Positions 1-64,000 of a stretch of DNA of 64,000 nucleotides are shown one piece after another. Location of the stretch: the sequence record NC_041975.1. The stretch is one strand, 5' to 3'. The notes beneath the pieces are model-generated. The model was not told where the DNA came from and did no database searches. It saw only the letters and a list, made by a program, of their open reading frames with translations. A program made the translations under genes and the position numbers. Within the stretch, counting starts at the first letter, position 1, and every line of letters starts with the position of its first letter.

Positions 1-1
1 G

Positions 2-682
2 GATGACCAGTTTATTAACGACATGTACTTTGTCATCTACCCGAATAAAATCAGGTTCCGTGGTGGTGAGTATGATAAGTACATCGAAGCGATTGCCTTG
101 ATGTATGGACTGGTGAGTAATAAGAAGGTCAAGACCAAAGGCTTCGGCGGGACGTATAACCACGTCAAGTTTGAGCAGAGCATCATGAAAGACAAGCAGC
201 TGTTGAAGACGTACCTTACGCTCATCAACAAGGTGTTCTCCTTCTTCTTTATTAAAGTGAAGGAACCCGAACAACGCTGCCTCATTTATTGTGCCACGGT
301 CGAGATGTGTTTGTACGTGACGGATTATCTGAGCAGTATTCATGATACCCTGATCGTGCGTAAATATACCCAGGAAGACCCGAAAGAATCGTTGTATGAA
401 TCTGACGTGAGTGTTTCGACACTGAAGTCAGCCGGCACCGGTGTGGATATCCCAGGACTCCGCACTTGCATCATGACGATCGCGATTGGGTCACGGCAAG
501 CCAGTGATCAGGCATTGGGACGACTGCGGCGGTTGAAAGACTACCCGGACACTATCCCGACGTTTGTTTACTTCGCCTGCACGGGTATCGAAGCACACAT
601 GAAATACCACAGCAAGAAACTCGAACTCTTCCCAGTGAAGACGTTGAGTCTGCGTGAGGTGAACAGCGGCTTCTCGTTATAA
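2..682 (+). CDS. SF2 helicase, C-terminal part (phiKZ gp75-like); gene begins upstream of the window
   Basis: The frame is open from base 2. It has motif V-like STLKSAGTGVDIPGL and motif VI-like QALGRLRR. Confidence 0.8.
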   Translation, partial: DDQFINDMYFVIYPNKIRFRGGEYDKYIEAIALMYGLVSNKKVKTKGFGGTYNHVKFEQSIMKDKQLLKTYLTLINKVFSFFFIKVKEPEQRCLIYCATVEMCLYVTDYLSSIHDTLIVRKYTQEDPKESLYESDVSVSTLKSAGTGVDIPGLRTCIMTIAIGSRQASDQALGRLRRLKDYPDTIPTFVYFACTGIEAHMKYHSKKLELFPVKTLSLREVNSGFSL

Positions 683-693
683 ACTGACTGTGT

Positions 694-729
694 AAAAGAC
701 CAGGGGGCTTACTCCTTGGTCTTTTATGC
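694..729 (+). terminator. hairpin followed by TTTTATGC after the helicase
   Basis: AAAAGACCAGGGGG-CTTA-CTCCTTGGTCTTTT (with G-U pairs), continuing as ATGC. Confidence 0.75.
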
Positions 730-766
730 TTTCTTTCCTTTTCTTTTTGTTAAGGATACACAGCTT

Positions 767-1093
767 ATGAATGGTAACCGGCCAGTAATGGTGATTGGCG
801 GCATGGGGTTGAGTCCTGCATTGATTGAGCGCTTACGACAGTTAGACGACCTGGAGATCAAGTTGGTGGCCGATGTGGCAATCAGTGATATCCTGGAGTT
901 TGAACCGGGTTATGCTCGCGGCTTGGTTCAGGCGATTCAGCATCAGCAACAACGTGAGTGGAATCCCTTCCGGGAAAGCTACTGGGATAACTTCATTACC
1001 CTGCGACGTAAAGAAGTCAACGGACATACCCGCATTCCTCCCAAGAAAGCCACCTGCAGCACCCGTCGTAAGGGACGGAGGTTCAAGGGATGA
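767..1093 (+). CDS. hypothetical protein with basic C-terminal tail
   Basis: ATG at 767 follows a TAAGGA RBS. The track start at 716 lies inside the terminator. Ends RRKGRRFKG. Confidence 0.7.
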   Translation: MNGNRPVMVIGGMGLSPALIERLRQLDDLEIKLVADVAISDILEFEPGYARGLVQAIQHQQQREWNPFRESYWDNFITLRRKEVNGHTRIPPKKATCSTRRKGRRFKG

Positions 1094-1413
1094 GTGAGAT
1101 CGATTATCGTGCATTGAAGTATTGTGTCACCAAGGTTAGTCGACGTATCCGCGACGGAGATTCCCGTAACGCGTCACGTTGCCTCTTCCAGTATGTTGAG
1201 ACGCACGCCGCATTACAAGACATGGCCGCCATTGATCGTCTCTTAGCACAGTGCCGAGAAAATAAGGTACCCCTAAAAGAGATCAACAAAGTCTCGTTAC
1301 TGCGTGCATGCTCATGTTTACGCCCCCACCTTACAGAGTATCAGTCGTGTATGGACCTGTGGCGCCAGGACATTAAAGCGGCGGGTATGGAAAACTTATT
1401 AATAGGATTGTGA
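1090..1413 (+). CDS. hypothetical protein
   Basis: 107-aa ORF with an ATGA overlap to the previous gene. Confidence 0.7.
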   Translation: MSEIDYRALKYCVTKVSRRIRDGDSRNASRCLFQYVETHAALQDMAAIDRLLAQCRENKVPLKEINKVSLLRACSCLRPHLTEYQSCMDLWRQDIKAAGMENLLIGL

Positions 1414-1414
1414 T

Positions 1415-1777
1415 ATGTCTGATTATTGTGCGGATATCTTTAAAGCGATCAGTTGCAAAACCCCCACCAAAGGCAGTGAACTCTACATCGATGATTTCGG
1501 TGATCTGTGGATGTTGATTCCCAAGCTTAACCGCTTCGGTGAGCAGTCAGTGTTTCGTCAGTATGCCGGTAACCTTGCGTTGATGGCTGACCGCGGGCAG
1601 ATGTATCAGGGTCAGTTATATGTGTGTGAGTTGATCCCGGGATATCACTTGGTGTTAACCAACCAAGCCGTGATGGTCAACCAATACAGCCTGGTGCAGT
1701 ATGTGAAGACCCGTGCTGCGAAAGTAGAAGCGCGCTACCGTAAGAAACCCAAGCCGATGAGCCGAGCTTACGCGTAA
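1415..1777 (+). CDS. hypothetical protein
   Basis: 120-aa ORF tightly packed in the operon. Confidence 0.7.
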   Translation: MSDYCADIFKAISCKTPTKGSELYIDDFGDLWMLIPKLNRFGEQSVFRQYAGNLALMADRGQMYQGQLYVCELIPGYHLVLTNQAVMVNQYSLVQYVKTRAAKVEARYRKKPKPMSRAYA

Positions 1778-1807
1778 GCAACCTGACTGACAAGAAAGGA
1801 TAGACCT

Positions 1808-2317
1808 ATGTTCGAATGGTTCTCTGTGTTATTGATGAAGTGGTTGACTCGAAAGGAAAAGAAACACAACAGGACAGTGCGGGTAGAACCGGTGGTGTTT
1901 GAACCGCAACTCAAACCCACCCCGCAGCCGTTGAGTAACGCGTTAAAAGAAGAAGCGCAGCAGATTCGGGACACCCTGCTGTTTGAGTCGCCGTTGAATA
2001 AATCCCGACCGATCCCGACCAAACCCACCTTACGGGTGGTAAGGTCCAGTACAAGCTCCTCACGCCCACACGGTAAGGCGAACGATGACAGTATGCTAAC
2101 ACATGCCTTATTGATGCAGCAGGTGTTAGCAGACGATACAGCGGCGTCTGATCGTCATCATCGTACCCATGCCCCTCAGGATAACCACCGCCATGAAGAC
2201 CGACCCTCGTACCATTCCACGCCCACTCATCATAGCAGCTCTGGTAGTAGTCGCGATGATGATAACGGGAGTAATGATTACAGTAGCGGACCTAGTGACA
2301 GCGGTTCGTCTGATTAA
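1808..2317 (+). CDS. hypothetical protein with His/Ser/Asp-rich disordered C-terminus
   Basis: AAGGA RBS. Ends HSTPTHHSSSGSSRDDDNGSNDYSSGPSDSGSSD. Confidence 0.75.
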   Translation: MFEWFSVLLMKWLTRKEKKHNRTVRVEPVVFEPQLKPTPQPLSNALKEEAQQIRDTLLFESPLNKSRPIPTKPTLRVVRSSTSSSRPHGKANDDSMLTHALLMQQVLADDTAASDRHHRTHAPQDNHRHEDRPSYHSTPTHHSSSGSSRDDDNGSNDYSSGPSDSGSSD

Positions 2318-2356
2318 CACCCTCGATTAACCTTACGTAATAAGGAACGCCTCACC

Positions 2357-3265
2357 ATGACAGATCCCCGCCCCATTCTCGCCGCAGCCATCGGAGAGCC
2401 CCAGGATGACGATTGCTGGGATTTTCCGGGCGAGACTGTTGTTGGTCACGGTGACTTGATGTACACCAACGTCCATAAGCCTCAGGCGTTATGGAATGGT
2501 GTTATCCGGTCACTGCGAAAACGTTTCCTTACTGAACCATCAATTAACCAAAAGGATACTTGTATGACCGAGCAATACAAGCCATTGCCTGACACCGGAT
2601 ACCAAAGCCATGTCTGTGAGCCCGATGTTCTCAACACAAACGACCGGATTTATCCCCGCAAGAGTCTGGTAGCCTTGCTGGAGAAATTCCCCTCCTATAA
2701 TTTTCGTGGAACAACCGTAAAACGCTATCCTTTTATGCGCCGTCTGGCGGTGTTGTTTAAGATAGCGTTCTTACAGACCAGCCTTGACCAGAAGGCTTTA
2801 TCTTTGAATACACGCCAGACCGGTAAGCCACGGATCACGCAACATTCATTAACTGGTATCTGTAATTTAATGCACCAGCTGCATTATGAGCTCAGAGAGC
2901 TTCAGTATCAAAACCCTAATCCGATTGACCTGACCCGTTACCTGAAACTCTTAACCGGTAAGGATGTCTGGGAGAAGCCAAGTGTGGGTGCGTGGGGTAG
3001 TGAATTTACCATGCTCTATTTTCATCATCATCAGGCAGGTGTCGGTAAATCAATGTTCTACAACATGTTGCCAAAGATTAAACTGCACCTGGCGGGTATT
3101 CATGCGACGTTCGGTGGTCAACCATGGATCTATGACAGTAATTGCAGGGGTCCTGCTGGCTTCTGGCCTGCCACGATTGAATACGGCATGGCGCATAATG
3201 GACCGGCCATCACTGCTCAGTTAAATCGCGAGCGTCTGGTGAAACCTAAGAAAGGAAAAGCATAA
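2357..3265 (+). CDS. hypothetical protein
   Basis: 302 aa with a TAAGGA RBS. Contains an isolated AGVGKS motif. Confidence 0.75.
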   Translation: MTDPRPILAAAIGEPQDDDCWDFPGETVVGHGDLMYTNVHKPQALWNGVIRSLRKRFLTEPSINQKDTCMTEQYKPLPDTGYQSHVCEPDVLNTNDRIYPRKSLVALLEKFPSYNFRGTTVKRYPFMRRLAVLFKIAFLQTSLDQKALSLNTRQTGKPRITQHSLTGICNLMHQLHYELRELQYQNPNPIDLTRYLKLLTGKDVWEKPSVGAWGSEFTMLYFHHHQAGVGKSMFYNMLPKIKLHLAGIHATFGGQPWIYDSNCRGPAGFWPATIEYGMAHNGPAITAQLNRERLVKPKKGKA

Positions 3266-4374
3266 TGGCACTGGATCAAGAGTATTATGAAAAGGCATTG
3301 GGCGTCCTACTGACCAAAGGTTTCTCTAACCAAGAAGCTGACCAGATCGCCACCACGCTTTCGGTATATCTCCCGATGCGTTTCATCAAAGCTGGTGTAT
3401 GGACACTCATGCCTTACGACCAGCATCCGGCTGATCCTCTGGCATTTAAACACATGCGGCTACTTGACCGTATCCCTGAGTTAAAGAAACCAGTGATCCT
3501 TCAAATGCCGACTGACTTTACTTACACCACGTATGGCCAGGAGTATTGCCCTGGCGCTGACGCGCCGGTATACACCACAGGGCCTGATGGTTATACACAT
3601 CATCCGGTTGGTTGGGAAAGTGGCATTACTGGCATGCCGGGTGTAATGGGTCCGGCTGGGGATGACAATATTGAAGTCAGTGATCTAACCGGTGATCAAC
3701 CCCAAAACGATATCAGTCAGTTCACCGTTGTCATGCGGGTTGGTGGCAAAGCTATTAAAATGACGTTGGAAGAACTCATCCAGGAAATTGGAGGTTATGA
3801 CAAACTTCCTGCTTCGGCACGTGCCGCGATTGATCGTGTCATGGAAGAGCATCGCAATGCCCCTGTAACTACTATATCTGTGCGTACACCCTTACCAGGC
3901 GGAGTATCTCAGGAGCAAGCTGACTATCTGAAACTGGGCGACCTCAGCGACATCGAAGGGATCAAACGGGCTTACCCGATCATCGACGAGAAAACAGCTG
4001 AACGGATGTCTAAGTTGCATTGTCAGCTTAATCAGCATATCGCGCGGGTTCATCGTGAGCCGAGAGACGTTGAGGTATTTGATCTGCTTGCGGGCGATCA
4101 CTCTCAGCGGATATTCCAATCTCGTCATGCTAAACGTCAGTACCCAAACAGTTTGTTTGAGAAGTTCCTGCCGGATCAAGCCGACATCGATGAACCCGAG
4201 GGCATGACTGTTAAAATCAAAACCCACAGCGTACGTCACTTCGGGCACGGTCTTGAAATTAGCACGCCTTTGTTTGGCCAATCCCACAAAAACCCTACGG
4301 GACCACAAACCATGCCGGGGCTTGAGAAAGGCCGTGATGGTAAACGTAAACGTAATAAGAAGGGCAGACGATGA
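3265..4374 (+). CDS. hypothetical protein with short Gly-X-Y stretch and basic tail
   Basis: 369 aa with a TAATG overlap. Contains GITGMPGVMGPAGDD and ends KGRDGKRKRNKKGRR. Confidence 0.75.
   Translation: MALDQEYYEKALGVLLTKGFSNQEADQIATTLSVYLPMRFIKAGVWTLMPYDQHPADPLAFKHMRLLDRIPELKKPVILQMPTDFTYTTYGQEYCPGADAPVYTTGPDGYTHHPVGWESGITGMPGVMGPAGDDNIEVSDLTGDQPQNDISQFTVVMRVGGKAIKMTLEELIQEIGGYDKLPASARAAIDRVMEEHRNAPVTTISVRTPLPGGVSQEQADYLKLGDLSDIEGIKRAYPIIDEKTAERMSKLHCQLNQHIARVHREPRDVEVFDLLAGDHSQRIFQSRHAKRQYPNSLFEKFLPDQADIDEPEGMTVKIKTHSVRHFGHGLEISTPLFGQSHKNPTGPQTMPGLEKGRDGKRKRNKKGRR
3701..3728 (+). repeat. 28-bp exact direct repeat, copy 1
   Basis: CCCAAAACGATATCAGTCAGTTCACCGT, identical to 17978-18005. 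Confidence 0.9.
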
Positions 4375-5144
4375 TCGATCGCAGTTTTGAAGGTGGCTGG
4401 GAGTCTATACTGCAATGGCATGGGTTTGCTGATCGTGCTAAACAGGGGCTGTCTGAGCACTTTGTTATCGTGGATTACGGAACCCAGGCAGAGGCCGCCG
4501 CTTTTGAGCAATTGACAGCGTTGGCGGAGAAAGTGAAGTATGTCTCAGTCGAGCGGGTTAAAGCCGTTGATTTTACCCCGACGCTTGTACGTACGCTACA
4601 TGAACGTGAACATGGCTGGCATTACTGTCATGTCATGGGGCGATGTGGTTACGGCGGCCACGGGATAATGATTGGTGCCAATGGCGGCTGGACAGGCGCG
4701 CACGGCGGTGCAGGTGATGCAGGTTCGCCCTCAACACCTGATGATGGCTCGATACTATACCAGACAGATTACAGTAGTCCCTGCATCCAGGGCCGAGGAT
4801 TTACTACGCTGCAAGACATGATGGAAAACGCCAGCCCTTACGATTACCCTCGGGAGATTCGTATAGTAGGGGATCGGCATGACCCGGATGTCAAAGCGTT
4901 AACGCAGGCAGTGATAAAGCTTGTTGGGCGTCGAGCCATCAAAGTAGTTAGCATACCGCATCCCGACATGATGTATAGACCCGGCCCGCACCGAACGTAT
5001 AACCTCGCGCTGGAGAAATACCGAGAGCGATTTGACATTGCTTATAAACAAGCATTAGAAAATGTCAACAAGGCGGCTACCCTGCCGTATGCCCGTGGGC
5101 CATTGCAGTCTGTTCTGGCGACTCAACGCAAGAAACACTTTTAA
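4371..5144 (+). CDS. hypothetical protein with Gly-rich segment
   Basis: 257 aa with an ATGA overlap. Confidence 0.75.
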   Translation: MIDRSFEGGWESILQWHGFADRAKQGLSEHFVIVDYGTQAEAAAFEQLTALAEKVKYVSVERVKAVDFTPTLVRTLHEREHGWHYCHVMGRCGYGGHGIMIGANGGWTGAHGGAGDAGSPSTPDDGSILYQTDYSSPCIQGRGFTTLQDMMENASPYDYPREIRIVGDRHDPDVKALTQAVIKLVGRRAIKVVSIPHPDMMYRPGPHRTYNLALEKYRERFDIAYKQALENVNKAATLPYARGPLQSVLATQRKKHF

Positions 5145-5171
5145 TCAGTTCCCCTCAACAGGAGAGTAACC

Positions 5172-5477
5172 ATGTGTAACATGCGATCGGATTGGTTTGT
5201 AGAAGACGAACCGTCCATGAAGGAAAGTGATCCGCATTTCGACAATAAAGCAATGGATGGCTTGATGGCAAAGATCCGTGACTTTGTTAAAGAGAGTGAT
5301 GCGGCGACCTATGTCCCGCAAGCCCTGTTTGGCGAAGCCGGTAAAGTTAACCTGTCCAAAGTGGCAGCAGTAACCCGTCCGGTCGATCACCTCATTACCC
5401 TGAACCCAGTGGCCAATGACGGTGATGTGTATCTGGACTTCGCGCGAGGGAAGCGACGTGGATACAAACCCCACTGA
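5172..5477 (+). CDS. hypothetical protein
   Basis: 101 aa with a GGAGA RBS. Confidence 0.7.
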   Translation: MCNMRSDWFVEDEPSMKESDPHFDNKAMDGLMAKIRDFVKESDAATYVPQALFGEAGKVNLSKVAAVTRPVDHLITLNPVANDGDVYLDFARGKRRGYKPH

Positions 5478-5688
5478 AGTTAACATCGAGCAGACCAATC
5501 GTTATGAGGGGTCTACCGATGATTTGGTCCAGCAAGCTAATGATCGTGGTTTTCTCCAGGGGATTCGTATCACTTCTGGCGAGGACATCGATCCAAGCAT
5601 TTGGACACCTGAGAAGATCGAAAAGTTGAAAGCTGCACTTCGACATATTCGTGACTCAGAACAACGCATCAAAGGTAGCCAGGGGTAA
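5416..5688 (+). CDS. hypothetical protein (start uncertain)
   Basis: The ORF fills the gap up to the hairpin, and its stop lies in the hairpin loop. Confidence 0.55.
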   Translation: MTVMCIWTSREGSDVDTNPTEVNIEQTNRYEGSTDDLVQQANDRGFLQGIRITSGEDIDPSIWTPEKIEKLKAALRHIRDSEQRIKGSQG

Positions 5689-5706
5689 CACCCTGGCTTT
5701 ATGCCG
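5677..5706 (+). terminator. hairpin-TTATGCCG element
   Basis: AGCCAGGG-GTAACA-CCCTGGCT followed by TTATGCCG. Confidence 0.75.
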
Positions 5707-5726
5707 GTTTAACGAGGACGTGTAAC

Positions 5727-6182
5727 ATGGAATCGAGCGGTTTGATTACGCTGGCAATGGTCTTTTTAACCTTCGTCATTGGGTTATGTTGTTGGCTGAC
5801 GCGTTTCATACGCTATCACACCAACCGCTACACCGTTGACACCAAGAAGGCGTTAAAGCAATTTGCCTGCAAGCTTGAACGAGTACTGGATGTCCCGCAG
5901 CCGTATTCGCTGGCACAAAGCGAAATGACAAGGCTGGATAATGAACTGAACGCTTCTCTCTTCCTCTTTGAAGAGATCACAGGGAAGATCCACGATGAAA
6001 CCAGTCGACTGTACCTGGAGTCAAGTTTCATGGTGGTGCGCGGCACTCAACACGATACCCCGATTCGTATCTGTGTGGCGAACACAATCTTCAGCCTGTC
6101 AACGACTAACCACAATCACCACAGCGTCATGAAGGTCATCAACGACTTTAATAACCGCTTGGCTAAAATTGTAGAAAGTTAA
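5727..6182 (+). CDS. N-terminally membrane-anchored hypothetical protein
   Basis: Hydrophobic LITLAMVFLTFVIGLCCWL segment; GAGGA RBS. Confidence 0.7.
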   Translation: MESSGLITLAMVFLTFVIGLCCWLTRFIRYHTNRYTVDTKKALKQFACKLERVLDVPQPYSLAQSEMTRLDNELNASLFLFEEITGKIHDETSRLYLESSFMVVRGTQHDTPIRICVANTIFSLSTTNHNHHSVMKVINDFNNRLAKIVES

Positions 6183-6196
6183 GCACAGAAAAACTC

Positions 6197-6209
6197 AGAC
6201 CTATATCAC
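6197..6209 (+). promoter_or_regulatory. candidate early phage promoter (variant copy)
   Basis: AGACCTATATCAC is a 2-mismatch copy of AGACCTACATTAC and overlaps the inverted repeat TATCACG-CC-CGTGATA. Confidence 0.45.
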
Positions 6210-6257
6210 GCCCGTGATAGACCCCTCATCCCCCATTAATCTTAAGTGAGTTCAATC

Positions 6258-6698
6258 ATGAAATACGTTTACGCTATTATCGCTGTTCTTGGTTTCTCTT
6301 TTGTGTCTGTTGCATTTGCTGCAGATCAAACCAAAGTGGTGAAAGGCTGGTACGCCGAATACAACACGGCTTCGGTCCTGTATTCTGCTGGGCCAAAGAA
6401 AGGACAAGAATTGACCATGGAATGTGTATTAGGTGGTTGGACGTTTGCGTATGCAGACAAGATGGGCGAGGAAGTAAACTCGGTCGATGATGACATGACA
6501 ATCCTGGTCGACGGTGCAGCGTTTGCTGTGCCGAAGACTCAGGGTCAACGTGAGAAGTTATACGCAGCCATTCAGCATGCTAAGAGTGGTATTCAATACA
6601 AAACCCACGCCTATGGTGCGTCGGTAGTATTCCCAGTGGATGGCTTGGCCGAGATGTTTCGTGACCTGCCGTTTGAAGTCAGCCCGTGCATGAGCTAA
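6258..6698 (+). CDS. secreted/periplasmic protein, possibly IalB-like fold
   Basis: Signal peptide MKYVYAIIAVLGFSFVSVAFA|AD, two Cys, and C-terminal FPVDGLAEMFRDL...C. Confidence 0.7.
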   Translation: MKYVYAIIAVLGFSFVSVAFAADQTKVVKGWYAEYNTASVLYSAGPKKGQELTMECVLGGWTFAYADKMGEEVNSVDDDMTILVDGAAFAVPKTQGQREKLYAAIQHAKSGIQYKTHAYGASVVFPVDGLAEMFRDLPFEVSPCMS

Positions 6699-6711
6699 AA
6701 GGAAAACAATT

Positions 6712-7413
6712 GTGATGACTCCTACCAAACAAATTAAACGCAGCTACCGTCTGATCAAAGTGACTGCCGATGTAACACGGGATAACTGGGTCGGGAAAGA
6801 CATCGACTTCATTGTTCAGTCCAATAAAGACATGATCGGTGACACCACACGTGGTGGACCTAATCGCATGCTCGCGACATACATCGTGCTGGGTAACCGC
6901 ATACCTGTAACCGTTAACAGCCATGCGACCATTACCCGGGAAGAAGGCTTGCAGGATCTGCAGGTTAGTATTGTCGATGGTCAGTCAAACTACATTGACA
7001 TCAGTAATGTGCGTTACGTTGTGTCGTGTGAGTTAGAAGAGCACTTCACCTACACCCCACCAAAAGAACCTTCGCTACTTGATCAGCTGGTTGGCGGACC
7101 AATGGGTGACCCAACCCATATGTTCATTATCGATGAAAACTATAACGTCTTTGTCGGTACAGCGAACGATTCACAGGAAGATTATGCCTTGGCTGGTCGT
7201 CTGATCAGTAACCTCGGTTCTCATGATGCTGAAGCTAATGATTTGGAGATTATCGGCAGTTATCCTGATGACCAAGGTGACCACTACTACGTCTCCATTG
7301 ATTGGAACAAGTCATTCATTTCCGGGATTTCCAACAACGAGAAATGCGAATGGTTTAACCAACTCGATGCACTGGTAGCAATGTTGCTGGAAAAGATTAA
7401 AGTTACAGTGTAA
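6712..7413 (+). CDS. hypothetical protein
   Basis: 233 aa with an AAGGA RBS. Confidence 0.75.
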   Translation: MMTPTKQIKRSYRLIKVTADVTRDNWVGKDIDFIVQSNKDMIGDTTRGGPNRMLATYIVLGNRIPVTVNSHATITREEGLQDLQVSIVDGQSNYIDISNVRYVVSCELEEHFTYTPPKEPSLLDQLVGGPMGDPTHMFIIDENYNVFVGTANDSQEDYALAGRLISNLGSHDAEANDLEIIGSYPDDQGDHYYVSIDWNKSFISGISNNEKCEWFNQLDALVAMLLEKIKVTV

Positions 7414-7421
7414 GTAATATC

Positions 7422-7454
7422 AGGCAGGGGGACTACTCTCTGCCTTTATTTTTT
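7422..7454 (+). terminator. intrinsic terminator
   Basis: AGGCAGGGG-GACTAC-TCTCTGCCT followed by TTATTTTTT. Confidence 0.7.
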
Positions 7455-7525
7455 GTGGTATTCTGCCACAGAAAACTACTGGCCATACTGTCAGTAGTAT
7501 TCACTCAATAGACTGCGAGGAATAA

Positions 7526-8086
7526 ATGATGTTTGATAAAATTGAAGGATTGGCTGATGTGATTGAGCTGAAGTACGGCTTGCTTGATATCACCTATCAC
7601 CGCGATAACGACAAAGACCTCTATGTCGATGTCTTTTATAAAGACACACGCTTGTCAAGCCGGCGTGACATGACCGATGCCCTGGACTACGCTTATATCG
7701 GTGTGCGGTTGTGTAACCCTCAGTTCGGTGCCTGGTGTTATGGTGCTGAGCGTGAGTTGGTCATGTCGCATTTAATGGACGCATTGAGAATGGTGGGTAA
7801 GCCTGCACCCAGGGCGGTTGAAGACTCACGGTTAAAGACAGGGATTCATCGTACCATTCAGCTACTTGCCGAGAACGGTAACCTGCATCCGAAAGAAGAT
7901 GATATCCGCATCACGATCCATCGTGCAGCACGAGTGGACTACGGTTCATCAGATACCATCGAAACAACCATCAGCATGACCAACCACGATATTACTATTA
8001 GTAAGCGACGGATTGAGTGTGTCAGTGGTGAGATGCGGGATTTACAAGCATGGGCGCGTAAGTTATATGCGAGACACTTTGAATAA
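7526..8086 (+). CDS. hypothetical protein
   Basis: 186 aa with a GAGGA RBS. Confidence 0.75.
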   Translation: MMFDKIEGLADVIELKYGLLDITYHRDNDKDLYVDVFYKDTRLSSRRDMTDALDYAYIGVRLCNPQFGAWCYGAERELVMSHLMDALRMVGKPAPRAVEDSRLKTGIHRTIQLLAENGNLHPKEDDIRITIHRAARVDYGSSDTIETTISMTNHDITISKRRIECVSGEMRDLQAWARKLYARHFE

Positions 8087-8096
8087 CGAGGTAGCT

Positions 8097-8498
8097 ATGG
8101 GTAGTGCGTACTGTAAGGTTGTGGCAATCCACAGCATCTATGTACACAGTGCAGCGATGGAAGCGGTATCCGCTAAATACAGGAGCTGTTTTCGTTTGGC
8201 GTATAACTTCGTGAATGCCACGCAGTTAGCCCAACAGCTACGGCTTGCCGTGAAGAACAGCGAAATCCTGATTGTTGATACCAGTGACTTTACTCGCCGG
8301 GCACTTAACAATCTTAATGAGCAGTTCTACTGCATCTATCCGGGTGAGGAACAACATTCCGATATGTCAATCAAGCATCAGCGTAACTGTCGCATGACGC
8401 CTGACTGTATTCATATCGAAATTCAAAACCTCAGCGACTTTGAGCGCTTAAACTGGGAAATTCGACCCGATGCAGGGTTAAGGATATCACGCCGTTAG
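8097..8498 (+). CDS. hypothetical protein
   Basis: ATG 8097 follows GAGG; ATG 8067 is an alternative start. Confidence 0.65.
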   Translation: MGSAYCKVVAIHSIYVHSAAMEAVSAKYRSCFRLAYNFVNATQLAQQLRLAVKNSEILIVDTSDFTRRALNNLNEQFYCIYPGEEQHSDMSIKHQRNCRMTPDCIHIEIQNLSDFERLNWEIRPDAGLRISRR

Positions 8499-8500
8499 AA

Positions 8501-8551
8501 CGGCATATAGGCCCTCCATTACGGAGGGCCTTTTATGACATCTTTTTTTTT
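8501..8551. terminator. mirrored hairpin element at a convergent junction
   Basis: CGGCATAT-AGGCCCTCC-ATTAC-GGAGGGCCT-TTTATGAC, then a T-tract. Confidence 0.8.
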
Positions 8552-8563
8552 TGGTTTACAGCG

Positions 8564-8941
8564 TTATACCAGGCGCTGAGTTAGCTGCGAACTATATTGA
8601 ATAGCGTGATAGGTCGCAGGTTTCTCAAGCTGCTCGGTGCAGCGGTAGACCGGGGTCTTCATAAAAGGACAACCGGCATTCATTAATGCCTCACGGTTGC
8701 TGGGCGACTCATCCACGCGAATCACCACATCCGTGGACTGGAAGCCAAAGACTTCCCGCTTCGTTGCAGTATATTCTGCATCCAGCACCACGATCTTACG
8801 GTTGATCACCAGCTTCACGGCCACCGGGTATTTGATTACCAGGTCTGACCCTAAGCCCGCCAAGACAAACTTAATGACAAACTTCTTAAGTCCATTTAGC
8901 AACTGACTCTCACTGGCCCAACTTTTAACAATCTGCAGCAT
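8564..8941 (-). CDS. hypothetical protein (start 8941 or 9010)
   Basis: ORF downstream of the chaperone on the same strand. Confidence 0.6.
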   Translation of the reverse strand: MLQIVKSWASESQLLNGLKKFVIKFVLAGLGSDLVIKYPVAVKLVINRKIVVLDAEYTATKREVFGFQSTDVVIRVDESPSNREALMNAGCPFMKTPVYRCTEQLEKPATYHAIQYSSQLTQRLV

Positions 8942-9016
8942 GTGTGTATTTCCACTCATATAAGGGGAAGTTAAGAAAAGCAACCTGAGGGTCCGTCCGT
9001 GATCCCTCATAATGTA

Positions 9017-9481
9017 TTACTTCATACCGTCCAACTGCTTTTGAAGTTCCTTTAACTGACGGCTTGCATCCGGCGTCTCGGCGTCATGGTCTCTGATCGC
9101 TTCAATAAACGACTTCCGTTTGCAATAAGGATACTTCATCCATTTATCAAATGACAAACCAAATTTGCCCAAGATATCCGCACGCAGATATTCGAGCTCA
9201 TACTTTCGATACCCAACTAACGCCAGCGAGTCTTCCTGCTCGACCTGTAAGATTAACGAGAGCGGCGAGGTTTCCACGTTATGGTCAATAATCCCAAACG
9301 TGTCATCGTAAAGCTCTGTTAATCGAATTAGTGGATACTCCCAGTTCTCGGTAAGAAACGTGGGGTTTTCTAACGCGACATCCCAGGCATCGGACCGATC
9401 ACTTTCGGACAGACCGAAATCCCAATGGATTAGATGTCGGCTTGATCGAACGTCTGATTCAGTGTATTCGTCATTAGGGTA
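9017..9481 (-). CDS. -1-frame extension of the tail assembly chaperone (gpT/E'-like domain)
   Basis: The frame is open from 9529 to 9017. It has no ATG until the last codons, and the track's GTG at 9277 lacks a clear RBS. It is reached by a -1 slip at 9481-9488. Contains FGLSFDKWMKYPYCKRKSFIEAI. Confidence 0.75.
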   Translation of the reverse strand, partial: YPNDEYTESDVRSSRHLIHWDFGLSESDRSDAWDVALENPTFLTENWEYPLIRLTELYDDTFGIIDHNVETSPLSLILQVEQEDSLALVGYRKYELEYLRADILGKFGLSFDKWMKYPYCKRKSFIEAIRDHDAETPDASRQLKELQKQLDGMK

Positions 9482-11049
9482 AAAAAAACCCGTGCTACGT
9501 TCAGCGGGGTGTACGCAGGGAAGGTGTTGCTAACCAGCGGTTGACGCGCCTGGCAGTTCGGGCATTTCCAACGCGGTACTGCGACCACACCGACCGTTAC
9601 CCGGTTGATGAACTTGTTCAGCTCTTCAAAGAACGGTTTACGCATATCCGGGGTTGCACTGAATTGCTTCAGCAGCAATGCCACGTCATCGGCCGACTCA
9701 ACATAGTTGCCATCGTTGAACTCGATCTTGGTCACCCAGTGGGCGTAACCACGCATGGAGGACAGCGCTGCCTGTTTGTTGATGTGCTGCTCACGCTGCT
9801 CACGCGTCATGCTGTCGTTGAAGCTGTCGGTGATCGCTTGTTGAATGCCGTTGATCCAGGCATAACCCGCTGCATTCTTATCTTCGAGTGATGGCACCCG
9901 CAGATAGAACTTCACATCTTTCACAGTGATGACATTGTCTTTCATCACTTCAAAGCCGGTCTGATAGGCAATGACCTGCTCGACGGTACGGCCGCTGAAG
10001 TGAGACATGTGCGCACGCTGGGTTGGTGACAGGCGATTGTTGTCAATGATCGACAGACGAGAGACGTTAACTTTCGCTGCTTCAACATGCACACACTTCT
10101 TCGGATCGGCGGCACAGGCAGTAACCATGTGGTAGCCAGACTTAAAGCGTGCACCCAGGTAGGCGTTAGCGATCAGATCGAGATCCTGCTCTTTGATTAA
10201 CGGCAGCAGGGTTTTCTTATCGGAGACACCGATGCTGCTGTCGGTGACCATACCCAGCAGGAAGTCAGTCATGTGTTTACGCACCACGACATCCAGGTTG
10301 TTAAACACCAGACCGTTGGTACGACGACCGAGGATCGCTTTCTCAGCCATGATGGCGGTTTGCATATCCACAAACTCATCATCACCGGCAATCAGCAACG
10401 TAACCCAGATACCAGAATGTGGCAGCGGCAGATGGACATAGTCACCCATGTTCATCACACCACGTGCCCGCATCACTGCCTGTGGACCGGTCAGCAGTTT
10501 AGTACCTTCGGTACTGCGCTTCACTGGCGGGCGAGAAACACCCTGCACTTTGTTGCTGTCAAGCAGAATACCCTGCAGCCACTGCGCGCCATCTTGACGA
10601 ATGGTCAGGTTCAGACCAGAACGGTACGACAGGTTGGTGATGGCGTTACTGGCCAGGGATAGCCAGATCATCGCTTTATCAGCACCGTACAGACTGACGA
10701 TCTCTTTTAAGATCTTCTTGTCTTCGGTGTTGGTGTCGATCTCATTGATCAGCGCCGTCGCTGCATCGTAATCCTGATGCATAATAGACAGCACACCTTC
10801 CGTGCCGACATCCTCCATGGAATTCAGCTTTTCAATGATCGGGTTCTGATAGAGCGGATCGAACGCCTGCTCAACGGCTTCAACTTCAGGTGCTTCAGCT
10901 TCGCCCTGTTGGCCGGTTTCTGCTGGCTCGGGATCGGTGCCAATAGTACCAGTAGTCGCCGGACGGCCTGGATCAACTTCAGGAATACCAGAATGGTTTT
11001 CTTCAACAGGCTCTTGCTGTGACAGAATGGATGGGTTATCACCGGACAT
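9430..11049 (-). CDS. putative tail/baseplate assembly chaperone (T4 gp26/gp51-like; phiKZ gp77 position)
   Basis: DLDLIANAYLGARF...CAADPKKC...KVNV...FYLRVPSLED and C-terminal WKCPNC resemble the T4 gp26-type pattern. The N-terminus is acidic and disordered. Confidence 0.6.
   Translation of the reverse strand: MSGDNPSILSQQEPVEENHSGIPEVDPGRPATTGTIGTDPEPAETGQQGEAEAPEVEAVEQAFDPLYQNPIIEKLNSMEDVGTEGVLSIMHQDYDAATALINEIDTNTEDKKILKEIVSLYGADKAMIWLSLASNAITNLSYRSGLNLTIRQDGAQWLQGILLDSNKVQGVSRPPVKRSTEGTKLLTGPQAVMRARGVMNMGDYVHLPLPHSGIWVTLLIAGDDEFVDMQTAIMAEKAILGRRTNGLVFNNLDVVVRKHMTDFLLGMVTDSSIGVSDKKTLLPLIKEQDLDLIANAYLGARFKSGYHMVTACAADPKKCVHVEAAKVNVSRLSIIDNNRLSPTQRAHMSHFSGRTVEQVIAYQTGFEVMKDNVITVKDVKFYLRVPSLEDKNAAGYAWINGIQQAITDSFNDSMTREQREQHINKQAALSSMRGYAHWVTKIEFNDGNYVESADDVALLLKQFSATPDMRKPFFEELNKFINRVTVGVVAVPRWKCPNCQARQPLVSNTFPAYTPLNVARVFFTLMTNTLNQTFDQADI
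9481..9491 (-). other. slippery site for -1 ribosomal frameshift
   Basis: The minus strand reads CGG GTT TTT TTT ACC, giving an in-frame U UUU UUU heptamer 16 codons before the stop. Confidence 0.75.
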
Positions 11050-11066
11050 TATGCTTATCCTTACCT

Positions 11067-11534
11067 TTACTTTTTAGTGGGGTCGACCTGAACCGGGTCA
11101 TTGAGTTTGCTTGCTGCGCCAGCGGCAACCGCGTTAGCATGGGCGCTGTCTGACATGGTCAGAATGGCAGCACCGTGACGTTGCATCGCATCCAGCAATT
11201 TACTCTGCAGGACGATGTATTGTTCGTGCACACTGAGGAAGTCAGCGATGGTGCTGTCATGCAAGGCATAGCCGGTTTTGCCTTGATGCTGCTGCTTGAT
11301 CATCGGCAGTGTTTCATCGATCTCTTTGACTACAGCCAGCGCCGCTTCGATGTGCGAGCTTAACGCAGAGGGGTTTGGCTGAAAGCGAATGATGTTGGTG
11401 TTGACGGCCATGAGGCAAGTGTTGCTCAGCTCATTGCGCAAATTAATCGTATAAGTTGCCGCAGAATCCAGGTACTCCCAGAACTGATCGGGCTGATGGA
11501 CCTCTGGTGCGAGAGGCGGTTCATTGGTTGACAT
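11067..11534 (-). CDS. hypothetical protein
   Basis: 155 aa with an AAGGA RBS, cotranscribed with the chaperone. Confidence 0.75.
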   Translation of the reverse strand: MSTNEPPLAPEVHQPDQFWEYLDSAATYTINLRNELSNTCLMAVNTNIIRFQPNPSALSSHIEAALAVVKEIDETLPMIKQQHQGKTGYALHDSTIADFLSVHEQYIVLQSKLLDAMQRHGAAILTMSDSAHANAVAAGAASKLNDPVQVDPTKK

Positions 11535-11574
11535 AACGGGTCCTTGAGGTGATTTATCTTGTGGCTTACATATA

Positions 11575-11593
11575 TTGACACTACTAATGTCAA
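11575..11593. promoter_or_regulatory. inverted repeat in divergent intergenic region
   Basis: TTGACA-CTACTAA-TGTCAA lies between divergent genes. Confidence 0.45.
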
Positions 11594-11626
11594 CAATTAC
11601 AACGTTTATACGGAAAAGGCACGGTC

Positions 11627-12538
11627 ATGAGTGATTTTACTGACTTAACGAAATTGAAGACCGAATTACCACAAAACATCCAAAAGATTGATGAGCAGGA
11701 TGATGTGGGTGACTTCAGCGATCTTAACGACTACCTCATGACCATCATTCCGGATGAACGGCGTGAGCGCTTGATCGCGATCTGTCAAAACTTGAGCACC
11801 CTGCAGTATCATCAAGTCCAGCCCGATGTGGATCGGTTACTGATGATGGCTAACGACGGTGAAGCACCTTCGGTACTCGATGACTTGACCCGGTTGTTAT
11901 TTGAACACGCTTATGACTTAACGAAAAACATGGGCTTTAACTGGGCTGATGAGATTGAGTTTGATCAGCTGTTCCTGCTCGGCGATGTAATCGAAGGCGC
12001 CATGTTGATTGATGGCATGGAAGACTACGGCGACCTCTCAGCGATCCTGGATGGTGATGACTCAGTTGAAGAGAAGGTGGTGGATATCTGGGGCCTGGTG
12101 CTCGACAAAGACATGCACCATCTCTTTGAACAGATCCAATCCATCGAACCGGCGGTGATCAGCGGGATCAAACAAGTCACGACCCGACCGTATGCCGAAG
12201 ACGATTATGCGGATGTACAGCGCCCACTTGAGTTCGTGGTTGAGCGCTTGGTGAAAGTCCGTGAAATGATGAAGACCGATGGCATCGCTTACCAGCACGT
12301 GGCCAAGGGTGGTGCCTTAGGCGTTGAGCTCGATTCACTGATCACGCTCTACACCCCTGAGTTGAATGCCGTGACCGATCCGATCGAACTGACGGACCTG
12401 CTGGTTGCCTTTACCCTGATCAGCAACACCCCAGATGGTTTGGTGAAATCCACCGCATCCCGGCTGGCAGAAAAATGGATTGATGATATCGAAGTCATCA
12501 ATGTGGTAGGTAAACATATCGACAGGTATCCCGTGTGA
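11627..12538 (+). CDS. conserved jumbo-phage protein (phiKZ gp79 position)
   Basis: 303-aa acidic ORF coupled to the RNAP subunit gene. Confidence 0.7.
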   Translation: MSDFTDLTKLKTELPQNIQKIDEQDDVGDFSDLNDYLMTIIPDERRERLIAICQNLSTLQYHQVQPDVDRLLMMANDGEAPSVLDDLTRLLFEHAYDLTKNMGFNWADEIEFDQLFLLGDVIEGAMLIDGMEDYGDLSAILDGDDSVEEKVVDIWGLVLDKDMHHLFEQIQSIEPAVISGIKQVTTRPYAEDDYADVQRPLEFVVERLVKVREMMKTDGIAYQHVAKGGALGVELDSLITLYTPELNAVTDPIELTDLLVAFTLISNTPDGLVKSTASRLAEKWIDDIEVINVVGKHIDRYPV

Positions 12539-13845
12539 ATATTCGCGACTATTTAATCATGGCCTTTCGGGCAGGGGCTTACAAGCAACGCCAGTGGGTG
12601 TTGAGTGTCATGAGTATCACCCAGACCCCGGATGGTAAATCCGTAGCAGACAGTATGATCCCGTATCAGGCACACCGCATCAACATCGGCGCGACCCTTG
12701 ATTGGGCCTACTGGGACGACTTCAACAAAACCTTTGTGCCGATTGAGGGAGTGGATGTTAACTTCCCGTTGTTTCGACCCGAGGATCAATACACACTACA
12801 ACCTGGGGATTTCGCCAATGTCACTGAAGAAGTTACTACTACTTTCGGCCGTATTCTGGCTAACCATTATTATTTTATCGATGTGGTCGGTGAACGTGTC
12901 CCCTTTCAGAACGTAGAATTCAACCGCGGGATGCTGGAGAAGATCTACAAGGCCCGGGTATTAGAAGATGCCCAGGACTTGCGGCGCTCTGATCCGTTCT
13001 ACCTGACCGTTGATGAATTCAAACGCTCAGTGGATAATGGCTTTGCCTTGGGTGGGTTGTCGAAACTTTGTGTGCCGACTGCTTGTCCGGAAACCATGTA
13101 TCCGCCGAAGTTCATCATCGAGATGCGTGACCGTCTGTTTGAAGAACACAAGGATGAGCTCAACAACCCGGTCGTCATGGGACGTATTCAGGATGAGCTG
13201 TTAAAGCACTACCGTGAGTTCCTAATGTCCACCCCGTCAGCCAAGTTCTTTGTGATCAAGAAGACCATCGACCAGGCCTTCAACAACATGTTCTTGACCG
13301 GTGGTATTGCGGGGGCTTTTGGTGGCAACACGGTTATTACCAACTCGCTGTACGAAGGCTGGAACCTGAAGAACTTCCCAGCGTTAGTGAATGGCTCTAT
13401 CGAAGCTTCCTTTGACCGTGGTGCAGCTACAGCTGATGGCGGCGAGAAAGTGAAGATGTTGATCCGTGCCACGCAGAACATCCGTATCACCGATGATGAT
13501 TGCGGAACCCAGCTCGGGGTGCCGTGGGTGATTGAAGATGCCGGCAAGGCACGCTTCATTAACTCTTACATACTGGATAAGGGTGTGACGATCCTGTTAA
13601 CCCCGGAGAACATCGATAAGTTCGTCGGCAAGCCAGTCATGACCCGGTCACCTAGCTTCTGTAAGAAATCCCATGGCGACTCCTGTAAGTTCTGTGTCGG
13701 TGCGCATAACGCCACCAACCCACGCGGGATGTCTTCCGGTACCTCGAAGATCGGTTCTACCCTGATGCTCTTGAGCATGAAAGCGATGCATAAAGGCAGT
13801 AAGATCGATCTGATCGAGTATAACCTTGATGAGGTATTTAACTGA
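12535..13845 (+). CDS. rpoC: split RNA polymerase beta' subunit, C-terminal fragment (virion RNAP, phiKZ gp80-like)
   Basis: Bridge-helix region DRGAATADGGEKVKMLIRATQNIRITDDDCGT, Zn site RSPSFC-x6-CKFC, and trigger loop SKIGSTLMLLSMKAMH. There is no NADFDGD motif, consistent with a split gene. Confidence 0.88.
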   Translation: MNIRDYLIMAFRAGAYKQRQWVLSVMSITQTPDGKSVADSMIPYQAHRINIGATLDWAYWDDFNKTFVPIEGVDVNFPLFRPEDQYTLQPGDFANVTEEVTTTFGRILANHYYFIDVVGERVPFQNVEFNRGMLEKIYKARVLEDAQDLRRSDPFYLTVDEFKRSVDNGFALGGLSKLCVPTACPETMYPPKFIIEMRDRLFEEHKDELNNPVVMGRIQDELLKHYREFLMSTPSAKFFVIKKTIDQAFNNMFLTGGIAGAFGGNTVITNSLYEGWNLKNFPALVNGSIEASFDRGAATADGGEKVKMLIRATQNIRITDDDCGTQLGVPWVIEDAGKARFINSYILDKGVTILLTPENIDKFVGKPVMTRSPSFCKKSHGDSCKFCVGAHNATNPRGMSSGTSKIGSTLMLLSMKAMHKGSKIDLIEYNLDEVFN

Positions 13846-13854
13846 GGATATCTG

Positions 13855-13867
13855 AAACCTACATTAT
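13855..13867 (+). promoter_or_regulatory. candidate early phage promoter
   Basis: AAACCTACATTAT, 32 bp upstream of the first island gene. Confidence 0.55.
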
Positions 13868-13899
13868 AAGAGGGAGATAACTTTTATAAGGAACGTACC

Positions 13900-14616
13900 A
13901 TGTATGGTTTATTAATCCTCGCCTTGCCTCAGTCACCGTACGTCCACATGAGTGCGATGACTGCGGACAGGTTTACTGAACTGCTCCCACAACTCCAGAA
14001 AGAGCTCGATGCAGATATCTTTCCTAATGTGTGTTTCCAGGGTGCATTCAATGTCAGTAATACCCGTACGGTCACTCAGCTGTTTATTCCGTGTAGCGGA
14101 TTGGTGGCGGCACGGGAGTTGGGGTATGAACAGATCCGCAATATTCTCGCCAACCCAGAGAAGGAAGTCCAGCATGTCACCAACATCGGTGATTGGCTGG
14201 GTATTCCTGGTAAGGTGATGTTTGATAATGCGGATGGATCTGTGGATGAGGTCGTTGTGACTGACATGTACAAATATCTGGTACATGAAAGAAGAGAGCG
14301 CTCTGTCTTTCGGTTCAGTCCTATTGATCTTAGTATAACCGATACCGAACCATTACCAACTCACCTCTACCCACGTGATCATTTCTACGACCAGGTCTAC
14401 CTCGATAAAGACGGTGAGCGTGCTTTCCTGTCTTACGGGTCGTGCGGTGAGGAAGGTTGTGTCATAGAACCCAGAGAAGAGAAACCCGTGCAAGTGTACG
14501 GCGTTACCTACTCGTCACTGGATGAAGTGGCCCGATGCTATAACCTGCCTGAGCAGTACGTGAAAGAACGCGTTGAGTCTGACAGCCTTGAATGGCTGGA
14601 GTGGTCATACTTGTAA
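13900..14616 (+). CDS. hypothetical protein with C-terminal HTH-like domain; paralog of 18165..18947
   Basis: Shares TNIGDWL and VTD-x-x-KYL with the paralog. C-terminus is VQVYGVTYSSLDEVARCYNLPEQYVKERVES...W. Confidence 0.75.
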   Translation: MYGLLILALPQSPYVHMSAMTADRFTELLPQLQKELDADIFPNVCFQGAFNVSNTRTVTQLFIPCSGLVAARELGYEQIRNILANPEKEVQHVTNIGDWLGIPGKVMFDNADGSVDEVVVTDMYKYLVHERRERSVFRFSPIDLSITDTEPLPTHLYPRDHFYDQVYLDKDGERAFLSYGSCGEEGCVIEPREEKPVQVYGVTYSSLDEVARCYNLPEQYVKERVESDSLEWLEWSYL

Positions 14617-14744
14617 AAGTATTTGGGGATGAGACGCAGAGCTGATTCCCATCTACGGTAAGTTGTTCAAGGAAGCAGCAAACCGGTTATAAAAAATGAA
14701 AGGGTTTTCGTAAGATAGTCAGTGCTCCGTACCCGAGACAATAC

Positions 14745-14942
14745 ATGACCACAAACCCGCAGTTTATTTTCGTGGCTCAGAATTCTGATGCTACACACAG
14801 CGTAGAGAAACTGGAAGTAGGACGCGATACCGATACCCAGAAGAACCTCACGGAACTTCGTAAAGGTTTGCCGTTCGACTTCTCGTTTATCATGTCTGAA
14901 GAGGCGATCTATCAACTTCGACAGGCAGGGCACATCAACTAA
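14745..14942 (+). CDS. small hypothetical protein
   Basis: 65-aa ORF directly upstream of the Tad2-like gene. Confidence 0.55.
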   Translation: MTTNPQFIFVAQNSDATHSVEKLEVGRDTDTQKNLTELRKGLPFDFSFIMSEEAIYQLRQAGHIN

Positions 14943-14957
14943 ACTGCTGAGGTAGTC

Positions 14958-15410
14958 ATGACGAACAAATCGGAGATCTCACACGGTGGTGGTGATCAGC
15001 CTATGGAAAAAGAGCAAAGCAACTTATCCGTACTGGTGAACTACTCCACAGGTGTGATGGAAGGTGACCGTTTTAATTACTCGGTTGCATTGGCGCTGTT
15101 GAAAGACGGCATCAAAGTGAAACGCGAAGACTGGAAGAACGCTTTCCTGGTGTTCGTCCCGGGTAGTCAGAATGTTGAACTGCCAAAAGGGTCGCCGTAT
15201 GAAGTCGCACTCCACGGTAAGAAGTCCGTTGCCAATATTCGTCCGCACATCGATCTGTACACGGAGTACGGTGAATTCGAAGTCGGTTGGACAGCCAACC
15301 AGGAAGACACCAACGCCGATGACTGGATGATTGTCTTAGACAAGAACACCAATCAAGACGACAGTGCCGACGAAGAGAAAGAGTCCTCAAACGACGACTC
15401 GAAGTCATAA
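14958..15410 (+). CDS. tad2: DUF2829 / Tad2-like anti-defence nucleotide sponge
   Basis: YSVALALLKDGIKVKREDW...FLVFVPG...RPHIDLYT...WTANQEDTNADDW matches the DUF2829 pattern (F..AL..LK.G.KV.R.GW ... W.ASQ.D.LA.DW). Confidence 0.8.
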   Translation: MTNKSEISHGGGDQPMEKEQSNLSVLVNYSTGVMEGDRFNYSVALALLKDGIKVKREDWKNAFLVFVPGSQNVELPKGSPYEVALHGKKSVANIRPHIDLYTEYGEFEVGWTANQEDTNADDWMIVLDKNTNQDDSADEEKESSNDDSKS

Positions 15411-15415
15411 ACTCC

Positions 15416-15443
15416 AGGAGAGCTTCGGCTCTCCTTTTATGCC
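15416..15443 (+). terminator. hairpin-TTTATGCC element
   Basis: AGGAGAGC-TTCG-GCTCTCCT followed by TTTATGCC. Confidence 0.8.
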
Positions 15444-15459
15444 CATTAAGGAACATGTC

Positions 15460-15819
15460 ATGAGTGAAAAGAAAGCGTTCGAAGTGGTATTAGACAGTCG
15501 TCATGAACCGTACGAGGCTTACCAGTTATTAGTGGCGCGTATCAATACGTTATTACGCACCGGTCAAAGCTACCATGAAGTGAAACTCACGAAATGGCAG
15601 CTTTACGATAACGGTCTTCTTATCAAAGGAGATGATGATGTGCATATCTCCTTGTTGCGTCATTTCTATTACGATAAGCAACGCAATACGTTTGGTGGTG
15701 GCTTCATGGCCTTTGAAATCCTGGAAGATCTGGGCCGGTATTACAAAGTGTCCGATATCACAGAAGGGATGAGCGAGAACGTTGGCCTCGTCTTCACGGT
15801 CACGGTAACCACACCATAA
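15460..15819 (+). CDS. TAW-family paralog 1
   Basis: ATG 15460 follows AAGGA. Motif VKLTKWQLYDNGLLIKGDD. Confidence 0.75.
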   Translation: MSEKKAFEVVLDSRHEPYEAYQLLVARINTLLRTGQSYHEVKLTKWQLYDNGLLIKGDDDVHISLLRHFYYDKQRNTFGGGFMAFEILEDLGRYYKVSDITEGMSENVGLVFTVTVTTP

Positions 15820-15825
15820 GAGGTT

Positions 15826-16194
15826 GTGATGAAACCACTCTTCGCCATGAAGTTTGATACCCGGGATGCGGGATTAGGGGATCAGCTCGATCTCTTGCAA
15901 TCACGGGTTAAGGCTTACTCTAAACACGGCACCATGATCAAGGATGTGGCGGTGACGGCCTGGGTGGTCTGTTCGGATAACATGCCGGTTGCCGGTGATG
16001 ACCCTGCTCATGTCAGCATTATTCACCGTTACCGTTACGACATCGAACAGCAATGTGTGGTCGGTGGGGTCAGTGCCATGGATGCTCTGCGTGAGATCTG
16101 GTCGGCGTATGGTCCTGACTCTACCCTCCCGCCGTTCAGCCGGATACCCGGTGCTGTCGATATGCAATTTACCTTAACTGTATTCACTATTTAA
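15826..16194 (+). CDS. TAW-family paralog 2
   Basis: Motif VAVTAWVVCSDNMPVAGDD; GAGG RBS. Confidence 0.75.
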   Translation: MMKPLFAMKFDTRDAGLGDQLDLLQSRVKAYSKHGTMIKDVAVTAWVVCSDNMPVAGDDPAHVSIIHRYRYDIEQQCVVGGVSAMDALREIWSAYGPDSTLPPFSRIPGAVDMQFTLTVFTI

Positions 16195-16207
16195 AGGAGA
16201 TACCCGT

Positions 16208-16600
16208 ATGGGAGTTTCTACTGCTGCTGCTCGTCGTTCTAAAGAAGGGGTGTTTACCCGGAGTATTGAAGTGCGTCATGATCACTGGAAACGCGATATC
16301 ACTGATCTAGGATTGGATGTCCATAACCTGGTGTTGTGCAAGCAGGAGATCGTGTCAGTGACCATCACCGCCTGGCGGGCGTATGATGAGTGCGGTGTAC
16401 TGCGCGGCAGTGCCAAAGAGTTGAAGTTAGACATTACGGAATGGTTCCTCGGTGACAAAGGCCCGGTCATTAATGATGCGATCAAACCCCTCACGCTTGC
16501 CTTCATCATTAATCAACAACGCAGCCAACGCACGCCCTGGGTAAAAGATGTCCGCTTAGGGCTTAACCTGTCCATTGTCTACAAGAGGATTCAGCAATAA
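16208..16600 (+). CDS. TAW-family paralog 3
   Basis: Motif VTITAWRAYDECGVLRGSA; AAGGAG RBS. Confidence 0.75.
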   Translation: MGVSTAAARRSKEGVFTRSIEVRHDHWKRDITDLGLDVHNLVLCKQEIVSVTITAWRAYDECGVLRGSAKELKLDITEWFLGDKGPVINDAIKPLTLAFIINQQRSQRTPWVKDVRLGLNLSIVYKRIQQ

Positions 16601-16944
16601 TGGAAATTGTCCACCAACTCGATCTTAGCCACGGCTGGGAACCCTTCAACCGCCTGAAAGCCGCCTTTGCCAAGAAACCCCCGGAGGCGATCTACATCAC
16701 TGCCTGGGTCGCTCATGGCTATAAAGGAAACCTCATCGGTGATGAGCAAGTGGTGAAAGGGTCGTGTCAGGAGTGCCGGATTGATGTGACCCACATCTTC
16801 TTTCCCAGTCGGCCTGAGATCTTGATTGGTTTGTCGAGCTTCATTAACACCATTAATCGTGACGGGTCGGTGAAGATCCCGGCCTGGACCGGATCGATTA
16901 CTCTTTGTCTTGAATTAGCAATAAGTTATACGGATAGAATTTAA
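16600..16944 (+). CDS. TAW-family paralog 4
   Basis: Motif IYITAWVAHGYKGNLIGDE; TAATG overlap. Confidence 0.75.
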   Translation: MEIVHQLDLSHGWEPFNRLKAAFAKKPPEAIYITAWVAHGYKGNLIGDEQVVKGSCQECRIDVTHIFFPSRPEILIGLSSFINTINRDGSVKIPAWTGSITLCLELAISYTDRI

Positions 16945-17051
16945 TCGGCATATATTCTGTCTCGTTAGCGTAAGCTCGCTAAAAACCCTTTTAAAGTTTT
17001 GTATAACAAACTATCAACTTTGTAGAAAGAAACAAATAGGAAATTAATCTC

Positions 17052-17762
17052 ATGTTGCATGAAAACTTTGAAGCCTTAGTGGCGAACATCGCCAACCAAA
17101 TCAATCAGCTGGAACCAGAGGATCTACCGTCACTGATCCTGACCAAGAGCGGGGTCTACATCAACGACAAGCGACACGATCGCACTCGTCTACTGCTGAA
17201 CCTGTTTACCCCACAGCCCGGGCACACGCATGACGTGACCTTCGATCAAGAGCTGCAGGATGCTTTCGCTCACAACAACCTGGAGTTTATCAAAGTCGGT
17301 GAGGGGATCGCCTACGGACTACTGCGTACCAGTATCGTTAACAACGAACCCGCGGTGTTCTGGATTCACGCTGATGTCTCCGATGATGCATCGTTACTGA
17401 AGCAGGCCTGGGATATCATCACCGACCTGAAGAAGAATGCGGGCTACCCTCTGGCGTTCAATATCGATGTGCTTGACGTAAGCTGGGATGCGTTGAGCTG
17501 GGTACAACTGCTGGGGACTTTGCTTGATCGCACTGACCCGACACGCCGGTTTCGTTTGGCAACTAACACCGACTACGATTTTGTGTTATCCCAGAAAGCC
17601 ATCACGTACTATCAGGAGACGTTGAGTAAACGTCCGATGGCACCGGTTGCTTACCTCGATGACACTAACTTGTTTAACGGTGGCGACTTTAACGACAGTG
17701 ATCGCAACTGGGCAATCGCCCCGAACGACAGCACCCGCCCTATCGTGAAGGTGTATGTTTAA
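17052..17762 (+). CDS. hypothetical protein
   Basis: 236 aa with an AGGA RBS. Confidence 0.75.
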   Translation: MLHENFEALVANIANQINQLEPEDLPSLILTKSGVYINDKRHDRTRLLLNLFTPQPGHTHDVTFDQELQDAFAHNNLEFIKVGEGIAYGLLRTSIVNNEPAVFWIHADVSDDASLLKQAWDIITDLKKNAGYPLAFNIDVLDVSWDALSWVQLLGTLLDRTDPTRRFRLATNTDYDFVLSQKAITYYQETLSKRPMAPVAYLDDTNLFNGGDFNDSDRNWAIAPNDSTRPIVKVYV

Positions 17763-17820
17763 ATAAACACAAGCTCCAGATGGTATACTTGGAAACATTT
17801 ATTGATCTGGAGCCCCAGCC

Positions 17821-18120
17821 ATGCAAAACAATGACGATGTGGTGCCGATGCACTATAACCACAACGTGGACATGAACAACCCGCTCGACGTGGATGAAGA
17901 GGCGTTAAAGGTTCGCTTCGCCGCACGCCTGTGCAGCTTCCTTGATCTTGCCGAGCAACTGAATAAGGATGACTTAACCCAAAACGATATCAGTCAGTTC
18001 ACCGTCGGTATCGTAAACTTAGTGTGTGACTCAATGGGCAGTAGTCCCAAACGAGACCTTTACAGGAGACAGATGGTTGACAAACTTGAACCTGTTCTGT
18101 CGAGGCATCTGATTAAATAG
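17821..18120 (+). CDS. hypothetical protein carrying repeat copy 2
   Basis: 99 aa with a GGAG RBS. Contains QNDISQFTV. Confidence 0.7.
   Translation: MQNNDDVVPMHYNHNVDMNNPLDVDEEALKVRFAARLCSFLDLAEQLNKDDLTQNDISQFTVGIVNLVCDSMGSSPKRDLYRRQMVDKLEPVLSRHLIK
17978..18005 (+). repeat. 28-bp exact direct repeat, copy 2
   Basis: Identical to 3701-3728. Confidence 0.9.
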
Positions 18121-18164
18121 TCGGAGGCGTGACGGAACGCGACTACATTGCAGTATAAAAGGAT

Positions 18165-18947
18165 ATGGCTATGACGTTCGAAAAAGAAGGGGACACGTTG
18201 CACATTGTGCGACTGAGAACCAAAGGCTGGTACCACATGACGGTAACCAGCGATCCTGATGCGAGTATGGATATCGTTAACACGAACTTACGTCAGGGCA
18301 CTTTTACTGATCCACTTTTACAACACCAGTACGACATCTGTAAAAAAGAGATGGGGCAAGACCCCAATCCAAATGACATCGTTTTCCACCAGTTCGTGAC
18401 CACACCAGACCAGACCGGGTATCAGTCTGGCCACTGGATGATTCGTGATCACATTCGCCACGGCTATTCACTGAAGTGTTTGACTAACATCGGTGACTGG
18501 CTTTCGACCGCAGCCTATCTTTATATCCCAGACCCTGATGATAAAGAGGGTGGTGAGAGAAAATACAAAGTAACTGACTTAGGTAAGTATCTCGACAAGG
18601 AAGAGTTGTTGGGTCACTCCGACCACCTGCCGATGTATTTCTTGCCTGATGAGGAACCGGGTGACAGCTATGATGAGTTGATTGAAACCCATCGTCTTCC
18701 GCAACCTGACAAAGGTTACTCTTGTGTGGCCATCAAGAACGGTATGTCGTTTAGTTTGCTGACGTACAACAACTCCAAGCGGGTGCTTTCAGAAGAGGAA
18801 GAACTGCAAACCACAACCGTCCCAGTCAGGGCAGATGGTTTGCTGTACAGCTCCGTCTTAGAGTTGGCTATGGCTAAGAACGCCCCAGTCTGGTTTGTCT
18901 TGGAGATGCTAACCTCCGAAACCGACCCAAACTGGCATTTCGTCTAA
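18165..18947 (+). CDS. paralog of 13900..14616 with C-terminal HTH-like domain
   Basis: TNIGDWL and VTDLGKYL; C-terminus VRADGLLYSSVLELAMAKN...W. Confidence 0.75.
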   Translation: MAMTFEKEGDTLHIVRLRTKGWYHMTVTSDPDASMDIVNTNLRQGTFTDPLLQHQYDICKKEMGQDPNPNDIVFHQFVTTPDQTGYQSGHWMIRDHIRHGYSLKCLTNIGDWLSTAAYLYIPDPDDKEGGERKYKVTDLGKYLDKEELLGHSDHLPMYFLPDEEPGDSYDELIETHRLPQPDKGYSCVAIKNGMSFSLLTYNNSKRVLSEEEELQTTTVPVRADGLLYSSVLELAMAKNAPVWFVLEMLTSETDPNWHFV

Positions 18948-19035
18948 CCGAGATTGGCTGTGGGGAATCCTATGCAATTGCAAAGTGTAGAGAGAACCAC
19001 GGCCAATCGTAAGCTGTATCATAAGGAGAGAGATT

Positions 19036-20616
19036 GTGAGTGAAGCTAACCAGAACATCGTAGAAAGCTACGACGACCTGCCGAAGAACGCGCAGAAAGG
19101 TGATCGCTATACCGTGCGTGAAGACGCGATCGTTTATGAACTCCAGGAAGATGGTTCTTGGAAAGACGTAGACATCAACGAACAGGTTGATCAGGAAAAC
19201 GAAGAGCAGGCGCAGACCGAAGATGGTCAGCAGTCTGACACCGGCGCAACTGACCAGCCAGCCTCTGATGAAGAGAGCGATGCTGATTCGTCTGAAACGA
19301 CAGCTACCGATGAAGAAGACCAGGTAGATGACAACGGCGATGACAAGCAGACTCCGGCTGAAGAGAAGCAGGAAGAAGCAGCGCAGGCGGTTGATGAAAC
19401 CCAGCCACGTGATGACCCTTACGTACGAGGAGCGAACAGCGATGCCAATCCGGCACAACCTGAAGATGCGAATCAAACGCAAGATCAGACTGACGAAGCA
19501 GGACAAACTCCTGATTCTTCTGACGATACCAACGCGCAGCAGGAAAGCACTGATGGCGTTGCGACGCAGGATGCGAAAGAGCAGGCTAACATCCCGGAAG
19601 GGGTAGATCCTGAAGAAGCGCAACCTGACAACCAGCCACTGGCAGTAGCACCGGTTGAGCAACCCCCTGTTCAGCACGAAGCGGTCGCAGTTGATCCTAA
19701 CGCTGACCAGCCATCACCTGAAGCGCGTCCAGACAGCAAGATCGAAGAAGCGGCTGAACTGAACGCACAGAAAGAAGATGCGGCTCGTGATGAGATCGCT
19801 GAAGCCGGTGCTGATGCACAAGCTGCGACCTCTGCTGAACAGACTGACGCAGGCAAAGCCAAAGAAGACGCACAGGCTGAAGGCCAGTTGCCGAACGATG
19901 GTGCCGCTGATGATGTCGCCGCCGGTAAACCACGTAATGACCAGACCTACACCGAAGATCAGAAAGCGGCGAACACGCCAGCGCCTGAAATCGTGCAGGC
20001 TCAGGAAAACCATACGTCCGAGCCCGACCCGGTAGTCAGCCAGGAAGAGACCCATGTGCAGAACGCCACGGACCCTGACCAGCCGACTATTATCCCGCAG
20101 GAAGCGAAGTCTGAATCACTGGCGCATCAAGCTGCTGATCCAACGCAGGAAACTGTGTTTGTTAAGCAGGATGAAAACCTGGACCCGGAAGTGCGCGTGC
20201 TGCAACAGCGCATTGAAGAGTACATCGGCAACATGGGTGTGAACGGCAAGCACGATCGCCGTGACGGTCCGAAGTATCAGGCTCGCCTGTACAAAGACCT
20301 GCACTCCATCATGGCGCTGGAGCCAGTGAAGTTCAAGCAAGTGATGGACTACCTGCTGAACCGTGTGTATGAAGAACGTGCCGGTGCTTTCTCCGACACC
20401 TATACACGCCGTTACTTCGACCAGCTGTCACCGATGCACATGCAGACCGATCGCGTGCGTGAGTTTGACAACATCCTGTCGCTGGTAACCACTGTGGGTC
20501 ATTCCAAAAACCGCAGTCGTGCCCTGCAGCAGGTTGATCTGCAACGCGCCCTGAAGAACATTCAGGATGCCGGTAAGCAGCAGCGTATGGCAGCGTACTT
20601 TGATGCTCTGCGTTAA
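19036..20616 (+). CDS. acidic, largely disordered protein with folded C-terminal domain
   Basis: GGAGAG RBS and GTG start. About 330 aa rich in D/E/Q/A/P, followed by a helical C-terminal domain. Confidence 0.85.
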   Translation: MSEANQNIVESYDDLPKNAQKGDRYTVREDAIVYELQEDGSWKDVDINEQVDQENEEQAQTEDGQQSDTGATDQPASDEESDADSSETTATDEEDQVDDNGDDKQTPAEEKQEEAAQAVDETQPRDDPYVRGANSDANPAQPEDANQTQDQTDEAGQTPDSSDDTNAQQESTDGVATQDAKEQANIPEGVDPEEAQPDNQPLAVAPVEQPPVQHEAVAVDPNADQPSPEARPDSKIEEAAELNAQKEDAARDEIAEAGADAQAATSAEQTDAGKAKEDAQAEGQLPNDGAADDVAAGKPRNDQTYTEDQKAANTPAPEIVQAQENHTSEPDPVVSQEETHVQNATDPDQPTIIPQEAKSESLAHQAADPTQETVFVKQDENLDPEVRVLQQRIEEYIGNMGVNGKHDRRDGPKYQARLYKDLHSIMALEPVKFKQVMDYLLNRVYEERAGAFSDTYTRRYFDQLSPMHMQTDRVREFDNILSLVTTVGHSKNRSRALQQVDLQRALKNIQDAGKQQRMAAYFDALR

Positions 20617-20629
20617 TTGATCATTTGAT

Positions 20630-20680
20630 CAGCATAAGGAGAGGCCTCGCGCCTCTCCTGTTTATGCCGTCTTTTTTTTT
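20630..20680. terminator. mirrored hairpin element at a convergent junction
   Basis: CAGCATA-AGGAGAGGC-CTCGC-GCCTCTCCT-G-TTTATGCCG, then a T-tract. Confidence 0.8.
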
Positions 20681-21182
20681 ACACTAAAATACCGTTAAAA
20701 GCCACCGGGTCATTACCCAGGAACGGGTTGTACCGAACCACAGACCCTAATGTGTAATCGTAGTAGATAAAGTCCAAGCATTGTGCGCCCTGGTAGGTAG
20801 TCCATGACTTTGATAGATAACCATTGCGGTCTAACGCAACGTAAGCTGGACGGCTCGCCAACGGAGTAAACTTCATCAACACTTGTGGTTGGTTGTTGAG
20901 GTTGTTTGTAAATACAGGCAAGGAAGGATGCGCATGCCTTGCAATGGAACACAACCAAGAGTCGTAGGTAAACCACTCTTTATACGACGTACCGTACATG
21001 TTGTTGGATGTGTTCAATGTAGTATTAACATATTTACCGGCAGTAGCAGACATGCTGGTACTTGCGTTCGCTACCTTCGTATATTTGGCTGTATTGGCCG
21101 CAAGCCACGCCTCGAATTGCGCATAGGACATCTTGGTGCCTATCTGCGGCTGTGACTTACTACCCATTAACATCTCTAACAT
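20679..21182 (-). CDS. putative virion/tail-associated protein, tandem paralog A
   Basis: Starts MLEMLM and is strongly similar to 21195..21704. Confidence 0.75.
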   Translation of the reverse strand: MLEMLMGSKSQPQIGTKMSYAQFEAWLAANTAKYTKVANASTSMSATAGKYVNTTLNTSNNMYGTSYKEWFTYDSWLCSIARHAHPSLPVFTNNLNNQPQVLMKFTPLASRPAYVALDRNGYLSKSWTTYQGAQCLDFIYYDYTLGSVVRYNPFLGNDPVAFNGILV

Positions 21183-21194
21183 GATAACTCCTGA

Positions 21195-21704
21195 TTAGAT
21201 CAACACCCCGTTAAACGGTACCGGTGTGCCGCCATTTAACGGAGTCCACCGCATCACAACACCCTGGGTATTGTCGTAGTAAATAAAGTCAAGCACAGTA
21301 CGACCGTTAAATGATCCGTAAGACAAGCTGGTGTAACCGTTACGATTGAGGCCTGAATAGGCACTTTTGGTAACATAAGGTCCAAGCTTCATTAAACAAA
21401 ACTGTTTATTCGCCAACATGTAATCAAACATCGTTTGTGCCGGACACGCATGTCGTGCGATCCTTGCCCAAGTTGAATCGTGAGTACAGGAGTTTAAATA
21501 GGGAGTGCCCCACATGTTACCGCCATCAGCCGTCATGGAGATCCTGGCATAGCCGTTCGTAAACGTGGTGGACGAAGGGGTGCCTGTATTCGACGCTGCA
21601 CTGACCGCACTGTACTTAGTGGTATTGGTATTTAACCAGGTAACAAAATCCGCATAGCTCATCTTCACAGTTTTCTTGCCAGCGTACATTAATAACTCGA
21701 GCAT
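21195..21704 (-). CDS. putative virion/tail-associated protein, tandem paralog B
   Basis: Starts MLELLM and shares IARHA, RNGY and LDFIYYD with paralog A. Confidence 0.75.
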   Translation of the reverse strand: MLELLMYAGKKTVKMSYADFVTWLNTNTTKYSAVSAASNTGTPSSTTFTNGYARISMTADGGNMWGTPYLNSCTHDSTWARIARHACPAQTMFDYMLANKQFCLMKLGPYVTKSAYSGLNRNGYTSLSYGSFNGRTVLDFIYYDNTQGVVMRWTPLNGGTPVPFNGVLI

Positions 21705-21775
21705 AACTCCACCTCAAAATAAAATCCCGTTAGCAAGGGTTCTGGTTCTCTAATACATGACTTATAGGATTTAGC

Positions 21776-21805
21776 CGGCATAACGGAGCAGGCAACGCCC
21801 ACTCC
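21776..21805 (-). terminator. hairpin-TTATGCCG element (minus strand)
   Basis: The minus strand reads GGAGTGGGC-GTT-GCCTGCTCC-G-TTATGCCG. The stem closes fully only on this strand, using G-U pairs. Confidence 0.7.
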
Positions 21806-21845
21806 TGAATCCTGGTGTGAATAACGGTTGGTCGATTGGGGTGTT

Positions 21846-22823
21846 TTAACCCGCTGTAGTTTGATCTGGGTAACCTCGACCTGTCCCCCAGACAATACGA
21901 ACAATACCATCAGCACCACTACCTAACAAACTGGTGCCGTCACTCTTGTACTGACTTGCCCCGCCACCTCCTGCACCCCCGCCTGGAATCGCGGTTGGCA
22001 TCCCCGCTCCTGATCCCGGCATATCCTTGATACGTCCTGTGGGTTTAATTCCCCCGCCGCCTCGACCGGTATAGATCTTAGTGGTACCTTGGGTTGTCAG
22101 GGTGACATTTCCACCATAACCCGCTCCTGTATCCGCAGGGTTAGTGGGGGTTGCACCATAAGCACAACCCGCACCACCGTCACCCATGTAGCCACCCGCA
22201 CCACCACCCCCGACTGCACGTGTCGTTAATGACCCGGCACCACCCTTTCCACCTGTACCACCCCCAACAATAGGTTTGGTAGCAGGGTTCTGGATAGGGT
22301 TGTTCGCGATCCCGGCTAACACACCGCCGACAACATTTAATAACCCACCGACCAAACCCCCTACTAACCCCCCTACTATATCCACCAATACCAGATCCAG
22401 GAGATTACCGGAAAGTCCATTCGATTGCGGCATGACGGTAACTGCCGTGTTACCGGATGCATCCTCCCCACCACCCACTGCTTTTAACAGATAGGTGCCA
22501 TTACGCACTATCCCCGAGAAAGACCCTTTATTCGCTGCGAAGGCGGTTTTAACGGGCGTTGGTGTACCAACCCCACCTTGCCCTACCACAACCGTCATCT
22601 TCTCACCAGGGGTCACAGGGATCGCATTACGGTAACGTAACGTTCCGCCATTCCCGCCGGTATGCACAAGGGTGGTACTACTGGCTGATTGCCCGCCCCC
22701 TACTGCGACGGCACTCATACTTGTTGCCCCTTCTGGCACAATCAGTTCATACACCCCCGCCTTTGTGAAGAGCGTTTCTAGGGGTAACTTAATGTGTGTC
22801 TTGTTTAACAATAACCCAATCAT
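21846..22823 (-). CDS. glycine-rich phage tail-type protein
   Basis: SAVAVGGGQS, VTPGEKMTVVVGQGG, GGGGAGGYMG and GADGIVRIVWG form the Gly-rich tail-protein pattern. Confidence 0.8.
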   Translation of the reverse strand: MIGLLLNKTHIKLPLETLFTKAGVYELIVPEGATSMSAVAVGGGQSASSTTLVHTGGNGGTLRYRNAIPVTPGEKMTVVVGQGGVGTPTPVKTAFAANKGSFSGIVRNGTYLLKAVGGGEDASGNTAVTVMPQSNGLSGNLLDLVLVDIVGGLVGGLVGGLLNVVGGVLAGIANNPIQNPATKPIVGGGTGGKGGAGSLTTRAVGGGGAGGYMGDGGAGCAYGATPTNPADTGAGYGGNVTLTTQGTTKIYTGRGGGGIKPTGRIKDMPGSGAGMPTAIPGGGAGGGGASQYKSDGTSLLGSGADGIVRIVWGTGRGYPDQTTAG

Positions 22824-22880
22824 GCATCATCCTTCTAGAATGAGTACCTTGACGACCTACTCGCGTCATAGCATTCCAGC

Positions 22881-22924
22881 CGGCATAAGGGAGTGGATAC
22901 CCTGACCGTAGCCAAGGCATCCAC
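22881..22924 (-). terminator. hairpin-TTATGCCG element after the DNA polymerase gene
   Basis: The minus strand reads GTGGATGCCTTGG-CTACGG-TCAGGGTATCCAC-TCCC-TTATGCCG, a 13-bp stem with G-U pairs. Confidence 0.75.
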
Positions 22925-22932
22925 GTGGTGCG

Positions 22933-24654
22933 TCAAGCCGCAGCCATGAAATCGATCTCGATATGTTTTTCTACCATGAAGTCTTTCAGTAACGTAATGG
23001 TCTCAGGTGCTTTGTACAACTTACGTGCAAGTTCACCGGCATTGTTCATACCACCGGCTGCCAGGTTAACTGCTACCTGACGATACTCCGTATCATCCAA
23101 TCCTTCGATCTGGGTCATCTCAATCCAGGTGGTTTGTTTCCCCACATTCATGATGACCGTACCGGTCGGATATGCCCCTTCTACGTCGATGTCGTTCGTA
23201 CCTGTACGGACATAGGACTTGACGTTCGGCAGTTCTTTAAACATCGCTTTGCCGTTTAAGGCAACCAGCTCTGTTGGGAGCATAACGATCCAACCACCCA
23301 ATCCCTGAATGTGATCATCCAGTTCGGTACGCATCTGATCCGATGTAGTACCCCAGATATACCCTTCTTTCATTACATCGTAATGCATCGCCTCAGCGAT
23401 ACGTGTCGGCTGCGATATAAAGTTACGGTAGTCTGACGCCCCGCAGAACGTTGGAACCGCTACAGAGAGATCTGAGGTCTTCTCGTCCATCATTTCAACC
23501 ACGATGCAGTCGAAGATGTTATACATCACATATTCGTACTTGTAGTTGCTCTGCATGAACTCATGCCAGTCCGCCCCGTGGTACCCTTCAGCTTCACTGA
23601 ACTTCATCTTGGTCACGCCGAGTACTTTCTCAGCGATATTATCCAGTTTGTAGTTCAGCTCTTTACCGTTCATGGTACGCAGGTAGTAATAGGCTGACAT
23701 CGATTCAGCCCAACGGAACGACGCAGGGGCATTGACGTAAGGCCACTTCTCATAGTTAGCTAATGATGTCTTGGTGACTTCTTTGCCATCATTTTTTACT
23801 TTGTGGGTTTTGCCCTCGTAGTAATAAACGTTACGGTACTCTTGTGGTACCGAGGGATCGCAAATAACGTCAGCAGGGTTGATGCCGGCATTAGTTAATG
23901 TTTGGGTAAGGACCTTGTAGTCGAACTCGAGTACGTTCCAACCAGTGATAAAATCAGGCATCCACTCATGTGCGCGTTCAAACAGTTTGACAAAGCCATC
24001 TGCAGCACTGTCAACCAACACGAACTCCGGATTGGTGATGCTGCGTTTGGTTGCCCACTCGCCCAGGTATTTATCCCAGGCCAGTTTCAGCTTCTGATGA
24101 ATACGTTCATCCGCTTCCCCGCCAAAGTAGCGACGGATCACAAAGGTAAAGGTGCGTTCTTTAAAGGTTAAGGACGCCATGATCGGCTCACCCTTATACC
24201 GCTCGTCTACCATTTCGGTTTCGATATCGAACACGCTGATTTTGTACGGAGTAAAGGTATCAGGAAACTTCGCTTCATACATCGCTTTGACGATCGAGGA
24301 GGGTTCAATGTCAGCACCATACACGTACGGACTGCGACACACCCGACGCAACTGCTGATCGGTGGCACCTTTTCCCAACATCTTTGAGATGTGGTTAGGA
24401 AGATCCCACTGCGGGCAACTGAACTTCTGCAGCTTGGACAGCTCTTCGTAATCTTTCTTATCCTGGTGATTGCGGTACGCTGGTTTGGTGAGGTAGTAAT
24501 CACGCTTCATGTCTTTAATGATGCGGGTGTGGGGTTTGCTGTTCCCGTTCTCGTCAATCACATTCTCTTTCACGAAGATGATGTCTGATTTGCCGCGCAG
24601 AGAAAGGGTATAGATCGCGTGCTTGCATTCGAAACGAAGGTTATTGCTGCTCAT
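22933..24654 (-). CDS. split family-B DNA polymerase, 3'-5' exonuclease/motif A subunit (phiKZ gp82-like)
   Basis: ExoI FDIETE, ExoII TGWNVLEFDY, ExoIII YNIFDC and motif A-like DIDVEGAYPT are present. Motifs B and C are absent. Confidence 0.88.
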   Translation of the reverse strand: MSSNNLRFECKHAIYTLSLRGKSDIIFVKENVIDENGNSKPHTRIIKDMKRDYYLTKPAYRNHQDKKDYEELSKLQKFSCPQWDLPNHISKMLGKGATDQQLRRVCRSPYVYGADIEPSSIVKAMYEAKFPDTFTPYKISVFDIETEMVDERYKGEPIMASLTFKERTFTFVIRRYFGGEADERIHQKLKLAWDKYLGEWATKRSITNPEFVLVDSAADGFVKLFERAHEWMPDFITGWNVLEFDYKVLTQTLTNAGINPADVICDPSVPQEYRNVYYYEGKTHKVKNDGKEVTKTSLANYEKWPYVNAPASFRWAESMSAYYYLRTMNGKELNYKLDNIAEKVLGVTKMKFSEAEGYHGADWHEFMQSNYKYEYVMYNIFDCIVVEMMDEKTSDLSVAVPTFCGASDYRNFISQPTRIAEAMHYDVMKEGYIWGTTSDQMRTELDDHIQGLGGWIVMLPTELVALNGKAMFKELPNVKSYVRTGTNDIDVEGAYPTGTVIMNVGKQTTWIEMTQIEGLDDTEYRQVAVNLAAGGMNNAGELARKLYKAPETITLLKDFMVEKHIEIDFMAAA

Positions 24655-24754
24655 GATGAATGATAATCCTATGTCAAAACACTACAAAGTGCACCAGTGT
24701 TTAATACGCGTTATAACATCAGGCGTGCAACTACATTTATACAAAGGAGATCAC

Positions 24755-26017
24755 ATGATCCTATCTAGCGGTCTGGAAGCGATTAGCTTTCAAAAGAATC
24801 CGCTCTTTTACAAACAGCTGGTTGTCGAATTCGGCCGTCTGATGGAACTTGCTAAAGCCAACGGTAAGAAGCGCCTGACCGAAGAGATGATGACGCAGTC
24901 TAACCTGGCGAAGATCACCATGGCGAACACCGGCATCAAAGTCTCGCCTGGGGTGGATACCCGCATGCAGTGTAATGCGTACGTTATGATCCCAAGCATC
25001 AACTCCTATCACGTCTTCAATGATCGCATGCGTCAGATCTTCTCAGGGTATGCCGAATCGTTTGAGCAGTTTCGTAAAGCCAATGATGTGTTGATTGGGT
25101 TGGTTGATCTGCAGAACTCCAAAGTGGGCGGGGTCTTCTCGACTATTGATCACCGCATCTGTCTGTCGTACGATATGATGACCGACTATGACATGACTCC
25201 GGGTGAAGTCGCCGCCATCTACATGCATGAAGTCGGCCATGCTTTTACCTTCCTGGAGATGCTGCATTATACCGCTACCACTAACCTGGTACTGACGGCC
25301 GGCATTGAAGCGATCATCAAATCAGAAACTTCTCGTAAGCATGTCATCTTAAGTGATATCGAAAACTCCTTAGGGATTAAGATTGATAATAAAGATGAAC
25401 TGGTCGCTTACGACAAGTATGAAGATTATGCTGTCACGATCCTGTCGAAGTACAACCGCACCTTAGCAACAGCCCTGGGTTCACCGGCGCACGATGAATC
25501 GATGTCTGAGCAGATGGCGGATATGTTTGCCACCCGACATGGCGCGGGATTGGATCTGGCGCGGGGATTGTCCCGTATTCACAAATATTACAATTCACCG
25601 AAGTTTAAGTTTGCCCGCTATCTGGAGATCTTTGTCGGCATCCTGCAGACCATGGGCTTGTCCCTGGTGTTCGATGTGCTGGGAGTAATCGTTGTCCTGA
25701 CTGTCGGTAACTTCTTTGGTGGGACGTATGACCGGGCGAAAGACCGTTTCATCCGCATGCGTAATGAGATCGTGGTCGGCCTGAAAGATGAAGAGATCAG
25801 TGCAGCTGACCGCAAACTCTTGATCAGTCATATCGCCGAGCTGGACAAGATCATTGCCCAGGCCAAAAACGAAAGCTCCTTTGTCGAGCAGTTGTCCCTG
25901 GTGGTGCGCGCCAGCCAGCGTGAGCGTTATGCCAGCAAGTACCTGCAAAAGGATCTTGAAGCCCTTCTTAATAATCCGCTCTATGTCAGTGCGGCCAAAC
26001 TGAAAACATTGCAATAA
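24755..26017 (+). CDS. virion head protein with zincin HExxH motif
   Basis: AAGGAG RBS before ATG 24755. Contains SSGLE, YMHEVGH, EQMADMFA..HG...LARGL and a hydrophobic segment. Confidence 0.8.
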   Translation: MILSSGLEAISFQKNPLFYKQLVVEFGRLMELAKANGKKRLTEEMMTQSNLAKITMANTGIKVSPGVDTRMQCNAYVMIPSINSYHVFNDRMRQIFSGYAESFEQFRKANDVLIGLVDLQNSKVGGVFSTIDHRICLSYDMMTDYDMTPGEVAAIYMHEVGHAFTFLEMLHYTATTNLVLTAGIEAIIKSETSRKHVILSDIENSLGIKIDNKDELVAYDKYEDYAVTILSKYNRTLATALGSPAHDESMSEQMADMFATRHGAGLDLARGLSRIHKYYNSPKFKFARYLEIFVGILQTMGLSLVFDVLGVIVVLTVGNFFGGTYDRAKDRFIRMRNEIVVGLKDEEISAADRKLLISHIAELDKIIAQAKNESSFVEQLSLVVRASQRERYASKYLQKDLEALLNNPLYVSAAKLKTLQ

Positions 26018-26030
26018 GGATTCATCAGAA

Positions 26031-26537
26031 ATGATTATTGACGTAGCAGAATTAAAGAAACAGATCGTGTCGGTGCGTTCTATTGCAGAGATCCCAACTA
26101 CCCTGCGTACTAAACTGATTGAAACCGGTCTGGCCCGTGCGGTAGCGTATGGTGTTGATCTGCCAAAAGAGCTGGTCGGCAACCCGGTCTCCTATTTCGC
26201 CAGCAACGCCACTGATGCTAAGCAGGCACTGGCGGTGATCAACGAAACCAACGTGATCAACATCTCCCGTATCCTGTCACTCGCCACCATCATCTGGCAG
26301 GCACGCTACAACATGGTTTATCTGCCAGCCACTCGCGAGTCCATGGAGTTGACTCATCAGGTATTGTCCGATCAACGCGAATGGTTGTTCGATGCAGAGC
26401 AGCAGGATTTCCTGTCGGCGACCATTGGCGACGGTACGGTGCAAGACAGCCTAAAGCTGGCTCTGTTAACCTTCACCTGCCCGGCTGTGATCAACCCTAA
26501 CCAGGTAGCACCAGTCACCACCGCTGACGAGGAGTAA
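26031..26537 (+). CDS. putative head protein
   Basis: 168 aa with an AAGGA RBS, inside the head-protein block. Confidence 0.65.
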   Translation: MIIDVAELKKQIVSVRSIAEIPTTLRTKLIETGLARAVAYGVDLPKELVGNPVSYFASNATDAKQALAVINETNVINISRILSLATIIWQARYNMVYLPATRESMELTHQVLSDQREWLFDAEQQDFLSATIGDGTVQDSLKLALLTFTCPAVINPNQVAPVTTADEE

Positions 26538-26539
26538 TC

Positions 26540-28006
26540 ATGTCTATTGATCTGATCGCTTCCTTTATCGACGATTCGGGTAATGTCCCGATGACGGCGT
26601 TGACCGTGGTAAAGAAAGAGAACGACGAAGCCAACGCACAACTACCGAAACAGGTAGCGATGCTGAAAGCCTCTAACGAACGTATCGTTGAACTTCAGTC
26701 TGTGATTGAACGTGTGCGCCGTGAAGGCATGAGCCGTGAAGTCGCCGCGATTGTTGCCTCGATTGCACCCGAAGCGCTGCCGGTTGGCTACGGTGCTGAA
26801 GGTTTCACTGAGCAACCCTCAAAGCTCGGGATGGCTGCTGGTCTGGAATCGATCACCGCCTATGTGATTGATGGTATCAAACGTCTGATCGCCTTCCTGA
26901 TTGATAAGGCCAAGAAAGCCGCTGCCTTTATTGTGGATCAGTATCGTCGTCTGACGGGCATTGCTCCCACTGCGTACAAGATCGATCGTCGTGCTGCTTA
27001 TCTTACGGCGATGTCTGCCCGGTTCGCTCAGCATTTCGGTACGGATCTGGCGACCCTGTTAGAGCAGGATATCAATGCCGGCTTTACCAGTATCGAAAGT
27101 ACTCGCATGGTATTGAGCGGTATGTTTGCTGATGCGGAAGTGCTGCAGGCGGATCTGTCTAAATATGGCAAGCACATCAATGTCATGTCCAAACAGATCG
27201 AAGCGTTACTGGCAGACGCGCCAGCGCGTGTGGTGCGGGTCAATGCGATTGTTAATGATGTCACGGTATCGCGCAATGGCAGCAACGATCGCAGTGCAGA
27301 GATCCTGCGTCTGATCGACACCCGTAACCTCGATGCCCTGGTCAGTACCTTGCGCAGCGTCAGTAAGTTACTGGTCAGCAGCCCGATGTACAAATCCACT
27401 GGCACTGGTAAAGACGGCAAAATCAAACAGACTATCCTTGAGCAGTTAAACAGCGATGGTTTCCGTGAGATGATGTCCGGCCTTTCCATGGCTGCTAATG
27501 CTGGCATGACCCACACCATGGACATGACGGATGCCTCGGCGATCATTCGTTCACGTAATCTGGCTGAGGCTGTTAAAGAGCTCACCAATTACGAAGAAGT
27601 GAAGAAGCGTTCACTGGATGACCTCAAGTCTGCTACTGGTTCGATCAACAGCAACAAATATGTGCAGGCCGCTGAACAGTCACCGGGTGATGACCCGACC
27701 ATGGCAGCTGTGGTGCAGTTTAACCAATACTGGGATGATGTCACGACCGCCGTAAAAGTGGCACAGGACATCACCACCGCCTACGCGGAGACAGTATTCA
27801 AACTGCAGCTGTTCTCGGTGCGTTGTCAGGATCTGGCGCTGGTACAGTGGTCCGCTAACCCAGCCAATGCCGGCCTGGCAGAAGCCAATGCCGCGACTGA
27901 ACGTCTGCAGGCGGTGGTCAAGCAGTATCTGGATAAGGTCGTGAAGAACACCACGGGCTTGAAAGGTGCGCTGGATGACCTCGGCAAACTGGTCAATCAA
28001 CTGTAA
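26540..28006 (+). CDS. internal head protein with propeptide
   Basis: Contains EGMSREVAA...GAE|GFT...AAGLE|SI; paralogous to 28016. Confidence 0.75.
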   Translation: MSIDLIASFIDDSGNVPMTALTVVKKENDEANAQLPKQVAMLKASNERIVELQSVIERVRREGMSREVAAIVASIAPEALPVGYGAEGFTEQPSKLGMAAGLESITAYVIDGIKRLIAFLIDKAKKAAAFIVDQYRRLTGIAPTAYKIDRRAAYLTAMSARFAQHFGTDLATLLEQDINAGFTSIESTRMVLSGMFADAEVLQADLSKYGKHINVMSKQIEALLADAPARVVRVNAIVNDVTVSRNGSNDRSAEILRLIDTRNLDALVSTLRSVSKLLVSSPMYKSTGTGKDGKIKQTILEQLNSDGFREMMSGLSMAANAGMTHTMDMTDASAIIRSRNLAEAVKELTNYEEVKKRSLDDLKSATGSINSNKYVQAAEQSPGDDPTMAAVVQFNQYWDDVTTAVKVAQDITTAYAETVFKLQLFSVRCQDLALVQWSANPANAGLAEANAATERLQAVVKQYLDKVVKNTTGLKGALDDLGKLVNQL

Positions 28007-28015
28007 GGAAATCGC

Positions 28016-29272
28016 ATGGAATCCACATTACTTCAAACGATCAATGAAACCACGGAGTTGTGTGACTCTTTGATTTCGTTGTCACAACGTCTTGAGATGT
28101 TGGGTCCCATTGCTGCTGAATCCGTTAACTTCGCAAAGATCCATGAATCGATTAACCTGAAGGTGGCGAAGATTGCCGCTTCGATGGAGTCGATTGAAGC
28201 TAACGGCATCAACCAGGAGGCAGTGTTAGAAATCAATACTGCCATGCCTGGTATCATTCCCAACACCATCCCTCTTAATGGATACACCAAAGCCCGCAGT
28301 CAGATGAATGTGGGGTTTGCCTTAGAGTCGTTGGAGTCAGGTAAAGCAGCAATGATCTCCGGTTCAGTAACAGGGATCGTGGCCGTGATCGTCAAACTGT
28401 TTCGTTGGGTTGTCATGACCATCAAGCAGTATGTCAAATCACGCCGTGATGCGAACCGTCTCGGTGTCTCTGTGACACAAGCACTGCAACGTGCGGGAAC
28501 GATCAACGAATACCTGTTAGAACAGTTGGCAAAAACCCCAGAAGCCAAAGCCGCCCGTCCGGGCTTTGAATGGCTGGTATCGATCTGGCGTCCGCAGGCT
28601 GGGATCTTTAAGTTCAATGAAGATGCACTGGTGCAGTGGTGGCCAGAACTCGTCAATGAACTGGAGTACGAATACAACCAGATCAGCAAGGCGTTTGACA
28701 TGCTGCGTAGCGGTGGGTCGTTTGTCCCTAACATTGCGAAAGCGCACCAGTCTCCCTCCATGAAGCGTTTCTTTGAAGCCTTACCGCAAGGGACGGATCG
28801 TCAAGGGAATATCGTTGAGGTAGAGCTGGCGAAGAAGCAGTTTCAGGAGAACCCACAGCGTGCGTTGTTCCAGCTGGCTGAACGTCTGCGTTACATGATC
28901 ATGCGTGAGCCTAAATCAAAAGGTACTGACTTTGGGCAAGAGCTGATCTCAGTAGGTCGCAGTATTGAAGCCTACACCAATGTGGATCGTCTGGTGTTTG
29001 ATCAGCTGAATACTTACGACACCAACAATCGATTAGGGAAACTGGAAGAGGCGTTTGGCGCGTTGTATAAGCAAGTCCAAGCCACACGCTACACTGCAGA
29101 CAAAGCCCTGGTTGATGAGTTCGTGGGTTACCTGAACCGTTATTCAGAAAAGCTTAACTGTTTCGTGCAACTGATCACCATTGTGAGTTACCTGGATAGC
29201 TGTAGTTTCCAGATCCTTGACAATGTCTCCAAAGCCACCATGAAGTACGTTGATATTGCTGCCAGTAATTAA
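28016..29272 (+). CDS. internal head protein with propeptide
   Basis: Contains NGINQEAV...GYTKARS...FALE|SLE. Confidence 0.75.
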   Translation: MESTLLQTINETTELCDSLISLSQRLEMLGPIAAESVNFAKIHESINLKVAKIAASMESIEANGINQEAVLEINTAMPGIIPNTIPLNGYTKARSQMNVGFALESLESGKAAMISGSVTGIVAVIVKLFRWVVMTIKQYVKSRRDANRLGVSVTQALQRAGTINEYLLEQLAKTPEAKAARPGFEWLVSIWRPQAGIFKFNEDALVQWWPELVNELEYEYNQISKAFDMLRSGGSFVPNIAKAHQSPSMKRFFEALPQGTDRQGNIVEVELAKKQFQENPQRALFQLAERLRYMIMREPKSKGTDFGQELISVGRSIEAYTNVDRLVFDQLNTYDTNNRLGKLEEAFGALYKQVQATRYTADKALVDEFVGYLNRYSEKLNCFVQLITIVSYLDSCSFQILDNVSKATMKYVDIAASN

Positions 29273-29274
29273 AT

Positions 29275-29326
29275 CGGCATAAAGGCCTGGCCTTCCTTGC
29301 GGAGGGCCAGAGCCTTGCTTATGCCG
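29275..29326. terminator. mirrored hairpin element at a convergent junction
   Basis: CGGCATAA-AGGC-CTGGCCTTCC-TTGC-GGAGGGCCAG-A-GCCT-TGC-TTATGCCG. The wedge gene stop codon lies inside TTATGCCG. Confidence 0.85.
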
Positions 29327-32276
29327 TTAAGCTTGACTTCGCTGAGGTATGCTTCAGGAAGGTGATGGAGATGTCTTCTTTCACCGTTAAGGTTTCATCC
29401 GACGCCACGTCTACCCGTTTCTTGATGGCACACCGCATGGTGTCATCTAATGCGGTCATGACTTTGATGTCACCGTTCACCCCGAGTGCTTTAAACTCGA
29501 TGTCAACCACATCAGACGTTCGATACGGTTTCAGCGCATCAACCAGGTCTGTCAGACCAAAGGTCGCCCGGGCAATCACTGCAGCAATCGCTGGACTCAC
29601 TTTCGCTGACAGGTTGTCACGCAACGAGGTGTTCTTGTAACCGTTGTCGGTCATGTAGAAGGTTACGTCAAAACCAATCGCGGCGGAGATCTGACGAGAC
29701 TCTCGTGCATTGGCAATCACATCGATCAAGCCCAGGGTTTGTTTCGGTCGTAACGACACCGTGGTCTTCTCAAGCAACTGTCGCTTCACCGTGACCATGT
29801 CTTCTGTCACCCAGTCAACCAGATCAGAGATCACATCAGTGATGTATGTCTTATCCAGCGGGTTACCGGTAAAGTAATAGACACCATCCAGACCCACCAC
29901 ATCGATCTCACGCACCACCACACGTTCATTAAGCGGGATAGGGTTACCTTGCTCGTCCGACTTAATGTCACCCACCCGATAACGATAGATGATGTTGTTA
30001 TCAGCGTCATACATGATGTCGCCTTTGGCATGCAGGATGATCGGTTGGTTGTTGCTGTCAAACACCAATTGGTTAGTGACCGCATCACGCTGATACACCG
30101 TCTCTGCATAACGCCATGGTACATCGACATCGTACTTCTGATACTCGATGTCAGACACCACTGAACGCGACCGCTGGTACAGGTAGGTCAGGGCTTTGCC
30201 CATCACCACATCGTAGGACTGCTCCGTCACCACCACGAACTGCTGATCCAGGTAGAAACTCCCCAGCTTCTTATCACTGTCGCTGTACACCACATCGTTC
30301 GGTGATTTGGCCACCGCAATACAGTTCAGCAGGATGAAGTTCTTTTCCAGTACCGAGCGCAACTTAGACGATGCATTACCAAACTGACCAAAGGACGTCA
30401 GGATGATCTCGTCCTCGTTGGTGATGTCAAGATTACTATCAATGTCGAACTGCCAGACACGTTCGCGGGTTGCTGTCCGACCGATCATCACGCCATTGAG
30501 GTAGCCGTAGTTGCTTTCCCCTTCCGGCATGAACAGTAACTGACACGCCACATCGCCGTCTGCCAGGTCTTTGTAGTAATCACCTGAACTTGTCACCACG
30601 GTTGCTCTAAAGCCATTGGCGGTTTTGGTAAAGGTAAAACTGTCCGCCACAAGTTCAACACCGATGGAGTTGTTCTCATAGCTGAATACCCGACCTGCTA
30701 CAGAAGGACGATCCAGATCATAGACCCGAGTGGTAAACGCATCGTTATTCGCATCCAACACCATGTAGAAAGGTGAGAACATGAACACGTTGTTGTTGAC
30801 CGTCAAGGCACGACTGTCTAATCCCGCGCCGTTGATCGTGGCCAGCTCCGCATCTGATACCATGTTGTAGATGCCGTTGACCAAGCGGTATAAGGCTGTC
30901 GGGGTGATGGTGATGCGATTGCCGTTATCACGCACTGCGGTATTACTGACCAACTGCAACATCGATGACTGCAGGGTAATGATCCCGGTACCGGCCGGCG
31001 TATTGATGCCAGACTTGTTGGTCTGCGGATTCAGTGACCGGGTTGCATGGTAAATACGTTGCGTCACTGTGTCTTCTGATTTCAATGCCCCGTAGCCTAA
31101 ATCGACCAGGGTTTGCGAGACCTGCGCTTCAGTAATCGGTAAGACCGTTTTGTTGGCCGAATAGATCACCGCTTCACGCAACGCTTCAACACTGAGACCA
31201 TTCACCCCACCGCTGACACCGCTGCTGATCGACATGGTCTTTTCATTAAAGACGGTCAATGGCGTAGAGTACTTATCCAACACCCGATCTTCGTAATTGA
31301 AGTCACGGTAGACCGCACTGATTGAAGAAGACTGCAGCGCCAGTGTTTCGATAACCAGGTTACCTTTACTGGTGTAGACATCTGCCCGCACCTGACGACC
31401 CACTGCCAGATTGTTGGAGATGTAGATTTCCGGTAACACAACCTTCACTGAGTCTTCTAACACCTGGGCGACGAAGGTCAGCTTGGTGTTGTCATAGACC
31501 AGGTCATCATGGGTGACGTACGCCTCTTCCCACTCATCGGCCACATTCGCCCGCGTAAAGACGCGCAGGTAATAGAACTGATCACCTTTTAATGGATAGG
31601 TATTGCGATACCCACTCATGCTGGTAATCTGACCGTAATAAGGCTGGGCTTTGAACTGACGTAAAGGTACCGTGATGTAGAGCAGTTCAACCCCGTTGAA
31701 GATCGCAGTCCGCCAGGTTAACTGGTTGGTTTCAACCGTCAGGAGTGGGCTGGGTTGCGACACATCGTACACCACCACAAAGCCGCCATGTTTCATCACC
31801 CGGATTTCAATCGGATACTCCAGACTGAAGGTGACATCCATCACCGTGATTTCCGTGTTGCGTGGAATCACCATCTTCGAGTAGATGCTGTCGATGTCAT
31901 CGCTGCCACTGCTGTCGAGTTGCACTGCACGCGCCCGAATCTCATCGGCATTGAAGATAAAGTTGGTGGTGATGCGTGACGGGGTACAGAAACGGTTCTT
32001 GTAATCCTCATCACTCATGTTGCGATACAGATCTTCATACGTCCGCGCCATCTTCGGGTAGTACGCCGTATAAAGGTCTTCATGGTTTTGCATCACCGCT
32101 GAACCGGTCAGGGCAACCAGCTCAAAAGCAAACATCGCAGGGTTGGTGGCATTCATGATATCAATCGTGCCATCCATGTTTTGGTCTAACAGATCGAGTG
32201 TGTAGTCCATCATCAACGATGGATCATTACGCAGGTCGATCATTTTCTGTTTACGTACGTCGATGCTGTCGCTCAT
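29319..32276 (-). CDS. baseplate wedge protein (T4 gp6/baseplate J-like; phiKZ gp87 position)
   Basis: 985 aa containing IPRNTEITV..VTF and GGVNGLSVEALREAV...ITEAQV, resembling the baseplate J GG.D.ES..LR...VT..DY motif. Confidence 0.7.
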   Translation of the reverse strand: MSDSIDVRKQKMIDLRNDPSLMMDYTLDLLDQNMDGTIDIMNATNPAMFAFELVALTGSAVMQNHEDLYTAYYPKMARTYEDLYRNMSDEDYKNRFCTPSRITTNFIFNADEIRARAVQLDSSGSDDIDSIYSKMVIPRNTEITVMDVTFSLEYPIEIRVMKHGGFVVVYDVSQPSPLLTVETNQLTWRTAIFNGVELLYITVPLRQFKAQPYYGQITSMSGYRNTYPLKGDQFYYLRVFTRANVADEWEEAYVTHDDLVYDNTKLTFVAQVLEDSVKVVLPEIYISNNLAVGRQVRADVYTSKGNLVIETLALQSSSISAVYRDFNYEDRVLDKYSTPLTVFNEKTMSISSGVSGGVNGLSVEALREAVIYSANKTVLPITEAQVSQTLVDLGYGALKSEDTVTQRIYHATRSLNPQTNKSGINTPAGTGIITLQSSMLQLVSNTAVRDNGNRITITPTALYRLVNGIYNMVSDAELATINGAGLDSRALTVNNNVFMFSPFYMVLDANNDAFTTRVYDLDRPSVAGRVFSYENNSIGVELVADSFTFTKTANGFRATVVTSSGDYYKDLADGDVACQLLFMPEGESNYGYLNGVMIGRTATRERVWQFDIDSNLDITNEDEIILTSFGQFGNASSKLRSVLEKNFILLNCIAVAKSPNDVVYSDSDKKLGSFYLDQQFVVVTEQSYDVVMGKALTYLYQRSRSVVSDIEYQKYDVDVPWRYAETVYQRDAVTNQLVFDSNNQPIILHAKGDIMYDADNNIIYRYRVGDIKSDEQGNPIPLNERVVVREIDVVGLDGVYYFTGNPLDKTYITDVISDLVDWVTEDMVTVKRQLLEKTTVSLRPKQTLGLIDVIANARESRQISAAIGFDVTFYMTDNGYKNTSLRDNLSAKVSPAIAAVIARATFGLTDLVDALKPYRTSDVVDIEFKALGVNGDIKVMTALDDTMRCAIKKRVDVASDETLTVKEDISITFLKHTSAKSSLTA

Positions 32277-32285
32277 CGTAGCCTC

Positions 32286-33311
32286 TTATTTTTGATCCTT
32301 CGGAACCCACCACTGGAATTCGTTCGTCATCACGTCGATATAAGGATAACCAATAAAGTTGTAGCGTTGCATTTCACCCGGGGAGATTTTGCGGAAGAAC
32401 GTGTTACGGTTCGCGGCTTTCATCTGCGGGTTAAATAACTCGACACAACTGTTGAAATCCAGGATCAGGGATTGCGTGTTATAGCGCCAGCCCACACACT
32501 GCCAGTTACAACTGATTTGGTTATTGTTCTTGATCAGTGGGGTGTCTTTGGTGGTGCCAAAGTCAAACGCATTACCAATCGGGTTGGTGGTGCAGATTGC
32601 TGCGTAGGGTGCACCGATCTTCGTCACATAGCGTGAAGTCTGATCCAGGATGATGCGATAGAAGCGCATGGTGTAATCAATATAGTTGTTAACAATGGCG
32701 TCCCAATAGGGAACCATGTCACCAAGGTATACCGATGAGCTGTACGTTTGCAGCAGATCCAGGATCATGGTGATCGGGTCACCTGAGATGTTGGTGTGCG
32801 TTGATGTCACCTGATAGGCTTCATTAAACTCCGACTGACCATCAACCATCGACCAGGTTTCTTTACGTGAGCCCGGTGGTGCAGTAAAGGTATCGATCAC
32901 GATATCGGGAAAACCGGTCATCGATTCCAGGGTGTTTGATAAAATGGACACGAAGGCCTGTTGGTTATCAAACAGTCTGGAGTAGCTTTTTCGATCAATT
33001 GTGCCGGTCGCATCAAACATCGAACGGATCGCACCTGGGATCGTATCGGCGTTGTTTGAAGCAAGCGAAAGCAGCTTTTCTTGTCGATTCAGATTATCGT
33101 ATGACAGGTTAAGGATTGGGCGTGTGAAAAAGGTATACCCCATGACGTCTTTGTTGATGGGTAGAAAGGCGCTACGGTTACTGAATTTGTTCAAACCCCA
33201 ATAGTTATGCGCAAGCGATGAGGTTACACTACCATACCCGGACTCCCTTGCAGCCGAGTCAATACTCTCGGTCCACAACCCAGGATTGTAGTCGTCATTG
33301 TCATTGGCCAT
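32286..33311 (-). CDS. putative tail tube-fold baseplate protein (phiKZ gp88 position)
   Basis: Beta-rich, with DYTMRFYRIILDQT...QISCNWQC; adjacent to the wedge gene. Confidence 0.5.
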   Translation of the reverse strand: MANDNDDYNPGLWTESIDSAARESGYGSVTSSLAHNYWGLNKFSNRSAFLPINKDVMGYTFFTRPILNLSYDNLNRQEKLLSLASNNADTIPGAIRSMFDATGTIDRKSYSRLFDNQQAFVSILSNTLESMTGFPDIVIDTFTAPPGSRKETWSMVDGQSEFNEAYQVTSTHTNISGDPITMILDLLQTYSSSVYLGDMVPYWDAIVNNYIDYTMRFYRIILDQTSRYVTKIGAPYAAICTTNPIGNAFDFGTTKDTPLIKNNNQISCNWQCVGWRYNTQSLILDFNSCVELFNPQMKAANRNTFFRKISPGEMQRYNFIGYPYIDVMTNEFQWWVPKDQK

Positions 33312-33364
33312 TACTCATCACCTCTTTGAAATAGAATATCCGTTGAATCCATAGGAGTACTTTT

Positions 33365-34531
33365 ATGTTACCATTAGTTACGGGGGCGATTACACTGGCC
33401 AGTTCGCTTGCGCTTGTCGCCGAACGTATTCTGGCAGCCAAGAAAGCTGCTGGTGAAGTCGCTGGTACTGTTGACAATACGTTGGCCACGTTAGGCCAGA
33501 TGGGCACACGTGATTTGGTAACCTTTACCAAAGTGACCCGCATGGAACCTCTGGTGTTGTTAGATGATCGTTTGAAGTTTGATCCTTCGACCCCGGAGAT
33601 CCTGCAAGTACTGACCAGTTTGATTGCCGGCTACTATACCCAGGCGTTTGCCCTGCTGGGCCAGGTCGACGGTATTGACGTCATTGGCACCCTGGATAAG
33701 CTGAACCCGTCACGTACTGGTATTGGCCTGAACAACTTTGAAGGTGATCTTGAGAAAGACGGCCTCCATAAATTTAGTAACCAGTCAAATACCCCTCTCT
33801 ATAGTATCGGGCTGGAAGCACTGACTGAAGTGCAGAGCGCCGAGAACAAGCCGGTTAAAATCCAGACCGATAAAAATGTCGTGGCTGATATTTCGGCACC
33901 GACTAACCTGGCGCTGGGTAAGATGATCAAGGTGACCTTGTCAGCTAATGGCAACACCATTGAGATCCCAATCACCATCCGTGTGAAACCTGTCACCACC
34001 GGTAGCGATGCCGTTACGGCGATTCTGGCTATTGGTACCACGAAGAACACCGTGGCTGAGCGCTGGAACCGTTTCAAAGCTGGTGAGCTGACCTTCACTA
34101 ACCTGGCTACTGGTGATGACGTGATTCGTCAACACAAGAAGATCCTGGTGCAGGACACCTCTGGCTTCTATGCCGAGATCACCCGTCGTGCCCGTGGTAA
34201 TGCGAAGAAAGGTGCCCTGTCCGGTAACCTGTCGCTGGCTACGGATTCTAACGTGGTAATGATCTCTTCAGCCACGGCGCTGGATGTGGGTCGCGAGCTC
34301 GGTGGTGAACTGTCCAACTTCCGTATCCGTGAAGCGATGTTTGCCAAGGTGTACTCTAACATGCTGATCATCGTGGATGACCTGCGTGGCATGGTCTCCT
34401 TCTACTACCGCGGTGAGTCATTACCAAACGTGCTGTCGCTGCAGGATATCAAACTGTATAACAAAGGCAGCGGTCCAGACATCATGTCGATCTTCAGTGC
34501 GTTTGCTGAAAACAAAATCCCTTCCCTTTAA
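33365..34531 (+). CDS. head inner-body protein (phiKZ gp89 position)
   Basis: 388 aa with an SIGLE|AL site, divergent from the baseplate genes. Confidence 0.65.
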   Translation: MLPLVTGAITLASSLALVAERILAAKKAAGEVAGTVDNTLATLGQMGTRDLVTFTKVTRMEPLVLLDDRLKFDPSTPEILQVLTSLIAGYYTQAFALLGQVDGIDVIGTLDKLNPSRTGIGLNNFEGDLEKDGLHKFSNQSNTPLYSIGLEALTEVQSAENKPVKIQTDKNVVADISAPTNLALGKMIKVTLSANGNTIEIPITIRVKPVTTGSDAVTAILAIGTTKNTVAERWNRFKAGELTFTNLATGDDVIRQHKKILVQDTSGFYAEITRRARGNAKKGALSGNLSLATDSNVVMISSATALDVGRELGGELSNFRIREAMFAKVYSNMLIIVDDLRGMVSFYYRGESLPNVLSLQDIKLYNKGSGPDIMSIFSAFAENKIPSL

Positions 34532-34543
34532 GGATCTCGTTCG

Positions 34544-35437
34544 ATGAACATTTTTAACTACGTCAAAGGCCTGATTGGTACGGTTGACAAACGCGATGTC
34601 CTAAGCGAGATCGATGCCCTGCGTGATGAGCTCACCCGGTTCACCATTAACAACTATGCGAAAGCCATGGATGTTAATGTCAACACCGACGGCAGTAATT
34701 ACTACGTAAAACAGATCAGCCGTGAATTCGCGAAAGTGAAACAGGTTGAAGGTTTACGTGGTCAGAACCTGATCGCTCAGACGTACATCTCCTTAAAGCA
34801 GCTGACCCTGACCCTAGAGTGGATGCGCAAACAGGTTGAGCGTGAGTACGGCGGTCGTATCGCCCGTGAAGCCGTTGACTTTAAACAAGCCAACTTCCTG
34901 CGCTATATCGACTCGATCGACTTCTACCTGCGTTACGCTCGCTCCATGCTGCTCGTGGTGACGTCCCTGAATGCTAACCCATCAGCGGATATCACCAAAG
35001 GCTTCACGGTGCACGAGATCCGTTTCCTGACCGATACTGCTGTGCACTTCATCTACCTGACCTCGCTGTTCTCGCAGCCGGTGAGCGTGACTGAGAAAGT
35101 GTTCGATGCGGTGCCATCGGTTGTGGTCTCCGATGCCGATCAGCAAGCGATCGAAGCGGTACTGGGTAATAAGACCGATGTGGCGAGGTCTAACTTCATC
35201 CCACTGGGTTACAACCCGTTCTTCCTGATTGGTCGTCTGCGTGCTGAACGTCGTGTGAAACGCCTGCGGGCAGCTGAAGCGGCAGCGATTGCCACTGAGC
35301 TGACCTTGAGCAAGCTCATGGACAAACAAGCAGGCGGGACAGAAGACCCCACCATTCAGAAACAAATTGATCATTATCAGAATCAGTTGAACCGACTGAA
35401 CTTTGAGATCGATCAGATCAAATCCGAAGTCGAGTAA
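34544..35437 (+). CDS. head/inner-body protein (phiKZ gp90 position)
   Basis: 297 aa, helical, with a C-terminal coiled coil. Confidence 0.6.
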   Translation: MNIFNYVKGLIGTVDKRDVLSEIDALRDELTRFTINNYAKAMDVNVNTDGSNYYVKQISREFAKVKQVEGLRGQNLIAQTYISLKQLTLTLEWMRKQVEREYGGRIAREAVDFKQANFLRYIDSIDFYLRYARSMLLVVTSLNANPSADITKGFTVHEIRFLTDTAVHFIYLTSLFSQPVSVTEKVFDAVPSVVVSDADQQAIEAVLGNKTDVARSNFIPLGYNPFFLIGRLRAERRVKRLRAAEAAAIATELTLSKLMDKQAGGTEDPTIQKQIDHYQNQLNRLNFEIDQIKSEVE

Positions 35438-35447
35438 GGAGTCCGTC

Positions 35448-35987
35448 ATGGCAGATCGTGTTAGTACTGGTGCAGAGATTATCTACGGCACCGGCTTTAC
35501 CTCCCATGGCGGCCCAGGACAGCAAGGTGTAAAGATCAACGTCGACAACAACGTCATTGATCTTTACCAGCGTTTGGCAGGCAACATCACGCTCGCCGGT
35601 AACTTTAACTTCCGAAAAGAAGTGTGTGTTACTGCTGCACGTCTGTTACTGCCATTGCCAAACTGGCTCCTGGCCACCCGTAGCAATTACCTGCACTCCA
35701 AACACGCGCTGTTGTTCGCCCGTGACCTGGGGTTGATTGCGATGGGTAAGAGTCCGGACATGAGTGTGATGACGCGCATGCGTCTGTTTTCACCCAGTTC
35801 TGTGAAGTCCAACCCGGGTGAGCTGAATGCGTCGAATTACGATGCACTCTCGTTGATCCCTAATAAGTTCATTGATGAGCTGCGTACCTATTCCAATGGT
35901 GCACAGCTGGCTAACCTGACCCGCGACGCACAGCATGTGAAAGACCTGGTCACGTCATTATATGTCATGTTTGGTTCTGTTGAATAA
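35448..35987 (+). CDS. putative head protein
   Basis: ATG 35448 follows TAAGGAG. Confidence 0.65.
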   Translation: MADRVSTGAEIIYGTGFTSHGGPGQQGVKINVDNNVIDLYQRLAGNITLAGNFNFRKEVCVTAARLLLPLPNWLLATRSNYLHSKHALLFARDLGLIAMGKSPDMSVMTRMRLFSPSSVKSNPGELNASNYDALSLIPNKFIDELRTYSNGAQLANLTRDAQHVKDLVTSLYVMFGSVE

Positions 35988-36024
35988 CAGGCCTCAAAAT
36001 CGGAATGTAGAGGATACGTAAAAA

Positions 36025-37614
36025 ATGAGTAAAGCATACCTCCATACCCTGCTGACTGCAGGTAATGAAGCGTTTGATGCAGCCGGCGAACCAGTGGGTG
36101 TGACTGTGGTTGATGCCCCGATCGAAGTGCCTGTTGTTGCAGACCCAGCAGTTGAGCCAGAAGCCCCAGCGGTAACTGACGCGCCGGTGGTTACGCAGGA
36201 CCCGGTTGAGCCTGATCCAGAACCAGCAGCGGTCGTCGTTGCCATCAACGAAGATGAGAAAGAGCTGGTCATTGCGTCTACTGAAGCGGCTGCGGCCGAA
36301 GTGGTTGTGATCGAATCTGATTGCGCGCTGGAAGAAGTCGAAGACCTGCTGGACGACCAGATCCAGGTTGTGGCGGAAACTGAAAACATCGTCGCCTCTA
36401 TGGAATCGTTCGTCGGTTCTGCGATGACCATGCAGGATGCGCAAGCCCTGCAGCAGTGGGTGCATAACGCCACCCGTGGTCAGTATGACCAAGCTAAAGT
36501 TGTCGGCTCTCTGGAAGCGTTCGGTAACGACGTCTCTACCGATGATGCGCTGAACGCTGGCCTGGAAGGGATCGGTGAGTTCCTGAAAGCTGCCCGTAAC
36601 AAAGCAGCTGATCTGCGTAAAGTCATGGTTGCGCGCTGGAACGCTTTCTTCAAAGATGTGTTCGTGGGCTTTGATAAAGTCGCACGTCGTGCTGATGCAC
36701 TGGGTAAACTGGCGAAAGGTACTTCAGGCGAATCCAACTCCTCTACTATTCAGCTGCCGCTGGATACTGCCTGGCGTCTGGTGAAAGATGGTAAGGTTTC
36801 TCAGAACCTGCCGAAAGATCTGGGTGACCTGGGTAAATTTGCCAAGGCCGTCTTTAAAGACAACCCGGAAGCGCTGCTGGTTCATCGTAAGAAACTGGTT
36901 GACATCGCTGTTCGTCTGTCTACTGCTGACTATGACGACGCGCTGAAGATCGGCAAAGAGCTGGTGAACTTCGAACTGCCAAGCGTTGGCGTGTGCAAAA
37001 CCAAAGTGGTCAACAACTCCAACACGGTTGATGTGTATCGCTCTGATGAGTTCCTGGGTGCGCTGTCTATTTTCTATTGCAAACCTGTTGACAAAATCAA
37101 TGCGCAGTTACCACTGCCGCGTCAGCTGTCGGACAAGTTCAACTCCATCATTGCGATCGATGTGAGCGTGTCTGAAACCGGTAAGAAAACACCGAAGCTG
37201 GATGTCTCTATTGATACCCTGCAGCCGGCTGAAATCGCCAAAGTGGCTGATGATGTTAACGCTATCCTGGGTGACATCCGTCAGTACCGCACCAACTACG
37301 GCGAGTGGTATGCGGCCAACAGCGATCTGGATCGTGTGATCGGTATCCTGGCGAACGTACCATGGTCTGGCGATGCTGGCACCACTACTGTCGACAGCAC
37401 CACTGATGCCGAGGGTAATACCTCAACCACCGTAAACATCATCGGTCTGAACCGCGACCTGGCGGATGTGATTGAAGGCATGCATGACATGTATAGCTAC
37501 CTGTCTGTAAGCCCGATCCGTGTCCTGTCTGCTGAACTGCTGCCAATCCTGAACCGTGCACTGGAAGTGGGTGAACGTTCTCTGGCAACCTACAGCGACA
37601 ACAACCTGGCGTAA
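36025..37614 (+). CDS. phiKZ-like internal head protein (gp93-97 family), paralog 1
   Basis: Acidic Ala/Val-rich propeptide with AGNE, ASME, GSLE and AGLE sites. Confidence 0.8.
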   Translation: MSKAYLHTLLTAGNEAFDAAGEPVGVTVVDAPIEVPVVADPAVEPEAPAVTDAPVVTQDPVEPDPEPAAVVVAINEDEKELVIASTEAAAAEVVVIESDCALEEVEDLLDDQIQVVAETENIVASMESFVGSAMTMQDAQALQQWVHNATRGQYDQAKVVGSLEAFGNDVSTDDALNAGLEGIGEFLKAARNKAADLRKVMVARWNAFFKDVFVGFDKVARRADALGKLAKGTSGESNSSTIQLPLDTAWRLVKDGKVSQNLPKDLGDLGKFAKAVFKDNPEALLVHRKKLVDIAVRLSTADYDDALKIGKELVNFELPSVGVCKTKVVNNSNTVDVYRSDEFLGALSIFYCKPVDKINAQLPLPRQLSDKFNSIIAIDVSVSETGKKTPKLDVSIDTLQPAEIAKVADDVNAILGDIRQYRTNYGEWYAANSDLDRVIGILANVPWSGDAGTTTVDSTTDAEGNTSTTVNIIGLNRDLADVIEGMHDMYSYLSVSPIRVLSAELLPILNRALEVGERSLATYSDNNLA

Positions 37615-37632
37615 CCGTCATAAGGCAAAGAG

Positions 37633-39018
37633 ATGTCTTTACATCAAAAGCTCCTCTCTGCCGGGCTGGAGGCGTTTGACGCGCCTCCGGCTGCTCCGGT
37701 AGTAGCGGCAGTAGTACCTGCTCCATTTGATAACAACGCCCCGGTTAGCGAAGACCCGGAACTGCTTCGTGAAGAGACCGCTGCCCGTTTAGCGCTCGTG
37801 TCGATCATCGAAGCGGAGCGTGACGAAGAAGACTCGCGGTCTGCGGTTTATGAACTGCGTCGTCTGTCTGATGGTTTGGAAGGGTTGATGGTTGAGATTC
37901 AAAACGTCAACAACCCAGAAGAACCGACTGAAGACGAAATGGCGATGTTGAAAGCCACCGCCCAGCAAGTACGTAAAGAGCTGCTGGAAGATGGTGAGCA
38001 AGAACTCGTCATCAATGTCGAAAACGGCATTCTGGTTGGTTCACAGGAAGGTCTGGCTGATGCCCTCAGTAATGTGGCGAAGAAGATCGGTTTTGCATTA
38101 GGTAATGCAGCGAAAGGTTTACTGAGCAAAGGCGAGCAGGCGAAAGCGCCGTTGTCTTATAACCGTAAACTGGCAGCTGAACTGAAAGCGAAAATCGATA
38201 AGCTCGGCACGACTGAATTTGACTTTACCATGCCAGCTGATCTGGTCCGTCAGATTCGTGTGAGCGATACCGGTCCGGTTGATGCACTCAAAGCAGTAGC
38301 AGACTTCCCGGCAGCACTTGATGCCTGGTATCTGACCCCTGCTGATGCAGCAATGAACCTGTTTGAAAAACACGCCAACATCGTGCAGGCGATTGCCGGT
38401 AGCAAGACTCTCGAAGAGTTCAATACGAATTATGCGAAACTGAGCTCACTGGCGCCACCGCTGCCTGCAGGCGCTAAACGCCTTGATCCGATTAACACGC
38501 GGGATTATATCTTCGACGTTAATGAACATCACCCAAGTATGGGTCGTGTGGCTCGCTACTATTATGTTGCGCGTCCGGATGTGGGTAAAACGCCTGAAGA
38601 TAAAGCGCTGGATAATGTCATTGCTTTGGCGCAGTATTCGACCGGGATCTATCCGTTCGATAAGATCTCTAAACGTAAAGCAACTGATGAGCAGGTGAAG
38701 TTCAGTGCGGCTGAAGTCAAAGGCTTGCTGGATGACATGCTGAAAGCGTGTGACGTGGTTGATAAGTACCTTTCACGTCTTGCAGTCGCCAGCACAATGG
38801 ATAAGCGCTACAACGCTCTGGTTGATTTACTCAATAGCGACTTGCGTAAACAAGAGTGGTGTTCCACAGAAGTCAACCGCATGGCACGCGTTGCGTTGAT
38901 CTCAATGGATGCGTATTATTCATACGGGTTTGCTTATACCAGTCGTGCTTACGAACTGATGGACGTGATCGTCAAGTTGGTGAAGAAAGCCGTGTATAAA
39001 TCTGACCTCAGTAAGTAA
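37633..39018 (+). CDS. phiKZ-like internal head protein, paralog 2
   Basis: LLSAGLE|AFD; same architecture as paralog 1. Confidence 0.8.
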   Translation: MSLHQKLLSAGLEAFDAPPAAPVVAAVVPAPFDNNAPVSEDPELLREETAARLALVSIIEAERDEEDSRSAVYELRRLSDGLEGLMVEIQNVNNPEEPTEDEMAMLKATAQQVRKELLEDGEQELVINVENGILVGSQEGLADALSNVAKKIGFALGNAAKGLLSKGEQAKAPLSYNRKLAAELKAKIDKLGTTEFDFTMPADLVRQIRVSDTGPVDALKAVADFPAALDAWYLTPADAAMNLFEKHANIVQAIAGSKTLEEFNTNYAKLSSLAPPLPAGAKRLDPINTRDYIFDVNEHHPSMGRVARYYYVARPDVGKTPEDKALDNVIALAQYSTGIYPFDKISKRKATDEQVKFSAAEVKGLLDDMLKACDVVDKYLSRLAVASTMDKRYNALVDLLNSDLRKQEWCSTEVNRMARVALISMDAYYSYGFAYTSRAYELMDVIVKLVKKAVYKSDLSK

Positions 39019-39029
39019 ACGGAGAAAAC

Positions 39030-40400
39030 ATGTCCGCGATTAATGACTTTCTATTTACTGCGGGCATGGAGGGGTTTAACGACCCCTCCTCTATACCGCC
39101 CGTTGGTATAGTTGTGCCCTTTTTTGGTGTTGAAGAGTTCGCTGAAGCGGATGCTGAACAATCTGTACGTATGACAGAGATGAACCAGCAAGCTGAAGCA
39201 ATTCAACGTCTGCAACAAACGCTGGTCTACATCAACGCTCACCGCCCAACCTTTGACCGTGAGAACGCCGCTGTCGTGCAGCAAGCGCTGGGTGAAGTAC
39301 AGGTACTGATGCCTGACATGGAAGACCCGGTCACCATCATGGGGTCGCTGGAGCATTATACCCCGGCTTACACCAACCACTTGCTTGCGCACGGTATTGA
39401 AGGCATTGGTGATAAGATCCTGAGCGTGGTCAAGAAGATCATCGAACTCTTGAAGAAAGGTTATGCCTTCTTGAGTAAAGCCATCCAGGCAAAGGGTGTG
39501 GTCTTCGGTAAACAGAAGCGCGAACTCGATGAGCTCAATGCATGGTTTAAAGATCAACGCAAAAGCAACGATAAACCCGCTACCACCACCGGTAATGAAC
39601 CTAAGGTTGTTACGGTCACTGCCCCGACCTATCTGTACACCGTCGACAGTAACAAACCGTTAGCGGCGGATCGCTTAGCAAGCGAAGTGGCGAAGTACAA
39701 CAAATTCCTGCAGGCCTTCTCGGTTGATTTCATCCGGGCGCATATTACCCTGGGTGATCTCTATATTCGCGCGCTGGGCACGCTGGATATTGCCAGTACC
39801 AGTAACGAAGAGTTGTTCACCAAGATGTTTAAGGGTCAGTTTAAATACCAGGCCTCGGGTGCAACGCTGTACACCAAACGCAATGGCGAAATGTGCGATA
39901 TCGAAACAGTCGGGTTGATTGGTGGGATTGGCTTTAAAGCCTCCATCGCGAATATCCTGGTCGCACCGCTTGAGATGACCGCAGACGGCTCTAACCAGCG
40001 TAAGTTCTTTAAGCAGATGAACGGGCTGTATAACTACAGTTTTGTCTCCAAAATAAAAATGGATGGCAGTACGGTGGGTAATACCCCAATCTATGCTTGC
40101 AGTCTCGCTGACGCTGAGCGGTTGGTGAATCAACTTGATATGCTGACCAACTGGATGATTAACAGTCAGCACGACGAAGAGATCCGTGACTTTAATAAAC
40201 GGGTGACTGAGTGTGTGGATAAGCTGGCTGATCGTGCTGGTCGTCTGGGTAATGACCGCCGTGATTTTATCACTACTGTGATCAATGCCTTGTCTGGTAT
40301 CTCCAGTGGTCTGGAAAATGTGTCTCGTGGCATGAATCAGCAAACGAACACATTGATCAACAACTTGCGTGAGTACGTTACCAAATCCACGAAAGCGTAA
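39030..40400 (+). CDS. phiKZ-like internal head protein, paralog 3
   Basis: LFTAGME|GF, GSLE and HGIE|GIG sites. Confidence 0.8.
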   Translation: MSAINDFLFTAGMEGFNDPSSIPPVGIVVPFFGVEEFAEADAEQSVRMTEMNQQAEAIQRLQQTLVYINAHRPTFDRENAAVVQQALGEVQVLMPDMEDPVTIMGSLEHYTPAYTNHLLAHGIEGIGDKILSVVKKIIELLKKGYAFLSKAIQAKGVVFGKQKRELDELNAWFKDQRKSNDKPATTTGNEPKVVTVTAPTYLYTVDSNKPLAADRLASEVAKYNKFLQAFSVDFIRAHITLGDLYIRALGTLDIASTSNEELFTKMFKGQFKYQASGATLYTKRNGEMCDIETVGLIGGIGFKASIANILVAPLEMTADGSNQRKFFKQMNGLYNYSFVSKIKMDGSTVGNTPIYACSLADAERLVNQLDMLTNWMINSQHDEEIRDFNKRVTECVDKLADRAGRLGNDRRDFITTVINALSGISSGLENVSRGMNQQTNTLINNLREYVTKSTKA

Positions 40401-40493
40401 ATTATTATATGTGTTAATGGCCCTGCAGGAAACGCGGGGCCTTATCACAATACGATCGTATTTAATTTCATGAAATTAAGGTAGAGACTCACT

Positions 40494-41849
40494 ATGTCTA
40501 TTCAAGCATTTTTAAACCTCGGCGCCGAGGCTTTCGAAGACGCACCGGTAGTTGAAGAAGCACCGGTTGTGGTTGTTGCACCAGTGCCAGAAGAAGTGAT
40601 CGAGCTGATTGCCGAGCGTGATGATTCGAACATCGCCCTGGCCATTGCTCAGGATGCGGCGGCAATGTCTGCTGCCGAGCGTCAGGTGGAAGAGTTTGCT
40701 TCCGCAATCGAGCGCGTTGAAAATGTCCAGGCATCAATGGAACACTTTATCGAAGCGGGCCTGTCACAGAAATCAGCAATGATGCTGCATCGCCAGATCA
40801 CAACTGTCATGGCATCTGTCGGCAAGGATGGCGCTGCCATCGGTGGCGGTCTGGAAAACTTCGACAACGAAGAAGCCAGCATTGCACTGCTGACCGCTGG
40901 TCTGGAAGCACTGGATGCCGAGAAAGCCGATCTGTCCTCCCGTGCCGGTGCATCCATTGCCGGTATCGCTGGTAACATTAAAAGCTTTCTGGGCAACATC
41001 AGTACTCAGGCCGGTCGTTATAAACTGCGTGCTGAAGCGATCGTTAAATCTGCTGACGGCGCTGAAGCCAAGTCCGGTACTGTTGAAGTAAAAGATAAAC
41101 ACCTGGTTGTAAAAGGTGGCAATCCATCAACTAACCTGAAAGGCGATCTGGGTAACTTCAGCAAGCTGGTTGGTGCGGCAATCGCTACCTTCATCGAAGG
41201 CGATATCGTTAAAGAAGGCAGCGCTCTGGCAAAAGCTGGCGAGACCATCATTAAAGCGACTACCGCTGATGTGGCAGTGAAAGCTGCAATGGGTGTGAAA
41301 CACAATCCATTCCCGGGCGCAACCATCGCAGTGCAGGACAAAGACACCTTCAGTATCAAACGTACTGAAGTGGTTCTCGGCGGCTATGCGGTATTCGATC
41401 TGCAATATAAAGCCACCGGCGGCGAAGGTGCTGAAGCAGCTGTTGCGCATCTGAATGCACTGAGCAAAAACCGCGTTACTCTTCGTCAGGCTCCAGTTGA
41501 AGCTGGTAGCGAGAAAGTATTCTCTGCCACTATGTCTCCGGCCGATGGCGCAGCACTGGCGAAAGATGTTATCGCAATGCTGGACAACATCACAGCGGTC
41601 AATAACCGTAGCCTGGGTGCGGTAAGTGGCGCACTGGCCCGTCTGGGTACCAGCGTTGTGTTGAAAGGTGCTGTGGCGAAAGACGCAGACAAAGACGTGA
41701 AGAAAATTGCTGGCGCCATGGGTAAAACCCTGGTTGGTTCTATCCAGGCTGTTAACAGTCTGCCACGCGATGCCCTGAGCGCTGCGCTGAAAGTGTCTGA
41801 TGCTGTACTGAAAGTTGCTAAGAAAGCTGCTGCAGGTCAAGTAGACTAA
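40494..41849 (+). CDS. phiKZ-like internal head protein, paralog 4
   Basis: LGAE|AF, ASME, GGLE and AGLE|AL sites. Confidence 0.8.
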   Translation: MSIQAFLNLGAEAFEDAPVVEEAPVVVVAPVPEEVIELIAERDDSNIALAIAQDAAAMSAAERQVEEFASAIERVENVQASMEHFIEAGLSQKSAMMLHRQITTVMASVGKDGAAIGGGLENFDNEEASIALLTAGLEALDAEKADLSSRAGASIAGIAGNIKSFLGNISTQAGRYKLRAEAIVKSADGAEAKSGTVEVKDKHLVVKGGNPSTNLKGDLGNFSKLVGAAIATFIEGDIVKEGSALAKAGETIIKATTADVAVKAAMGVKHNPFPGATIAVQDKDTFSIKRTEVVLGGYAVFDLQYKATGGEGAEAAVAHLNALSKNRVTLRQAPVEAGSEKVFSATMSPADGAALAKDVIAMLDNITAVNNRSLGAVSGALARLGTSVVLKGAVAKDADKDVKKIAGAMGKTLVGSIQAVNSLPRDALSAALKVSDAVLKVAKKAAAGQVD

Positions 41850-41871
41850 TCGAGTAACTTGACAACCTTAG

Positions 41872-41903
41872 GGGGAGAGGGGTTTCCCTCTCCTCTTATA
41901 CCG
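41872..41903 (+). terminator. hairpin-TTATACCG element (variant)
   Basis: GGGGAGAGGG-GTTT-CCCTCTCCTC followed by TTATACCG. Confidence 0.7.
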
Positions 41904-41920
41904 ACCAAGAAGGTGAATGC

Positions 41921-44263
41921 ATGTCAACCATGACAGAACTGGGTCCGTCACAAGGCACACTCCTTGCGGATGAGAAAGCAGTACACGATGACGCGGCCAC
42001 CGAAGCCACCGAAGTTGCACTCCACGTATTAAAGAAGATTGGTAAGAAGAAAGAGAAAGATGACGAGGATGAAGAGGTCGTGCTCTCCTTTGGTAGCGAA
42101 GGCTATGCCATGCTCACCAGTATGTCATTTGATCTGACTGAGAACTCCGATCTGGCCGTACAGGAACTCCTGGATAAGATCACCACCATCGTCATTGAAG
42201 CAAATGGCAATCTCACGCAGAAAGATCTGGAGAAGATCAAGAGTGTGGGGAATGAGTCGTTGTTAGGCGATGGGAATGAAGACTATAAAGAAGTCGTCAC
42301 CATGGTCATGAAACGGATCATGCAATTCATTCGCTGGGCGATCAACCAGGGTAAGGAAGGGATCAAACGGGTTGCTGACCGCCTGAGTCGTCTGAGCGTG
42401 AAGACGATGTATGTTGAGCGTAAGATCGATATCTCCACTGACAACTCATTGCCGACTGACAAGTTTGTATTACCGCGCAGCTATCCGATGCTGATGATGG
42501 TGAACAAACCACCGGCCAATGCCATGGAAGTGATCAACGCCGTCAACCGCACCAAGTATCTCTTCACTACGCTACATAACGACTACCAAGGTTTCCAGGC
42601 ATTGTTTAAGGCAGCGGTAGCCACTGGCTCTCGAGCTGATACCTTAGAGATGATCAACAACTATCTCAATGGCCTGATCAGTAAGCTCTCAGCGCGCCCT
42701 AACCCATTGTTTGATAACCGCAATACCTTTAACCAGTTACCAGGCGGGTATCGTCTGGTGTTCTCAGAAGGTCAGTCGTTTGCGGATTGTGGGGCGACCA
42801 TCCTGCGCACACCGGAGAAATACGAAGCTGCCCCGGCAGTTCAACGCCCGGACAAAGCAAGTCTGGTACGGTTGGTCAGTGAGATTAAAACCTATCTGCG
42901 GGTGATTAACGAAGTCTACGGTAAAGTCTCCAGTCGGTTGGAGGTTGATTTCCGTAACATCGTGAAAGCGGCCGAGAAAGAAGTGAAGGGGTTTGATTCA
43001 ACGGCAGATGTCCGCACTGCTTCGACCACCATCGAGTGGTTCACCGAACAGCAGTCACGTCTGTACACCCGTTCAATGATGCTCTCTTGTACGGTATTGA
43101 ATGCCGCACTTGATTACTGTCTGGGTGCCATTGGGGCGAAACCGGCTGCCGGTACCGAAAGCTTTGATATCCTTGATACCTCATCAATGGGTTATGCGAT
43201 CGAGTCGCTGGGTGAACAAATGGAACGGCTTGATGCTGGGTTGTGTGAGTTGGAGATCGATGCCCGCACTATGCAGTCGATTACCGATGTCAAAGAGATG
43301 GTAGATGTCGATAACGATCACGTCATCCAGCTTCTGATGCAACAGCGCCCAAGCAGCTATTTCAATCCACCGGATGGGCTGTCAGAGTACTCACTGGGTG
43401 ATGCCTTTAACGGCAGTGCTACGGCACGTTATATTGGCAGGCGTTTAACCAGTATCGTTAACCTCACGAATCAGCTCTCTGGCACCACGGATTTGATGAA
43501 AGGGTTATTGGCTGAAATGCCAACGGGTGAGATCAAGCCAGGCAGTGATGCGGATGTGATCGAGCGTAACTCGTTGCTTGACCGGGAGATGTTTGAAGGT
43601 CATCCCCTGTGTGCGTTCCTGCATCGGGTAGACCGGGAAGGTATCTACGCCACCGATGTGATTCGTTATGTTACTGACACCTATGAGAAGCTGCGTCAAG
43701 TGCGCACGACTCTGGCGGTTCAGGCTGAGCAGATGACCTTAACAGTGGCTGATGGTGAGATGAACGTGAGCTTGTTGAAAGAGTTCCTGTTTAACGCCCC
43801 TCAGGAGCCCTTCACGGACAGCGTACTCTGTGGTGGATTCAGACTACAACCTGTAGCAGAAAAGCTCGGAGAACTCGTTATACACGGTGCTGTGATGGAT
43901 TCCCCTCCACCACTGAAACCGATGACGACTATCCATCGCCCAAGCTACGACGAGTATAATGGTGTCAACCAACTGGCAAGCCTGTTCGGTAATGAACTGC
44001 GGGAACTGGCTAAGATCGCAGAGCGGTTACAAATCGGCACAGGGTATTTGCGCTACATCACAACCTCAGTAGCGGACAACCTCAATGAGGATGGCTTGAA
44101 AGGGGGTGGTGATGGTTGGTTCAATACTGCACTCGAGTACTTGGCGGTGTCAGCACGCCAGTATCGCTGGATGTATCGCCTAACCGTTCAGTTGGCGGTG
44201 TATGAACACACCATGATCAATGCCCTGCGTCACTACAACAACTCAGGAGGCTGGCATGACTGA
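41921..44263 (+). CDS. large internal head protein, probably two family domains
   Basis: 780 aa. FGSE and VGNE lie near the N-terminus; AGTE and YAIE lie mid-protein; an LxGG(Y/F)RL-like motif occurs twice. Confidence 0.7.
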   Translation: MSTMTELGPSQGTLLADEKAVHDDAATEATEVALHVLKKIGKKKEKDDEDEEVVLSFGSEGYAMLTSMSFDLTENSDLAVQELLDKITTIVIEANGNLTQKDLEKIKSVGNESLLGDGNEDYKEVVTMVMKRIMQFIRWAINQGKEGIKRVADRLSRLSVKTMYVERKIDISTDNSLPTDKFVLPRSYPMLMMVNKPPANAMEVINAVNRTKYLFTTLHNDYQGFQALFKAAVATGSRADTLEMINNYLNGLISKLSARPNPLFDNRNTFNQLPGGYRLVFSEGQSFADCGATILRTPEKYEAAPAVQRPDKASLVRLVSEIKTYLRVINEVYGKVSSRLEVDFRNIVKAAEKEVKGFDSTADVRTASTTIEWFTEQQSRLYTRSMMLSCTVLNAALDYCLGAIGAKPAAGTESFDILDTSSMGYAIESLGEQMERLDAGLCELEIDARTMQSITDVKEMVDVDNDHVIQLLMQQRPSSYFNPPDGLSEYSLGDAFNGSATARYIGRRLTSIVNLTNQLSGTTDLMKGLLAEMPTGEIKPGSDADVIERNSLLDREMFEGHPLCAFLHRVDREGIYATDVIRYVTDTYEKLRQVRTTLAVQAEQMTLTVADGEMNVSLLKEFLFNAPQEPFTDSVLCGGFRLQPVAEKLGELVIHGAVMDSPPPLKPMTTIHRPSYDEYNGVNQLASLFGNELRELAKIAERLQIGTGYLRYITTSVADNLNEDGLKGGGDGWFNTALEYLAVSARQYRWMYRLTVQLAVYEHTMINALRHYNNSGGWHD

Positions 44264-44603
44264 TAACAGTAACAAGGCATTGTACAATGCAGCGCGCTTG
44301 CCTGTTCTTTACGAGTACCCGCATGACTTCACCCCGTATGCCCGTTTACTGGCTAACGAGAAGCAAGGCGCACAACCTTCGCAGGCGTTCGCTGAGATGC
44401 TGGCTAAGGTAACGGGCGATCCCTGGACACTGACCCCTAAACAGCCGTATACCCTGTACGGTGCCAAGGTGACGTTGATTGGTGAGAACCAACCCAACTT
44501 CCCAACCAGTAAACGGTTTCCTTACGTCCTGGTGTTGCAGTTGAGTACCCGGTATCAAGAACGCAAGTTATACCTGAGCTTTAAGATCTTGAAATCGAGC
44601 TGA
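44256..44603 (+). CDS. hypothetical protein
   Basis: ATG 44256 follows GGAGG. Confidence 0.65.
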   Translation: MTDNSNKALYNAARLPVLYEYPHDFTPYARLLANEKQGAQPSQAFAEMLAKVTGDPWTLTPKQPYTLYGAKVTLIGENQPNFPTSKRFPYVLVLQLSTRYQERKLYLSFKILKSS

Positions 44604-44646
44604 GCATAAGGAGAGGGCGTTTGCCCTCTCCTCTATGCCGTTATGC
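44603..44646. terminator. mirrored hairpin element at a convergent junction
   Basis: AGCATA-AGGAGAGGGC-GTTT-GCCCTCTCCT-CTATGCCG-TTATGC. Confidence 0.8.
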
Positions 44647-45342
44647 TTGTGGTGCTTCGCCACTGCCATCAGCTGGCGTGGTGTCATCTTCACTGAACGT
44701 ATTGGGAATACGAGGCAGATCACCAATCACAGTTGCAGAGGTTACCGCGTTCTTGAAAGTCCAGTAACGCTCAAGGTACGCATTATAAGACTCCAGCAGG
44801 CGCTCAACCACGTCGATCACTTCAACCGGTAAGAGTTCAACCATTTGACCATCAACAGTACGCAGACGGAATTTGGTTTCATCGGAGGCCCCGACACGTT
44901 TCTCACCGACCACACGCATACCCATCAGGTTAGCGCGTTCTTCAGCGGTCATCACCACTTTGTAGTCTGTGTTGTCGTGGGTAAATGCGATGCCGTTGTT
45001 AAGATCATTACTGATGATCTCTTTGGCACTTTGCAGCGACATGTCTTTACCCATTGCCAAGTTGGCTGCGAGCTCTTCTTCATTATAAGCGCGCACATCC
45101 CAGAACTGGTAATAAAGACCGTCATCACCTTTAACCGGTGTGCCTTCGGTTACCACATCACCATCCGGTCGATCAACCATGTTGACCATGGCGTAAGGAC
45201 GAGGAAGGTTCAGCAGCTTTTCAGACTCGATGGTGCTACCCCAGCTGGTCTGCATGTTATCCTGACGGGCATCATACATGTACTTCGGGTAAGCCATATC
45301 CTCGATACGGACGAGGGGTGTAGAATTCGTTACTGTAGTCAT
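44641..45342 (-). CDS. tail fibre assembly chaperone (DUF4376-like)
   Basis: NGIAF...FRLRTVDGQMVEL...WTFKNAVTSATVIGDLPRI pattern, directly downstream of the fibre gene. Confidence 0.6.
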   Translation of the reverse strand: MTTVTNSTPLVRIEDMAYPKYMYDARQDNMQTSWGSTIESEKLLNLPRPYAMVNMVDRPDGDVVTEGTPVKGDDGLYYQFWDVRAYNEEELAANLAMGKDMSLQSAKEIISNDLNNGIAFTHDNTDYKVVMTAEERANLMGMRVVGEKRVGASDETKFRLRTVDGQMVELLPVEVIDVVERLLESYNAYLERYWTFKNAVTSATVIGDLPRIPNTFSEDDTTPADGSGEAPQA

Positions 45343-45390
45343 TACGACTCCTTGAAGAATGCTGGGGCTTTCACCCCAGCACAGACGCCG

Positions 45391-48462
<3,072 letters not shown>

Positions 48463-48521
48463 TACAAACCTCTTTTAGTAACTATATTGCTGTTTAGTGT
48501 AAACGGGTTCACACTCGTGTG

Positions 48522-49055
48522 TTATGCCACGCTTTCAAGCTTCAGTGGCTGGCCGTCTTCAGTTGTGAGCCATTGACCACTTTCAGTCAGCAGGACAGGC
48601 TGCTGCGTCGCACCGGTGTTAATCAGCACCGCAAGGGTACCTTCATAGACGAGGCTGCCTTGGAAGACGATGTCGTGCATGATACGACCTTCGCTGTCCG
48701 TGTTGTTCGCGTCAATGGTGCGATCTGAAATGTCATTGGCTGTGACCTGCAAGCCGTAACGACCGTTTAACGTCGCCAGCAGATCTTTAGTTGTGGATGG
48801 AGTACTAACAGTGAGTTCTGGAACAATGCCAAAAAACAACGTCGATACCTTGAGTCGGTCGAGGTTGACGATATTGCTCCCAACGTACCCTTTGTCAGCT
48901 ACAGCAATAACAGGGATGTCGGTATCGCGTTTACCCGCTCCTGTCACTGGCGTAGGGACACCAAAGTTAATTTGATCAGCCTGGATAGTAAGATTATTAT
49001 CCTGGTTAATTTGATCAACGATGATTTGGGCCGATGGCTGATTCAGGATGGTCAT
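48522..49055 (-). CDS. putative virion structural protein
   Basis: 177 aa upstream of the fibre gene. Ends LLTESGQWLTTEDGQPLKLES. Confidence 0.7.
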   Translation of the reverse strand: MTILNQPSAQIIVDQINQDNNLTIQADQINFGVPTPVTGAGKRDTDIPVIAVADKGYVGSNIVNLDRLKVSTLFFGIVPELTVSTPSTTKDLLATLNGRYGLQVTANDISDRTIDANNTDSEGRIMHDIVFQGSLVYEGTLAVLINTGATQQPVLLTESGQWLTTEDGQPLKLESVA

Positions 49056-49186
49056 ACTTTTCTCCCGTAAGCGCCGTTTCTGATGATCATATAATAATTT
49101 CTTTTCTACAAAACTAACCTAATGAAATAGGTATTCTGTGGTGAAATCGTATAGACATTAAAAGAAAGGGGATTGAGGATTACATC

Positions 49187-50743
49187 ATGCCCATTGTGAC
49201 TGAAGCTACACCTGAGCAACACAAGTCGATTATTCGCCCTGTGGTCATTGAAGTCGTCAACCAGATTCTGCCTGTCATGCGCTTAAGGACTGACGACGAA
49301 TTGATCTTCAATGGTTTTGCGGATATTGCCATGTTGTCAAATTCCATGATCGGTGTGAACCGTAACCCTGACTCACCCATTCGTCCACCGGGCCCAAGTC
49401 AGATCATGGTTAATATCGAGGAGAGTGCAACCAGCACCACCTCGCCTGAGATGGCAGTGCTTTATCCCGAGAACCGGTTTATCATGCGTGATGCTCGCCT
49501 GGGGATTGGTATCCGTCCGGTTCGCAAACGCACCTTACTCAACATCACCTTTAATAAACGTTTCCGCTCCAAAGCCGCTGCTGACCGCTGGCATTCCAAC
49601 ATGGAACAGTTGATGGCCCGTTATGTGCAGGATTATATCCACGCCCTGGATTACCACTACAACATCCCCGACGGTATGCTGGTGATGCTCAGTGAGTTCT
49701 GGAAGTTGCGTGAAGCACAAGCGCCGTATAATCAGAACTTCGGTGAATGGCTCTCCTCGTGCATGGCACCGTACCAGACGGTCACCACTAACCAGGCGGG
49801 TAAACAAGCACAGTTGTCATTTGCTGAATCGTTAGATAACGTGCAGGGGTGGTGGGATTTCGATGTGGTACCCTACCCGGTCCGTGAGAACACCCGTGGG
49901 AACTGGCAAGTCACCTTCGATTACAAAGTCGAATTTGATAAGGTGATTGAGTTGGTGATGAACTACCCGATCATCATTCATAACCAGATGCTTCCCCCGG
50001 AGATGATCCCTCAGCCGCGCTTGCCGAGCTATCGCAACAAGGTTTATCAGAAGAACGCGATGATGTATCGGGCCGAAGCCGTGCAACAGGAAGTAGAGCC
50101 AGCAAACTACAGCTTGCGTGATTACCTGTGCTACCCAGTGTACGACGACTGGATACCGGAATACATCCCGCCGTATCAGATCGTGCAATACACTGCCCAG
50201 CTTGCTGTTGATCCGGCTGACCTGCGGTTGGTGGTTAACTTAAAAGAGTTGGGGGATTATGAGTTCACGGGAGCGGCACTGGAGTACTTGCGCTATGTGA
50301 AGAACCGGGCTTTCGTCAATACCCGTTCGGTGATTCAGCTGAAGGTGTATGAAGAGGATGTGCTGATCGATTCGGAGAAGCTCACCCTGGACAGTAACCT
50401 GGATGTGCACTGTGCGTTTGATCTGAACCTGCGTAAGTCCTACCACATCATGGTCACCATCGACTCCGACCTGGCAAAGCTGTCTGAACAGACCGTCAGT
50501 GAGTTGAAAGAAGATGGCTGGTTTACTGAGAATGTCTTGCAGGTGATCTACCCGCAGTATCTCAATACCCCGGTTTGGCCAAAACCCAATGATCGGGGGA
50601 CGATCTCGGATCTTGCCTGGGATCGGTTTGTGGCGGCACTCTACCCGACCAACCAGTGGTACCGCAAGCCGGACATCGCCCAGCTAACGATTGGGCAGTT
50701 TACCATTCTTGCTAAGAAGAGAAACGATCATGGCTATCGCTAA
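49187..50743 (+). CDS. putative neck/tail-completion protein
   Basis: 518 aa in the virion block. The assignment is positional only. Confidence 0.5.
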   Translation: MPIVTEATPEQHKSIIRPVVIEVVNQILPVMRLRTDDELIFNGFADIAMLSNSMIGVNRNPDSPIRPPGPSQIMVNIEESATSTTSPEMAVLYPENRFIMRDARLGIGIRPVRKRTLLNITFNKRFRSKAAADRWHSNMEQLMARYVQDYIHALDYHYNIPDGMLVMLSEFWKLREAQAPYNQNFGEWLSSCMAPYQTVTTNQAGKQAQLSFAESLDNVQGWWDFDVVPYPVRENTRGNWQVTFDYKVEFDKVIELVMNYPIIIHNQMLPPEMIPQPRLPSYRNKVYQKNAMMYRAEAVQQEVEPANYSLRDYLCYPVYDDWIPEYIPPYQIVQYTAQLAVDPADLRLVVNLKELGDYEFTGAALEYLRYVKNRAFVNTRSVIQLKVYEEDVLIDSEKLTLDSNLDVHCAFDLNLRKSYHIMVTIDSDLAKLSEQTVSELKEDGWFTENVLQVIYPQYLNTPVWPKPNDRGTISDLAWDRFVAALYPTNQWYRKPDIAQLTIGQFTILAKKRNDHGYR

Positions 50744-52001
50744 GACACCCGCACCGAAGGTCCCAAACCCGGTGCAGAACCCGGTGATCAAATCACCGGA
50801 GGTTAGAAACGAAGTGGTCGATTCCACTTATAACCCCCGTAAGTCGTTAATGACCTTTGTCGGGGGTTCGTCTTGGGTCATCACCTATTACAGTCAGGTC
50901 TTGGGCGAGGGCAGTGAACCCATGGCCTTGCAGCATGATGAGCAAGGGACCACACAGCAGTACCTGCGTATTCGTCGCAATGTCATGAAAGTCTCCACCC
51001 CACTGAACCATAACCCCGAGAAAGACCAGGGGCAAATGGAAATCACCGGGGCCGGTTATCTGATGCCAGGGATTGTACCGAACCAAGGTGACATGTTTGT
51101 CGCCGATGTTGGTGATGGTCGTGCTGGACTCTTTACCATCAACGATATCGAGATCATGTCCATCTATAACGACACCGCGTATCAGGTGACGTATGAGATG
51201 ACGGACTTCTGGGATACGGCTATCCAGAAACTGCTCGATGACAAGACAGTGCAAGACACGGTCTATGACATGGACTTTGCCCGTACGGGTAAGAACCCGA
51301 TCATCGCCTCGGAAGACTTCTTTAACCGTGAGCGCATGATGGGATTGGAGGCCTCGTTAATCCATCACTTCTTCATGACGTTTTACGATAACGAGTTCAA
51401 CACCTTCTTACTCCCGGGGCAGTTGCGCACTACTTACGATCCGTACCATGCCCGGTTTGTGGATAAGTTGATTGACTACGATTCACGCCCAGGCCATGCT
51501 CGGGTTAACATCTACGACGAGTCACTCAAGGGTAATGCAAAACCCACCACGATCTGGGACCTGTTAGTTGCACAAGACCCGCTGATGTTCAAGTACATCA
51601 CCAAACAGATGCAAGTCTTACCCGCGACATACTTTCGCAGTGCCACTGCGCTGTACGGGGCAATTGCGTATGCGGGTATCTACGGGGTGGTCTATCCGGT
51701 CAGTACCGATATCTTCATTAATACCGATGTCGCCATTCCAGTCGCCCCCATCAACCCTTTGCTGTTCAGTGGGATTGGGATCAACAAGACCTACGTGTTA
51801 AGTGAGGCCTTCTATCTGCAGCAACCGCATCTGATGAGCGAGCTGGAGCGGCAGGTGTATAACCTCATCACCGGCTTACCCATCAACGTGGAAAAGCTGA
51901 TCGATTTGGTAGATGCCTACTTCGAGGCAGCGCCATTGGTACAATACTACGCATTTCCTCTATTAGTGTGTTTGTGCCGAACCGCACGTTATCGTTTATA
52001 G
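50730..52001 (+). CDS. putative head-closure/neck protein
   Basis: ATG 50730. PNQGDMFVADVGDGRAGLFTINDIE resembles head-closure beta-barrels. Confidence 0.5.
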   Translation: MAIAKTPAPKVPNPVQNPVIKSPEVRNEVVDSTYNPRKSLMTFVGGSSWVITYYSQVLGEGSEPMALQHDEQGTTQQYLRIRRNVMKVSTPLNHNPEKDQGQMEITGAGYLMPGIVPNQGDMFVADVGDGRAGLFTINDIEIMSIYNDTAYQVTYEMTDFWDTAIQKLLDDKTVQDTVYDMDFARTGKNPIIASEDFFNRERMMGLEASLIHHFFMTFYDNEFNTFLLPGQLRTTYDPYHARFVDKLIDYDSRPGHARVNIYDESLKGNAKPTTIWDLLVAQDPLMFKYITKQMQVLPATYFRSATALYGAIAYAGIYGVVYPVSTDIFINTDVAIPVAPINPLLFSGIGINKTYVLSEAFYLQQPHLMSELERQVYNLITGLPINVEKLIDLVDAYFEAAPLVQYYAFPLLVCLCRTARYRL

Positions 52002-52008
52002 GTGTTCT

Positions 52009-52638
52009 ATGACCCAGGTGATACATAGCACGGAATTTCTAAAGAGTGAACTGGAGCGTTTACAAGTGGTGCTGTTCGAGTGCCGCTATGAATGTCGTAT
52101 CCGTCAACGCGATCTCTACGATGTTGACTATCTGCAAAACGTGGGACTGCCATCATCTGGGATAGCTTGGCTCGATCAGGAGATGGATAACCAGTTAGTG
52201 GATATGTTCCTTACCATTAACAAGATGACCGAGTGTGTGAAGAACGGGTATAACTTCTACATCAACTACCCGGAGACCTACGCAGGGATCATCTACAAAG
52301 CGATCACCGACTACATCCGCTATTACGGCGAGCTCTCGGACCGTTTCCCGAACTTACCGTTACCGGATCAGGACGACTTTGAAATCCTGGACCAGACCGC
52401 CAGTAAGATCTATACAGTTTATCGCTGCTACGAGAAACCGGAAGAACTCTCGGGGATTGTCGGTCGTCTGCGTCGACGTCGTCGCTCCTTCGATCTGCAG
52501 AACCCGGTGGCCGAAGTTGAGCTGCAGCGTGATGAAGACGGTAACGTGATTGCGAAGGAACATAACTCGATGCTGGATATGTTTGCTGACCGCATGACCG
52601 TGAAGAGGATTCCAAAGCATGAATTTGGAGAAGAGTAG
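52009..52638 (+). CDS. conserved hypothetical protein
   Basis: 209 aa within the operon. Confidence 0.7.
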   Translation: MTQVIHSTEFLKSELERLQVVLFECRYECRIRQRDLYDVDYLQNVGLPSSGIAWLDQEMDNQLVDMFLTINKMTECVKNGYNFYINYPETYAGIIYKAITDYIRYYGELSDRFPNLPLPDQDDFEILDQTASKIYTVYRCYEKPEELSGIVGRLRRRRRSFDLQNPVAEVELQRDEDGNVIAKEHNSMLDMFADRMTVKRIPKHEFGEE

Positions 52639-53980
52639 TCTTTATAATGAAATCATCGCGATCGGGACCAAAGGCGGGCGCAGTGTCTACCGAATAAAGG
52701 CGGAGATCTTTTTTGATACCACCGTCTGTTCAGTATTCCGGGTCCGCAGCCTCAATCGCTTTGATGATTTCATGAACCGCTACAGTGAAGAGCTGAACAT
52801 TGAAGTGGCGATGTCAGAGGGGGTGTACAACCAACAGATCATCCCCAATGCCACGCGGCTTAAGATGCACCTGGTGATTAACAAGTACGAACCGGGACAA
52901 GAACCGGTCAGTACGCGCTACACACTTCGGGTGTTTCCTAAAACTGGATATGACCCGCAGTTGACACAACAACGGGCCGCGGATATCAACCAGGCTGCGA
53001 TTGCTGCGACCTCCTTGCAGTTCTATCAGTTCCAGTTGTTTACCTCGGCGATTGAACAACTCAGTGCAACGCCGTGTGCCGGGATCTTTCCTACTACCTC
53101 ACCGGCCGCATTGATTCGGGTGTTACTGGGCGGGGTGTCAGAAGGGCTGGAGTTACCGTTAGAGGAAAAGCCGCTGGGGATGGAGATGTACCCGGTGGAT
53201 GCAGTCACACCAGATGGCAAAGAGATCATCAAGAACCATGTGGTGGTCAAGCCGATCCAGCTGTGCGACTTACCGGGCTTTCTGCAACACGAGTATGGGT
53301 TGTACAAGACAGCGATTGGGTCGTATTACCATAAGCAGTACTGGCATATCTGGCCGCTCTATAACACCAAACGGTTTGAACTGGTACGCAAGAACCTGAT
53401 CGTCGTCAACGTTCCTAAGGATAAGTTCCCCAACATGGAACACACCTATGAGATGCGTGGCTCGAGTCTGTGTGTCTTGGCGACCGGTGATACTGCAGTG
53501 CACGACACGTCGAACCTGGCGCAATACCAGGAAGGCAATGGCGTCAGAGCAACCCGGTCCTCTGCGATGAGTGGGGATGAGGGGATGGAGGTGAAGCAGG
53601 GGCAGGTGGTGCTGCAGCGTGGTGCGACTAACTCTGAGTTCATTACCAATACCCGTCAAGGTGCAGTTAACTTCGCCCCCATGGCTGGCGAGATCACGGA
53701 CAACAGTTATCGCATTGTGTCAAAGACCGCAGTTAATAACGGATCTACCATTCAGGTGACCTGGCAGAACGCCGACCCTGAGCTGATCTTCCCTGGCATG
53801 CCGGTGAAGTACCTCTACATGAAGTCGACGGGTGTTGAGCAACGCTACGGGACGCTGGTGATGGCAGAGGCGCATTATCGACTAGCACAGGACGGGTTAG
53901 CTGATGAGGTGATGTTGTGTGATATGGCCTTAACCTTGTTCATTGATACTACCGACGAAACCGCCAACAGTTCATTGTAA
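52619..53980 (+). CDS. putative baseplate hub (T4 gp27/VgrG-like; phiKZ gp101 position)
   Basis: Beta-rich 453 aa with C-terminal QVTWQNADPELIFPGMPVKY. Confidence 0.45.
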   Translation: MNLEKSSLYNEIIAIGTKGGRSVYRIKAEIFFDTTVCSVFRVRSLNRFDDFMNRYSEELNIEVAMSEGVYNQQIIPNATRLKMHLVINKYEPGQEPVSTRYTLRVFPKTGYDPQLTQQRAADINQAAIAATSLQFYQFQLFTSAIEQLSATPCAGIFPTTSPAALIRVLLGGVSEGLELPLEEKPLGMEMYPVDAVTPDGKEIIKNHVVVKPIQLCDLPGFLQHEYGLYKTAIGSYYHKQYWHIWPLYNTKRFELVRKNLIVVNVPKDKFPNMEHTYEMRGSSLCVLATGDTAVHDTSNLAQYQEGNGVRATRSSAMSGDEGMEVKQGQVVLQRGATNSEFITNTRQGAVNFAPMAGEITDNSYRIVSKTAVNNGSTIQVTWQNADPELIFPGMPVKYLYMKSTGVEQRYGTLVMAEAHYRLAQDGLADEVMLCDMALTLFIDTTDETANSSL

Positions 53981-54043
53981 TTAGTGACATTCATCCCTAG
54001 TCTTATGAGCTCCTGGCTCATAGGCTAGGATGGATTTATTCTT

Positions 54044-54056
54044 AGACCTACATTAT
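54044..54056 (+). promoter_or_regulatory. candidate early phage promoter
   Basis: AGACCTACATTAT, 33 bp upstream of ATG 54090. Confidence 0.55.
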
Positions 54057-54089
54057 CGAGATGATCCAATAAATTATAAGGACTTCACC

Positions 54090-55568
54090 ATGAGTCGCAA
54101 TTTCTCGTTGACCACCCTCATCAATCTCCTTCAAGCTGAGCTCGATTGGTACTCTACCCAGTTTCCTGAGTTTGAAGCCGATGTGCTGGACATTGTTAAT
54201 AACACCATCAGCGGTAAGTTAACCGCCAGTGACTTTGGCTGGACGTATAATCGCCTGATCTCTAAGTTCGGTCTGGTGATGCAGGATACCGGTAACCCGC
54301 GGGCAAGGTTCTTGCGCTGCATCGTACCGAATAAGTTCCACGGTATTATCCCACAACTGCAGAGCATTCGTAATTACGGTGATCAACACATCGACCGTGA
54401 TCACATCATGGCCAGTGCTGTAGAGATCTTGTTGGGAAATTCCGTCGCCCCGATTATCAGCAGTTTTTATAAAAGCATCAAACAGGGTGGTGATAGTGCG
54501 CCATGGGAGCGTGAGGGCTATTATGAATTGTTGTATATGCGCTTGCGCAACAACCGCCATCAATTCCCTTCAGGCTTTCAGGTGCTGCAACCCCAACCGC
54601 GCTTGACGGATGAACTCTCCACTGAGATCTATCGTCGCTTTGATGAGATTGTCGGTACCCTGGAGAAGTTTAACAGCGACCCACAATACGCGTCAGAGAA
54701 CTACACCCTGCACGGCCTGCAAGATCCGTGGACTCATGCCGGGACTCGGGGCGATACCATGGCAGCGAAGTTGTGCCGTGCAATTGATGGTGAACACCCC
54801 CACCACTATGACGAAGATGAAGACGAGGAGCTTTCGTTTAACCTCACGCCCTATAACCCGGAAGCGGATTTAGTGAGCACGCTGAATAACGTGCATCATC
54901 TTCAGCCGATTGTGAAAGCCATCGTCAGTGCGGCAGCCACCAAAGAGTCTATTGATGAACGTTACCCGTTTCGTCAACCTCACGGTGTGCTTCAGTTGGT
55001 GCAGAAAGGTTACTTCGATGGCCTGACCCCAAAACACCTCAATGAGATCTACAGCACCGATCTCACGATCCCTGCGATCCACAACGTGTTAAGTAAGGTA
55101 ACTTACTATAGTCGCGATGACCGTGCGCAGCTTGAACTCGACCAGAACGGCAACATTCCTGATCGTCAGATCAACCCGGTAGTCACTAACTTTAACCAAG
55201 CTTTAAATCGCGCATACCCAACCAATATCCCGTTACTGACCATTCCGATGCCGGTGGCCATGAACGAAGAGCTCGACTTTGCAGTCCTCGCGAAAACCGA
55301 GATCAGAAACTATAACCGGGATGGGTATCTGTGGTTGTTGCTCGGTATCGTCTTTGACATCAGTAAAATGACCGTGACGTATCGCCGTCAGCTGAACCGC
55401 ATCAAAGGCGTGCCGTTACGTAAGGTGTGGGAATTGCCTCTGATCGTCACACCGCATCGCACCATCGAAGAGATCTTTGCTGATCTTGGTTATGAAATCT
55501 TAGAGGTAACTGATCCAAATGCCAAAACAGAAGCTCCAGTTCGAAAACCTGGTGGCAAGCGTAAATGA
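54090..55568 (+). CDS. hypothetical protein
   Basis: AAGGA RBS before ATG 54090. Ends RKPGGKRK. Confidence 0.75.
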   Translation: MSRNFSLTTLINLLQAELDWYSTQFPEFEADVLDIVNNTISGKLTASDFGWTYNRLISKFGLVMQDTGNPRARFLRCIVPNKFHGIIPQLQSIRNYGDQHIDRDHIMASAVEILLGNSVAPIISSFYKSIKQGGDSAPWEREGYYELLYMRLRNNRHQFPSGFQVLQPQPRLTDELSTEIYRRFDEIVGTLEKFNSDPQYASENYTLHGLQDPWTHAGTRGDTMAAKLCRAIDGEHPHHYDEDEDEELSFNLTPYNPEADLVSTLNNVHHLQPIVKAIVSAAATKESIDERYPFRQPHGVLQLVQKGYFDGLTPKHLNEIYSTDLTIPAIHNVLSKVTYYSRDDRAQLELDQNGNIPDRQINPVVTNFNQALNRAYPTNIPLLTIPMPVAMNEELDFAVLAKTEIRNYNRDGYLWLLLGIVFDISKMTVTYRRQLNRIKGVPLRKVWELPLIVTPHRTIEEIFADLGYEILEVTDPNAKTEAPVRKPGGKRK

Positions 55569-55914
55569 TTTCGCTGGTCAACTGGGTCAGGTAGCTGTGC
55601 TGATCGAAGGCTTTGATGGGGGCGCTAAGCGCCCCTATTTAGCGTTTGCTCTCCATATGCTCCTTTCATCAGACGCGTCCGAGCGACTGGGTGCCGGCTG
55701 GTACCTGTTACTCATTCGGGCTATGTACAACGAACTCGGTCATGAGTTCACTACCGTCGATGAGTTAGATGACTTCATCGATACCTTTTATGACTTGTTT
55801 GATGCGCACAACATCGAACTGAACGACGCCGTCGTGAACGAATTGAATATCGCTTTCGACATGTTTGAAGAGTCACTCGACCTGGGTGATGCCACCGACG
55901 AGTATGACGACTAA
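55519..55914 (+). CDS. acidic hypothetical protein (start uncertain)
   Basis: The ORF fills the gap between neighbouring genes. Confidence 0.6.
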   Translation: MPKQKLQFENLVASVNDFAGQLGQVAVLIEGFDGGAKRPYLAFALHMLLSSDASERLGAGWYLLLIRAMYNELGHEFTTVDELDDFIDTFYDLFDAHNIELNDAVVNELNIAFDMFEESLDLGDATDEYDD

Positions 55915-55943
55915 TTCCCATCCTTAATTAACCGAGACGTAAA

Positions 55944-56165
55944 ATGAAAAAGAACATCCTACTGGCTGTGGTCCTGCTGTCTGCATTTCCTTCTGTAAAG
56001 GCATCCATGGATGTCCCGCCAGACCCGTACACCATTCAGTGTTTATCGGAGACTGAATGCTTTTATGCTAATGGACGTAAAGTGACTGAGCAGGAACTTC
56101 AGAAACTGGCGCTCCTGATTCAACAAGAGGAACAAAATGAGTCAAGTCAAAACAATGACGGCTGA
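55944..56165 (+). CDS. small secreted protein
   Basis: Signal peptide MKKNILLAVVLLSAFPSVKA and the Cys pair CLSETEC. Confidence 0.65.
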   Translation: MKKNILLAVVLLSAFPSVKASMDVPPDPYTIQCLSETECFYANGRKVTEQELQKLALLIQQEEQNESSQNNDG

Positions 56166-56919
56166 AGAGATCAGAAAGGCGATGTGGGTTTATGATGCAT
56201 TGTCTAACAGCCACCGTGGTCTGTATGTCAAAGCAGAAGGTCCGGATGGTTCGGGTAAGTCAACCTTTGTGAAACTGTTAACGGAATGGTTACAGACACA
56301 GTTAGGTAACAGCCGGGCGGTGATGACCCGTGAAATGGGCGGCACTGCACAAGGTCGTGTCTTTCGTGAAATGGTGCTCTTCCCTAAAGAGACCCAAGAG
56401 CTGGATCTGCAAACTGAAACGCTGCTGTGCTGGGCTGATCGGGTTGAAGGCCAGAAGCAAGTTAAAGCCTGGTTAAACGCCGGGATCGCTGTGGTTCAGG
56501 ATCGCACCTACTTCTCCACCTACGCTTATCAAGGCATGCTGTACGGACAGTCACCGTTGGTAAGCAAGATTCATTCCGGCCTGGACATCATGAACGCGGA
56601 TATCGTGTTTGTGTTGGACGTTGACCCAGAAGACATTCTGGCACGCGTAGGTCGTCGTGAAGCAAAGGGTAATGAAGATCCAACGGGCAATGACCGGATG
56701 GATGTGATGACCGATCGGCAGCTAAAAGACCTCTGCTACTTTTACCGGGGTATTGAACACCAGATGCCCGCCTGTGCCAATATCAAACAATCTAAAGTCA
56801 TCCACCTGGATGGCCGGCAAACGCAGGAGCAACTGCTGCAGGATGCCATTGTTCACTTAACCCGTTTTCTGGATGAGAAGGAACGCGAAGCAAATGACCT
56901 CTGTCGTGCTATTTGCTAA
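56137..56919 (+). CDS. tmk: thymidylate (dTMP) kinase
   Basis: EGPDGSGKST P-loop, REMGGT, DRTYFSTYAYQG and LDVDPE..LARV. Confidence 0.92.
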   Translation: MSQVKTMTAEEIRKAMWVYDALSNSHRGLYVKAEGPDGSGKSTFVKLLTEWLQTQLGNSRAVMTREMGGTAQGRVFREMVLFPKETQELDLQTETLLCWADRVEGQKQVKAWLNAGIAVVQDRTYFSTYAYQGMLYGQSPLVSKIHSGLDIMNADIVFVLDVDPEDILARVGRREAKGNEDPTGNDRMDVMTDRQLKDLCYFYRGIEHQMPACANIKQSKVIHLDGRQTQEQLLQDAIVHLTRFLDEKEREANDLCRAIC

Positions 56920-57205
56920 TGTGACCGAACCCCTGCTGTTGAAACTCAAAGAGGTGAATGAAGCGGTTGACCTCGAGTGGTTGATTGAACAGGGTAAGAT
57001 GGTCAGTCTTATTCGTAAGAACGTCGTGCGTGCTGAACGTGATGACGGCGCGCATGTGCATGTGATGGTGTTTCCCCGCGAGTATCTTCTGAACCTCGCT
57101 GAACGCCATGACGATGCGCAATATCAGGCCTGGTTAATCGAAAGCAAGATCAAGCCTTTTAAAGAGCATTACGCTCACGGTAGTCTCAGTATGTACGTGT
57201 ACTAA
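56894..57205 (+). CDS. hypothetical protein
   Basis: Overlaps the 3' end of tmk. Confidence 0.6.
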   Translation: MTSVVLFANVTEPLLLKLKEVNEAVDLEWLIEQGKMVSLIRKNVVRAERDDGAHVHVMVFPREYLLNLAERHDDAQYQAWLIESKIKPFKEHYAHGSLSMYVY

Positions 57206-57209
57206 CTTT

Positions 57210-57243
57210 AAGCAGGAGTAAGGAAACTTACTCCGCTTATGCC
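57210..57243 (+). terminator. hairpin-TTATGCC element
   Basis: AAGCAGGAGTAAG-GAAA-CTTACTCCGCTT followed by ATGCC. Confidence 0.75.
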
Positions 57244-57268
57244 AATTTAATTTAACCGGACGTGTATC

Positions 57269-57679
57269 ATGAAATTAGGCTTTTATTACGCATTAGTAAA
57301 GAACCATGTGTCAGGTAAACGTGAGATCTTATCCATCCAACGTGAGAGTGTCGCAGAACTCTTCCCAGTGTGTTATACGCGACTCTGTAAAGAGATTGAG
57401 GAAAACCACAGTGGTAAGTACGAAACCTCAGCATTGGCCTTTGGTGCGCTTAAAATCGAGTATCATGCAGCCAGTCAGTTGGGAACGGTATGGATTGGTC
57501 ATACCAAGGTCGGGATCATCACCCCGAAAGCCACGTTGATCTCGGTAGGTGTGGAGTATCCGATTGGGACTTTCTATTTATCCCCTCCGCCAAGTCTGCA
57601 GATTGGTGACCCGGAATTGATTCAGTTACGGGATGTGGTGGCCAGTGTAATTGGCGATGCAACATGGGTGATGAACTAA
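57269..57679 (+). CDS. hypothetical protein
   Basis: 136-aa ORF. Confidence 0.7.
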   Translation: MKLGFYYALVKNHVSGKREILSIQRESVAELFPVCYTRLCKEIEENHSGKYETSALAFGALKIEYHAASQLGTVWIGHTKVGIITPKATLISVGVEYPIGTFYLSPPPSLQIGDPELIQLRDVVASVIGDATWVMN

Positions 57680-58176
57680 TGGCGAAGATCAATGTCTCGA
57701 ATGCCACGACCTATAAGTTCTTTAAAGAACGTGCAAACCATACACTGCGTCATTTTGCCCAAGATCTTGATCCGGGTATTCTGCCGGTCGTAAGGGAGCT
57801 TAACGCAATAGAAGGCATCGCCCCTGTCTGGAGTTGTGAGTCACACCCTAAAGGTAATGCACATCTTCTTCGCGAGGCATACGTTATCTGTGTGGTCACT
57901 GGGCGGGGGATGGATAAGTTAGAAGAGATCTATAAAGAATGGATGCGGTTGCTAGACCAAGATCGATCATCCTGGCGTAAAGACGATACCGCCCATTCTC
58001 GTAGAAAACGAGTATTTGCTCATCATGTGGTAATCACAACACGTCGCTTGACTTGGCCTAATGACTTCAGTCGCCACTATACCTCTGTCTGTTTAGGGTA
58101 TGAGCGCCTTAATGTCGTCAACAAGCGCTTGGTGCTTCTGTCGTTTGAACAAGCTATCCGTAACGTAACCTTTTAA
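57679..58176 (+). CDS. hypothetical protein with TYW3-like N-terminal motif
   Basis: TAATG overlap; contains LDPGILPVVRELNAIEGIAPVWSCESH. Confidence 0.65.
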   Translation: MAKINVSNATTYKFFKERANHTLRHFAQDLDPGILPVVRELNAIEGIAPVWSCESHPKGNAHLLREAYVICVVTGRGMDKLEEIYKEWMRLLDQDRSSWRKDDTAHSRRKRVFAHHVVITTRRLTWPNDFSRHYTSVCLGYERLNVVNKRLVLLSFEQAIRNVTF

Positions 58177-58183
58177 ACTTAAT

Positions 58184-58233
58184 CGGCATAACCCCCTGAG
58201 AGAGAAGCGCAATGCTTCTCTCTCAGGGATGCC
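58184..58233. terminator. mirrored hairpin element at a convergent junction
   Basis: CGGCATAA-CC-CCCTGAGAGAGAAGC-GCAAT-GCTTCTCTCTCAGGG-ATGCC, a perfect 15-bp stem. Confidence 0.85.
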
Positions 58234-58371
58234 TGAATCTCTTTTTTTTTTAGTCTGGTTAAATATAGTGGATAGAGAATTAACTTGAATAACAAAAAAT
58301 AAAGCAAAGTAATATCAACGCCGGTAAGGGCTACAACAGTTGTTCTAATTTTCAGGCACGTAGCCTAGGAG

Positions 58372-58410
58372 AAAAAAAAGGAGGAAGCAGCTTATCCAGT
58401 TACTTCCTCA
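58372..58410 (-). terminator. intrinsic terminator after the DnaB-like gene
   Basis: The minus strand reads GAGGAAGTAAC-TGGATAA-GCTGCTTCCTC-C-T8. Confidence 0.7.
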
Positions 58411-58450
58411 AAAACGTTATTTCTCGTCGTCCCCATTCTGGGACATAGTA

Positions 58451-59983
58451 TTACCCAAACCACGGAGCTCCACCGCCATCAGAGTTTGTCTCTCCGGCAA
58501 CGTGCTTACGGGATTTGTCCTTTCCATTCACATCATCAAGAATACCGACTCCAGGTTCGAACTTGTAAACGCAATATTTATCACGCTCAGGTGTAATCGA
58601 AATGGTGCGATGCTTACCGCGCTGAATGCACAGATAAGACTCTTCACCAACACGGACAATATGGATAATCATTTCCACATCGACTTCTTGGTCGATCTTG
58701 GTACAGTTATCCCAATAACCTTTATTCGCTGTTTCACGTGGAAGGTCTTCTTCGAGACCGTTACGGACCAGCATCTTCGCAGCAGGACTCAACTGATGCG
58801 GAGTAATGACACAGATACCACGAGCAGACGTAAAGTTACGGACACGACGGAAAAGATCACGGTACTCTTGTCCCGCAACACCTTTCTCGCAACCTTCTTT
58901 ACTGAACATCCCCAGGTAGTCGATGGTTAATAGATGAATCTCATAGCCCATGTTCTCAAAGTGCTTAATACGCTCAAAGAGATTACGGTAACCAAACTGC
59001 GACGGGTTAACACGACAGAAGTTGACTTCATAGCCGTTAACAGATAAGGCGGCTAAGACTTCACGGGCTGCTTCCGCTTCATCTACTGTCTGATGGTTAT
59101 GATCCAGGCCATCGATGTTTGCTTTGATCTTCTTCCACCACAGAACCATGTTGTCGGTCATGTTGTTTTCAGAAGAGATGTGCATGATCATCGGTTTCTT
59201 CTTCGGATCACGCATGTACGGTTTGTTAAAGGTGGCGATCTGACGTGTCAGGTCCATGGTGAAGCCGGTCTTGTTGTTGTGCTGCAATGCACCAATCAAG
59301 ACGAACTCACTGCGACGGAACCCGCCCACTTCACCCAGCATGCGGTTGATACCGGTGTAACCTGTCTTTAATACACCAAGCGTAGAAGACTCTTCTTTCG
59401 CTTGCTTAAAGATCTTACCCACTTCTTCCAGGTTACTGACTGTAATGTCAGAGATCACCGCTGGGTCAAACTGTTCAGAGACACCGATGTTAACCGTTTC
59501 GATCTCTTCTAAGAGCTTGACCACCGCAGAATCCATGTCGATGTCTTCACCGCCAAAGATGATAGGTGCTGCAAACCGCTTGATGATAGCCTTCGCCCGA
59601 CGGTGCTGATCCCACTTACGCAGTTCACGTCCAATGGCGACTACAGACTGTTTGGCTTTGTAAGGATCATCCTCGGTGCTGCTGACGCCCATTTCTAAGG
59701 CTTGGTAAGTTGCCGCGTCATGGCCGCAGTCAGTTAACAAGCGTTGAAGCAGATCAGTTTTATCCAGTGGTTGATTCTTAGGACGACTAATCATCCAGCG
59801 AATAGTACGGCGTAAAGCCAGCTGTACATTGCGGGATTCGTCATCACCTGTACCTTCAACAGGGGTCGGAATGTTATCCAGGAGCTCATCAACGAACTCA
59901 CTGCTATCATCGCTGTCAGTGCCAACAATGGACTCTTGATAAAATAACGTAATAATCTTTATGAGTAATAGAACGGTTTCCAT
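58451..59983 (-). CDS. dnaB: DnaB-like replicative helicase (phiKZ gp118-like)
   Basis: LKTGYTGINRMLG..GGFRR, Walker A-like GALQHNNKT, Walker B LLTIDYL and motif ITPHQLS. GAGGGG RBS before ATG 59983. Confidence 0.85.
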   Translation of the reverse strand: METVLLLIKIITLFYQESIVGTDSDDSSEFVDELLDNIPTPVEGTGDDESRNVQLALRRTIRWMISRPKNQPLDKTDLLQRLLTDCGHDAATYQALEMGVSSTEDDPYKAKQSVVAIGRELRKWDQHRRAKAIIKRFAAPIIFGGEDIDMDSAVVKLLEEIETVNIGVSEQFDPAVISDITVSNLEEVGKIFKQAKEESSTLGVLKTGYTGINRMLGEVGGFRRSEFVLIGALQHNNKTGFTMDLTRQIATFNKPYMRDPKKKPMIMHISSENNMTDNMVLWWKKIKANIDGLDHNHQTVDEAEAAREVLAALSVNGYEVNFCRVNPSQFGYRNLFERIKHFENMGYEIHLLTIDYLGMFSKEGCEKGVAGQEYRDLFRRVRNFTSARGICVITPHQLSPAAKMLVRNGLEEDLPRETANKGYWDNCTKIDQEVDVEMIIHIVRVGEESYLCIQRGKHRTISITPERDKYCVYKFEPGVGILDDVNGKDKSRKHVAGETNSDGGGAPWFG

Positions 59984-60011
59984 TATGCCCCTCGTTATAA
60001 GGTAATTAACC

Positions 60012-60641
60012 ATGTACAATGAAAAGTTGGTAATTGTGCCAGCGCCAATCCTTCGGGCTATTCACAATGCAAAAGAAAGTGAAGCAATTTTAACGTGTCC
60101 GAAAAGAATGCTTTCCATATTATCCAGACGTGATGTCATTTTCTACTACGTGGTGAATACTCTTCTTTGTGACTATTCCTATAAAGCAGACCCAGCCAAC
60201 CCAGAACCACCGTTGGTGTCGGCACTGCGGGATCTGTTGTCACACACTAACGGCGTAATGAATGCCTTTACCTCACCGGCGTGGGTTGCGTTTGTTGATG
60301 AGAACGACGCTGATATCCAAAGCGAGCGTCGACTGAAAGCGCGTAGTATCTATGAGTACCTGACTGGTGAACCATATGCATGGAATTCAACAGAAGGTGA
60401 CGATTCTTTAAGCTATATCTATGACACCCAGGCGAAAGTCGTGGGAGGTGAAGCCGTTGCAGTGTTGATTAATGCTGTGAAGGAGAACGATAGTTACAAT
60501 ATCATCAGTCATCAACGTTTATTCGAACAAACCATTCTGGCGTTCACTACACTGACAGCAGACACCAAAAGCTTTGCTTCCCTTTATAAAGGCTTTTGTG
60601 AACTGGTTTACCAAGACTCGCTAATCCGACGTTTTGCGTAA
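60012..60641 (+). CDS. putative minor capsid protein (phiKZ gp119 position)
   Basis: 209 aa between the helicase and the major capsid protein, matching phiKZ order. Confidence 0.55.
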   Translation: MYNEKLVIVPAPILRAIHNAKESEAILTCPKRMLSILSRRDVIFYYVVNTLLCDYSYKADPANPEPPLVSALRDLLSHTNGVMNAFTSPAWVAFVDENDADIQSERRLKARSIYEYLTGEPYAWNSTEGDDSLSYIYDTQAKVVGGEAVAVLINAVKENDSYNIISHQRLFEQTILAFTTLTADTKSFASLYKGFCELVYQDSLIRRFA

Positions 60642-60783
60642 GAATCTATGTAATAGTATGTAAATTGCCATTTCGATGGCGGCGTACTGTTATGACCGTG
60701 TGTTAGCGCGACACAACCCCCTGTTTATGTACATAGACAGGTAATATCGAAAACTTATATAAGTTATTGAAGGAAACAACGAA

Positions 60784-63051
60784 ATGGCATTGAAACTTCT
60801 GCATGTAGCTAAAACCGCCGACATGCTGTCACGCATCCAATCTCAGATCAATGGCGGCCATGCATCAGGCGACGCTACCGCGGTTAAAAGCTACGGTATG
60901 GAGTCGCTTGACGGCAGCAGTCTGGGCGCGCAGGAAACCGCCATCAAAAATGGTATCTCTGTCATTACCGACGTGATCGCTCAGGGCACTGCATCTCAGG
61001 GCCAGAGCTACGCCGGTAACGGTCTGGAAGGTTTCTCTGATGCACAGATCCAAGCGGCATCAATCGCACTGACCATCGGTGGTGACTTCCAGGGTTACAT
61101 CGGTGCACTGAAAAACAACGCTAACCGTGCCATGTCTGCATCTGACCTGAGCCTGGTTTCCGGTAGCCGTTACGGCTCTGCTAACATGAAGCAGGGTTAC
61201 GGTACCGAAGCTTTCGAACAGGCGCAGAGCTTTGTTCCTCAGCAGAACGCAACGGTTGAATACAACCTGAAAGCGGCTAAGCAGGATGCCGTTGGTGAAG
61301 CCTTCTTCCCAACTACTACCCTGACGCCAAACGACATCGGCCTGAGCGTAACTGTGCCGGTTGACATCGTTGAACCTTTCATCAAGCACAAAGCAAATGG
61401 CGAAGTGACGGATTGGCAGCGTAAGAAGCTCATCAACGCAATGCGTGACCCGACCATTCTGCGTAACGACGCGATCAAGCTGATTCCTTATCGTCCACTG
61501 GACGGCAGCAACGACGCACAGTTCGCAGTAGGCGTGCCGAAGTTCAACGAAATTCAGGGCGGCGAAGAAGTACCAACTGGTGCGCTGAAGCCTGGTATCA
61601 AAATCGGTTTCATGGGTCTGTGCTCTACTCCGTCTCTGGTTCAGGCCGGCGCGCTGGAAGCATCTGATCAGATCGACACCGGTGCTCGTCTGCAGTACAT
61701 CTGGATCGAAGTAGCTAACGCCTCTGGCACCAAAGAGCTGTTCAAGCTGCGTACTGATCACCTGGATCGTTCTACTTTCCAGAAATCTCAGGAAGGCGAT
61801 AAGTTCGAGACGTCTCTGGACTTCTCTAATATCACCATCGCGCTGAACGACCTGAACAAAACCACCGACAACACCGATTCAGCTCTGCTGGCTCCGTTGG
61901 TGACTTCTGGTCAGCAAGCGATCCTGGCGCTGGATATCAAAGGCACCATGAACCACGAGAAAGGCAGCCTGGTAGTTAACTCGCTGACTAACCCGTCTAT
62001 CATCCGTGTTTACGATACCGTGGCTAAAGAAGATGCGAACACCAAGTCTGGTGCTCTGCGTGACGCAATCGACGCTCTGACGATCACCTTCAAAGGTTAC
62101 TTCGTCCGCGCTAACCTGCGTAACAGCAACTTCCGTACCCGCGAGCAGCGTGTTGACCGCCAGACTTCCGTGTACAAGTACATGGTACAGCTGGGCGCAC
62201 CAATCACTGCTATCGCTCCAGTAACTGACGCATGGGGCCCGAAAGAGTCTATCGCAGTTGAAACCCTGAGCAACGCAACGTATGCACGTAACTCCGCAAT
62301 GGCTATCAGCCGTCTGCTGGACTACGTTGAAACCATCCGTGATGCAGGCGTGACCAACAACGGTCTGTGGCAGCGTTACGATGAGAACAGCATCGAAGGC
62401 GTTGGTAAAGCTGTAGTTGATCCATGGTACGGCGAAGGTAGCTTTGACATCTCTAAAGTTGTCAACGGTGTTAAATCTTCTCAGACCCGCGATGACGTTT
62501 CTGAAAAGATCCTGAACATCCTGCGTACCTACGCATACCGCATGAACGCCGAGTCTGGCTACAACGTTGCACTGCAGATGCTGTACAACGAAGTTCAGCC
62601 AACGCTGGTTATCGCAACCGACAACATCATCGCGCAGTACCTGATGGAAGTTGGTGACCTCCGCACAGCTGGTATCAGCTTCAAAGTGCACGTGGCCACC
62701 ACCAACAACATCGAGATGCGCGGCAAGATCATCATGACCCTGTCTCGTATGAAGTCAGGCGGTCTGGATCTGCTGACGTTCGGTATGCACCTGTGGGTGC
62801 CTGAGATCGTAGCAACTGTTAACGTAATGCGTAACGGTACCTACATCGAAGAAACCATGGTGCAGCCGCGTAACCTGCACGTAGTGGTTTGCCCAATCGT
62901 GGCGAACATCACCATCACCGGTCTGGAAGATGCGTACACTGGCAAGATCACCGTCCCAGTTGACGTTGTGAGCATGCCTGAGTCTGCTGGCGCCCAAGAC
63001 CTGGGTGGTCTGAACACTACTCCGGCAACTACTACCAACCCTGCTGCGTAA
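60784..63051 (+). CDS. major capsid protein (phiKZ gp120-like)
   Basis: 755 aa with strongly biased codon usage and an AAGGA RBS. Propeptide sites GME40, GLE82 and GTE142. Follows DnaB and the gp119-like gene. Confidence 0.9.
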   Translation: MALKLLHVAKTADMLSRIQSQINGGHASGDATAVKSYGMESLDGSSLGAQETAIKNGISVITDVIAQGTASQGQSYAGNGLEGFSDAQIQAASIALTIGGDFQGYIGALKNNANRAMSASDLSLVSGSRYGSANMKQGYGTEAFEQAQSFVPQQNATVEYNLKAAKQDAVGEAFFPTTTLTPNDIGLSVTVPVDIVEPFIKHKANGEVTDWQRKKLINAMRDPTILRNDAIKLIPYRPLDGSNDAQFAVGVPKFNEIQGGEEVPTGALKPGIKIGFMGLCSTPSLVQAGALEASDQIDTGARLQYIWIEVANASGTKELFKLRTDHLDRSTFQKSQEGDKFETSLDFSNITIALNDLNKTTDNTDSALLAPLVTSGQQAILALDIKGTMNHEKGSLVVNSLTNPSIIRVYDTVAKEDANTKSGALRDAIDALTITFKGYFVRANLRNSNFRTREQRVDRQTSVYKYMVQLGAPITAIAPVTDAWGPKESIAVETLSNATYARNSAMAISRLLDYVETIRDAGVTNNGLWQRYDENSIEGVGKAVVDPWYGEGSFDISKVVNGVKSSQTRDDVSEKILNILRTYAYRMNAESGYNVALQMLYNEVQPTLVIATDNIIAQYLMEVGDLRTAGISFKVHVATTNNIEMRGKIIMTLSRMKSGGLDLLTFGMHLWVPEIVATVNVMRNGTYIEETMVQPRNLHVVVCPIVANITITGLEDAYTGKITVPVDVVSMPESAGAQDLGGLNTTPATTTNPAA

Positions 63052-63078
63052 GCACCAGGCGCGAGAGTAATCCGTAGC

Positions 63079-63118
63079 GCATAAACAGAGGAGGAGCAAT
63101 GCTCCTCCTCTTATGCCG
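63079..63118 (+). terminator. hairpin-TTATGCCG element after the major capsid gene
   Basis: GCATAA-AC-AGAGGAGGAGC-AAT-GCTCCTCCTCT-TATGCCG. Confidence 0.85.
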
Positions 63119-63156
63119 TGTGATTTTATAGAGGCACACACCAGGGGCGGATAGTA

Positions 63157-63870
63157 ATGCTTGAATTACTAATGATAGGAAGGAAGAAAGCAACAGGGGG
63201 TGGGATACCTGCGGATCTTGGACCAGGACCTGCCTCCATGCTTGGGTATTACGAGCGACCGGATGGCGGTAACTCAGGGTACTTCGGTACCTTTACTAAT
63301 TTTGTTTCAACAGCTGGGTTATGTCAATCTATCGGGTTAACTGCAGGTTACCAGCAAGTTGAGAATGCCACTTGGCATAAGTTTCTGTTAGATGGTAAGA
63401 TCCTCTTTATACCAACCAACTATATTGTGCGTAACCTCCATTGGAACTACATTTATAATGCCGGTGCGGTGTATGGCGATGACAGTTTTGGTGTTTATCA
63501 AAGCCCAACGCCAACAGCACAGAGTGCCAAGCATGTTACCGTGGATGGTCGGGTTTATCGTGTGCGGTTAGTATCTATCTCAAATGGTGATCCGGCTCTG
63601 ACAGGCCAAATCGATAAAACCACCGAATGGGGTCGGTTGATGTATCCGATTGATCCAACAGTCGATGCTAGTAATACTGAAGCGGGTAAGAAATGGGGTA
63701 ACGTGGGACTGCTTTTGAGTTCAACGCAGATTCTGGCAAAGGAGACCTACGCCAGCACACCTGCTAGTAGCCTGGTTGTGGTTACGAATTCTACGACACG
63801 CTCCGCTCAATCTAAATCATCCGCACCCAGTAACTGTACCTGGCGTCCGATTCTTGAACTTGTGCAGTAA
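63157..63870 (+). CDS. putative virion structural protein
   Basis: Starts MLELLMIG. Contains GYFG...GLC..IGLTAG...WHKFLLDGKILFIP...RPILELV. Confidence 0.75.
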   Translation: MLELLMIGRKKATGGGIPADLGPGPASMLGYYERPDGGNSGYFGTFTNFVSTAGLCQSIGLTAGYQQVENATWHKFLLDGKILFIPTNYIVRNLHWNYIYNAGAVYGDDSFGVYQSPTPTAQSAKHVTVDGRVYRVRLVSISNGDPALTGQIDKTTEWGRLMYPIDPTVDASNTEAGKKWGNVGLLLSSTQILAKETYASTPASSLVVVTNSTTRSAQSKSSAPSNCTWRPILELVQ

Positions 63871-63875
63871 GCTCT

Positions 63876-63906
63876 GAGAGGAAGGCTCCGGCCTCCTCTT
63901 ATGCCG
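63876..63906 (+). terminator. hairpin-TTATGCCG element
   Basis: GAGAGGAAGGC-TCCG-GCCTCCTCTT followed by ATGCCG. Confidence 0.75.
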
Positions 63907-63921
63907 ATCTGAAAGAATTAC

Positions 63922-63934
63922 AGACCTACATTAC
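63922..63934 (+). promoter_or_regulatory. candidate early phage promoter
   Basis: AGACCTACATTAC; the downstream gene is outside the window. Confidence 0.55.
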
Positions 63935-64000
63935 TAACTAGATGTAACAGCGACGCTAGTGTTTAGTTGAAGCCTTACATCTATGTGGAGTTAGGCGCGT

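What the first reader, a model, noticed from the sequence alone, without database searches (positions are those of the whole stretch)
694..63906. Genome-wide hairpin + TTATGCCG element, mirrored at convergent junctions: candidate phage-RNAP-specific terminator or processing signal
Seen: about 14 intergenic GC-rich hairpins are followed directly by (T)TATG(C/A)C(G). Plus strand: 694, 5677, 8509, 15416, 20637, 29283, 41872 (TATA variant), 44609, 57210, 63087, 63876. Minus strand: 21805, 22924, 58228. The stems differ in sequence while the tail is conserved. At 21776 and 22881 the stems close fully only on the transcribed strand via G-U pairs, which points to an RNA structure. At all five convergent junctions (8501, 20630, 29275, 44603, 58184) the complement (CG)GCATA also flanks the left side, so each incoming strand meets hairpin then (T)ATG(C/A)C. 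Known: TATG is the phiKZ late promoter core read by the non-virion RNAP, and N4 vRNAP uses hairpin promoters. Inference: the mirrored copies have no sense gene downstream, which favours a terminator or 3'-end signal in which UUAUGCCG replaces the U-tract. Copies between tandem genes could also restart late transcription.
Basis: partly seen in the sequence, partly recalled or inferred. Interest (0 to 1): 0.8.

Follow-up and report, generated by a model that had tools for sequence, protein, structure and literature searches.

The report
phiKZ-type terminators in Erwinia jumbo phage
The repeated "hairpin plus TTATGCCG" signals are this Erwinia jumbo phage's version of a transcription-stop motif already mapped by RNA sequencing in the related phages phiKZ and 201phi2-1, so the pattern is real but mostly already known.

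Summary
The window is the last 64 kb of Erwinia phage vB_EamM_Special G, a phiKZ-like jumbo phage. All 14 listed hairpins exist and fold well. The octamer TTATGCCG occurs 9 times in the window (1.7 expected) and 41 times in the genome (about 7 expected), almost always right after a GC-rich hairpin.

Context fits a terminator:
- In tandem gene junctions about 30 copies are sense and 3 antisense.
- 17 of 18 convergent junctions carry copies, usually on both strands.
- None of 18 divergent junctions does.
- Stems tolerate G·U only on the transcribed strand.
- In phage AH06 (about 76% identical), tails are kept at 12 of 13 junctions while stems change with pairing preserved.

Published ONT-cappable-seq work already reports this motif, a stem-loop followed by a TTAT-containing tail, at 61 mapped phiKZ terminators and 59 in 201phi2-1. 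This is therefore a new member of a known kind, undescribed for the genus Agricanvirus.

The restart-promoter idea is not supported. The CCG extension occurs only next to hairpins, and a TATA variant is conserved. A separate promoter-like motif also lies downstream of many tails.

The tail follows phage lineage, not host, so its reader is probably phage-encoded. That step is inferred, not shown.

The parts
695..731 (+). Hairpin 695-724 plus weak tail 724-731 (TTATGCTT), followed by a T-rich stretch. Lies after the helicase gene gp254. Atypical copy.
   Evidence: (z -6.3). The tail is not kept in AH06, while the stem and T-rich tract are.
5677..5706 (+). Hairpin 5677-5698 plus tail 5699-5706 (TTATGCCG). 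Tandem junction gp263|gp264.
   Evidence: Stem and tail are kept in AH06, with one change to a G·U pair.
8501..8552 (.). Bidirectional copy at convergent junction gp268|gp269. Minus-strand tail 8501-8508, hairpin 8509-8531, plus-strand tail 8533-8540, T10 run 8543-8552.
   Evidence: A compensatory C-G to U-A change in AH06, with both tails kept.
15416..15444 (+). Hairpin 15416-15435 plus tail 15437-15444 (TTATGCCC). Tandem junction gp277|gp278.
   Evidence: Kept in AH06.
20630..20680 (.). Bidirectional copy at convergent junction gp285|gp286. Minus tail 20630-20637, hairpin 20637-20659, plus tail 20662-20669, T9 run 20672-20680.
   Evidence: AH06 has an extra stem pair and a different loop, with both tails kept.
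21776..21805 (-). Hairpin 21785-21805 plus tail 21776-21783, on the minus strand between gp288 and gp287 (both minus-strand genes). Two G·U pairs.
   Evidence: In AH06 the stem sequence is replaced but pairing and tail are kept, within an otherwise unalignable gap.
22881..22924 (-). Hairpin 22893-22924 plus tail 22881-22888, on the minus strand after the DNA polymerase gene gp289. Two G·U pairs.
29275..29326 (.). Bidirectional copy at convergent junction gp293|gp294. Minus tail 29275-29282, long hairpin about 29283-29316, plus tail 29319-29326. The two tails can pair with each other.
   Evidence: (z -6.5). The hairpin tip is inverted in AH06 and both tails are kept.
41871..41903 (+). Hairpin 41871-41896 plus tail 41896-41903 with the TATA variant (TTATACCG). 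Tandem junction gp302|gp303.
   Evidence: The TATA variant is kept in AH06.
44602..44640 (.). Bidirectional copy at convergent junction gp304|gp305. Minus tail 44602-44609, hairpin 44609-44632, plus tail 44633-44640.
   Evidence: The loop is inverted in AH06. The same stem recurs at record positions 119750 and 154923.
57215..57244 (+). Hairpin 57215-57234 plus tail 57237-57244 (TTATGCCA). Tandem junction gp316|gp317.
   Evidence: A compensatory A-U to G-C change in AH06, with the tail kept.
58184..58251 (.). Copy at convergent junction gp318|gp319. Minus tail 58184-58191 and a 16-pair hairpin 58193-58229. The plus side has only a degenerate tail, followed by a T10 run at 58242-58251.
   Evidence: (z -6.8). 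Kept in AH06.
63087..63118 (+). Hairpin 63087-63111 plus tail 63111-63118, after the major capsid gene gp321. A partial mirrored copy lies on the left flank.
   Evidence: The stem is changed in AH06 with pairing and tail kept.
63877..63906 (+). Hairpin 63877-63899 plus tail 63899-63906, after gp322. A separate promoter-like 9-mer follows at 63925-63933.

Best explanation
These are factor-independent transcription terminators of the phiKZ type. As the phage's own multisubunit RNA polymerase transcribes past a gene end, the GC-rich hairpin forms in the nascent RNA. The transcript then ends in or just after the tail (UUAUGCCG in RNA).

Between convergent genes one palindromic hairpin carries a tail on each strand, so it stops transcription from both sides.

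What is shown here: the sequence architecture, its enrichment, its gene-end and sense-strand placement, its single-strand (RNA-like) pairing bias, and its conservation.

What is shown elsewhere for relatives: RNA 3' ends map to this motif.

What is inferred: that 3' ends form here in this phage; that the conserved part of the tail beyond the U-rich start is read by a phage-encoded component, most likely the polymerase; and that the T8-10 runs after many plus-strand copies are an added reinforcing module.
For: - Identity: the window is Erwinia phage Special G, a phiKZ-like jumbo phage. It carries a phage-type RNA polymerase beta-subunit gene.
- Published motif: ONT-cappable-seq of phiKZ found 133 terminators. 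Of these, 61 share a stem-loop followed by a TTAT-containing tail, and six are bidirectional between convergent genes. 201phi2-1 motif A (n=59) resembles it, and 15 of its terminators are bidirectional.
- Same tails in relatives: my own scan of KTN4 (phiKZ species) and 201phi2-1 finds the same kind of tail after hairpins.
- Enrichment: 41 exact octamers genome-wide against 7.4 expected, and nearly all follow a strong hairpin.
- CCG extension: CCG follows the core at 36 of 87 hairpin-associated intergenic copies, against 3 of 82 hairpin-less ones.
- Placement: about 30 sense against 3 antisense copies in tandem junctions. Copies at 17 of 18 convergent junctions and 0 of 18 divergent ones.
- RNA-like pairing: G·U against A·C on the tail strand of tandem copies is 15:1, 11:1 or 7:1 depending on threshold (p 0.0005 to 0.07). 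Bidirectional copies show 3:3 in 307 pairs.
- Conservation: in AH06, tails are kept at 12 of 13 junctions, with two compensatory double changes, several G·U single changes and one full stem replacement.
- Lineage, not host: tails are present in 12 phiKZ-like phages and absent in SPN3US, Machina and Goslar. Machina shares the host of Special G.
Against: - No RNA-end data exist for any Agricanvirus phage, so termination here rests on analogy.
- 3' ends mapped by long-read RNA sequencing in relatives cannot by themselves separate termination from processing back to a stable hairpin.
- The G/C-rich second half of the tail would make a stronger RNA-DNA hybrid than a U-tract, which does not fit the canonical release mechanism.
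- The G·U bias loses significance at the strictest detection threshold (p=0.07).
- G·T wobble is also tolerated in single-stranded DNA, so a non-template-strand DNA hairpin is not formally excluded.
Confidence: 0.8

Rival explanations
1. Dual cassette: the hairpin terminates, and the 4-base core inside the tail is a late promoter from which the non-virion polymerase restarts. Tandem copies would then both end one transcript and begin the next.
For: - The tail contains the 4-base late-promoter core reported for phiKZ, with its G as the start site.
- Tandem copies lie 20-130 nt upstream of the next start codon.
- The gap orthologous to the phiKZ p119L promoter region carries TTATGCCC without a hairpin at window 59984-59991.
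Against: - Tails are mirrored at convergent junctions, where no sense gene follows, and absent from all 18 divergent junctions, where promoters must exist.
- The CCG extension is confined to hairpin-associated copies. phiKZ late promoters show no conservation downstream of the core, and the core in the p119L region of KTN4 and 201phi2-1 is followed by different bases.
- A TATA variant is conserved between Special G and AH06, although every core base is needed for initiation in phiKZ.
- Tails precede many non-structural genes.
- A distinct promoter-like 9-mer often lies 20-30 nt downstream of the tail.
- The window 59984 copy is not conserved in pEa_SNUABM_48.
Confidence: 0.15
2. RNA processing or stability signal. 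Transcripts read through, a nuclease cuts in or near the tail, and the hairpin then protects the new 3' end. The mapped 3' ends in relatives would be processed ends, not termination points.
For: - Long-read 3'-end mapping does not by itself separate termination from processing (methods).
- The tail is conserved beyond what a simple U-rich release tract needs.
- The genome encodes a ribonuclease, gp149.
Against: - The published terminators were called only where read coverage dropped by at least 20% across the site.
- Several 201phi2-1 terminators worked in a reporter-based terminator trap in the uninfected host.
- The tail follows phage lineage, not host, so a host nuclease such as RNase E is an unlikely reader.
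- Tight abutment of the tail to the stem (0-5 nt in most copies; up to 9 nt at 29319) is what a terminator needs.
Confidence: 0.1
3. DNA-level element: a palindrome plus a protein-binding word used in replication, recombination, packaging or genome organisation rather than in RNA.
For: The elements are palindromic and spread over the whole genome. Hairpin tips are inverted between related phages, and identical stems recur at several loci, which suggests DNA-level exchange. The phage encodes SbcCD-like hairpin nucleases.
Against: - Orientation follows the direction of transcription.
- G·U pairs are tolerated only on the transcribed strand in tandem copies and avoided in bidirectional ones.
- Stems vary freely while pairing is kept.
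- RNA 3' ends map to the motif in relatives.
Confidence: 0.03

Closest known systems
Conserved terminator motif of Pseudomonas phage phiKZ (Putzeys et al. 2024, PMC10914365)
   Same: A GC-rich stem-loop directly followed by a tail that begins TTAT, continues with G or T and two pyrimidines, and then G. It lies after genes, with bidirectional copies between convergent genes, in a genome that encodes its own multisubunit RNA polymerases.
   Different: - After the core, Special G shows C at 67%, C at 63% and G at 62% of hairpin-associated copies. KTN4 (phiKZ species) shows T 67%, C 53% and G 60%.
- Stem polarity is reversed: the 5' arm is purine-rich here and pyrimidine-rich in phiKZ.
- Many plus-strand copies here add a T8-10 run.
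- No RNA-end data exist for this phage.
Terminator motif A (and the A/B combination) of Pseudomonas phage 201phi2-1 (PMC11512511)
   Same: Motif A is described as strongly resembling the phiKZ motif. 15 of its terminators are bidirectional. Adding motif B lengthens the hairpin, which may correspond to the mirrored left-flank copy that pairs with the tail here. That correspondence is inferred.
   Different: The motif logos are not available as text here, so the A/B correspondence could not be checked. The host and genus differ.
Canonical bacterial intrinsic (Rho-independent) terminator
   Same: A GC-rich hairpin in the nascent RNA followed at once by a U-rich start. Bidirectional versions exist in which the two flanks are complementary.
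   Different: A conserved G/C-containing word replaces the distal U-tract. Only 3 of the 14 window loci have a long T run, and it lies after the tail. The related phages SPN3US and Machina do use plain T-rich flanks.
[quoted passage not shown]
   Same: The same four bases occur inside the tail.
   Different: Late promoters have no conserved downstream bases and no reported hairpin. The tails have a conserved extension, always abut a hairpin, avoid divergent junctions and tolerate a conserved TATA variant.

Membership tests
phiKZ-type conserved terminator motif | GC-rich stem-loop immediately followed by a TTAT-containing tail with a conserved extension | tested here: met
   14 window loci. 41 exact octamers genome-wide, nearly all after hairpins. 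The extension is specific to hairpin copies.
phiKZ-type conserved terminator motif | Placed after genes in sense orientation, with bidirectional copies between convergent genes | tested here: met
   About 30 sense vs 3 antisense copies. 17 of 18 convergent and 0 of 18 divergent junctions carry copies.
phiKZ-type conserved terminator motif | Host genome is a phiKZ-like phage with its own multisubunit RNA polymerases | tested here: met
   PhiKZ_MCP and phiKZ_IP Pfam hits. gp274 matches the PHROG RNA polymerase beta subunit family at E=3e-167. Further RNAP subunits are annotated as deposited.
phiKZ-type conserved terminator motif | RNA 3' ends map at the element, with a drop in read coverage | not testable with these tools
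   No transcriptome exists for any Agricanvirus phage in the searched literature. The supplementary tables of the phiKZ and 201phi2-1 papers are not held.
Canonical intrinsic terminator | Uninterrupted U-tract directly after the stem | tested here: not met
   The tail has only 3-4 T in its 8 bases. T8-10 runs occur at 3 of 14 window loci and lie after the tail.
phiKZ late promoter | All four core bases present; each is required for initiation in phiKZ | tested here: inconclusive
   The core is present at 13 of 14 loci. The TATA variant at 41897 is conserved in AH06.
phiKZ late promoter | No conserved bases downstream of the core; occurs wherever late genes start, including divergent gaps | tested here: not met
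   The CCG extension is conserved. No hairpin-plus-tail element lies at any of the 18 divergent junctions; one hairpin-less near-copy of the octamer sits in the gap at window 59984-59991. The p119L-region core in KTN4 and 201phi2-1 has different following bases.
phiKZ late promoter | Primary 5' ends start at the G of the core | not testable with these tools
   No RNA-end data are available for this phage.
N4-type hairpin promoter | Hairpin lies upstream of the genes it drives (early genes) | tested here: not met
   The elements lie at gene ends and between convergent genes, never at divergent junctions.

The most novel reading that the evidence does not exclude
The tail would be a sequence-specific pause-and-release word. 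[quoted passage not shown] One four-base word would then mark both the start and, when preceded by a hairpin and followed by its extension, the end of transcription. The T8-10 runs, found almost only on the plus strand together with the plus-strand-only promoter-like 9-mer, would be a second module serving the other (virion) polymerase. Lineages without the tail (SPN3US, Machina, Goslar) would differ in that pocket.
Probability: 0.15. Interest if true: 0.7.

Novelty: new member of a known kind. Interest (0 to 1): 0.3.

Why it matters
For this genus it gives the first map of transcription-unit ends. There are about 60 terminators genome-wide and 14 loci in the window, and the genus paper had looked for motifs without following any up.

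More broadly, the data show three things:
- The tail is conserved across distant phiKZ-like genera on different hosts, yet absent from one clade that shares a host.
- The structure acts on the transcribed strand.
- The conserved extension distinguishes terminator copies of the 4-base core from promoter copies.

These points sharpen an open question in the field: how polymerases that recognise only a 4-base promoter word tell starts from stops. None of this changes the basic picture already published for phiKZ.

Tried and rejected
- **Covariance model of the paralogous copies.** MAFFT alignment A1 could not hold stems of different length and loop size in one pairing register, so I dropped it and compared orthologs with AH06 instead.
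- **Wide locus harvest with a capsid-protein alignment (A2).** I fetched named phages one by one instead.
- **Supplementary start-site and termination-site tables** of the phiKZ and 201phi2-1 papers are not held. I therefore could not check where 3' ends fall relative to the tail, or whether start sites coincide with tails. The original phiKZ transcriptome paper is not held either.
- **Rfam:** no family matches.
- **First G·U vs A·C count.** It used an element list built with a rule that already tolerated G·U. I repeated it with strand-symmetric detection, and the bias persists but is weaker at the strictest threshold.
- **Gene mask.** My greedy ORF mask mis-calls some short genes, so junction classes were taken from the deposited annotation.
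- **ChmC reader idea.** ChmC, the phage-nucleus RNA-binding protein, binds near start codons with no motif found. That gives no support for ChmC reading the tail.
Full report
**What the window is.** The window is identical to bases 209225-273224 of Erwinia phage vB_EamM_Special G (273,224 bp, genus Agricanvirus). It encodes a phiKZ-type major capsid protein and phiKZ-type internal head proteins. It also encodes a phage RNA polymerase beta-subunit homologue. The host is a plant-pathogenic bacterium, and the virus is a bacteriophage.

**Checking the observation.**
- Each folds better than its dinucleotide shuffles, with z from -2.0 to -6.8.
- Exact TTATGCCG occurs 9 times in the window against 1.66 expected, and all nine copies abut listed hairpins.
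- The 6-base core alone is not enriched.
- I fetched the rest of the genome in separate pieces and scanned them apart. There are 41 exact octamers against about 7.4 expected. Of these, 32 have an upstream fold in the best 2% of random windows, and most of the rest fall just above that cut-off.
- Of 66 intergenic perfect-stem hairpin loci, 42 carry a tail on at least one strand.

The pattern is real.

**Context.** All genes lie on the plus strand except 18 minus-strand clusters.
- Hairpin-plus-tail copies are sense-oriented in tandem junctions, about 30 against 3.
- They occur at 17 of the 18 convergent junctions, usually on both strands.
- They occur at none of the 18 divergent junctions.

Promoters must exist in divergent gaps, so the element is not a general promoter.

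**The structure acts on the transcribed strand.** With a strand-symmetric search, stems of tandem copies contain G·U pairs on the tail strand far more often than A·C. The ratio is 15:1, 11:1 or 7:1 depending on the score threshold (p = 0.0005, 0.006, 0.07). Bidirectional copies, which must fold on both strands, show 3:3 in 307 pairs. A first count on a list built with a G·U-tolerant rule was biased, and I repeated it.

**Conservation.** Phage AH06 is syntenic and about 76% identical in flanking DNA. Comparing 13 orthologous junctions:
- The tail is kept at 12, all but site 694.
- Stems show two compensatory double changes (8509, 57210).
- Four single changes involve a G·U pair on the sense strand (5677, 15416, 41872, 22924).
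- There is one added pair (20637) and one complete stem replacement with pairing preserved (21805).
- Two hairpin tips are inverted (29283, 44609).

**What is already known.** The 4-base late-promoter core of phiKZ, with its G as the start site, is taken here from papers, not from the finding. Putzeys et al. 2024 mapped 133 phiKZ terminators by ONT-cappable-seq. Of these, 61 share a stem-loop followed by a TTAT-containing tail, and six are bidirectional between convergent genes. The 201phi2-1 study found a closely similar motif at 59 terminators, with 15 terminators called bidirectional overall. My scan of KTN4 (phiKZ species) and 201phi2-1 shows the same kind of tail after hairpins. For Agricanvirus no promoter or terminator has been described. 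The genus paper ran a motif search and did not pursue it. The finding is therefore the Agricanvirus member of a published terminator class.

**Is the tail also a promoter?** Several results argue against it.
- After the core, CCG follows at 36 of 87 hairpin-associated intergenic copies, but at only 3 of 82 hairpin-less ones.
- phiKZ late promoters have no conserved bases downstream of the core, and every core base is needed for initiation.
- In the p119L promoter region of KTN4 and 201phi2-1, the core is followed by different bases.
- The TATA variant at 41897 is conserved in AH06.
- A separate 9-mer lies 20-30 nt downstream of many tails. It reads CCTACATTA at window 13858-13866, 54047-54055 and 63925-63933, with a one-base variant elsewhere. 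It occurs 19 times, always on the plus strand, and looks like the real promoter there.

One hairpin-less near-copy of the octamer lies in the gap orthologous to the phiKZ p119L region (window 59984-59991). It is not conserved in pEa_SNUABM_48. A restart function cannot be excluded, but nothing requires it.

**Distribution.** The share of intergenic hairpins with the core starting 1-7 nt after the stem is as follows (chance is about 5%).

| Phage | Hairpins with tail |
|---|---|
| Special G (window) | 7/9 |
| AH06 | 5/7 |
| pEa_SNUABM_48 | 1/2 |
| KTN4 (phiKZ species) | 11/17 |
| 201phi2-1 | 6/10 |
| Xoo-sp14 | 6/9 |
| RP12 | 6/12 |
| RSL2 | 4/11 |
| Moabite | 5/9 |
| FBKp24 | 4/6 |
| PhiEaH1 | 6/8 |
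| Vibrio phage Yong XC32 | 1/6 |
| SPN3US | 0/14 |
| Machina | 0/11 |
| Goslar | 0/3 |

Several of the negative-lineage hairpins have T-rich flanks instead: SPN3US 10 of 14, Machina 8 of 11, Goslar 1 of 3. Machina and Special G infect the same host. The tail therefore follows phage lineage rather than host, which points to a phage-encoded reader. This is an inference.

**Mechanism.**
- Shown: architecture, placement, strand bias and conservation.
- Shown in relatives: RNA 3' ends at the motif.
- Inferred: the hairpin forms in the nascent RNA, the U-rich start of the tail weakens the hybrid, and the conserved extension is read by the phage polymerase or another phage factor.

A speculative version is that the non-template-strand pocket of the beta-like subunit, which binds the promoter core, also captures the core inside the tail and pauses the enzyme.

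T8-10 runs follow many plus-strand copies. There are 20 such runs on the plus strand against 3 on the minus strand. They are concentrated at the boundary with minus-strand clusters: 12 of 20 T-run-bearing terminators against 5 of 35 tail-only ones (Fisher p = 0.0007). This fits a reinforcing stop, or a module for the second polymerase.

**Verdict.** The novelty is limited to a new genus, plus some refinements: the strand bias, the promoter-versus-terminator context of the core, and the lineage distribution.

Noticed in passing
window 13858-13866, 54047-54055, 63925-63933 (and 16 more copies elsewhere in the genome): The 9-mer CCTACATTA, or its variant with T at the fifth base, occurs 19 times in the genome. 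All copies are on the plus strand and 14 are intergenic (by the ORF mask). It usually lies 30-70 nt upstream of a plus-strand gene and often 20-30 nt after a terminator tail. It is a candidate early or middle promoter of this genus, and its ATTAC part recalls the phiKZ middle-promoter motif printed in PMC4666361.
   Followed up: partly
window 8543-8552, 20672-20680, 58242-58251: Runs of 8 or more T are strongly strand-biased genome-wide: 20 on the plus strand against 3 on the minus strand, nearly all intergenic. About half directly follow a hairpin-plus-tail. T-run-bearing terminators cluster where plus-strand genes meet a minus-strand cluster (12 of 20 against 5 of 35 tail-only copies, p=0.0007).
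   Followed up: partly
window 29283-29316 and 44609-44632; record positions 119750, 154923, 253833 and 96538, 172143, 272311: Hairpin tips are inverted between Special G and AH06 at two junctions. Identical stems recur at three separate loci each within Special G, sometimes with the loop flipped. This suggests exchange or copying among terminators.
   Followed up: partly
window-wide, compared with L008 (KTN4) and L010 (201phi2-1): Stem polarity is opposite. In Special G the 5' arm is purine-rich and the 3' arm pyrimidine-rich. In the Pseudomonas phages the 5' arm is pyrimidine-rich.
   Followed up: no
L011 (SPN3US), L019 (Machina), L012 (Goslar): These phiKZ-like phages lack the tail after hairpins. 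SPN3US and Machina mostly have T-rich flanks instead (10 of 14 and 8 of 11 hairpins); Goslar has only three such hairpins, one of them T-rich. Machina infects the same host as Special G.
   Followed up: partly
window 59984-59991: TTATGCCC lies without a hairpin in the 30-nt divergent gap between the DnaB-like helicase gene and gp320. This gap is orthologous to the phiKZ p119L late-promoter region. The octamer overlaps the helicase start codon on the other strand and is not conserved in pEa_SNUABM_48.
   Followed up: partly
window 45360-45381: A hairpin with an 8-pair stem lies between the minus-strand genes gp305 and gp306 and has no tail on either strand.
   Followed up: no
window 45391-48462 (minus strand): The annotated tail fibre protein gp306 (1023 aa) contains seven matched stretches of collagen triple-helix repeat, Pfam PF01391, E=6e-51.
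   Followed up: no
outside the window: record positions 102830 and 193143: Two hairpin-less intergenic copies of the 4-base core share the same longer surrounding context (cagacctaTATGac). Several other intergenic copies are followed by ACT. This may be a further promoter class.
   Followed up: no

Follow-up and report, generated by a model that had tools for sequence, protein, structure and literature searches.

Probable programmed -1 ribosomal frameshifting at a conserved slippery run in cg18, a core gene of nucleus-forming jumbo phages

Where does the protein that begins in gp271 end? In the window, which is the whole 64-kb stretch of DNA analysed here and comes from Erwinia phage Special G, gp271 is followed on the same strand by gp270, a short annotated gene with a GTG start. 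From the letters alone, the first-pass annotation had proposed a hidden -1 transition between the two that yields products of 539 and about 677 aa. Comparative evidence now bears this proposal out, as the arrangement is conserved in 94 of 94 related loci. Programmed -1 ribosomal frameshifting at a run of T residues in cg18, the gene family to which gp271 belongs, is probably how the 539-aa and ~677-aa proteins are made.

The anatomy of the locus, whose features are listed in Table 1, was reproduced as first described. Codons 520-524 of gp271 read CGG GTT TTT TTT ACC and thereby form the T8 run, with the heptamer U UUU UUU spanning V521, F522 and F523; the 0-frame stop (9432-9430) is reached 16 codons past the run. 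After a TAG (9532-9530), the -1 frame stays open across the run and ends in a TAA at 9019-9017, and the first 68 codons of the extension contain no ATG, GTG or TTG. In this frame, a search for ORFs with a start codon finds nothing but the last 86 aa, which begin with the GTG at 9277 and are annotated as gp270; no Shine-Dalgarno-like sequence was seen in the 20 nt upstream of this GTG, in line with the earlier remark that it has no clear ribosome-binding site. Two products are predicted from the run and the two frames, one of 539 aa and one of 523 + 154 = 677 aa. T or A runs of at least 7 occur five times in the 64-kb window, and the T8 in gp271 alone falls within an ORF of at least 100 aa. The two-frame arrangement in Special G is far beyond chance.

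Table 1. Features of the gp271 locus (positions in the 64-kb window)
Feature	Position	Strand	Remark
gp271, 0-frame ORF	9430..11049	minus	539 aa + stop
U8 run, proposed -1 frameshift site	9481..9488	minus	U UUU UUU at 9481-9487, in 0-frame register
-1-frame extension	9017..9481	minus	154 codons (9020-9481) + TAA stop
Dual-coding overlap	9430..9480	minus	0 frame: last 16 codons + stop; -1 frame: first 17 codons
Annotated gp270, 86 aa, GTG start	9017..9277	minus	C-terminal part of the extension
TAG closing the -1 frame	9530..9532	minus	16 codons upstream of the run
C496-P-N-C499 knuckle	9553..9564	minus	Cys columns invariant in the alignment
gp272, 155 aa, phiKZ gp078 homolog	11067..11534	minus	matches phrog_10945
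Hairpin then T-rich tail	8973..9008	minus	just past the extension stop; read from the sequence

The gene itself belongs to a well-defined family. gp271 is orthologous to phiKZ gp077, RAY gp267 and Goslar gp081, as anticipated when the phiKZ gp76/77 region was named as the orthologous locus, and corresponds to the Chimalliviridae core gene cg18, which is common to all phiKZ-like "nucleus-forming" giant phages and is listed as "hypothetical". Residues 7-539 match positions 21-547 of the 551-position profile phrog_4585 (E 1e-188), and cg18 proteins span 500-650 aa. The Special G extension matches a different profile, phrog_13274 (E 8e-122), and its sole relatives in the protein database are short called ORFs. 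The neighbours of gp271 are gp272, gp273 and the virion RNA polymerase subunit gp274, an order that recurs in phiKZ, PhiPA3, Goslar and 201phi2-1. The gene lies beside virion RNA polymerase genes; that it does not adjoin a tape measure gene in the window had been noted. In the RAY core-gene table, cg18 is gp267, and cg55, the giant tail protein with a lysozyme domain, is gp162. Searches of Pfam and NCBIfam gave no match for the proteins of the window, and searching the PDB by sequence, with both pieces and with the family profile, brought up nothing but spurious Tako8 repeat matches. A profile search of a large protein database returned merely the same 14 close relatives. Four cysteines, C312 (10114-10116), C319 (10093-10095), C496 and C499, are invariant in the family alignment and presumably form a zinc site.

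The run was followed through 94 related loci. The first 89, which fall into 45 clusters at 50% identity, supplied the statistics and comprise 72 IMG/VR loci and 17 curated phages that include phiKZ, PhiPA3, LucasX, Bacillus phage AgentSmith, JM-2012 and PCH45; Goslar, 201phi2-1, an SPN3US-like phage, OBP and RSL2 were checked apart from these statistics. Pairwise identity among the 89 falls to 17%, yet a run of T5-T8 stands at the same position in all 94 loci, phiKZ gp077 included, and no ortholog without it was found. The run is T8 in 27, T7 in 42, T6 in 12 and T5 in 8 of the 89 loci. A heptamer of the form U UUU UUN in 0-frame register is present in 77 of them, and the remaining 12, which are imperfect, retain U UUU or G UUU UUY. 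Outside this site, TTT accounts for only 42% of the Phe codons in these genes, and TTTTTT for not one of their 30 Phe-Phe pairs.

Over the interval from the run to the end of the 0 frame, the -1 frame of the 89 loci contains no stop in 1481 codons, against 143 expected, and the +1 frame contains 104 stops there. The background is the rate of -1-frame stops upstream of the run in gene bodies across the family, 0.096 per codon. By this comparison of sequences, it is precisely at the run that the -1 frame becomes open throughout the family, the pattern for which the first-pass annotation had suggested examining orthologous loci. A break of this kind could also be a homopolymer mis-called in assembly, or a recent pseudogene of a single ORF, and homopolymers are a classic source of indel errors. 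However, the same design is seen in independent genomes from laboratories in the USA, Canada, the UK, Korea, Egypt, Germany, Russia and Japan, and dozens of metagenome assemblies show it as well. Past the run, the 0-frame tail shows conservation and aligns to the end of the family profile phrog_4585, and no single-ORF relative with the two frames fused was found among 1.84 billion representative proteins, where the 13 matches are all of 72-186 aa. Error or decay has a next to negligible chance of accounting for the locus.

The extension is conserved as a protein and measures 149-192 codons across the loci. In 81 of the 89, the stretch from the upstream -1 stop to the run contains no start codon; past the run, a start is first reached after a median of 37 codons (range 3-136). 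The conserved extension residues H16, F22 and G23 precede this first start. Comparison of Special G with AH06 over the start-less stretch gives 4, 7 and 19 differences at codon positions 1, 2 and 3, respectively, with 17 synonymous and 7 nonsynonymous changes. The dual-coding overlap differs between the same two phages at 3 positions in 48 nt, compared with 30 in 156 nt just downstream. Three features of a -1 frameshift site are thus found together: an in-register heptamer, a start-less -1 ORF under selection, and a conserved run that is avoided elsewhere. The sequence anatomy, its conservation across the family and the coding signature of the start-less stretch can all be read from these alignments. 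A fold search with the extension matched its own family alone.

These observations bear on another account, in which the downstream ORF is a separate protein translated from a non-canonical start codon, from the GTG at 9277, or by termination and reinitiation at the gp271 stop. A separate gene is indeed annotated in the GenBank records of every genome, 201phi2-1 has a TTG 8 codons past the run, and an upstream in-frame start exists in 8 of the 89 loci. However, the annotated start is different in every relative and falls at non-homologous positions, giving products of 68-182 aa; for Ea35-70, the annotators picked a CTG. Examples of the annotated pairs are PHIKZ077 and PHIKZ076.4 in phiKZ, gp136 and gp135 in 201phi2-1, and gp081 and gp082 in Goslar. 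The scarcity of starts before the run, the scatter of those after it, and the conserved residues and purifying-selection signature within the start-less part all tell against independent initiation. Reinitiation, moreover, does not need a stop-free -1 frame ahead of the 0-frame stop, yet such a frame is found from the run onwards. Two separately started proteins are accordingly quite improbable, and gp270 represents the end of the extension and not a gene in its own right.

Under programmed frameshifting, most ribosomes would translate gp271 to the stop at 9430 and yield the 539-aa protein. A minority, with the P and A sites occupied by the two Phe codons of U UUU UUU (9481-9487), would slip back one base, after which both Phe-tRNAs could re-pair perfectly, and would go on to read 154 further codons in the -1 frame. 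The product of about 677 aa would carry, after the shared first 523 residues, a conserved C-terminal domain that is mostly helical and lacks its own start codon. The shift would be ribosomal in nature, although slippage of the ribosome and stuttering of the polymerase yield the same protein and cannot be separated by sequence alone.

Stuttering is the main rival, but an unlikely one. In it, the multisubunit RNA polymerase of the phage, or that of the host, slips on the T8, and a fraction of mRNAs carries a run of altered length in which the two frames are continuous and encode the same long protein. The site of transcriptional slippage is a long homopolymer, usually of 8-9 or more, irrespective of codon register, and T5-T6 is short for efficient stuttering by the polymerase. 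The run is of 7-8 T in 69 of the 89 loci, which suits such a process, but the other 20 have T5-T6 only. The register also always permits tRNA re-pairing, in the form U UUU UUN at 77 loci and G UUU UUY at most of the shortened ones; this argument is not decisive, because the register is partly set by the conserved Phe-Phe residues. To our knowledge, the slippage behaviour of jumbo-phage RNA polymerases is not known, which is counted in favour of stuttering. Counted likewise is the under-representation of UUUUUUU in all frames of E. coli genes, for which its authors blame transcriptional slippage in part (PMC4066793).

A further point for stuttering is that no ribosomal stimulator was found. The folding energy downstream of the run has a mean z of about 0 relative to windows of the same genes, revealing no stimulatory structure, and upstream Shine-Dalgarno-like pairing (-2.7 kcal against a background of -1.9 kcal) is barely higher. 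A hairpin that encloses the 0-frame stop in the Agricanvirus-related clade was rejected as a classical stimulator: its distance from the slip site is about 42 nt, compared with 5-9 nt for a downstream stimulatory structure, and both of its arms consist of conserved codons. Lambda G/GT is likewise without a stimulatory element, and a stimulator is therefore not obligatory for a -1 frameshift site. In E. coli, heptamers of the form H_HH.U_UU.Y rank with the most efficient ones, and shifting at U_UU.U_UU.U and U_UU.U_UU.C takes place with no stimulator (PMC4066793).

At the protein level, the extension is represented by a single peptide from Goslar, in a preparation that also contains non-virion proteins. 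In the published mass spectrometry (MS) of this virion preparation, gp081 was detected with 24 peptides and gp082, which is the extension tail, with 1. The gp082/gp081 LFQ ratio per mass is 0.14, and on the basis of this one published peptide the efficiency of frameshifting would be low, roughly a tenth. MS places gp081 at about 22 copy-equivalents in a preparation in which chimallin and PhuZ are also present, and gp081 is absent from the 28 modelled virion proteins.

The predicted arrangement resembles several known recoding systems. A -1 frameshift is conserved in the tail assembly chaperones of long-tailed phages (Xu, Hendrix and Duda 2004, as cited in PMC5009743). As in the gpG/gpGT pair of lambda and gpE/gpE+E' of P2, a -1 shift near the end of the upstream ORF would add a second domain encoded in a frame without an independent start, the site is kept despite sequence divergence, and two products with a shared N-terminus are predicted, the long form being the minor one. 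According to the first-pass annotation, P2 slips on a U-run, which would match the U-rich heptamer of cg18. However, the upstream part in these chaperones is about 100-150 aa, as opposed to 539 aa with a Cys4 site in gp271; the chaperone gene pair has the tail tube gene on one side and the tape measure gene on the other, whereas cg18 stands beside virion RNA polymerase genes; and G and GT, which bind the tape measure and tube proteins, are absent from virions, whereas Goslar gp081 is seen by MS in the virion preparation that also contains chimallin and PhuZ. The tail-chaperone families of Pfam and PHROGs matched neither piece, nor any of their 14 and 38 relatives, and Foldseek matches to chaperones had E-values of 0.16-1 with a poor model as the query. 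Membership of the lambda G/GT or P2 E/E+E' family, which the first-pass annotation had suggested, is not borne out, given the missing Pfam and PHROG matches, the size of the upstream part and the different gene position. By analogy, cg18 may nonetheless work in a G/GT-like manner, with two N-terminally shared products acting at a fixed ratio in tail or hub assembly, and the pair is probably analogous to lambda G/GT, not homologous with it.

Other familiar examples are E. coli dnaX (tau/gamma) and the OrfA/OrfAB genes of the IS3 family, which share with the proposed cg18 mechanism tandem slippage on X XXY YYZ and a fixed ratio of products from one mRNA. These genes use A AAA AAG with strong stimulators, namely a Shine-Dalgarno-like sequence ahead of the site and a hairpin or pseudoknot after it, in contrast to the cg18 site, at which none is detectable. 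Frameshifting in dnaX also shortens the product, whereas the cg18 shift would extend it.

A second comparison leads to the T4 baseplate hub. The earlier suggestion that the 0-frame protein is T4 gp26-like has remote support at most: Special G gp271 itself matches neither PF12322 nor phrog_150, even at E up to 10, but remote matches appear among the other members of its family. PF12322 (T4_baseplate) is matched by 2 of 38 members, one (L043) at the gathering cut-off of 24.5 bits (E 2.6e-5) and the other weakly. phrog_150 ("baseplate hub") is matched by 7 of 38, with a best E of 1.3e-6 and always in profile region 112-225; T4 gp26 matches the same profile at E 6.7e-71. A fold match in BFVD to "Baseplate hub assembly protein, T4-like" (E 3.6e-5) was obtained with a low-confidence model as the query. 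An hhalign comparison of A4 with T4 gp26 is weak, covering 16 columns around CPxC (probability 15.6%, E 0.0017); searches for relatives of T4 gp26 returned near-identical T4-like copies alone, leaving no diverse gp26 alignment for a better one. AlphaFold2 models built from shallow alignments were poor (pLDDT 45 and 48), which makes a PDB fold search with them meaningless. Sequence profiles and the low-confidence model together suggest a distant kinship between the C-terminal domain of the 0-frame protein and the baseplate-hub protein gp26 of T4.

The likeness lies in the 140 or so residues before the slip site, which align in several members to the C-terminal half of the gp26 profile, and in a CPxC knuckle near the C-terminus of both proteins, where the alignment is weak. 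For T4 gp26, a role as cofactor or chaperone during assembly of the hub has been proposed (PMC9024508). Gene 26 of T4 likewise yields two products; however, 26' is initiated in frame within the gene and has the C-terminus in common with gp26, whereas the cg18 forms would share the N-terminus. T4 gp26 is 208 aa long compared with 500-650 aa for cg18, and gene 26 adjoins 25, 51, 27, 28 and 29 in the hub cluster, not RNA polymerase genes. The 3′ end of gene 26 has no slippery run, and the ATG of gene 25 overlaps its stop. The product of T4 gene 25, which lies after gene 26 in the -1 frame, was considered as a homolog of the extension and rejected, as no gp25 profile match was found and gene 25 has its own ATG.

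From the relationship to gp26, a homology that is remote and transitive, the two cg18 forms would probably cooperate at a fixed ratio when the hub is assembled or the tail initiated. A more far-reaching reading is tentative and rather doubtful: that an ancient recoding event spans the whole family of a gp26-like hub-assembly factor, and that cg18 and its trans-frame form are the G/GT counterpart for phiKZ-type contractile tails. If true, the logic of G/GT, in which two proteins with identical N-termini occur at a fixed ratio and one bears an additional adaptor domain, would have arisen independently in the T4 gp26 lineage, or persisted there beyond recognition, and a handle on the role of T4 gp26 would be gained.

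Programmed -1 frameshifting is already well known in phage tail chaperone genes. No report on gp077 or cg18 in this regard, or on frameshifting in jumbo phages or phiKZ, was found in the searchable literature, and as far as that literature shows, -1 frameshifting is new for nucleus-forming jumbo phages and for cg18. If the frameshift is real, the cg18 locus is annotated wrongly in more than 250 jumbo-phage genome deposits, the records of the model phages phiKZ, 201phi2-1, Goslar, PhiPA3, RAY and SPN3US-like phages among them, in which an arbitrary small "hypothetical" gene is listed and a protein of about 680 aa is missed. cg18 would gain a domain and a stoichiometry rule, and would be tied to the poorly understood hub factor gp26 of T4.

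Two minor observations concern the transcription of the locus. gp272 is co-oriented with gp271 and lies upstream of it across a gap of 17 nt, and the two are probably part of one transcription unit. The hairpin past the extension stop is not called by a simple terminator scan; it is a possible terminator closing the gp271 unit, and AH06 carries a compensatory version of it.

The region is identical (100%, megablast) to Erwinia phage vB_EamM_Special G (Agricanvirus, a 273 kb jumbo phage) and is matched at 81-99% by 16 related Erwinia phage records. The first-pass annotation had read a hidden -1 frameshift in gp271, and the ORF, T8 run, upstream TAG, 154 open codons and GTG without a clear ribosome-binding site that it described were all reproduced by sequence reading and frame analysis. 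Codons 520-524 of gp271 are CGG GTT TTT TTT ACC, with the 0-frame stop 16 codons 3' of the T8 run. Running through the T8, the -1 frame stays open for 154 codons and ends at a TAA, and its earliest ATG, GTG or TTG is a GTG lying 68 codons past the run, with no Shine-Dalgarno-like sequence upstream. The annotated gp270 is the tail of this extension. Five T/A runs of at least 7 nt occur in the 64-kb window; four are intergenic, and only the T8 of gp271 falls within an ORF of 100 aa or more.

Features at the gp271 locus and other elements discussed in the text (window coordinates)
Feature	Position	Strand	Basis or remark
gp271	9430..11049	-	annotated, 539 aa
gp270	9017..9277	-	annotated, 86 aa
T8 run	9481-9488	-	sequence reading and frame analysis
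TAG closing the -1 frame	9532-9530	-	frame analysis
TAA ending the extension	9019-9017	-	frame analysis
Cysteine codons	9553-9564, 10093-10095, 10114-10116	-	invariant family columns
gp271 residues 1-70	10840-11049	-	acidic, predicted disordered
Stop-enclosing hairpin	about 9412-9440	-	potential
GAGGG...CCCTC hairpin with T-rich tail	8973-9008	-	between extension stop and gp269 start
T9-T10 runs	8543-8552, 20672-20680, 58242-58251	+	intergenic

A conserved run at which the -1 frame opens was found across orthologs, over a wider range than the first pass had proposed. In AH06 (76% protein identity) the T8 is kept and the -1 frame is again open, with 85 codons lacking a start. Salmonella phage SA002, Erwinia phage pEa_SNUABM_37 and Proteus phage 10 (about 40% identity) carry T7 or T8 followed by ACC, exactly 16 codons from run to 0-frame stop, and a -1 frame that stays open for another 157-163 codons; six metagenomic relatives (29-63% identity) likewise have the run and the open frame. 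The design is also present in PhiPA3, LucasX, Bacillus phage AgentSmith, Halocynthia phage JM-2012, pEa_SNUABM_54, PCH45 and phiKZ, none of which was reached by tblastn with the extension. When IMG/VR was scanned with the family alignment, 73 loci (21-99% identity) were recovered, and all 72 evaluable ones have a T5-T8 run 8-37 codons 5' of the 0-frame stop; the -1 frame continues for 150-192 codons, and the +1 frame in most cases ends after between a few and a few tens of codons. Goslar, 201phi2-1, an SPN3US-like Salmonella phage, OBP and RSL2, checked separately, all show the design, with an annotated downstream gene that is only the tail of the -1 ORF.

The main survey comprised 89 loci with a minimum pairwise identity of 17%; single linkage groups them into 45 clusters at 50% identity and into 18 at 40%. 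Because the loci share ancestry, they do not count as independent observations; the run and open -1 frame were seen in every cluster. In 77 of the 89, the 0-frame register gives U UUU UUN as X XXY YYZ, with final codons UUU (54), UUC (17), UUG (5) and UUA (1). Seven others have G UUU UUY, and the last five take other forms that still contain U UUU. TTT makes up only 42% of the Phe codons elsewhere in the family genes, and none of 30 other Phe-Phe pairs is TTTTTT. Stops in the -1 frame number 4521 in 46917 codons of the gene bodies, about 1 per 10, against 0 in 1481 codons between the run and the 0-frame stop, where 143 were expected; over that interval 104 stops fall in the +1 frame. Going upstream from the run, the nearest -1 stop is met at a median distance of 12 codons, and in 34 loci no more than 6 codons away. 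The run is thus the one place where the -1 frame opens.

The extension carries a protein-coding signature ahead of its first start codon. In 81 of 89 loci the interval from the upstream -1 stop to the run holds no start, and past the run the earliest one comes after a median of 37 codons (range 3-136). In 86 of 89, alignment to a self-inclusive family HMM sets in 10 or more codons ahead of that first start codon. Conserved residues (Special G numbering) fall within the start-less part, namely H16 (79%), F22 (93%) and G23 (82%), and also later, at Y58 (93%), E83 (98%) and P118 (81%). Between Special G and AH06, start-less codons 16-67 differ 4, 7 and 19 times at codon positions 1, 2 and 3, and of the codon changes 17 are synonymous and 7 nonsynonymous; in the 48-nt overlap read in both frames only 3 positions differ. 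The 0-frame ORF and the -1-frame piece were used as separate queries in all searches, and a phmmer search of 1.84 billion representative proteins with the extension returned 13 matches, all of 72-186 aa and none a fused form.

The annotated start of the downstream ORF differs in almost every genome: products of 86 aa (GTG), 131 aa (CTG), 68, 128, 106, 109, 80 and 153 aa and a 182-aa overlapping ORF are recorded. For instance, Ea35-70 has an annotated CTG start, RAY has 182 aa overlapping gp267 by 136 nt, and MadMel also has 182 aa. The counterparts are PHIKZ076.4 (80 aa) in phiKZ, gp082 (109 aa) in Goslar and gp135 (153 aa, overlapping gp136 by 4 nt) in 201phi2-1. A joined CDS is annotated at the locus in none of about 20 GenBank records examined. 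The proposed -1 frameshift is upheld, with a scope much broader than first suggested.

After a -1 slip on the U-run heptamer, both Phe-tRNAs could again pair perfectly. In E. coli, heptamers of the form H_HH.U_UU.Y rank with the most efficient, U_UU.U_UU.U and U_UU.U_UU.C reach more than 0.1% shifting even with no stimulator present, and the tetramers U_UU.C and U_UU.U rank directly behind A_AA.G (PMC4066793). No downstream RNA stimulator was found, as the following 45 or 70 nt fold no better than windows of the same gene (mean z about 0), and upstream Shine-Dalgarno-like pairing is only marginally above background. Modest efficiency is expected because no stimulator was found. Polymerase stuttering on the run is a conceivable alternative that would yield an identical long protein; however, ribosomal slippage is favoured by the fixed codon register and by runs of only T5-T6 in 20 loci. 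A potential hairpin (CCGACATC / GATTTCGG), located about 42 nt 3' to the slip site, has the 0-frame stop as part of its loop. It also occurs in SA002, SNUABM_37 and two further loci (L007, L011), is GAAGTC / GACTTC in Proteus phage 10, and has conserved codons as both arms.

A hint of the extension product comes from published label-free mass spectrometry of a Goslar virion preparation. There, gp081 gave 24 peptides (area/mass 2.35) and gp082, the extension tail, gave 1 (0.336). The resulting ratio of 0.14 is indicative rather than quantitative, because it rests on one peptide and the preparation also holds chimallin and PhuZ. Goslar gp081 is absent from the 28 proteins modelled in the virion.

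The family is that of phiKZ gp077, 201phi2-1 gp136 and EL gp47 (PhiPA3 and 201phi2-1 annotations), as the first pass had anticipated in pointing to the phiKZ gp76/77 region. It is core gene cg18, a "hypothetical protein" including Goslar gp081, phiKZ gp077 and RAY gp267 (Table S3, Prichard et al., PMC10299810). Synteny is conserved, with a virion RNA polymerase subunit (phiKZ gp080) and gp079, then the divergent gp078, gp077 and the extension. Sequence searches of Pfam, NCBIfam and the PDB with gp271 were empty; its only PHROGs matches were phrog_4585 and phrog_8054, neither with an assigned function. Four invariant cysteines (C312, C319, C496, C499) suggest a zinc site made from two distant segments. 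The N-terminal residues, roughly the first 70, are Pro/Glu/Gly-rich (pLDDT about 25) and vary in length over the family, PHROG 8054 members having about 140 additional residues.

A T4 gp26 likeness, suggested in the first pass, is remotely supported through other family members. When the profile scan was extended to 38 diverse members, 2 matched PF12322 (T4_baseplate), the best at exactly the gathering cut-off (24.5 bits, E 2.6e-5, profile 107-213 of 219), and 7 matched phrog_150 "baseplate hub" (best E 1.3e-6), always at profile positions of about 112-225. T4 gp26 is itself a phrog_150 member (E 6.7e-71). AlphaFold2 models from shallow alignments were poor; Foldseek of such a model against BFVD returned its own family, then "Baseplate protein" entries, then "Baseplate hub assembly protein, bacteriophage T4-like" (E 3.6e-5). 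Against the single T4 gp26 sequence, hhalign aligned only the CPxC knuckle (probability 15.6%). The roughly 140 residues 5' of the slip site are concluded, on this transitive evidence, to be a putative remote relative of the gp26 C-terminal half. T4 gp26 is a proposed chaperone or cofactor in hub assembly (PMC9024508). T4 gene 25 is in the -1 frame to gene 26 (the two genes at 15803-16429 of the T4 locus), as the extension is to cg18. However, gene 26 lacks a slippery run at its end, and gene 25 has its own ATG overlapping the gene 26 stop (TAATG), a start that the extension lacks.

Membership of the lambda G/GT chaperone family, also claimed initially, fails by sequence, size and gene position. 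What the two systems have in common is a -1 shift close to the 3' end, a second domain with no start of its own, and a pair of products identical at the N-terminus. Since the design alone is shared, it is posited only tentatively, as a rather doubtful possibility, that the cg18 pair might work like G/GT in hub or tail assembly. The full-text literature searched holds no mention of frameshifting in a phiKZ gp077 family gene, in cg18 or in jumbo phages generally, and a 2016 recoding review mentions neither phiKZ nor jumbo phages.

Two further elements were observed in the window. The GAGGG...CCCTC hairpin was not called by a simple terminator scan; at the same place AH06 (about 7741-7790 of its locus) has GAGGAGT...ACTCCTC, a compensatory change, and the hairpin is likely the terminator of the gp272-gp271-extension unit. 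The three intergenic T9-T10 runs directly follow similar left contexts, TTTATGACATC, TTTATGCCGTC and CTGAATCTC, and could be a common phage-specific terminator or promoter element.

Follow-up and report, generated by a model that had tools for sequence, protein, structure and literature searches.

Four genes next to a Tad2-like gene in Erwinia phage vB_EamM_Special G are diverged tandem paralogs of an accessory family

Introduction

Four small adjoining plus-strand ORFs, annotated as genes gp278–gp281, lie in the last 64 kb of the genome of Erwinia phage vB_EamM_Special G, a jumbo, nucleus-forming phage of the genus Agricanvirus; this 64-kb stretch is referred to below as the window. An earlier note, made from the letters of the window, had described them as four cryptic tandem paralogs of no recognisable family, placed immediately after Tad2, and had likened them to an expanded counter-defence family. 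The locus thus raises two questions: whether four proteins that look unrelated share one origin, and whether they act together with their anti-defence neighbor. The DNA of nucleus-forming phages is protected from nucleases, but these phages remain within reach of immunity that works by signalling or targets RNA. To our knowledge, the accessory genes with which they counter such immunity are poorly understood.

Results

Layout of the locus

The features of the locus are listed in Table 1. On rechecking, the coordinates, the motif strings and the C-terminal strings that had been read in the four ORFs were exact. A Shine-Dalgarno-like site precedes all four starts, and the start of gp281 overlaps the stop of gp280 by 1 nt. 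An alternative GTG start of gp279 at 15826 would give a product of 122 aa. The gp280 product is basic (pI 9.5). No compositional anomaly was found in GC or GC3 content, a scan for sigma-70 promoters gave matches at or below chance, and neither a nucleotide-level repeat among the four genes nor an Rfam family was detected. The left border gene gp275 has a paralog in gp284, and both match phrog_6749.

Table 1. Features of the gp275–gp282 region (window coordinates)
Feature	Coordinates	Strand	Description
gp275	13900..14616	+	phrog_6749, PHROG E 8.7e-137; conserved left border of slot
gp276, 65-aa ORF	14745..14942	+	phrog_11788; accompanies the Tad2-like gene at Agricanvirus-type loci
gp277, Tad2-like (DUF2829)	14958..15410	+	Pfam PF11195, E 4.6e-14
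Terminator-like hairpin	15416..15443	+	between gp277 and gp278; RNA folding
gp278, family member 1	15460..15819	+	119 aa; phrog_6658, E 5e-60
gp279, family member 2	15829..16194	+	121 aa; phrog_6658, E 5.5e-66
Divergent allele segment within gp279	15870..16195	.	73% nucleotide identity, dS 1.37
gp280, family member 3	16208..16600	+	130 aa; phrog_11644, E 1.5e-90
gp281, family member 4	16600..16944	+	114 aa; phrog_11536, E 6.4e-80
gp282	17052..17762	+	phrog_11471; conserved right border of slot

Relationship of the four genes

BLASTP joined the genes in two pairs, gp278 with gp279 (E 1.6e-13) and gp280 with gp281 (E 2.6e-7). The best match across the pairs was that between gp278 and gp280 (E 1e-3), and the remaining pairwise comparisons were non-significant. 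When a profile of the 278/279 pair was searched against 500 segments from the six-frame translation of the window, the top non-self match was gp280 (E 0.014), and the top non-self matches of the 280/281 profile in the same 500 segments were gp278 (E 2.6e-4) and gp279 (E 0.22), so that the two pairs are joined by reciprocal best profile hits. Alignment of the two profiles with hhalign gave a probability of 68.8% (E 4.5e-5) over 35 columns, centered on a common T-x-W strand, while control comparisons with three neighboring gene families gave at most 0.5%. Derivation of the array from the larger neighbors phrog_6749, gp282 and gp283 was considered as well and was rejected at an hhalign probability of ≤0.5%.

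The six-frame translation of the window (55,092 residues) contains the motif hydrophobic-x-hydrophobic-T-x-W five times; within gp278–gp281, four occurrences were observed against 0.016 expected, and the motif has the same position and the same strand in both pairs. Robust invariance is limited to the T and the W of the beta-2 strand, so that the conserved residues may be purely structural, and a seemingly invariant Asp varies with the choice of alignment. At the sequence level the link between the pairs is weak (hhalign probability of 69%), and we regard it as a moderate one.

Predicted fold

The best AF2 model of gp278 had a pLDDT of 88.6, with only one of five AF2 runs being confident, and it agreed with the self-model in BFVD at a TM of 0.99. 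The gp281 model, built from five sequences, was poor (pLDDT 54). When BFVD was searched by Foldseek with the gp278 model, orthologues of all four genes with independently predicted structures ranked top, those of gp279 (TM 0.85, E 1.1e-9), gp280 (TM 0.68, E 2.3e-4) and gp281 (TM 0.57, probability 0.99) being retrieved with probabilities of 0.99–1.00. The gp281 model likewise placed all four orthologue groups at the top (TM 0.58–0.64), and over both query models the probabilities were 0.96–1.00. The next unrelated BFVD matches stayed at or below 0.44, except for a Klebsiella phage protein that matched weakly (TM 0.44) in spite of a probability of 1.00. These predicted structures indicate a fold common to all four proteins, as the earlier note had expected. 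The predicted order of secondary-structure elements is beta-alpha-beta-beta-(beta hairpin)-alpha-beta, which fits a ferredoxin-like beta-alpha-beta-beta-alpha-beta arrangement with an inserted hairpin, with no significant match in the PDB. Foldseek against the PDB gave nothing at E < 0.1, the best match being DNA polymerase eta (E 0.11, TM 0.40), and profile searches of the PDB with the four ORFs gave nothing at E < 0.4.

The low confidence of the gp281 model, the weak cross-pair BLASTP values and the short, 35-column hhalign match could also be explained if gp278/gp279 and gp280/gp281 were two unrelated two-member families whose likeness is convergent or due to chance. Such an origin would have to account for reciprocal best hits among 500 segments, for control families at ≤0.5%, for one motif at one position in one strand, and for the retrieval of all four groups from either model, and we consider it extremely unlikely. 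The profile, motif and Foldseek links indicate that the paralogy is real. Thus gp278–gp281 belong to one family as tandem paralogs that have diverged from very old duplications, and the view of four cryptic tandem paralogs holds, with BLASTP supporting it within the pairs and hhalign, reciprocal profile hits and Foldseek between them.

Family assignment and distribution

Pfam gave no family for the four ORFs at E ≤ 1, and NCBIfam and PHROGs gave no named family. PHROGs holds the four proteins as full-length members of three separate families, all three of ‘unknown function’, and no catalytic or other family signature was found in Pfam, PHROGs or NCBIfam. The absence of a recognisable family was therefore correctly noted, and the profile searches of the PDB agree with it. 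On the basis of profiles and fold, we propose that phrog_6658, phrog_11644 and phrog_11536 constitute one superfamily, to which three or four more small ORFs of the phages SA002 and pEa_SNUABM_37 also belong.

An exhaustive profile search of 1.84 billion representatives yielded only six true clusters, and the family was absent there from all other chimalliviruses. Three long repeat proteins (ankyrin, beta-propeller) that matched in this search were judged spurious. Word-indexed protein searches returned the close clade only, and an IMG/VR locus scan returned a RAY-like contig only. As far as these collections reach, this is an accessory family confined to the Agricanvirus/SA002/pEa_SNUABM_37 clade of nucleus-forming jumbo phages.

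A variable slot and its Tad2-like gene

The array occupies a variable slot bounded by the conserved genes gp275 and gp282, homologues of which also bound the slot in SA002, pEa_SNUABM_37 and Proteus phage 10. In Agricanvirus the slot contains the Tad2-like gene and three or four family members: gp278 is missing from L006, and L004 carries, in place of gp281, an unrelated 143-aa CxxC ORF, for which no relation to the gp278–gp281 family was detected. The 65-aa gene at the position of gp276 is present in AH06, L004 and L006, and no such gene is annotated at this position in SA002, pEa_SNUABM_37 or Proteus phage 10. The slot of Proteus phage 10 is empty. SA002 has three distant family members in the slot, and pEa_SNUABM_37 has four small ORFs and a gp278-like gene, both without a Tad2-like gene. 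One of the four small ORFs is linked to the family by sequence, two are orthologous to SA002 members and one is unlinked; for ORFs 00314 and 00317 no relation to the gp278–gp281 family was detected. We infer that the A0A7D3U* entries of BFVD are SA002 proteins because their lengths match (103, 115 and 108 aa) and because hhalign links SA002_2870 to the family. The 156-aa BFVD match A0A7D3UGG0 was not found in SA002 185–288 kb, and tblastn of the phage collection with the gp278-like protein of pEa_SNUABM_37 gave no SA002 match.

The upstream gene, which had been called Tad2, proved to be Tad2-like at the domain level. The gp277 product scored 53.2 bits against PF11195 (cut-off 25) and matched the solved Tad2 chains SptTad2 8wjd (E 1.1e-5), ModTad2 9eib (3e-5) and Tad2 8v3e (3.4e-5); it has an N-terminal extension of ~37 aa and an acidic C-terminal tail, and its gcADPR binding and Thoeris inhibition are putative. 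The other 10 Agricanvirus phages share residues 1–133 without a difference (16 database records, counting that of Special G), and the closest relatives outside Agricanvirus, at ~42% identity, are found in small unrelated phages. The gene looks horizontally acquired. In SA002 and pEa_SNUABM_37 no Tad2-like gene was detected at E ≤ 1e-5. Since distant family members share the slot in these two phages, the association with Tad2 is, as judged from gene content, a trait of one lineage and not of the family.

Between gp277 and gp278 there is a hairpin that has a TTCG loop on an 8-bp GC-rich stem and leads into a T-run and a TTATGCC tail. Its RNA fold has an energy of -16.9 kcal/mol (z -3.27), and none of 200 shuffles was equally stable. 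The hairpin is kept in AH06, L006 and RAY, and in L004 it is kept through compensatory changes. The terminator scanner missed it, and the window has 11 elements of the type ‘GC hairpin + TTATGCC’, this one included. The conserved hairpin is terminator-like, a predicted punctuation of the transcript, and sets the array apart from the Tad2-like gene.

These data bear on whether the array and gp277 form one counter-defence island, in which the four proteins would work with Tad2 as sponges for different immune signalling molecules or as a hetero-oligomer. The genes follow gp277 immediately in the same orientation and are closely spaced, gp277 is firmly assigned as Tad2-like at the domain level, the protein size is typical of sponges, and copies and alleles vary. 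In addition, the hairpin may be leaky because only ~17 nt separate its tail from the start of gp278, which would permit co-transcription. However, the family occupies the slot of SA002 and pEa_SNUABM_37 without a Tad2-like gene, the conserved terminator-like element stands between gp277 and gp278, and neither in sequence nor in structure do the four proteins resemble any PDB entry, solved Tad1, Tad2 and Acb-type proteins included. Furthermore, the RAY orthologue of gp277 (gp273) was detected in lysate by MS (PMC6690015), whereas the four array proteins were not. A partnership with Tad2 is accordingly quite unlikely, and the coupling of the array to Tad2 that had been proposed does not hold for the family.

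Selection and allele variation

All four genes are under purifying selection, with a dN/dS of 0.03–0.13 against three close relatives. Identity to AH06 is 58% for gp278, 68% for gp279, 40% for gp280 and 73% for gp281, and 87% for the Tad2-like gene. The segment of gp279 given in Table 1 shows a sharply bounded divergence between the Special G/RAY type and the Ea35-70/MadMel type, while the flanking genes are 96–99.8% identical. Thus gp279 shows allele replacement between near-identical phages. The copies had been described as diversified, and indeed both copy number and alleles differ among related phages, as is expected for host-interaction genes.

Genomic context

Virion and vRNAP genes are abundant in the block around the slot. 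The array is directly downstream of the gene for the vRNAP beta' subunit (by the annotation of RAY_270), the gp275 homologue of SA002 is annotated as a virion structural protein, and AH06 has a baseplate protein upstream. These neighbors raise the possibility that gp278–gp281 are minor virion-associated, injected or assembly-accessory proteins of a middle/late virion-gene block. The RAY gp285 orthologue was abundant in lysate MS, and phiKZ-like phages have paralog arrays of particle proteins. In addition, TATG, which forms the core of late promoters in phiKZ (PMC4666361), occurs within the TTATGCC tail of the hairpin. Against this, the orthologues of the four proteins in RAY (gp274–277) and Deimos-Minion are absent from the lysate LC-MS/MS list of unpurified particles (PMC6690015 Table 3), a weak negative because only ~45 proteins are listed. 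The slot is moreover dispensable, being empty in Proteus phage 10, and the loss or replacement of members in L006 and L004 is unusual for structural parts. On balance, a role in the particle is unlikely.

The same position, directly downstream of a vRNAP subunit gene in a nucleus-forming phage, would also suit phage-internal accessory factors that modulate, for instance, the RNA polymerases of the phage or the phage-nucleus life cycle and that may form a hetero-oligomer; the tight packing with the 1-nt overlap of gp280 and gp281 would favor stoichiometric co-production. Copy-number variation and allele replacement, however, fit poorly with an obligate complex on conserved phage machinery, and the family is missing from all other chimalliviruses. 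We consider such a function very unlikely. Since the vRNAP genes of phiKZ are middle genes (PMC4666361), early action of the array is not indicated.

Discussion

The reading that we prefer begins with one small, soluble protein of the alpha+beta type (~115–130 aa), whose gene was duplicated in tandem long ago to give gp278–gp281, genes that are selectively maintained and presumably expressed. Members of the slot have been gained, lost, allele-swapped and, once, replaced by an unrelated gene. The scaffold, composed of the T-x-W strand, the second helix and the C-terminal amphipathic strand, would have been kept, whereas the surfaces would have diverged to 12–26% identity. The proteins would serve as non-enzymatic binding modules, each copy possibly engaging a different host-side partner in defence or host takeover, and the array would act independently of the Tad2-like protein, a putative later horizontal addition to the same slot.

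We give this explanation as a whole, an old duplicated accessory family of host-side binders independent of Tad2, a probability of roughly 45%. Its parts differ in strength: the evolutionary and structural part is highly probable, whereas host-interaction binding by the putative modules is proposed tentatively. Because the variable slot is shared with a Tad2-like anti-defence gene, the array is a reasonable lead for candidate host-interaction proteins, and a putative counter-defence role of gp278–gp281 is plausible. The expansion of a counter-defence family, as it was first proposed, is therefore retained in part: the paralogs and the variation in copies and alleles agree with it, and the lineage-specific Tad2, the hairpin, the virion/vRNAP block and the lack of a match to a solved anti-defence protein speak against it. 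It would be a bolder step, and one that we think unlikely to be right, to see in the array a class of defence inhibitors with a new fold, candidate sponges or blockers that were diversified by duplication and cassette-like allele exchange in a chimallivirus anti-defence locus, which would also have captured a Tad2-like gene.

The locus provides a compact and well-delimited candidate set, combining the lack of a PDB match with purifying selection, turnover of copies and alleles, and a recruited Tad2-like neighbor. It is also a worked example of how structure comparison unites three ‘unknown’ PHROG families and further ORFans. Should the proteins prove to be ordinary minor factors of the particle or of assembly, the locus would be of mainly taxonomic interest.

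Among known systems, tandem and highly diverged paralogous particle proteins occur near the virion genes of phiKZ-like jumbo phages. They are particle components of larger size, whereas the gp278–gp281 products have 114–130 aa and were undetected in RAY and Deimos-Minion lysates. The sponges Tad2, Tad1 and Acb2 are, like gp278–gp281, small soluble phage accessory proteins. Tad2 is a tetramer that sequesters gcADPR, and its fold consists of a helix and five strands (bioRxiv 10.1101/2023.05.01.538930); the predicted order of elements in gp278–gp281 differs from this, and comparisons by Pfam, PDB sequence and Foldseek showed the four proteins to be similar neither to Tad2 nor to any solved structure. 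Anti-defence genes are known to be organised in variable dedicated loci (bioRxiv 10.1101/2023.05.01.538930). Anti-CRISPR loci and the anti-Gabija gad1/gad2 locus of SPbeta-like phages follow the same plan as the present slot, a fixed site between conserved genes with differing sets of small genes, but the Special G slot is located in a virion/vRNAP block and is related to anti-defence by the domain assignment of its Tad2-like gene only.

Four tandem ORFs are diverged paralogs

The window is the final 64 kb of the 273,224-bp genome of Erwinia phage vB_EamM_Special G (KU886222, genus Agricanvirus). Its positions 224124-226324 match 14900-17100 of the window at 100% identity; for ten more Agricanvirus phages, in 14 additional database records, the identity is 93.7-98%. 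The four small ORFs are annotated there as hypothetical proteins gp278-gp281, downstream of gp277. The ORFs, their lengths, and all strings quoted in the earlier note were verified in the window. Shine-Dalgarno-like sites precede all four starts, and the genes are closely packed with intergenic gaps of 9, 13, and -1 nt.

Pairwise BLASTP revealed two clear pairs, gp278/gp279 (E 1.6e-13) and gp280/gp281 (E 2.6e-7), and a weak cross-pair link between gp278 and gp280 (E 1e-3). PHROGs assignments agree with the gp278/gp279 pairing (both phrog_6658; gp280 and gp281 fall in phrog_11644 and phrog_11536, with weak cross-hits). One profile per pair was built from orthologues collected from AH06, pEa_SNUABM_37, and three contigs assembled from public sequencing runs (L004-L006). 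hhalign aligned the two profiles with a probability of 68.8% (E 4.5e-5), and the 35 aligned columns have at their centre the second beta strand, which carries the T-x-W motif; three neighbouring gene families used as controls gave ≤0.5% against the array profiles. When both profiles were compared with 500 six-frame segments of the window, the best out-of-pair match of each was the other pair, and no additional paralog was found within the window. Across 55,092 six-frame residues, the spaced motif noticed earlier in the four ORFs has five occurrences, of which four are inside gp278-gp281 against an expectation of 0.016 there. In the family, robust invariance is limited to T and W of the second strand, and an Asp that is invariant in one alignment shifts position in another. 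A DNA-mimic mechanism is not suggested because none of the proteins is strongly acidic (pI 5.5, 5.4, 9.5, and 6.4).

Predicted fold and reach of the family

With a ten-sequence alignment as input, AlphaFold2 produced one confident model of gp278 (pLDDT 88.6, pTM 0.79; the other four models, 60-70). Its predicted order is a strand, a helix, two long strands, a short hairpin, a helix, and a C-terminal strand, the last of which corresponds to the terminal alternating strand described in the earlier note. The gp281 model from the 280/281 sequences alone was poor (pLDDT 54), yet its predicted element order was the same. Foldseek with the gp278 model against BFVD, a library of predicted viral structures, returned the independently predicted self-model on top (TM 0.99), the RAY gp279 orthologue (E 1.1e-9, TM 0.85), and the orthologues of gp280 (E 2.3e-4, TM 0.68) and gp281 (probability 0.99, TM 0.57). 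Four A0A7D3U* proteins were among these matches, and unrelated matches came next with probabilities <0.4. A search in the other direction, with the gp281 model as query, returned the same set. The retrieval of all four orthologue groups argues for the common fold that had been anticipated; with the BLASTP pairs and the profile-profile link, it bears out the view of a diversified array of related proteins, as far as predicted structures go. In the PDB, Foldseek gave no significant match (best E 0.11, TM 0.40), and profile searches of PDB sequences returned nothing significant.

The family was also sought with word-indexed tools and by exhaustive profile comparison with 1.84 billion representatives; only six true clusters came out, all of this phage clade. 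Three A0A7D3U* proteins have 103, 115, and 108 aa, the lengths of tandem ORFs 2860, 2870, and 2880 of Salmonella phage SA002, and we infer that these accessions belong to SA002. The orthologues of these ORFs in pEa_SNUABM_37 are 00315, 00316, and 00318. The SA002_2870 group has a sequence-level link to the 280/281 profile (hhalign probability 75%, E 2.5e-5, 71 columns; hmmsearch E 2.8e-6), and the other two groups are tied to the family by predicted structure only. Foldseek also matched the family fold to A0A7D3UGG0 (156 aa, TM 0.76 to the gp278 model) and, more weakly (TM 0.44), to A0A173GDU1 (Simmy50, 181 aa) and A0A7R8MJQ2 (Klebsiella phage Eowyn, 119 aa). The genomic positions of these three were not found, and the family may therefore have dispersed or more distant members. 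gp278-gp281 and their relatives are a real superfamily of uncharacterised phage proteins, previously unlinked.

Selection and recombination in the array

The dN/dS values of gp278-gp281 against Ea35-70, MadMel, and RAY are 0.03-0.13, which marks all four as functional genes. The gp279 alleles of the Special G/RAY and Ea35-70/MadMel types share 73% nucleotide identity (dS 1.37), the divergent segment being sharply bounded, whereas the flanking genes are 96-99.8% identical. At the amino-acid level, the Ea35-70/MadMel allele shares 88% identity with that of AH06 but 74% with that of Special G, and gp279 has undergone allele replacement through recombination. MadMel and Special G are classified as the same species. 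Identities to AH06 are 58, 68, 40, and 73% for gp278-gp281, and those to L004 are 86, 40, and 48% for gp278-gp280, gp281 being absent; the Tad2-like gene shows 83-87% in these comparisons. By these identities, divergence is uneven among members and among lineages. Neither a nucleotide-level repeat among the four genes nor a compositional anomaly was found. The duplications are old.

A variable slot and the Tad2-like neighbour

Agricanvirus, SA002, pEa_SNUABM_37, and Proteus phage 10 all keep the order gp273, gp274 (vRNAP beta' subunit), gp275, slot, gp282, gp283, gp284, gp285. The slot content differs among phages, and the array therefore predates its adjacency to Tad2.

Features of the locus and content of the slot (window positions unless a contig is named)
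Feature	Position	Description
gp275	13900-14616	phrog_6749; paralog of gp284
gp277	14958-15410	Tad2-like (DUF2829)
Hairpin	15416-15443	between gp277 stop and gp278 start; 8-bp GC-rich stem, TTCG loop, T-run, TTATGCC tail
gp278-gp281	15460-16944 (+)	array
Divergent gp279 segment	~15870-16195	
gp284	18171-18947	phrog_6749; paralog of gp275
Antisense long ORF	18970-19677	probably a by-product of gp285 composition
gp285	19036-20616	526 aa
Hairpin + TTATGCC elements (11)	5699, 15437, 20662, 21777(-), 22882(-), 29276(-), 29319, 57237, 58185(-), 63111, 63899	intergenic
143-aa ORF	L004:7319-7750	at gp281 position, 283-kb contig
gp273 homologue	L012:2741-3574	Proteus phage 10
Slot, Proteus phage 10		empty
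Slot, SA002		extra phrog_6749-like paralog, three small family members
Slot, pEa_SNUABM_37		gp278-like gene, two other ORFs, four small ORFs (1 sequence-linked, 2 SA002-orthologous, 1 unlinked)
Slot, Agricanvirus		gp276, Tad2-like gp277, four members
Slot, L006		Agricanvirus-like, without gp278
Slot, L004		Agricanvirus-like, unrelated CxxC ORF in place of gp281

The L004 ORF weakly matches a CxxC zinc-binding family (NF047912, E 0.009). A third phrog_6749 copy is inside the slot in SA002 and pEa_SNUABM_37, and the SA002 homologue of gp275, which with gp284 brackets the region, is annotated as a virion structural protein. The Proteus phage 10 homologue of gp273, a conserved backbone gene, is 41% identical and annotated 'putative anti-crispr protein'. 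The first two thirds of gp285 are acidic, low-complexity, and D/E/Q/A/P-rich, and the AT skew over 18-20 kb is 0.22. Among the proteins seen by lysate mass spectrometry, its RAY orthologue (RAY gp281) takes 6th place by retrieval number.

The naming of gp277 as Tad2 was upheld at the domain level, by a Pfam PF11195 match above threshold and by matches to solved Tad2 chains. The other 10 Agricanvirus phages carry the same gp277 residues 1-133 (16 database records, counting that of Special G). A ~37-aa N-terminal extension and an acidic C-terminal tail do not align to the solved chains (88-101 aa). SA002, pEa_SNUABM_37, and Proteus phage 10 gave no homologue at E ≤ 1e-5, and small Vibrio and Pectobacterium phages carry the closest relatives outside Agricanvirus (~42% identity), which points to horizontal acquisition. 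Tad2 proteins form tetramers that sequester gcADPR (bioRxiv 10.1101/2023.05.01.538930), whereas the likeness of gp277 to them is one of sequence and domain.

The hairpin preceding gp278 (z-score -3.27) is kept in relatives, in L004 through compensatory changes. TTATGCC is enriched in the window (18 copies against 6.7 expected; 18 was reached in 0/100 shuffles), and 11 of the 18 have a strong hairpin immediately in front. These elements stand after genes in both tandem and convergent arrangements. They look like a phage-specific, terminator-type element, a reading favoured because hairpin-backed copies also lie between convergent genes. The tail includes TATG, as in the phiKZ late promoter core, of which G is the transcription start (PMC4666361). 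Whether the element ends or starts transcripts, a boundary between gp277 and the array is likely. None stands behind gp281; on the + strand the first one beyond it is after gp285. RAY gp273, the gp277 orthologue, was seen by lysate mass spectrometry, and RAY gp274-277 were not among the proteins detected (PMC6690015).

Possible roles

On the best-supported reading, gp278-gp281 would be small binding modules without enzymatic activity, forming an accessory family in which a conserved scaffold carries diverged surfaces and whose members turn over in a dedicated variable locus. A role in host interaction, taken generally, is a tentative assignment, with a probability of roughly 0.35-0.4. Within it, the specific idea that the four proteins cooperate with Tad2 as sponges is unlikely, given the greater age of the array and the probable transcript boundary. 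The interpretation in the earlier note is partly supported: the diverged paralogs and the Tad2-like neighbour stand, and the link implied by their adjacency is weakened. The main rival to a host-interaction role is that gp278-gp281 are minor particle or assembly proteins, as virion and vRNAP genes surround the array. The interest of the superfamily may be considered moderate and hangs on the counter-defence hypothesis.

RAY, a close relative of Special G, is a member of Chimalliviridae with experimentally shown nucleus formation, and accessory genes make up 56% of its gene set (PMC10299810). Variable accessory-gene arrays of jumbo phages are already known as a kind, to which this array belongs. 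Its pattern resembles that of anti-defence and host-takeover genes, which are known for turnover in variable loci with diverged surfaces.
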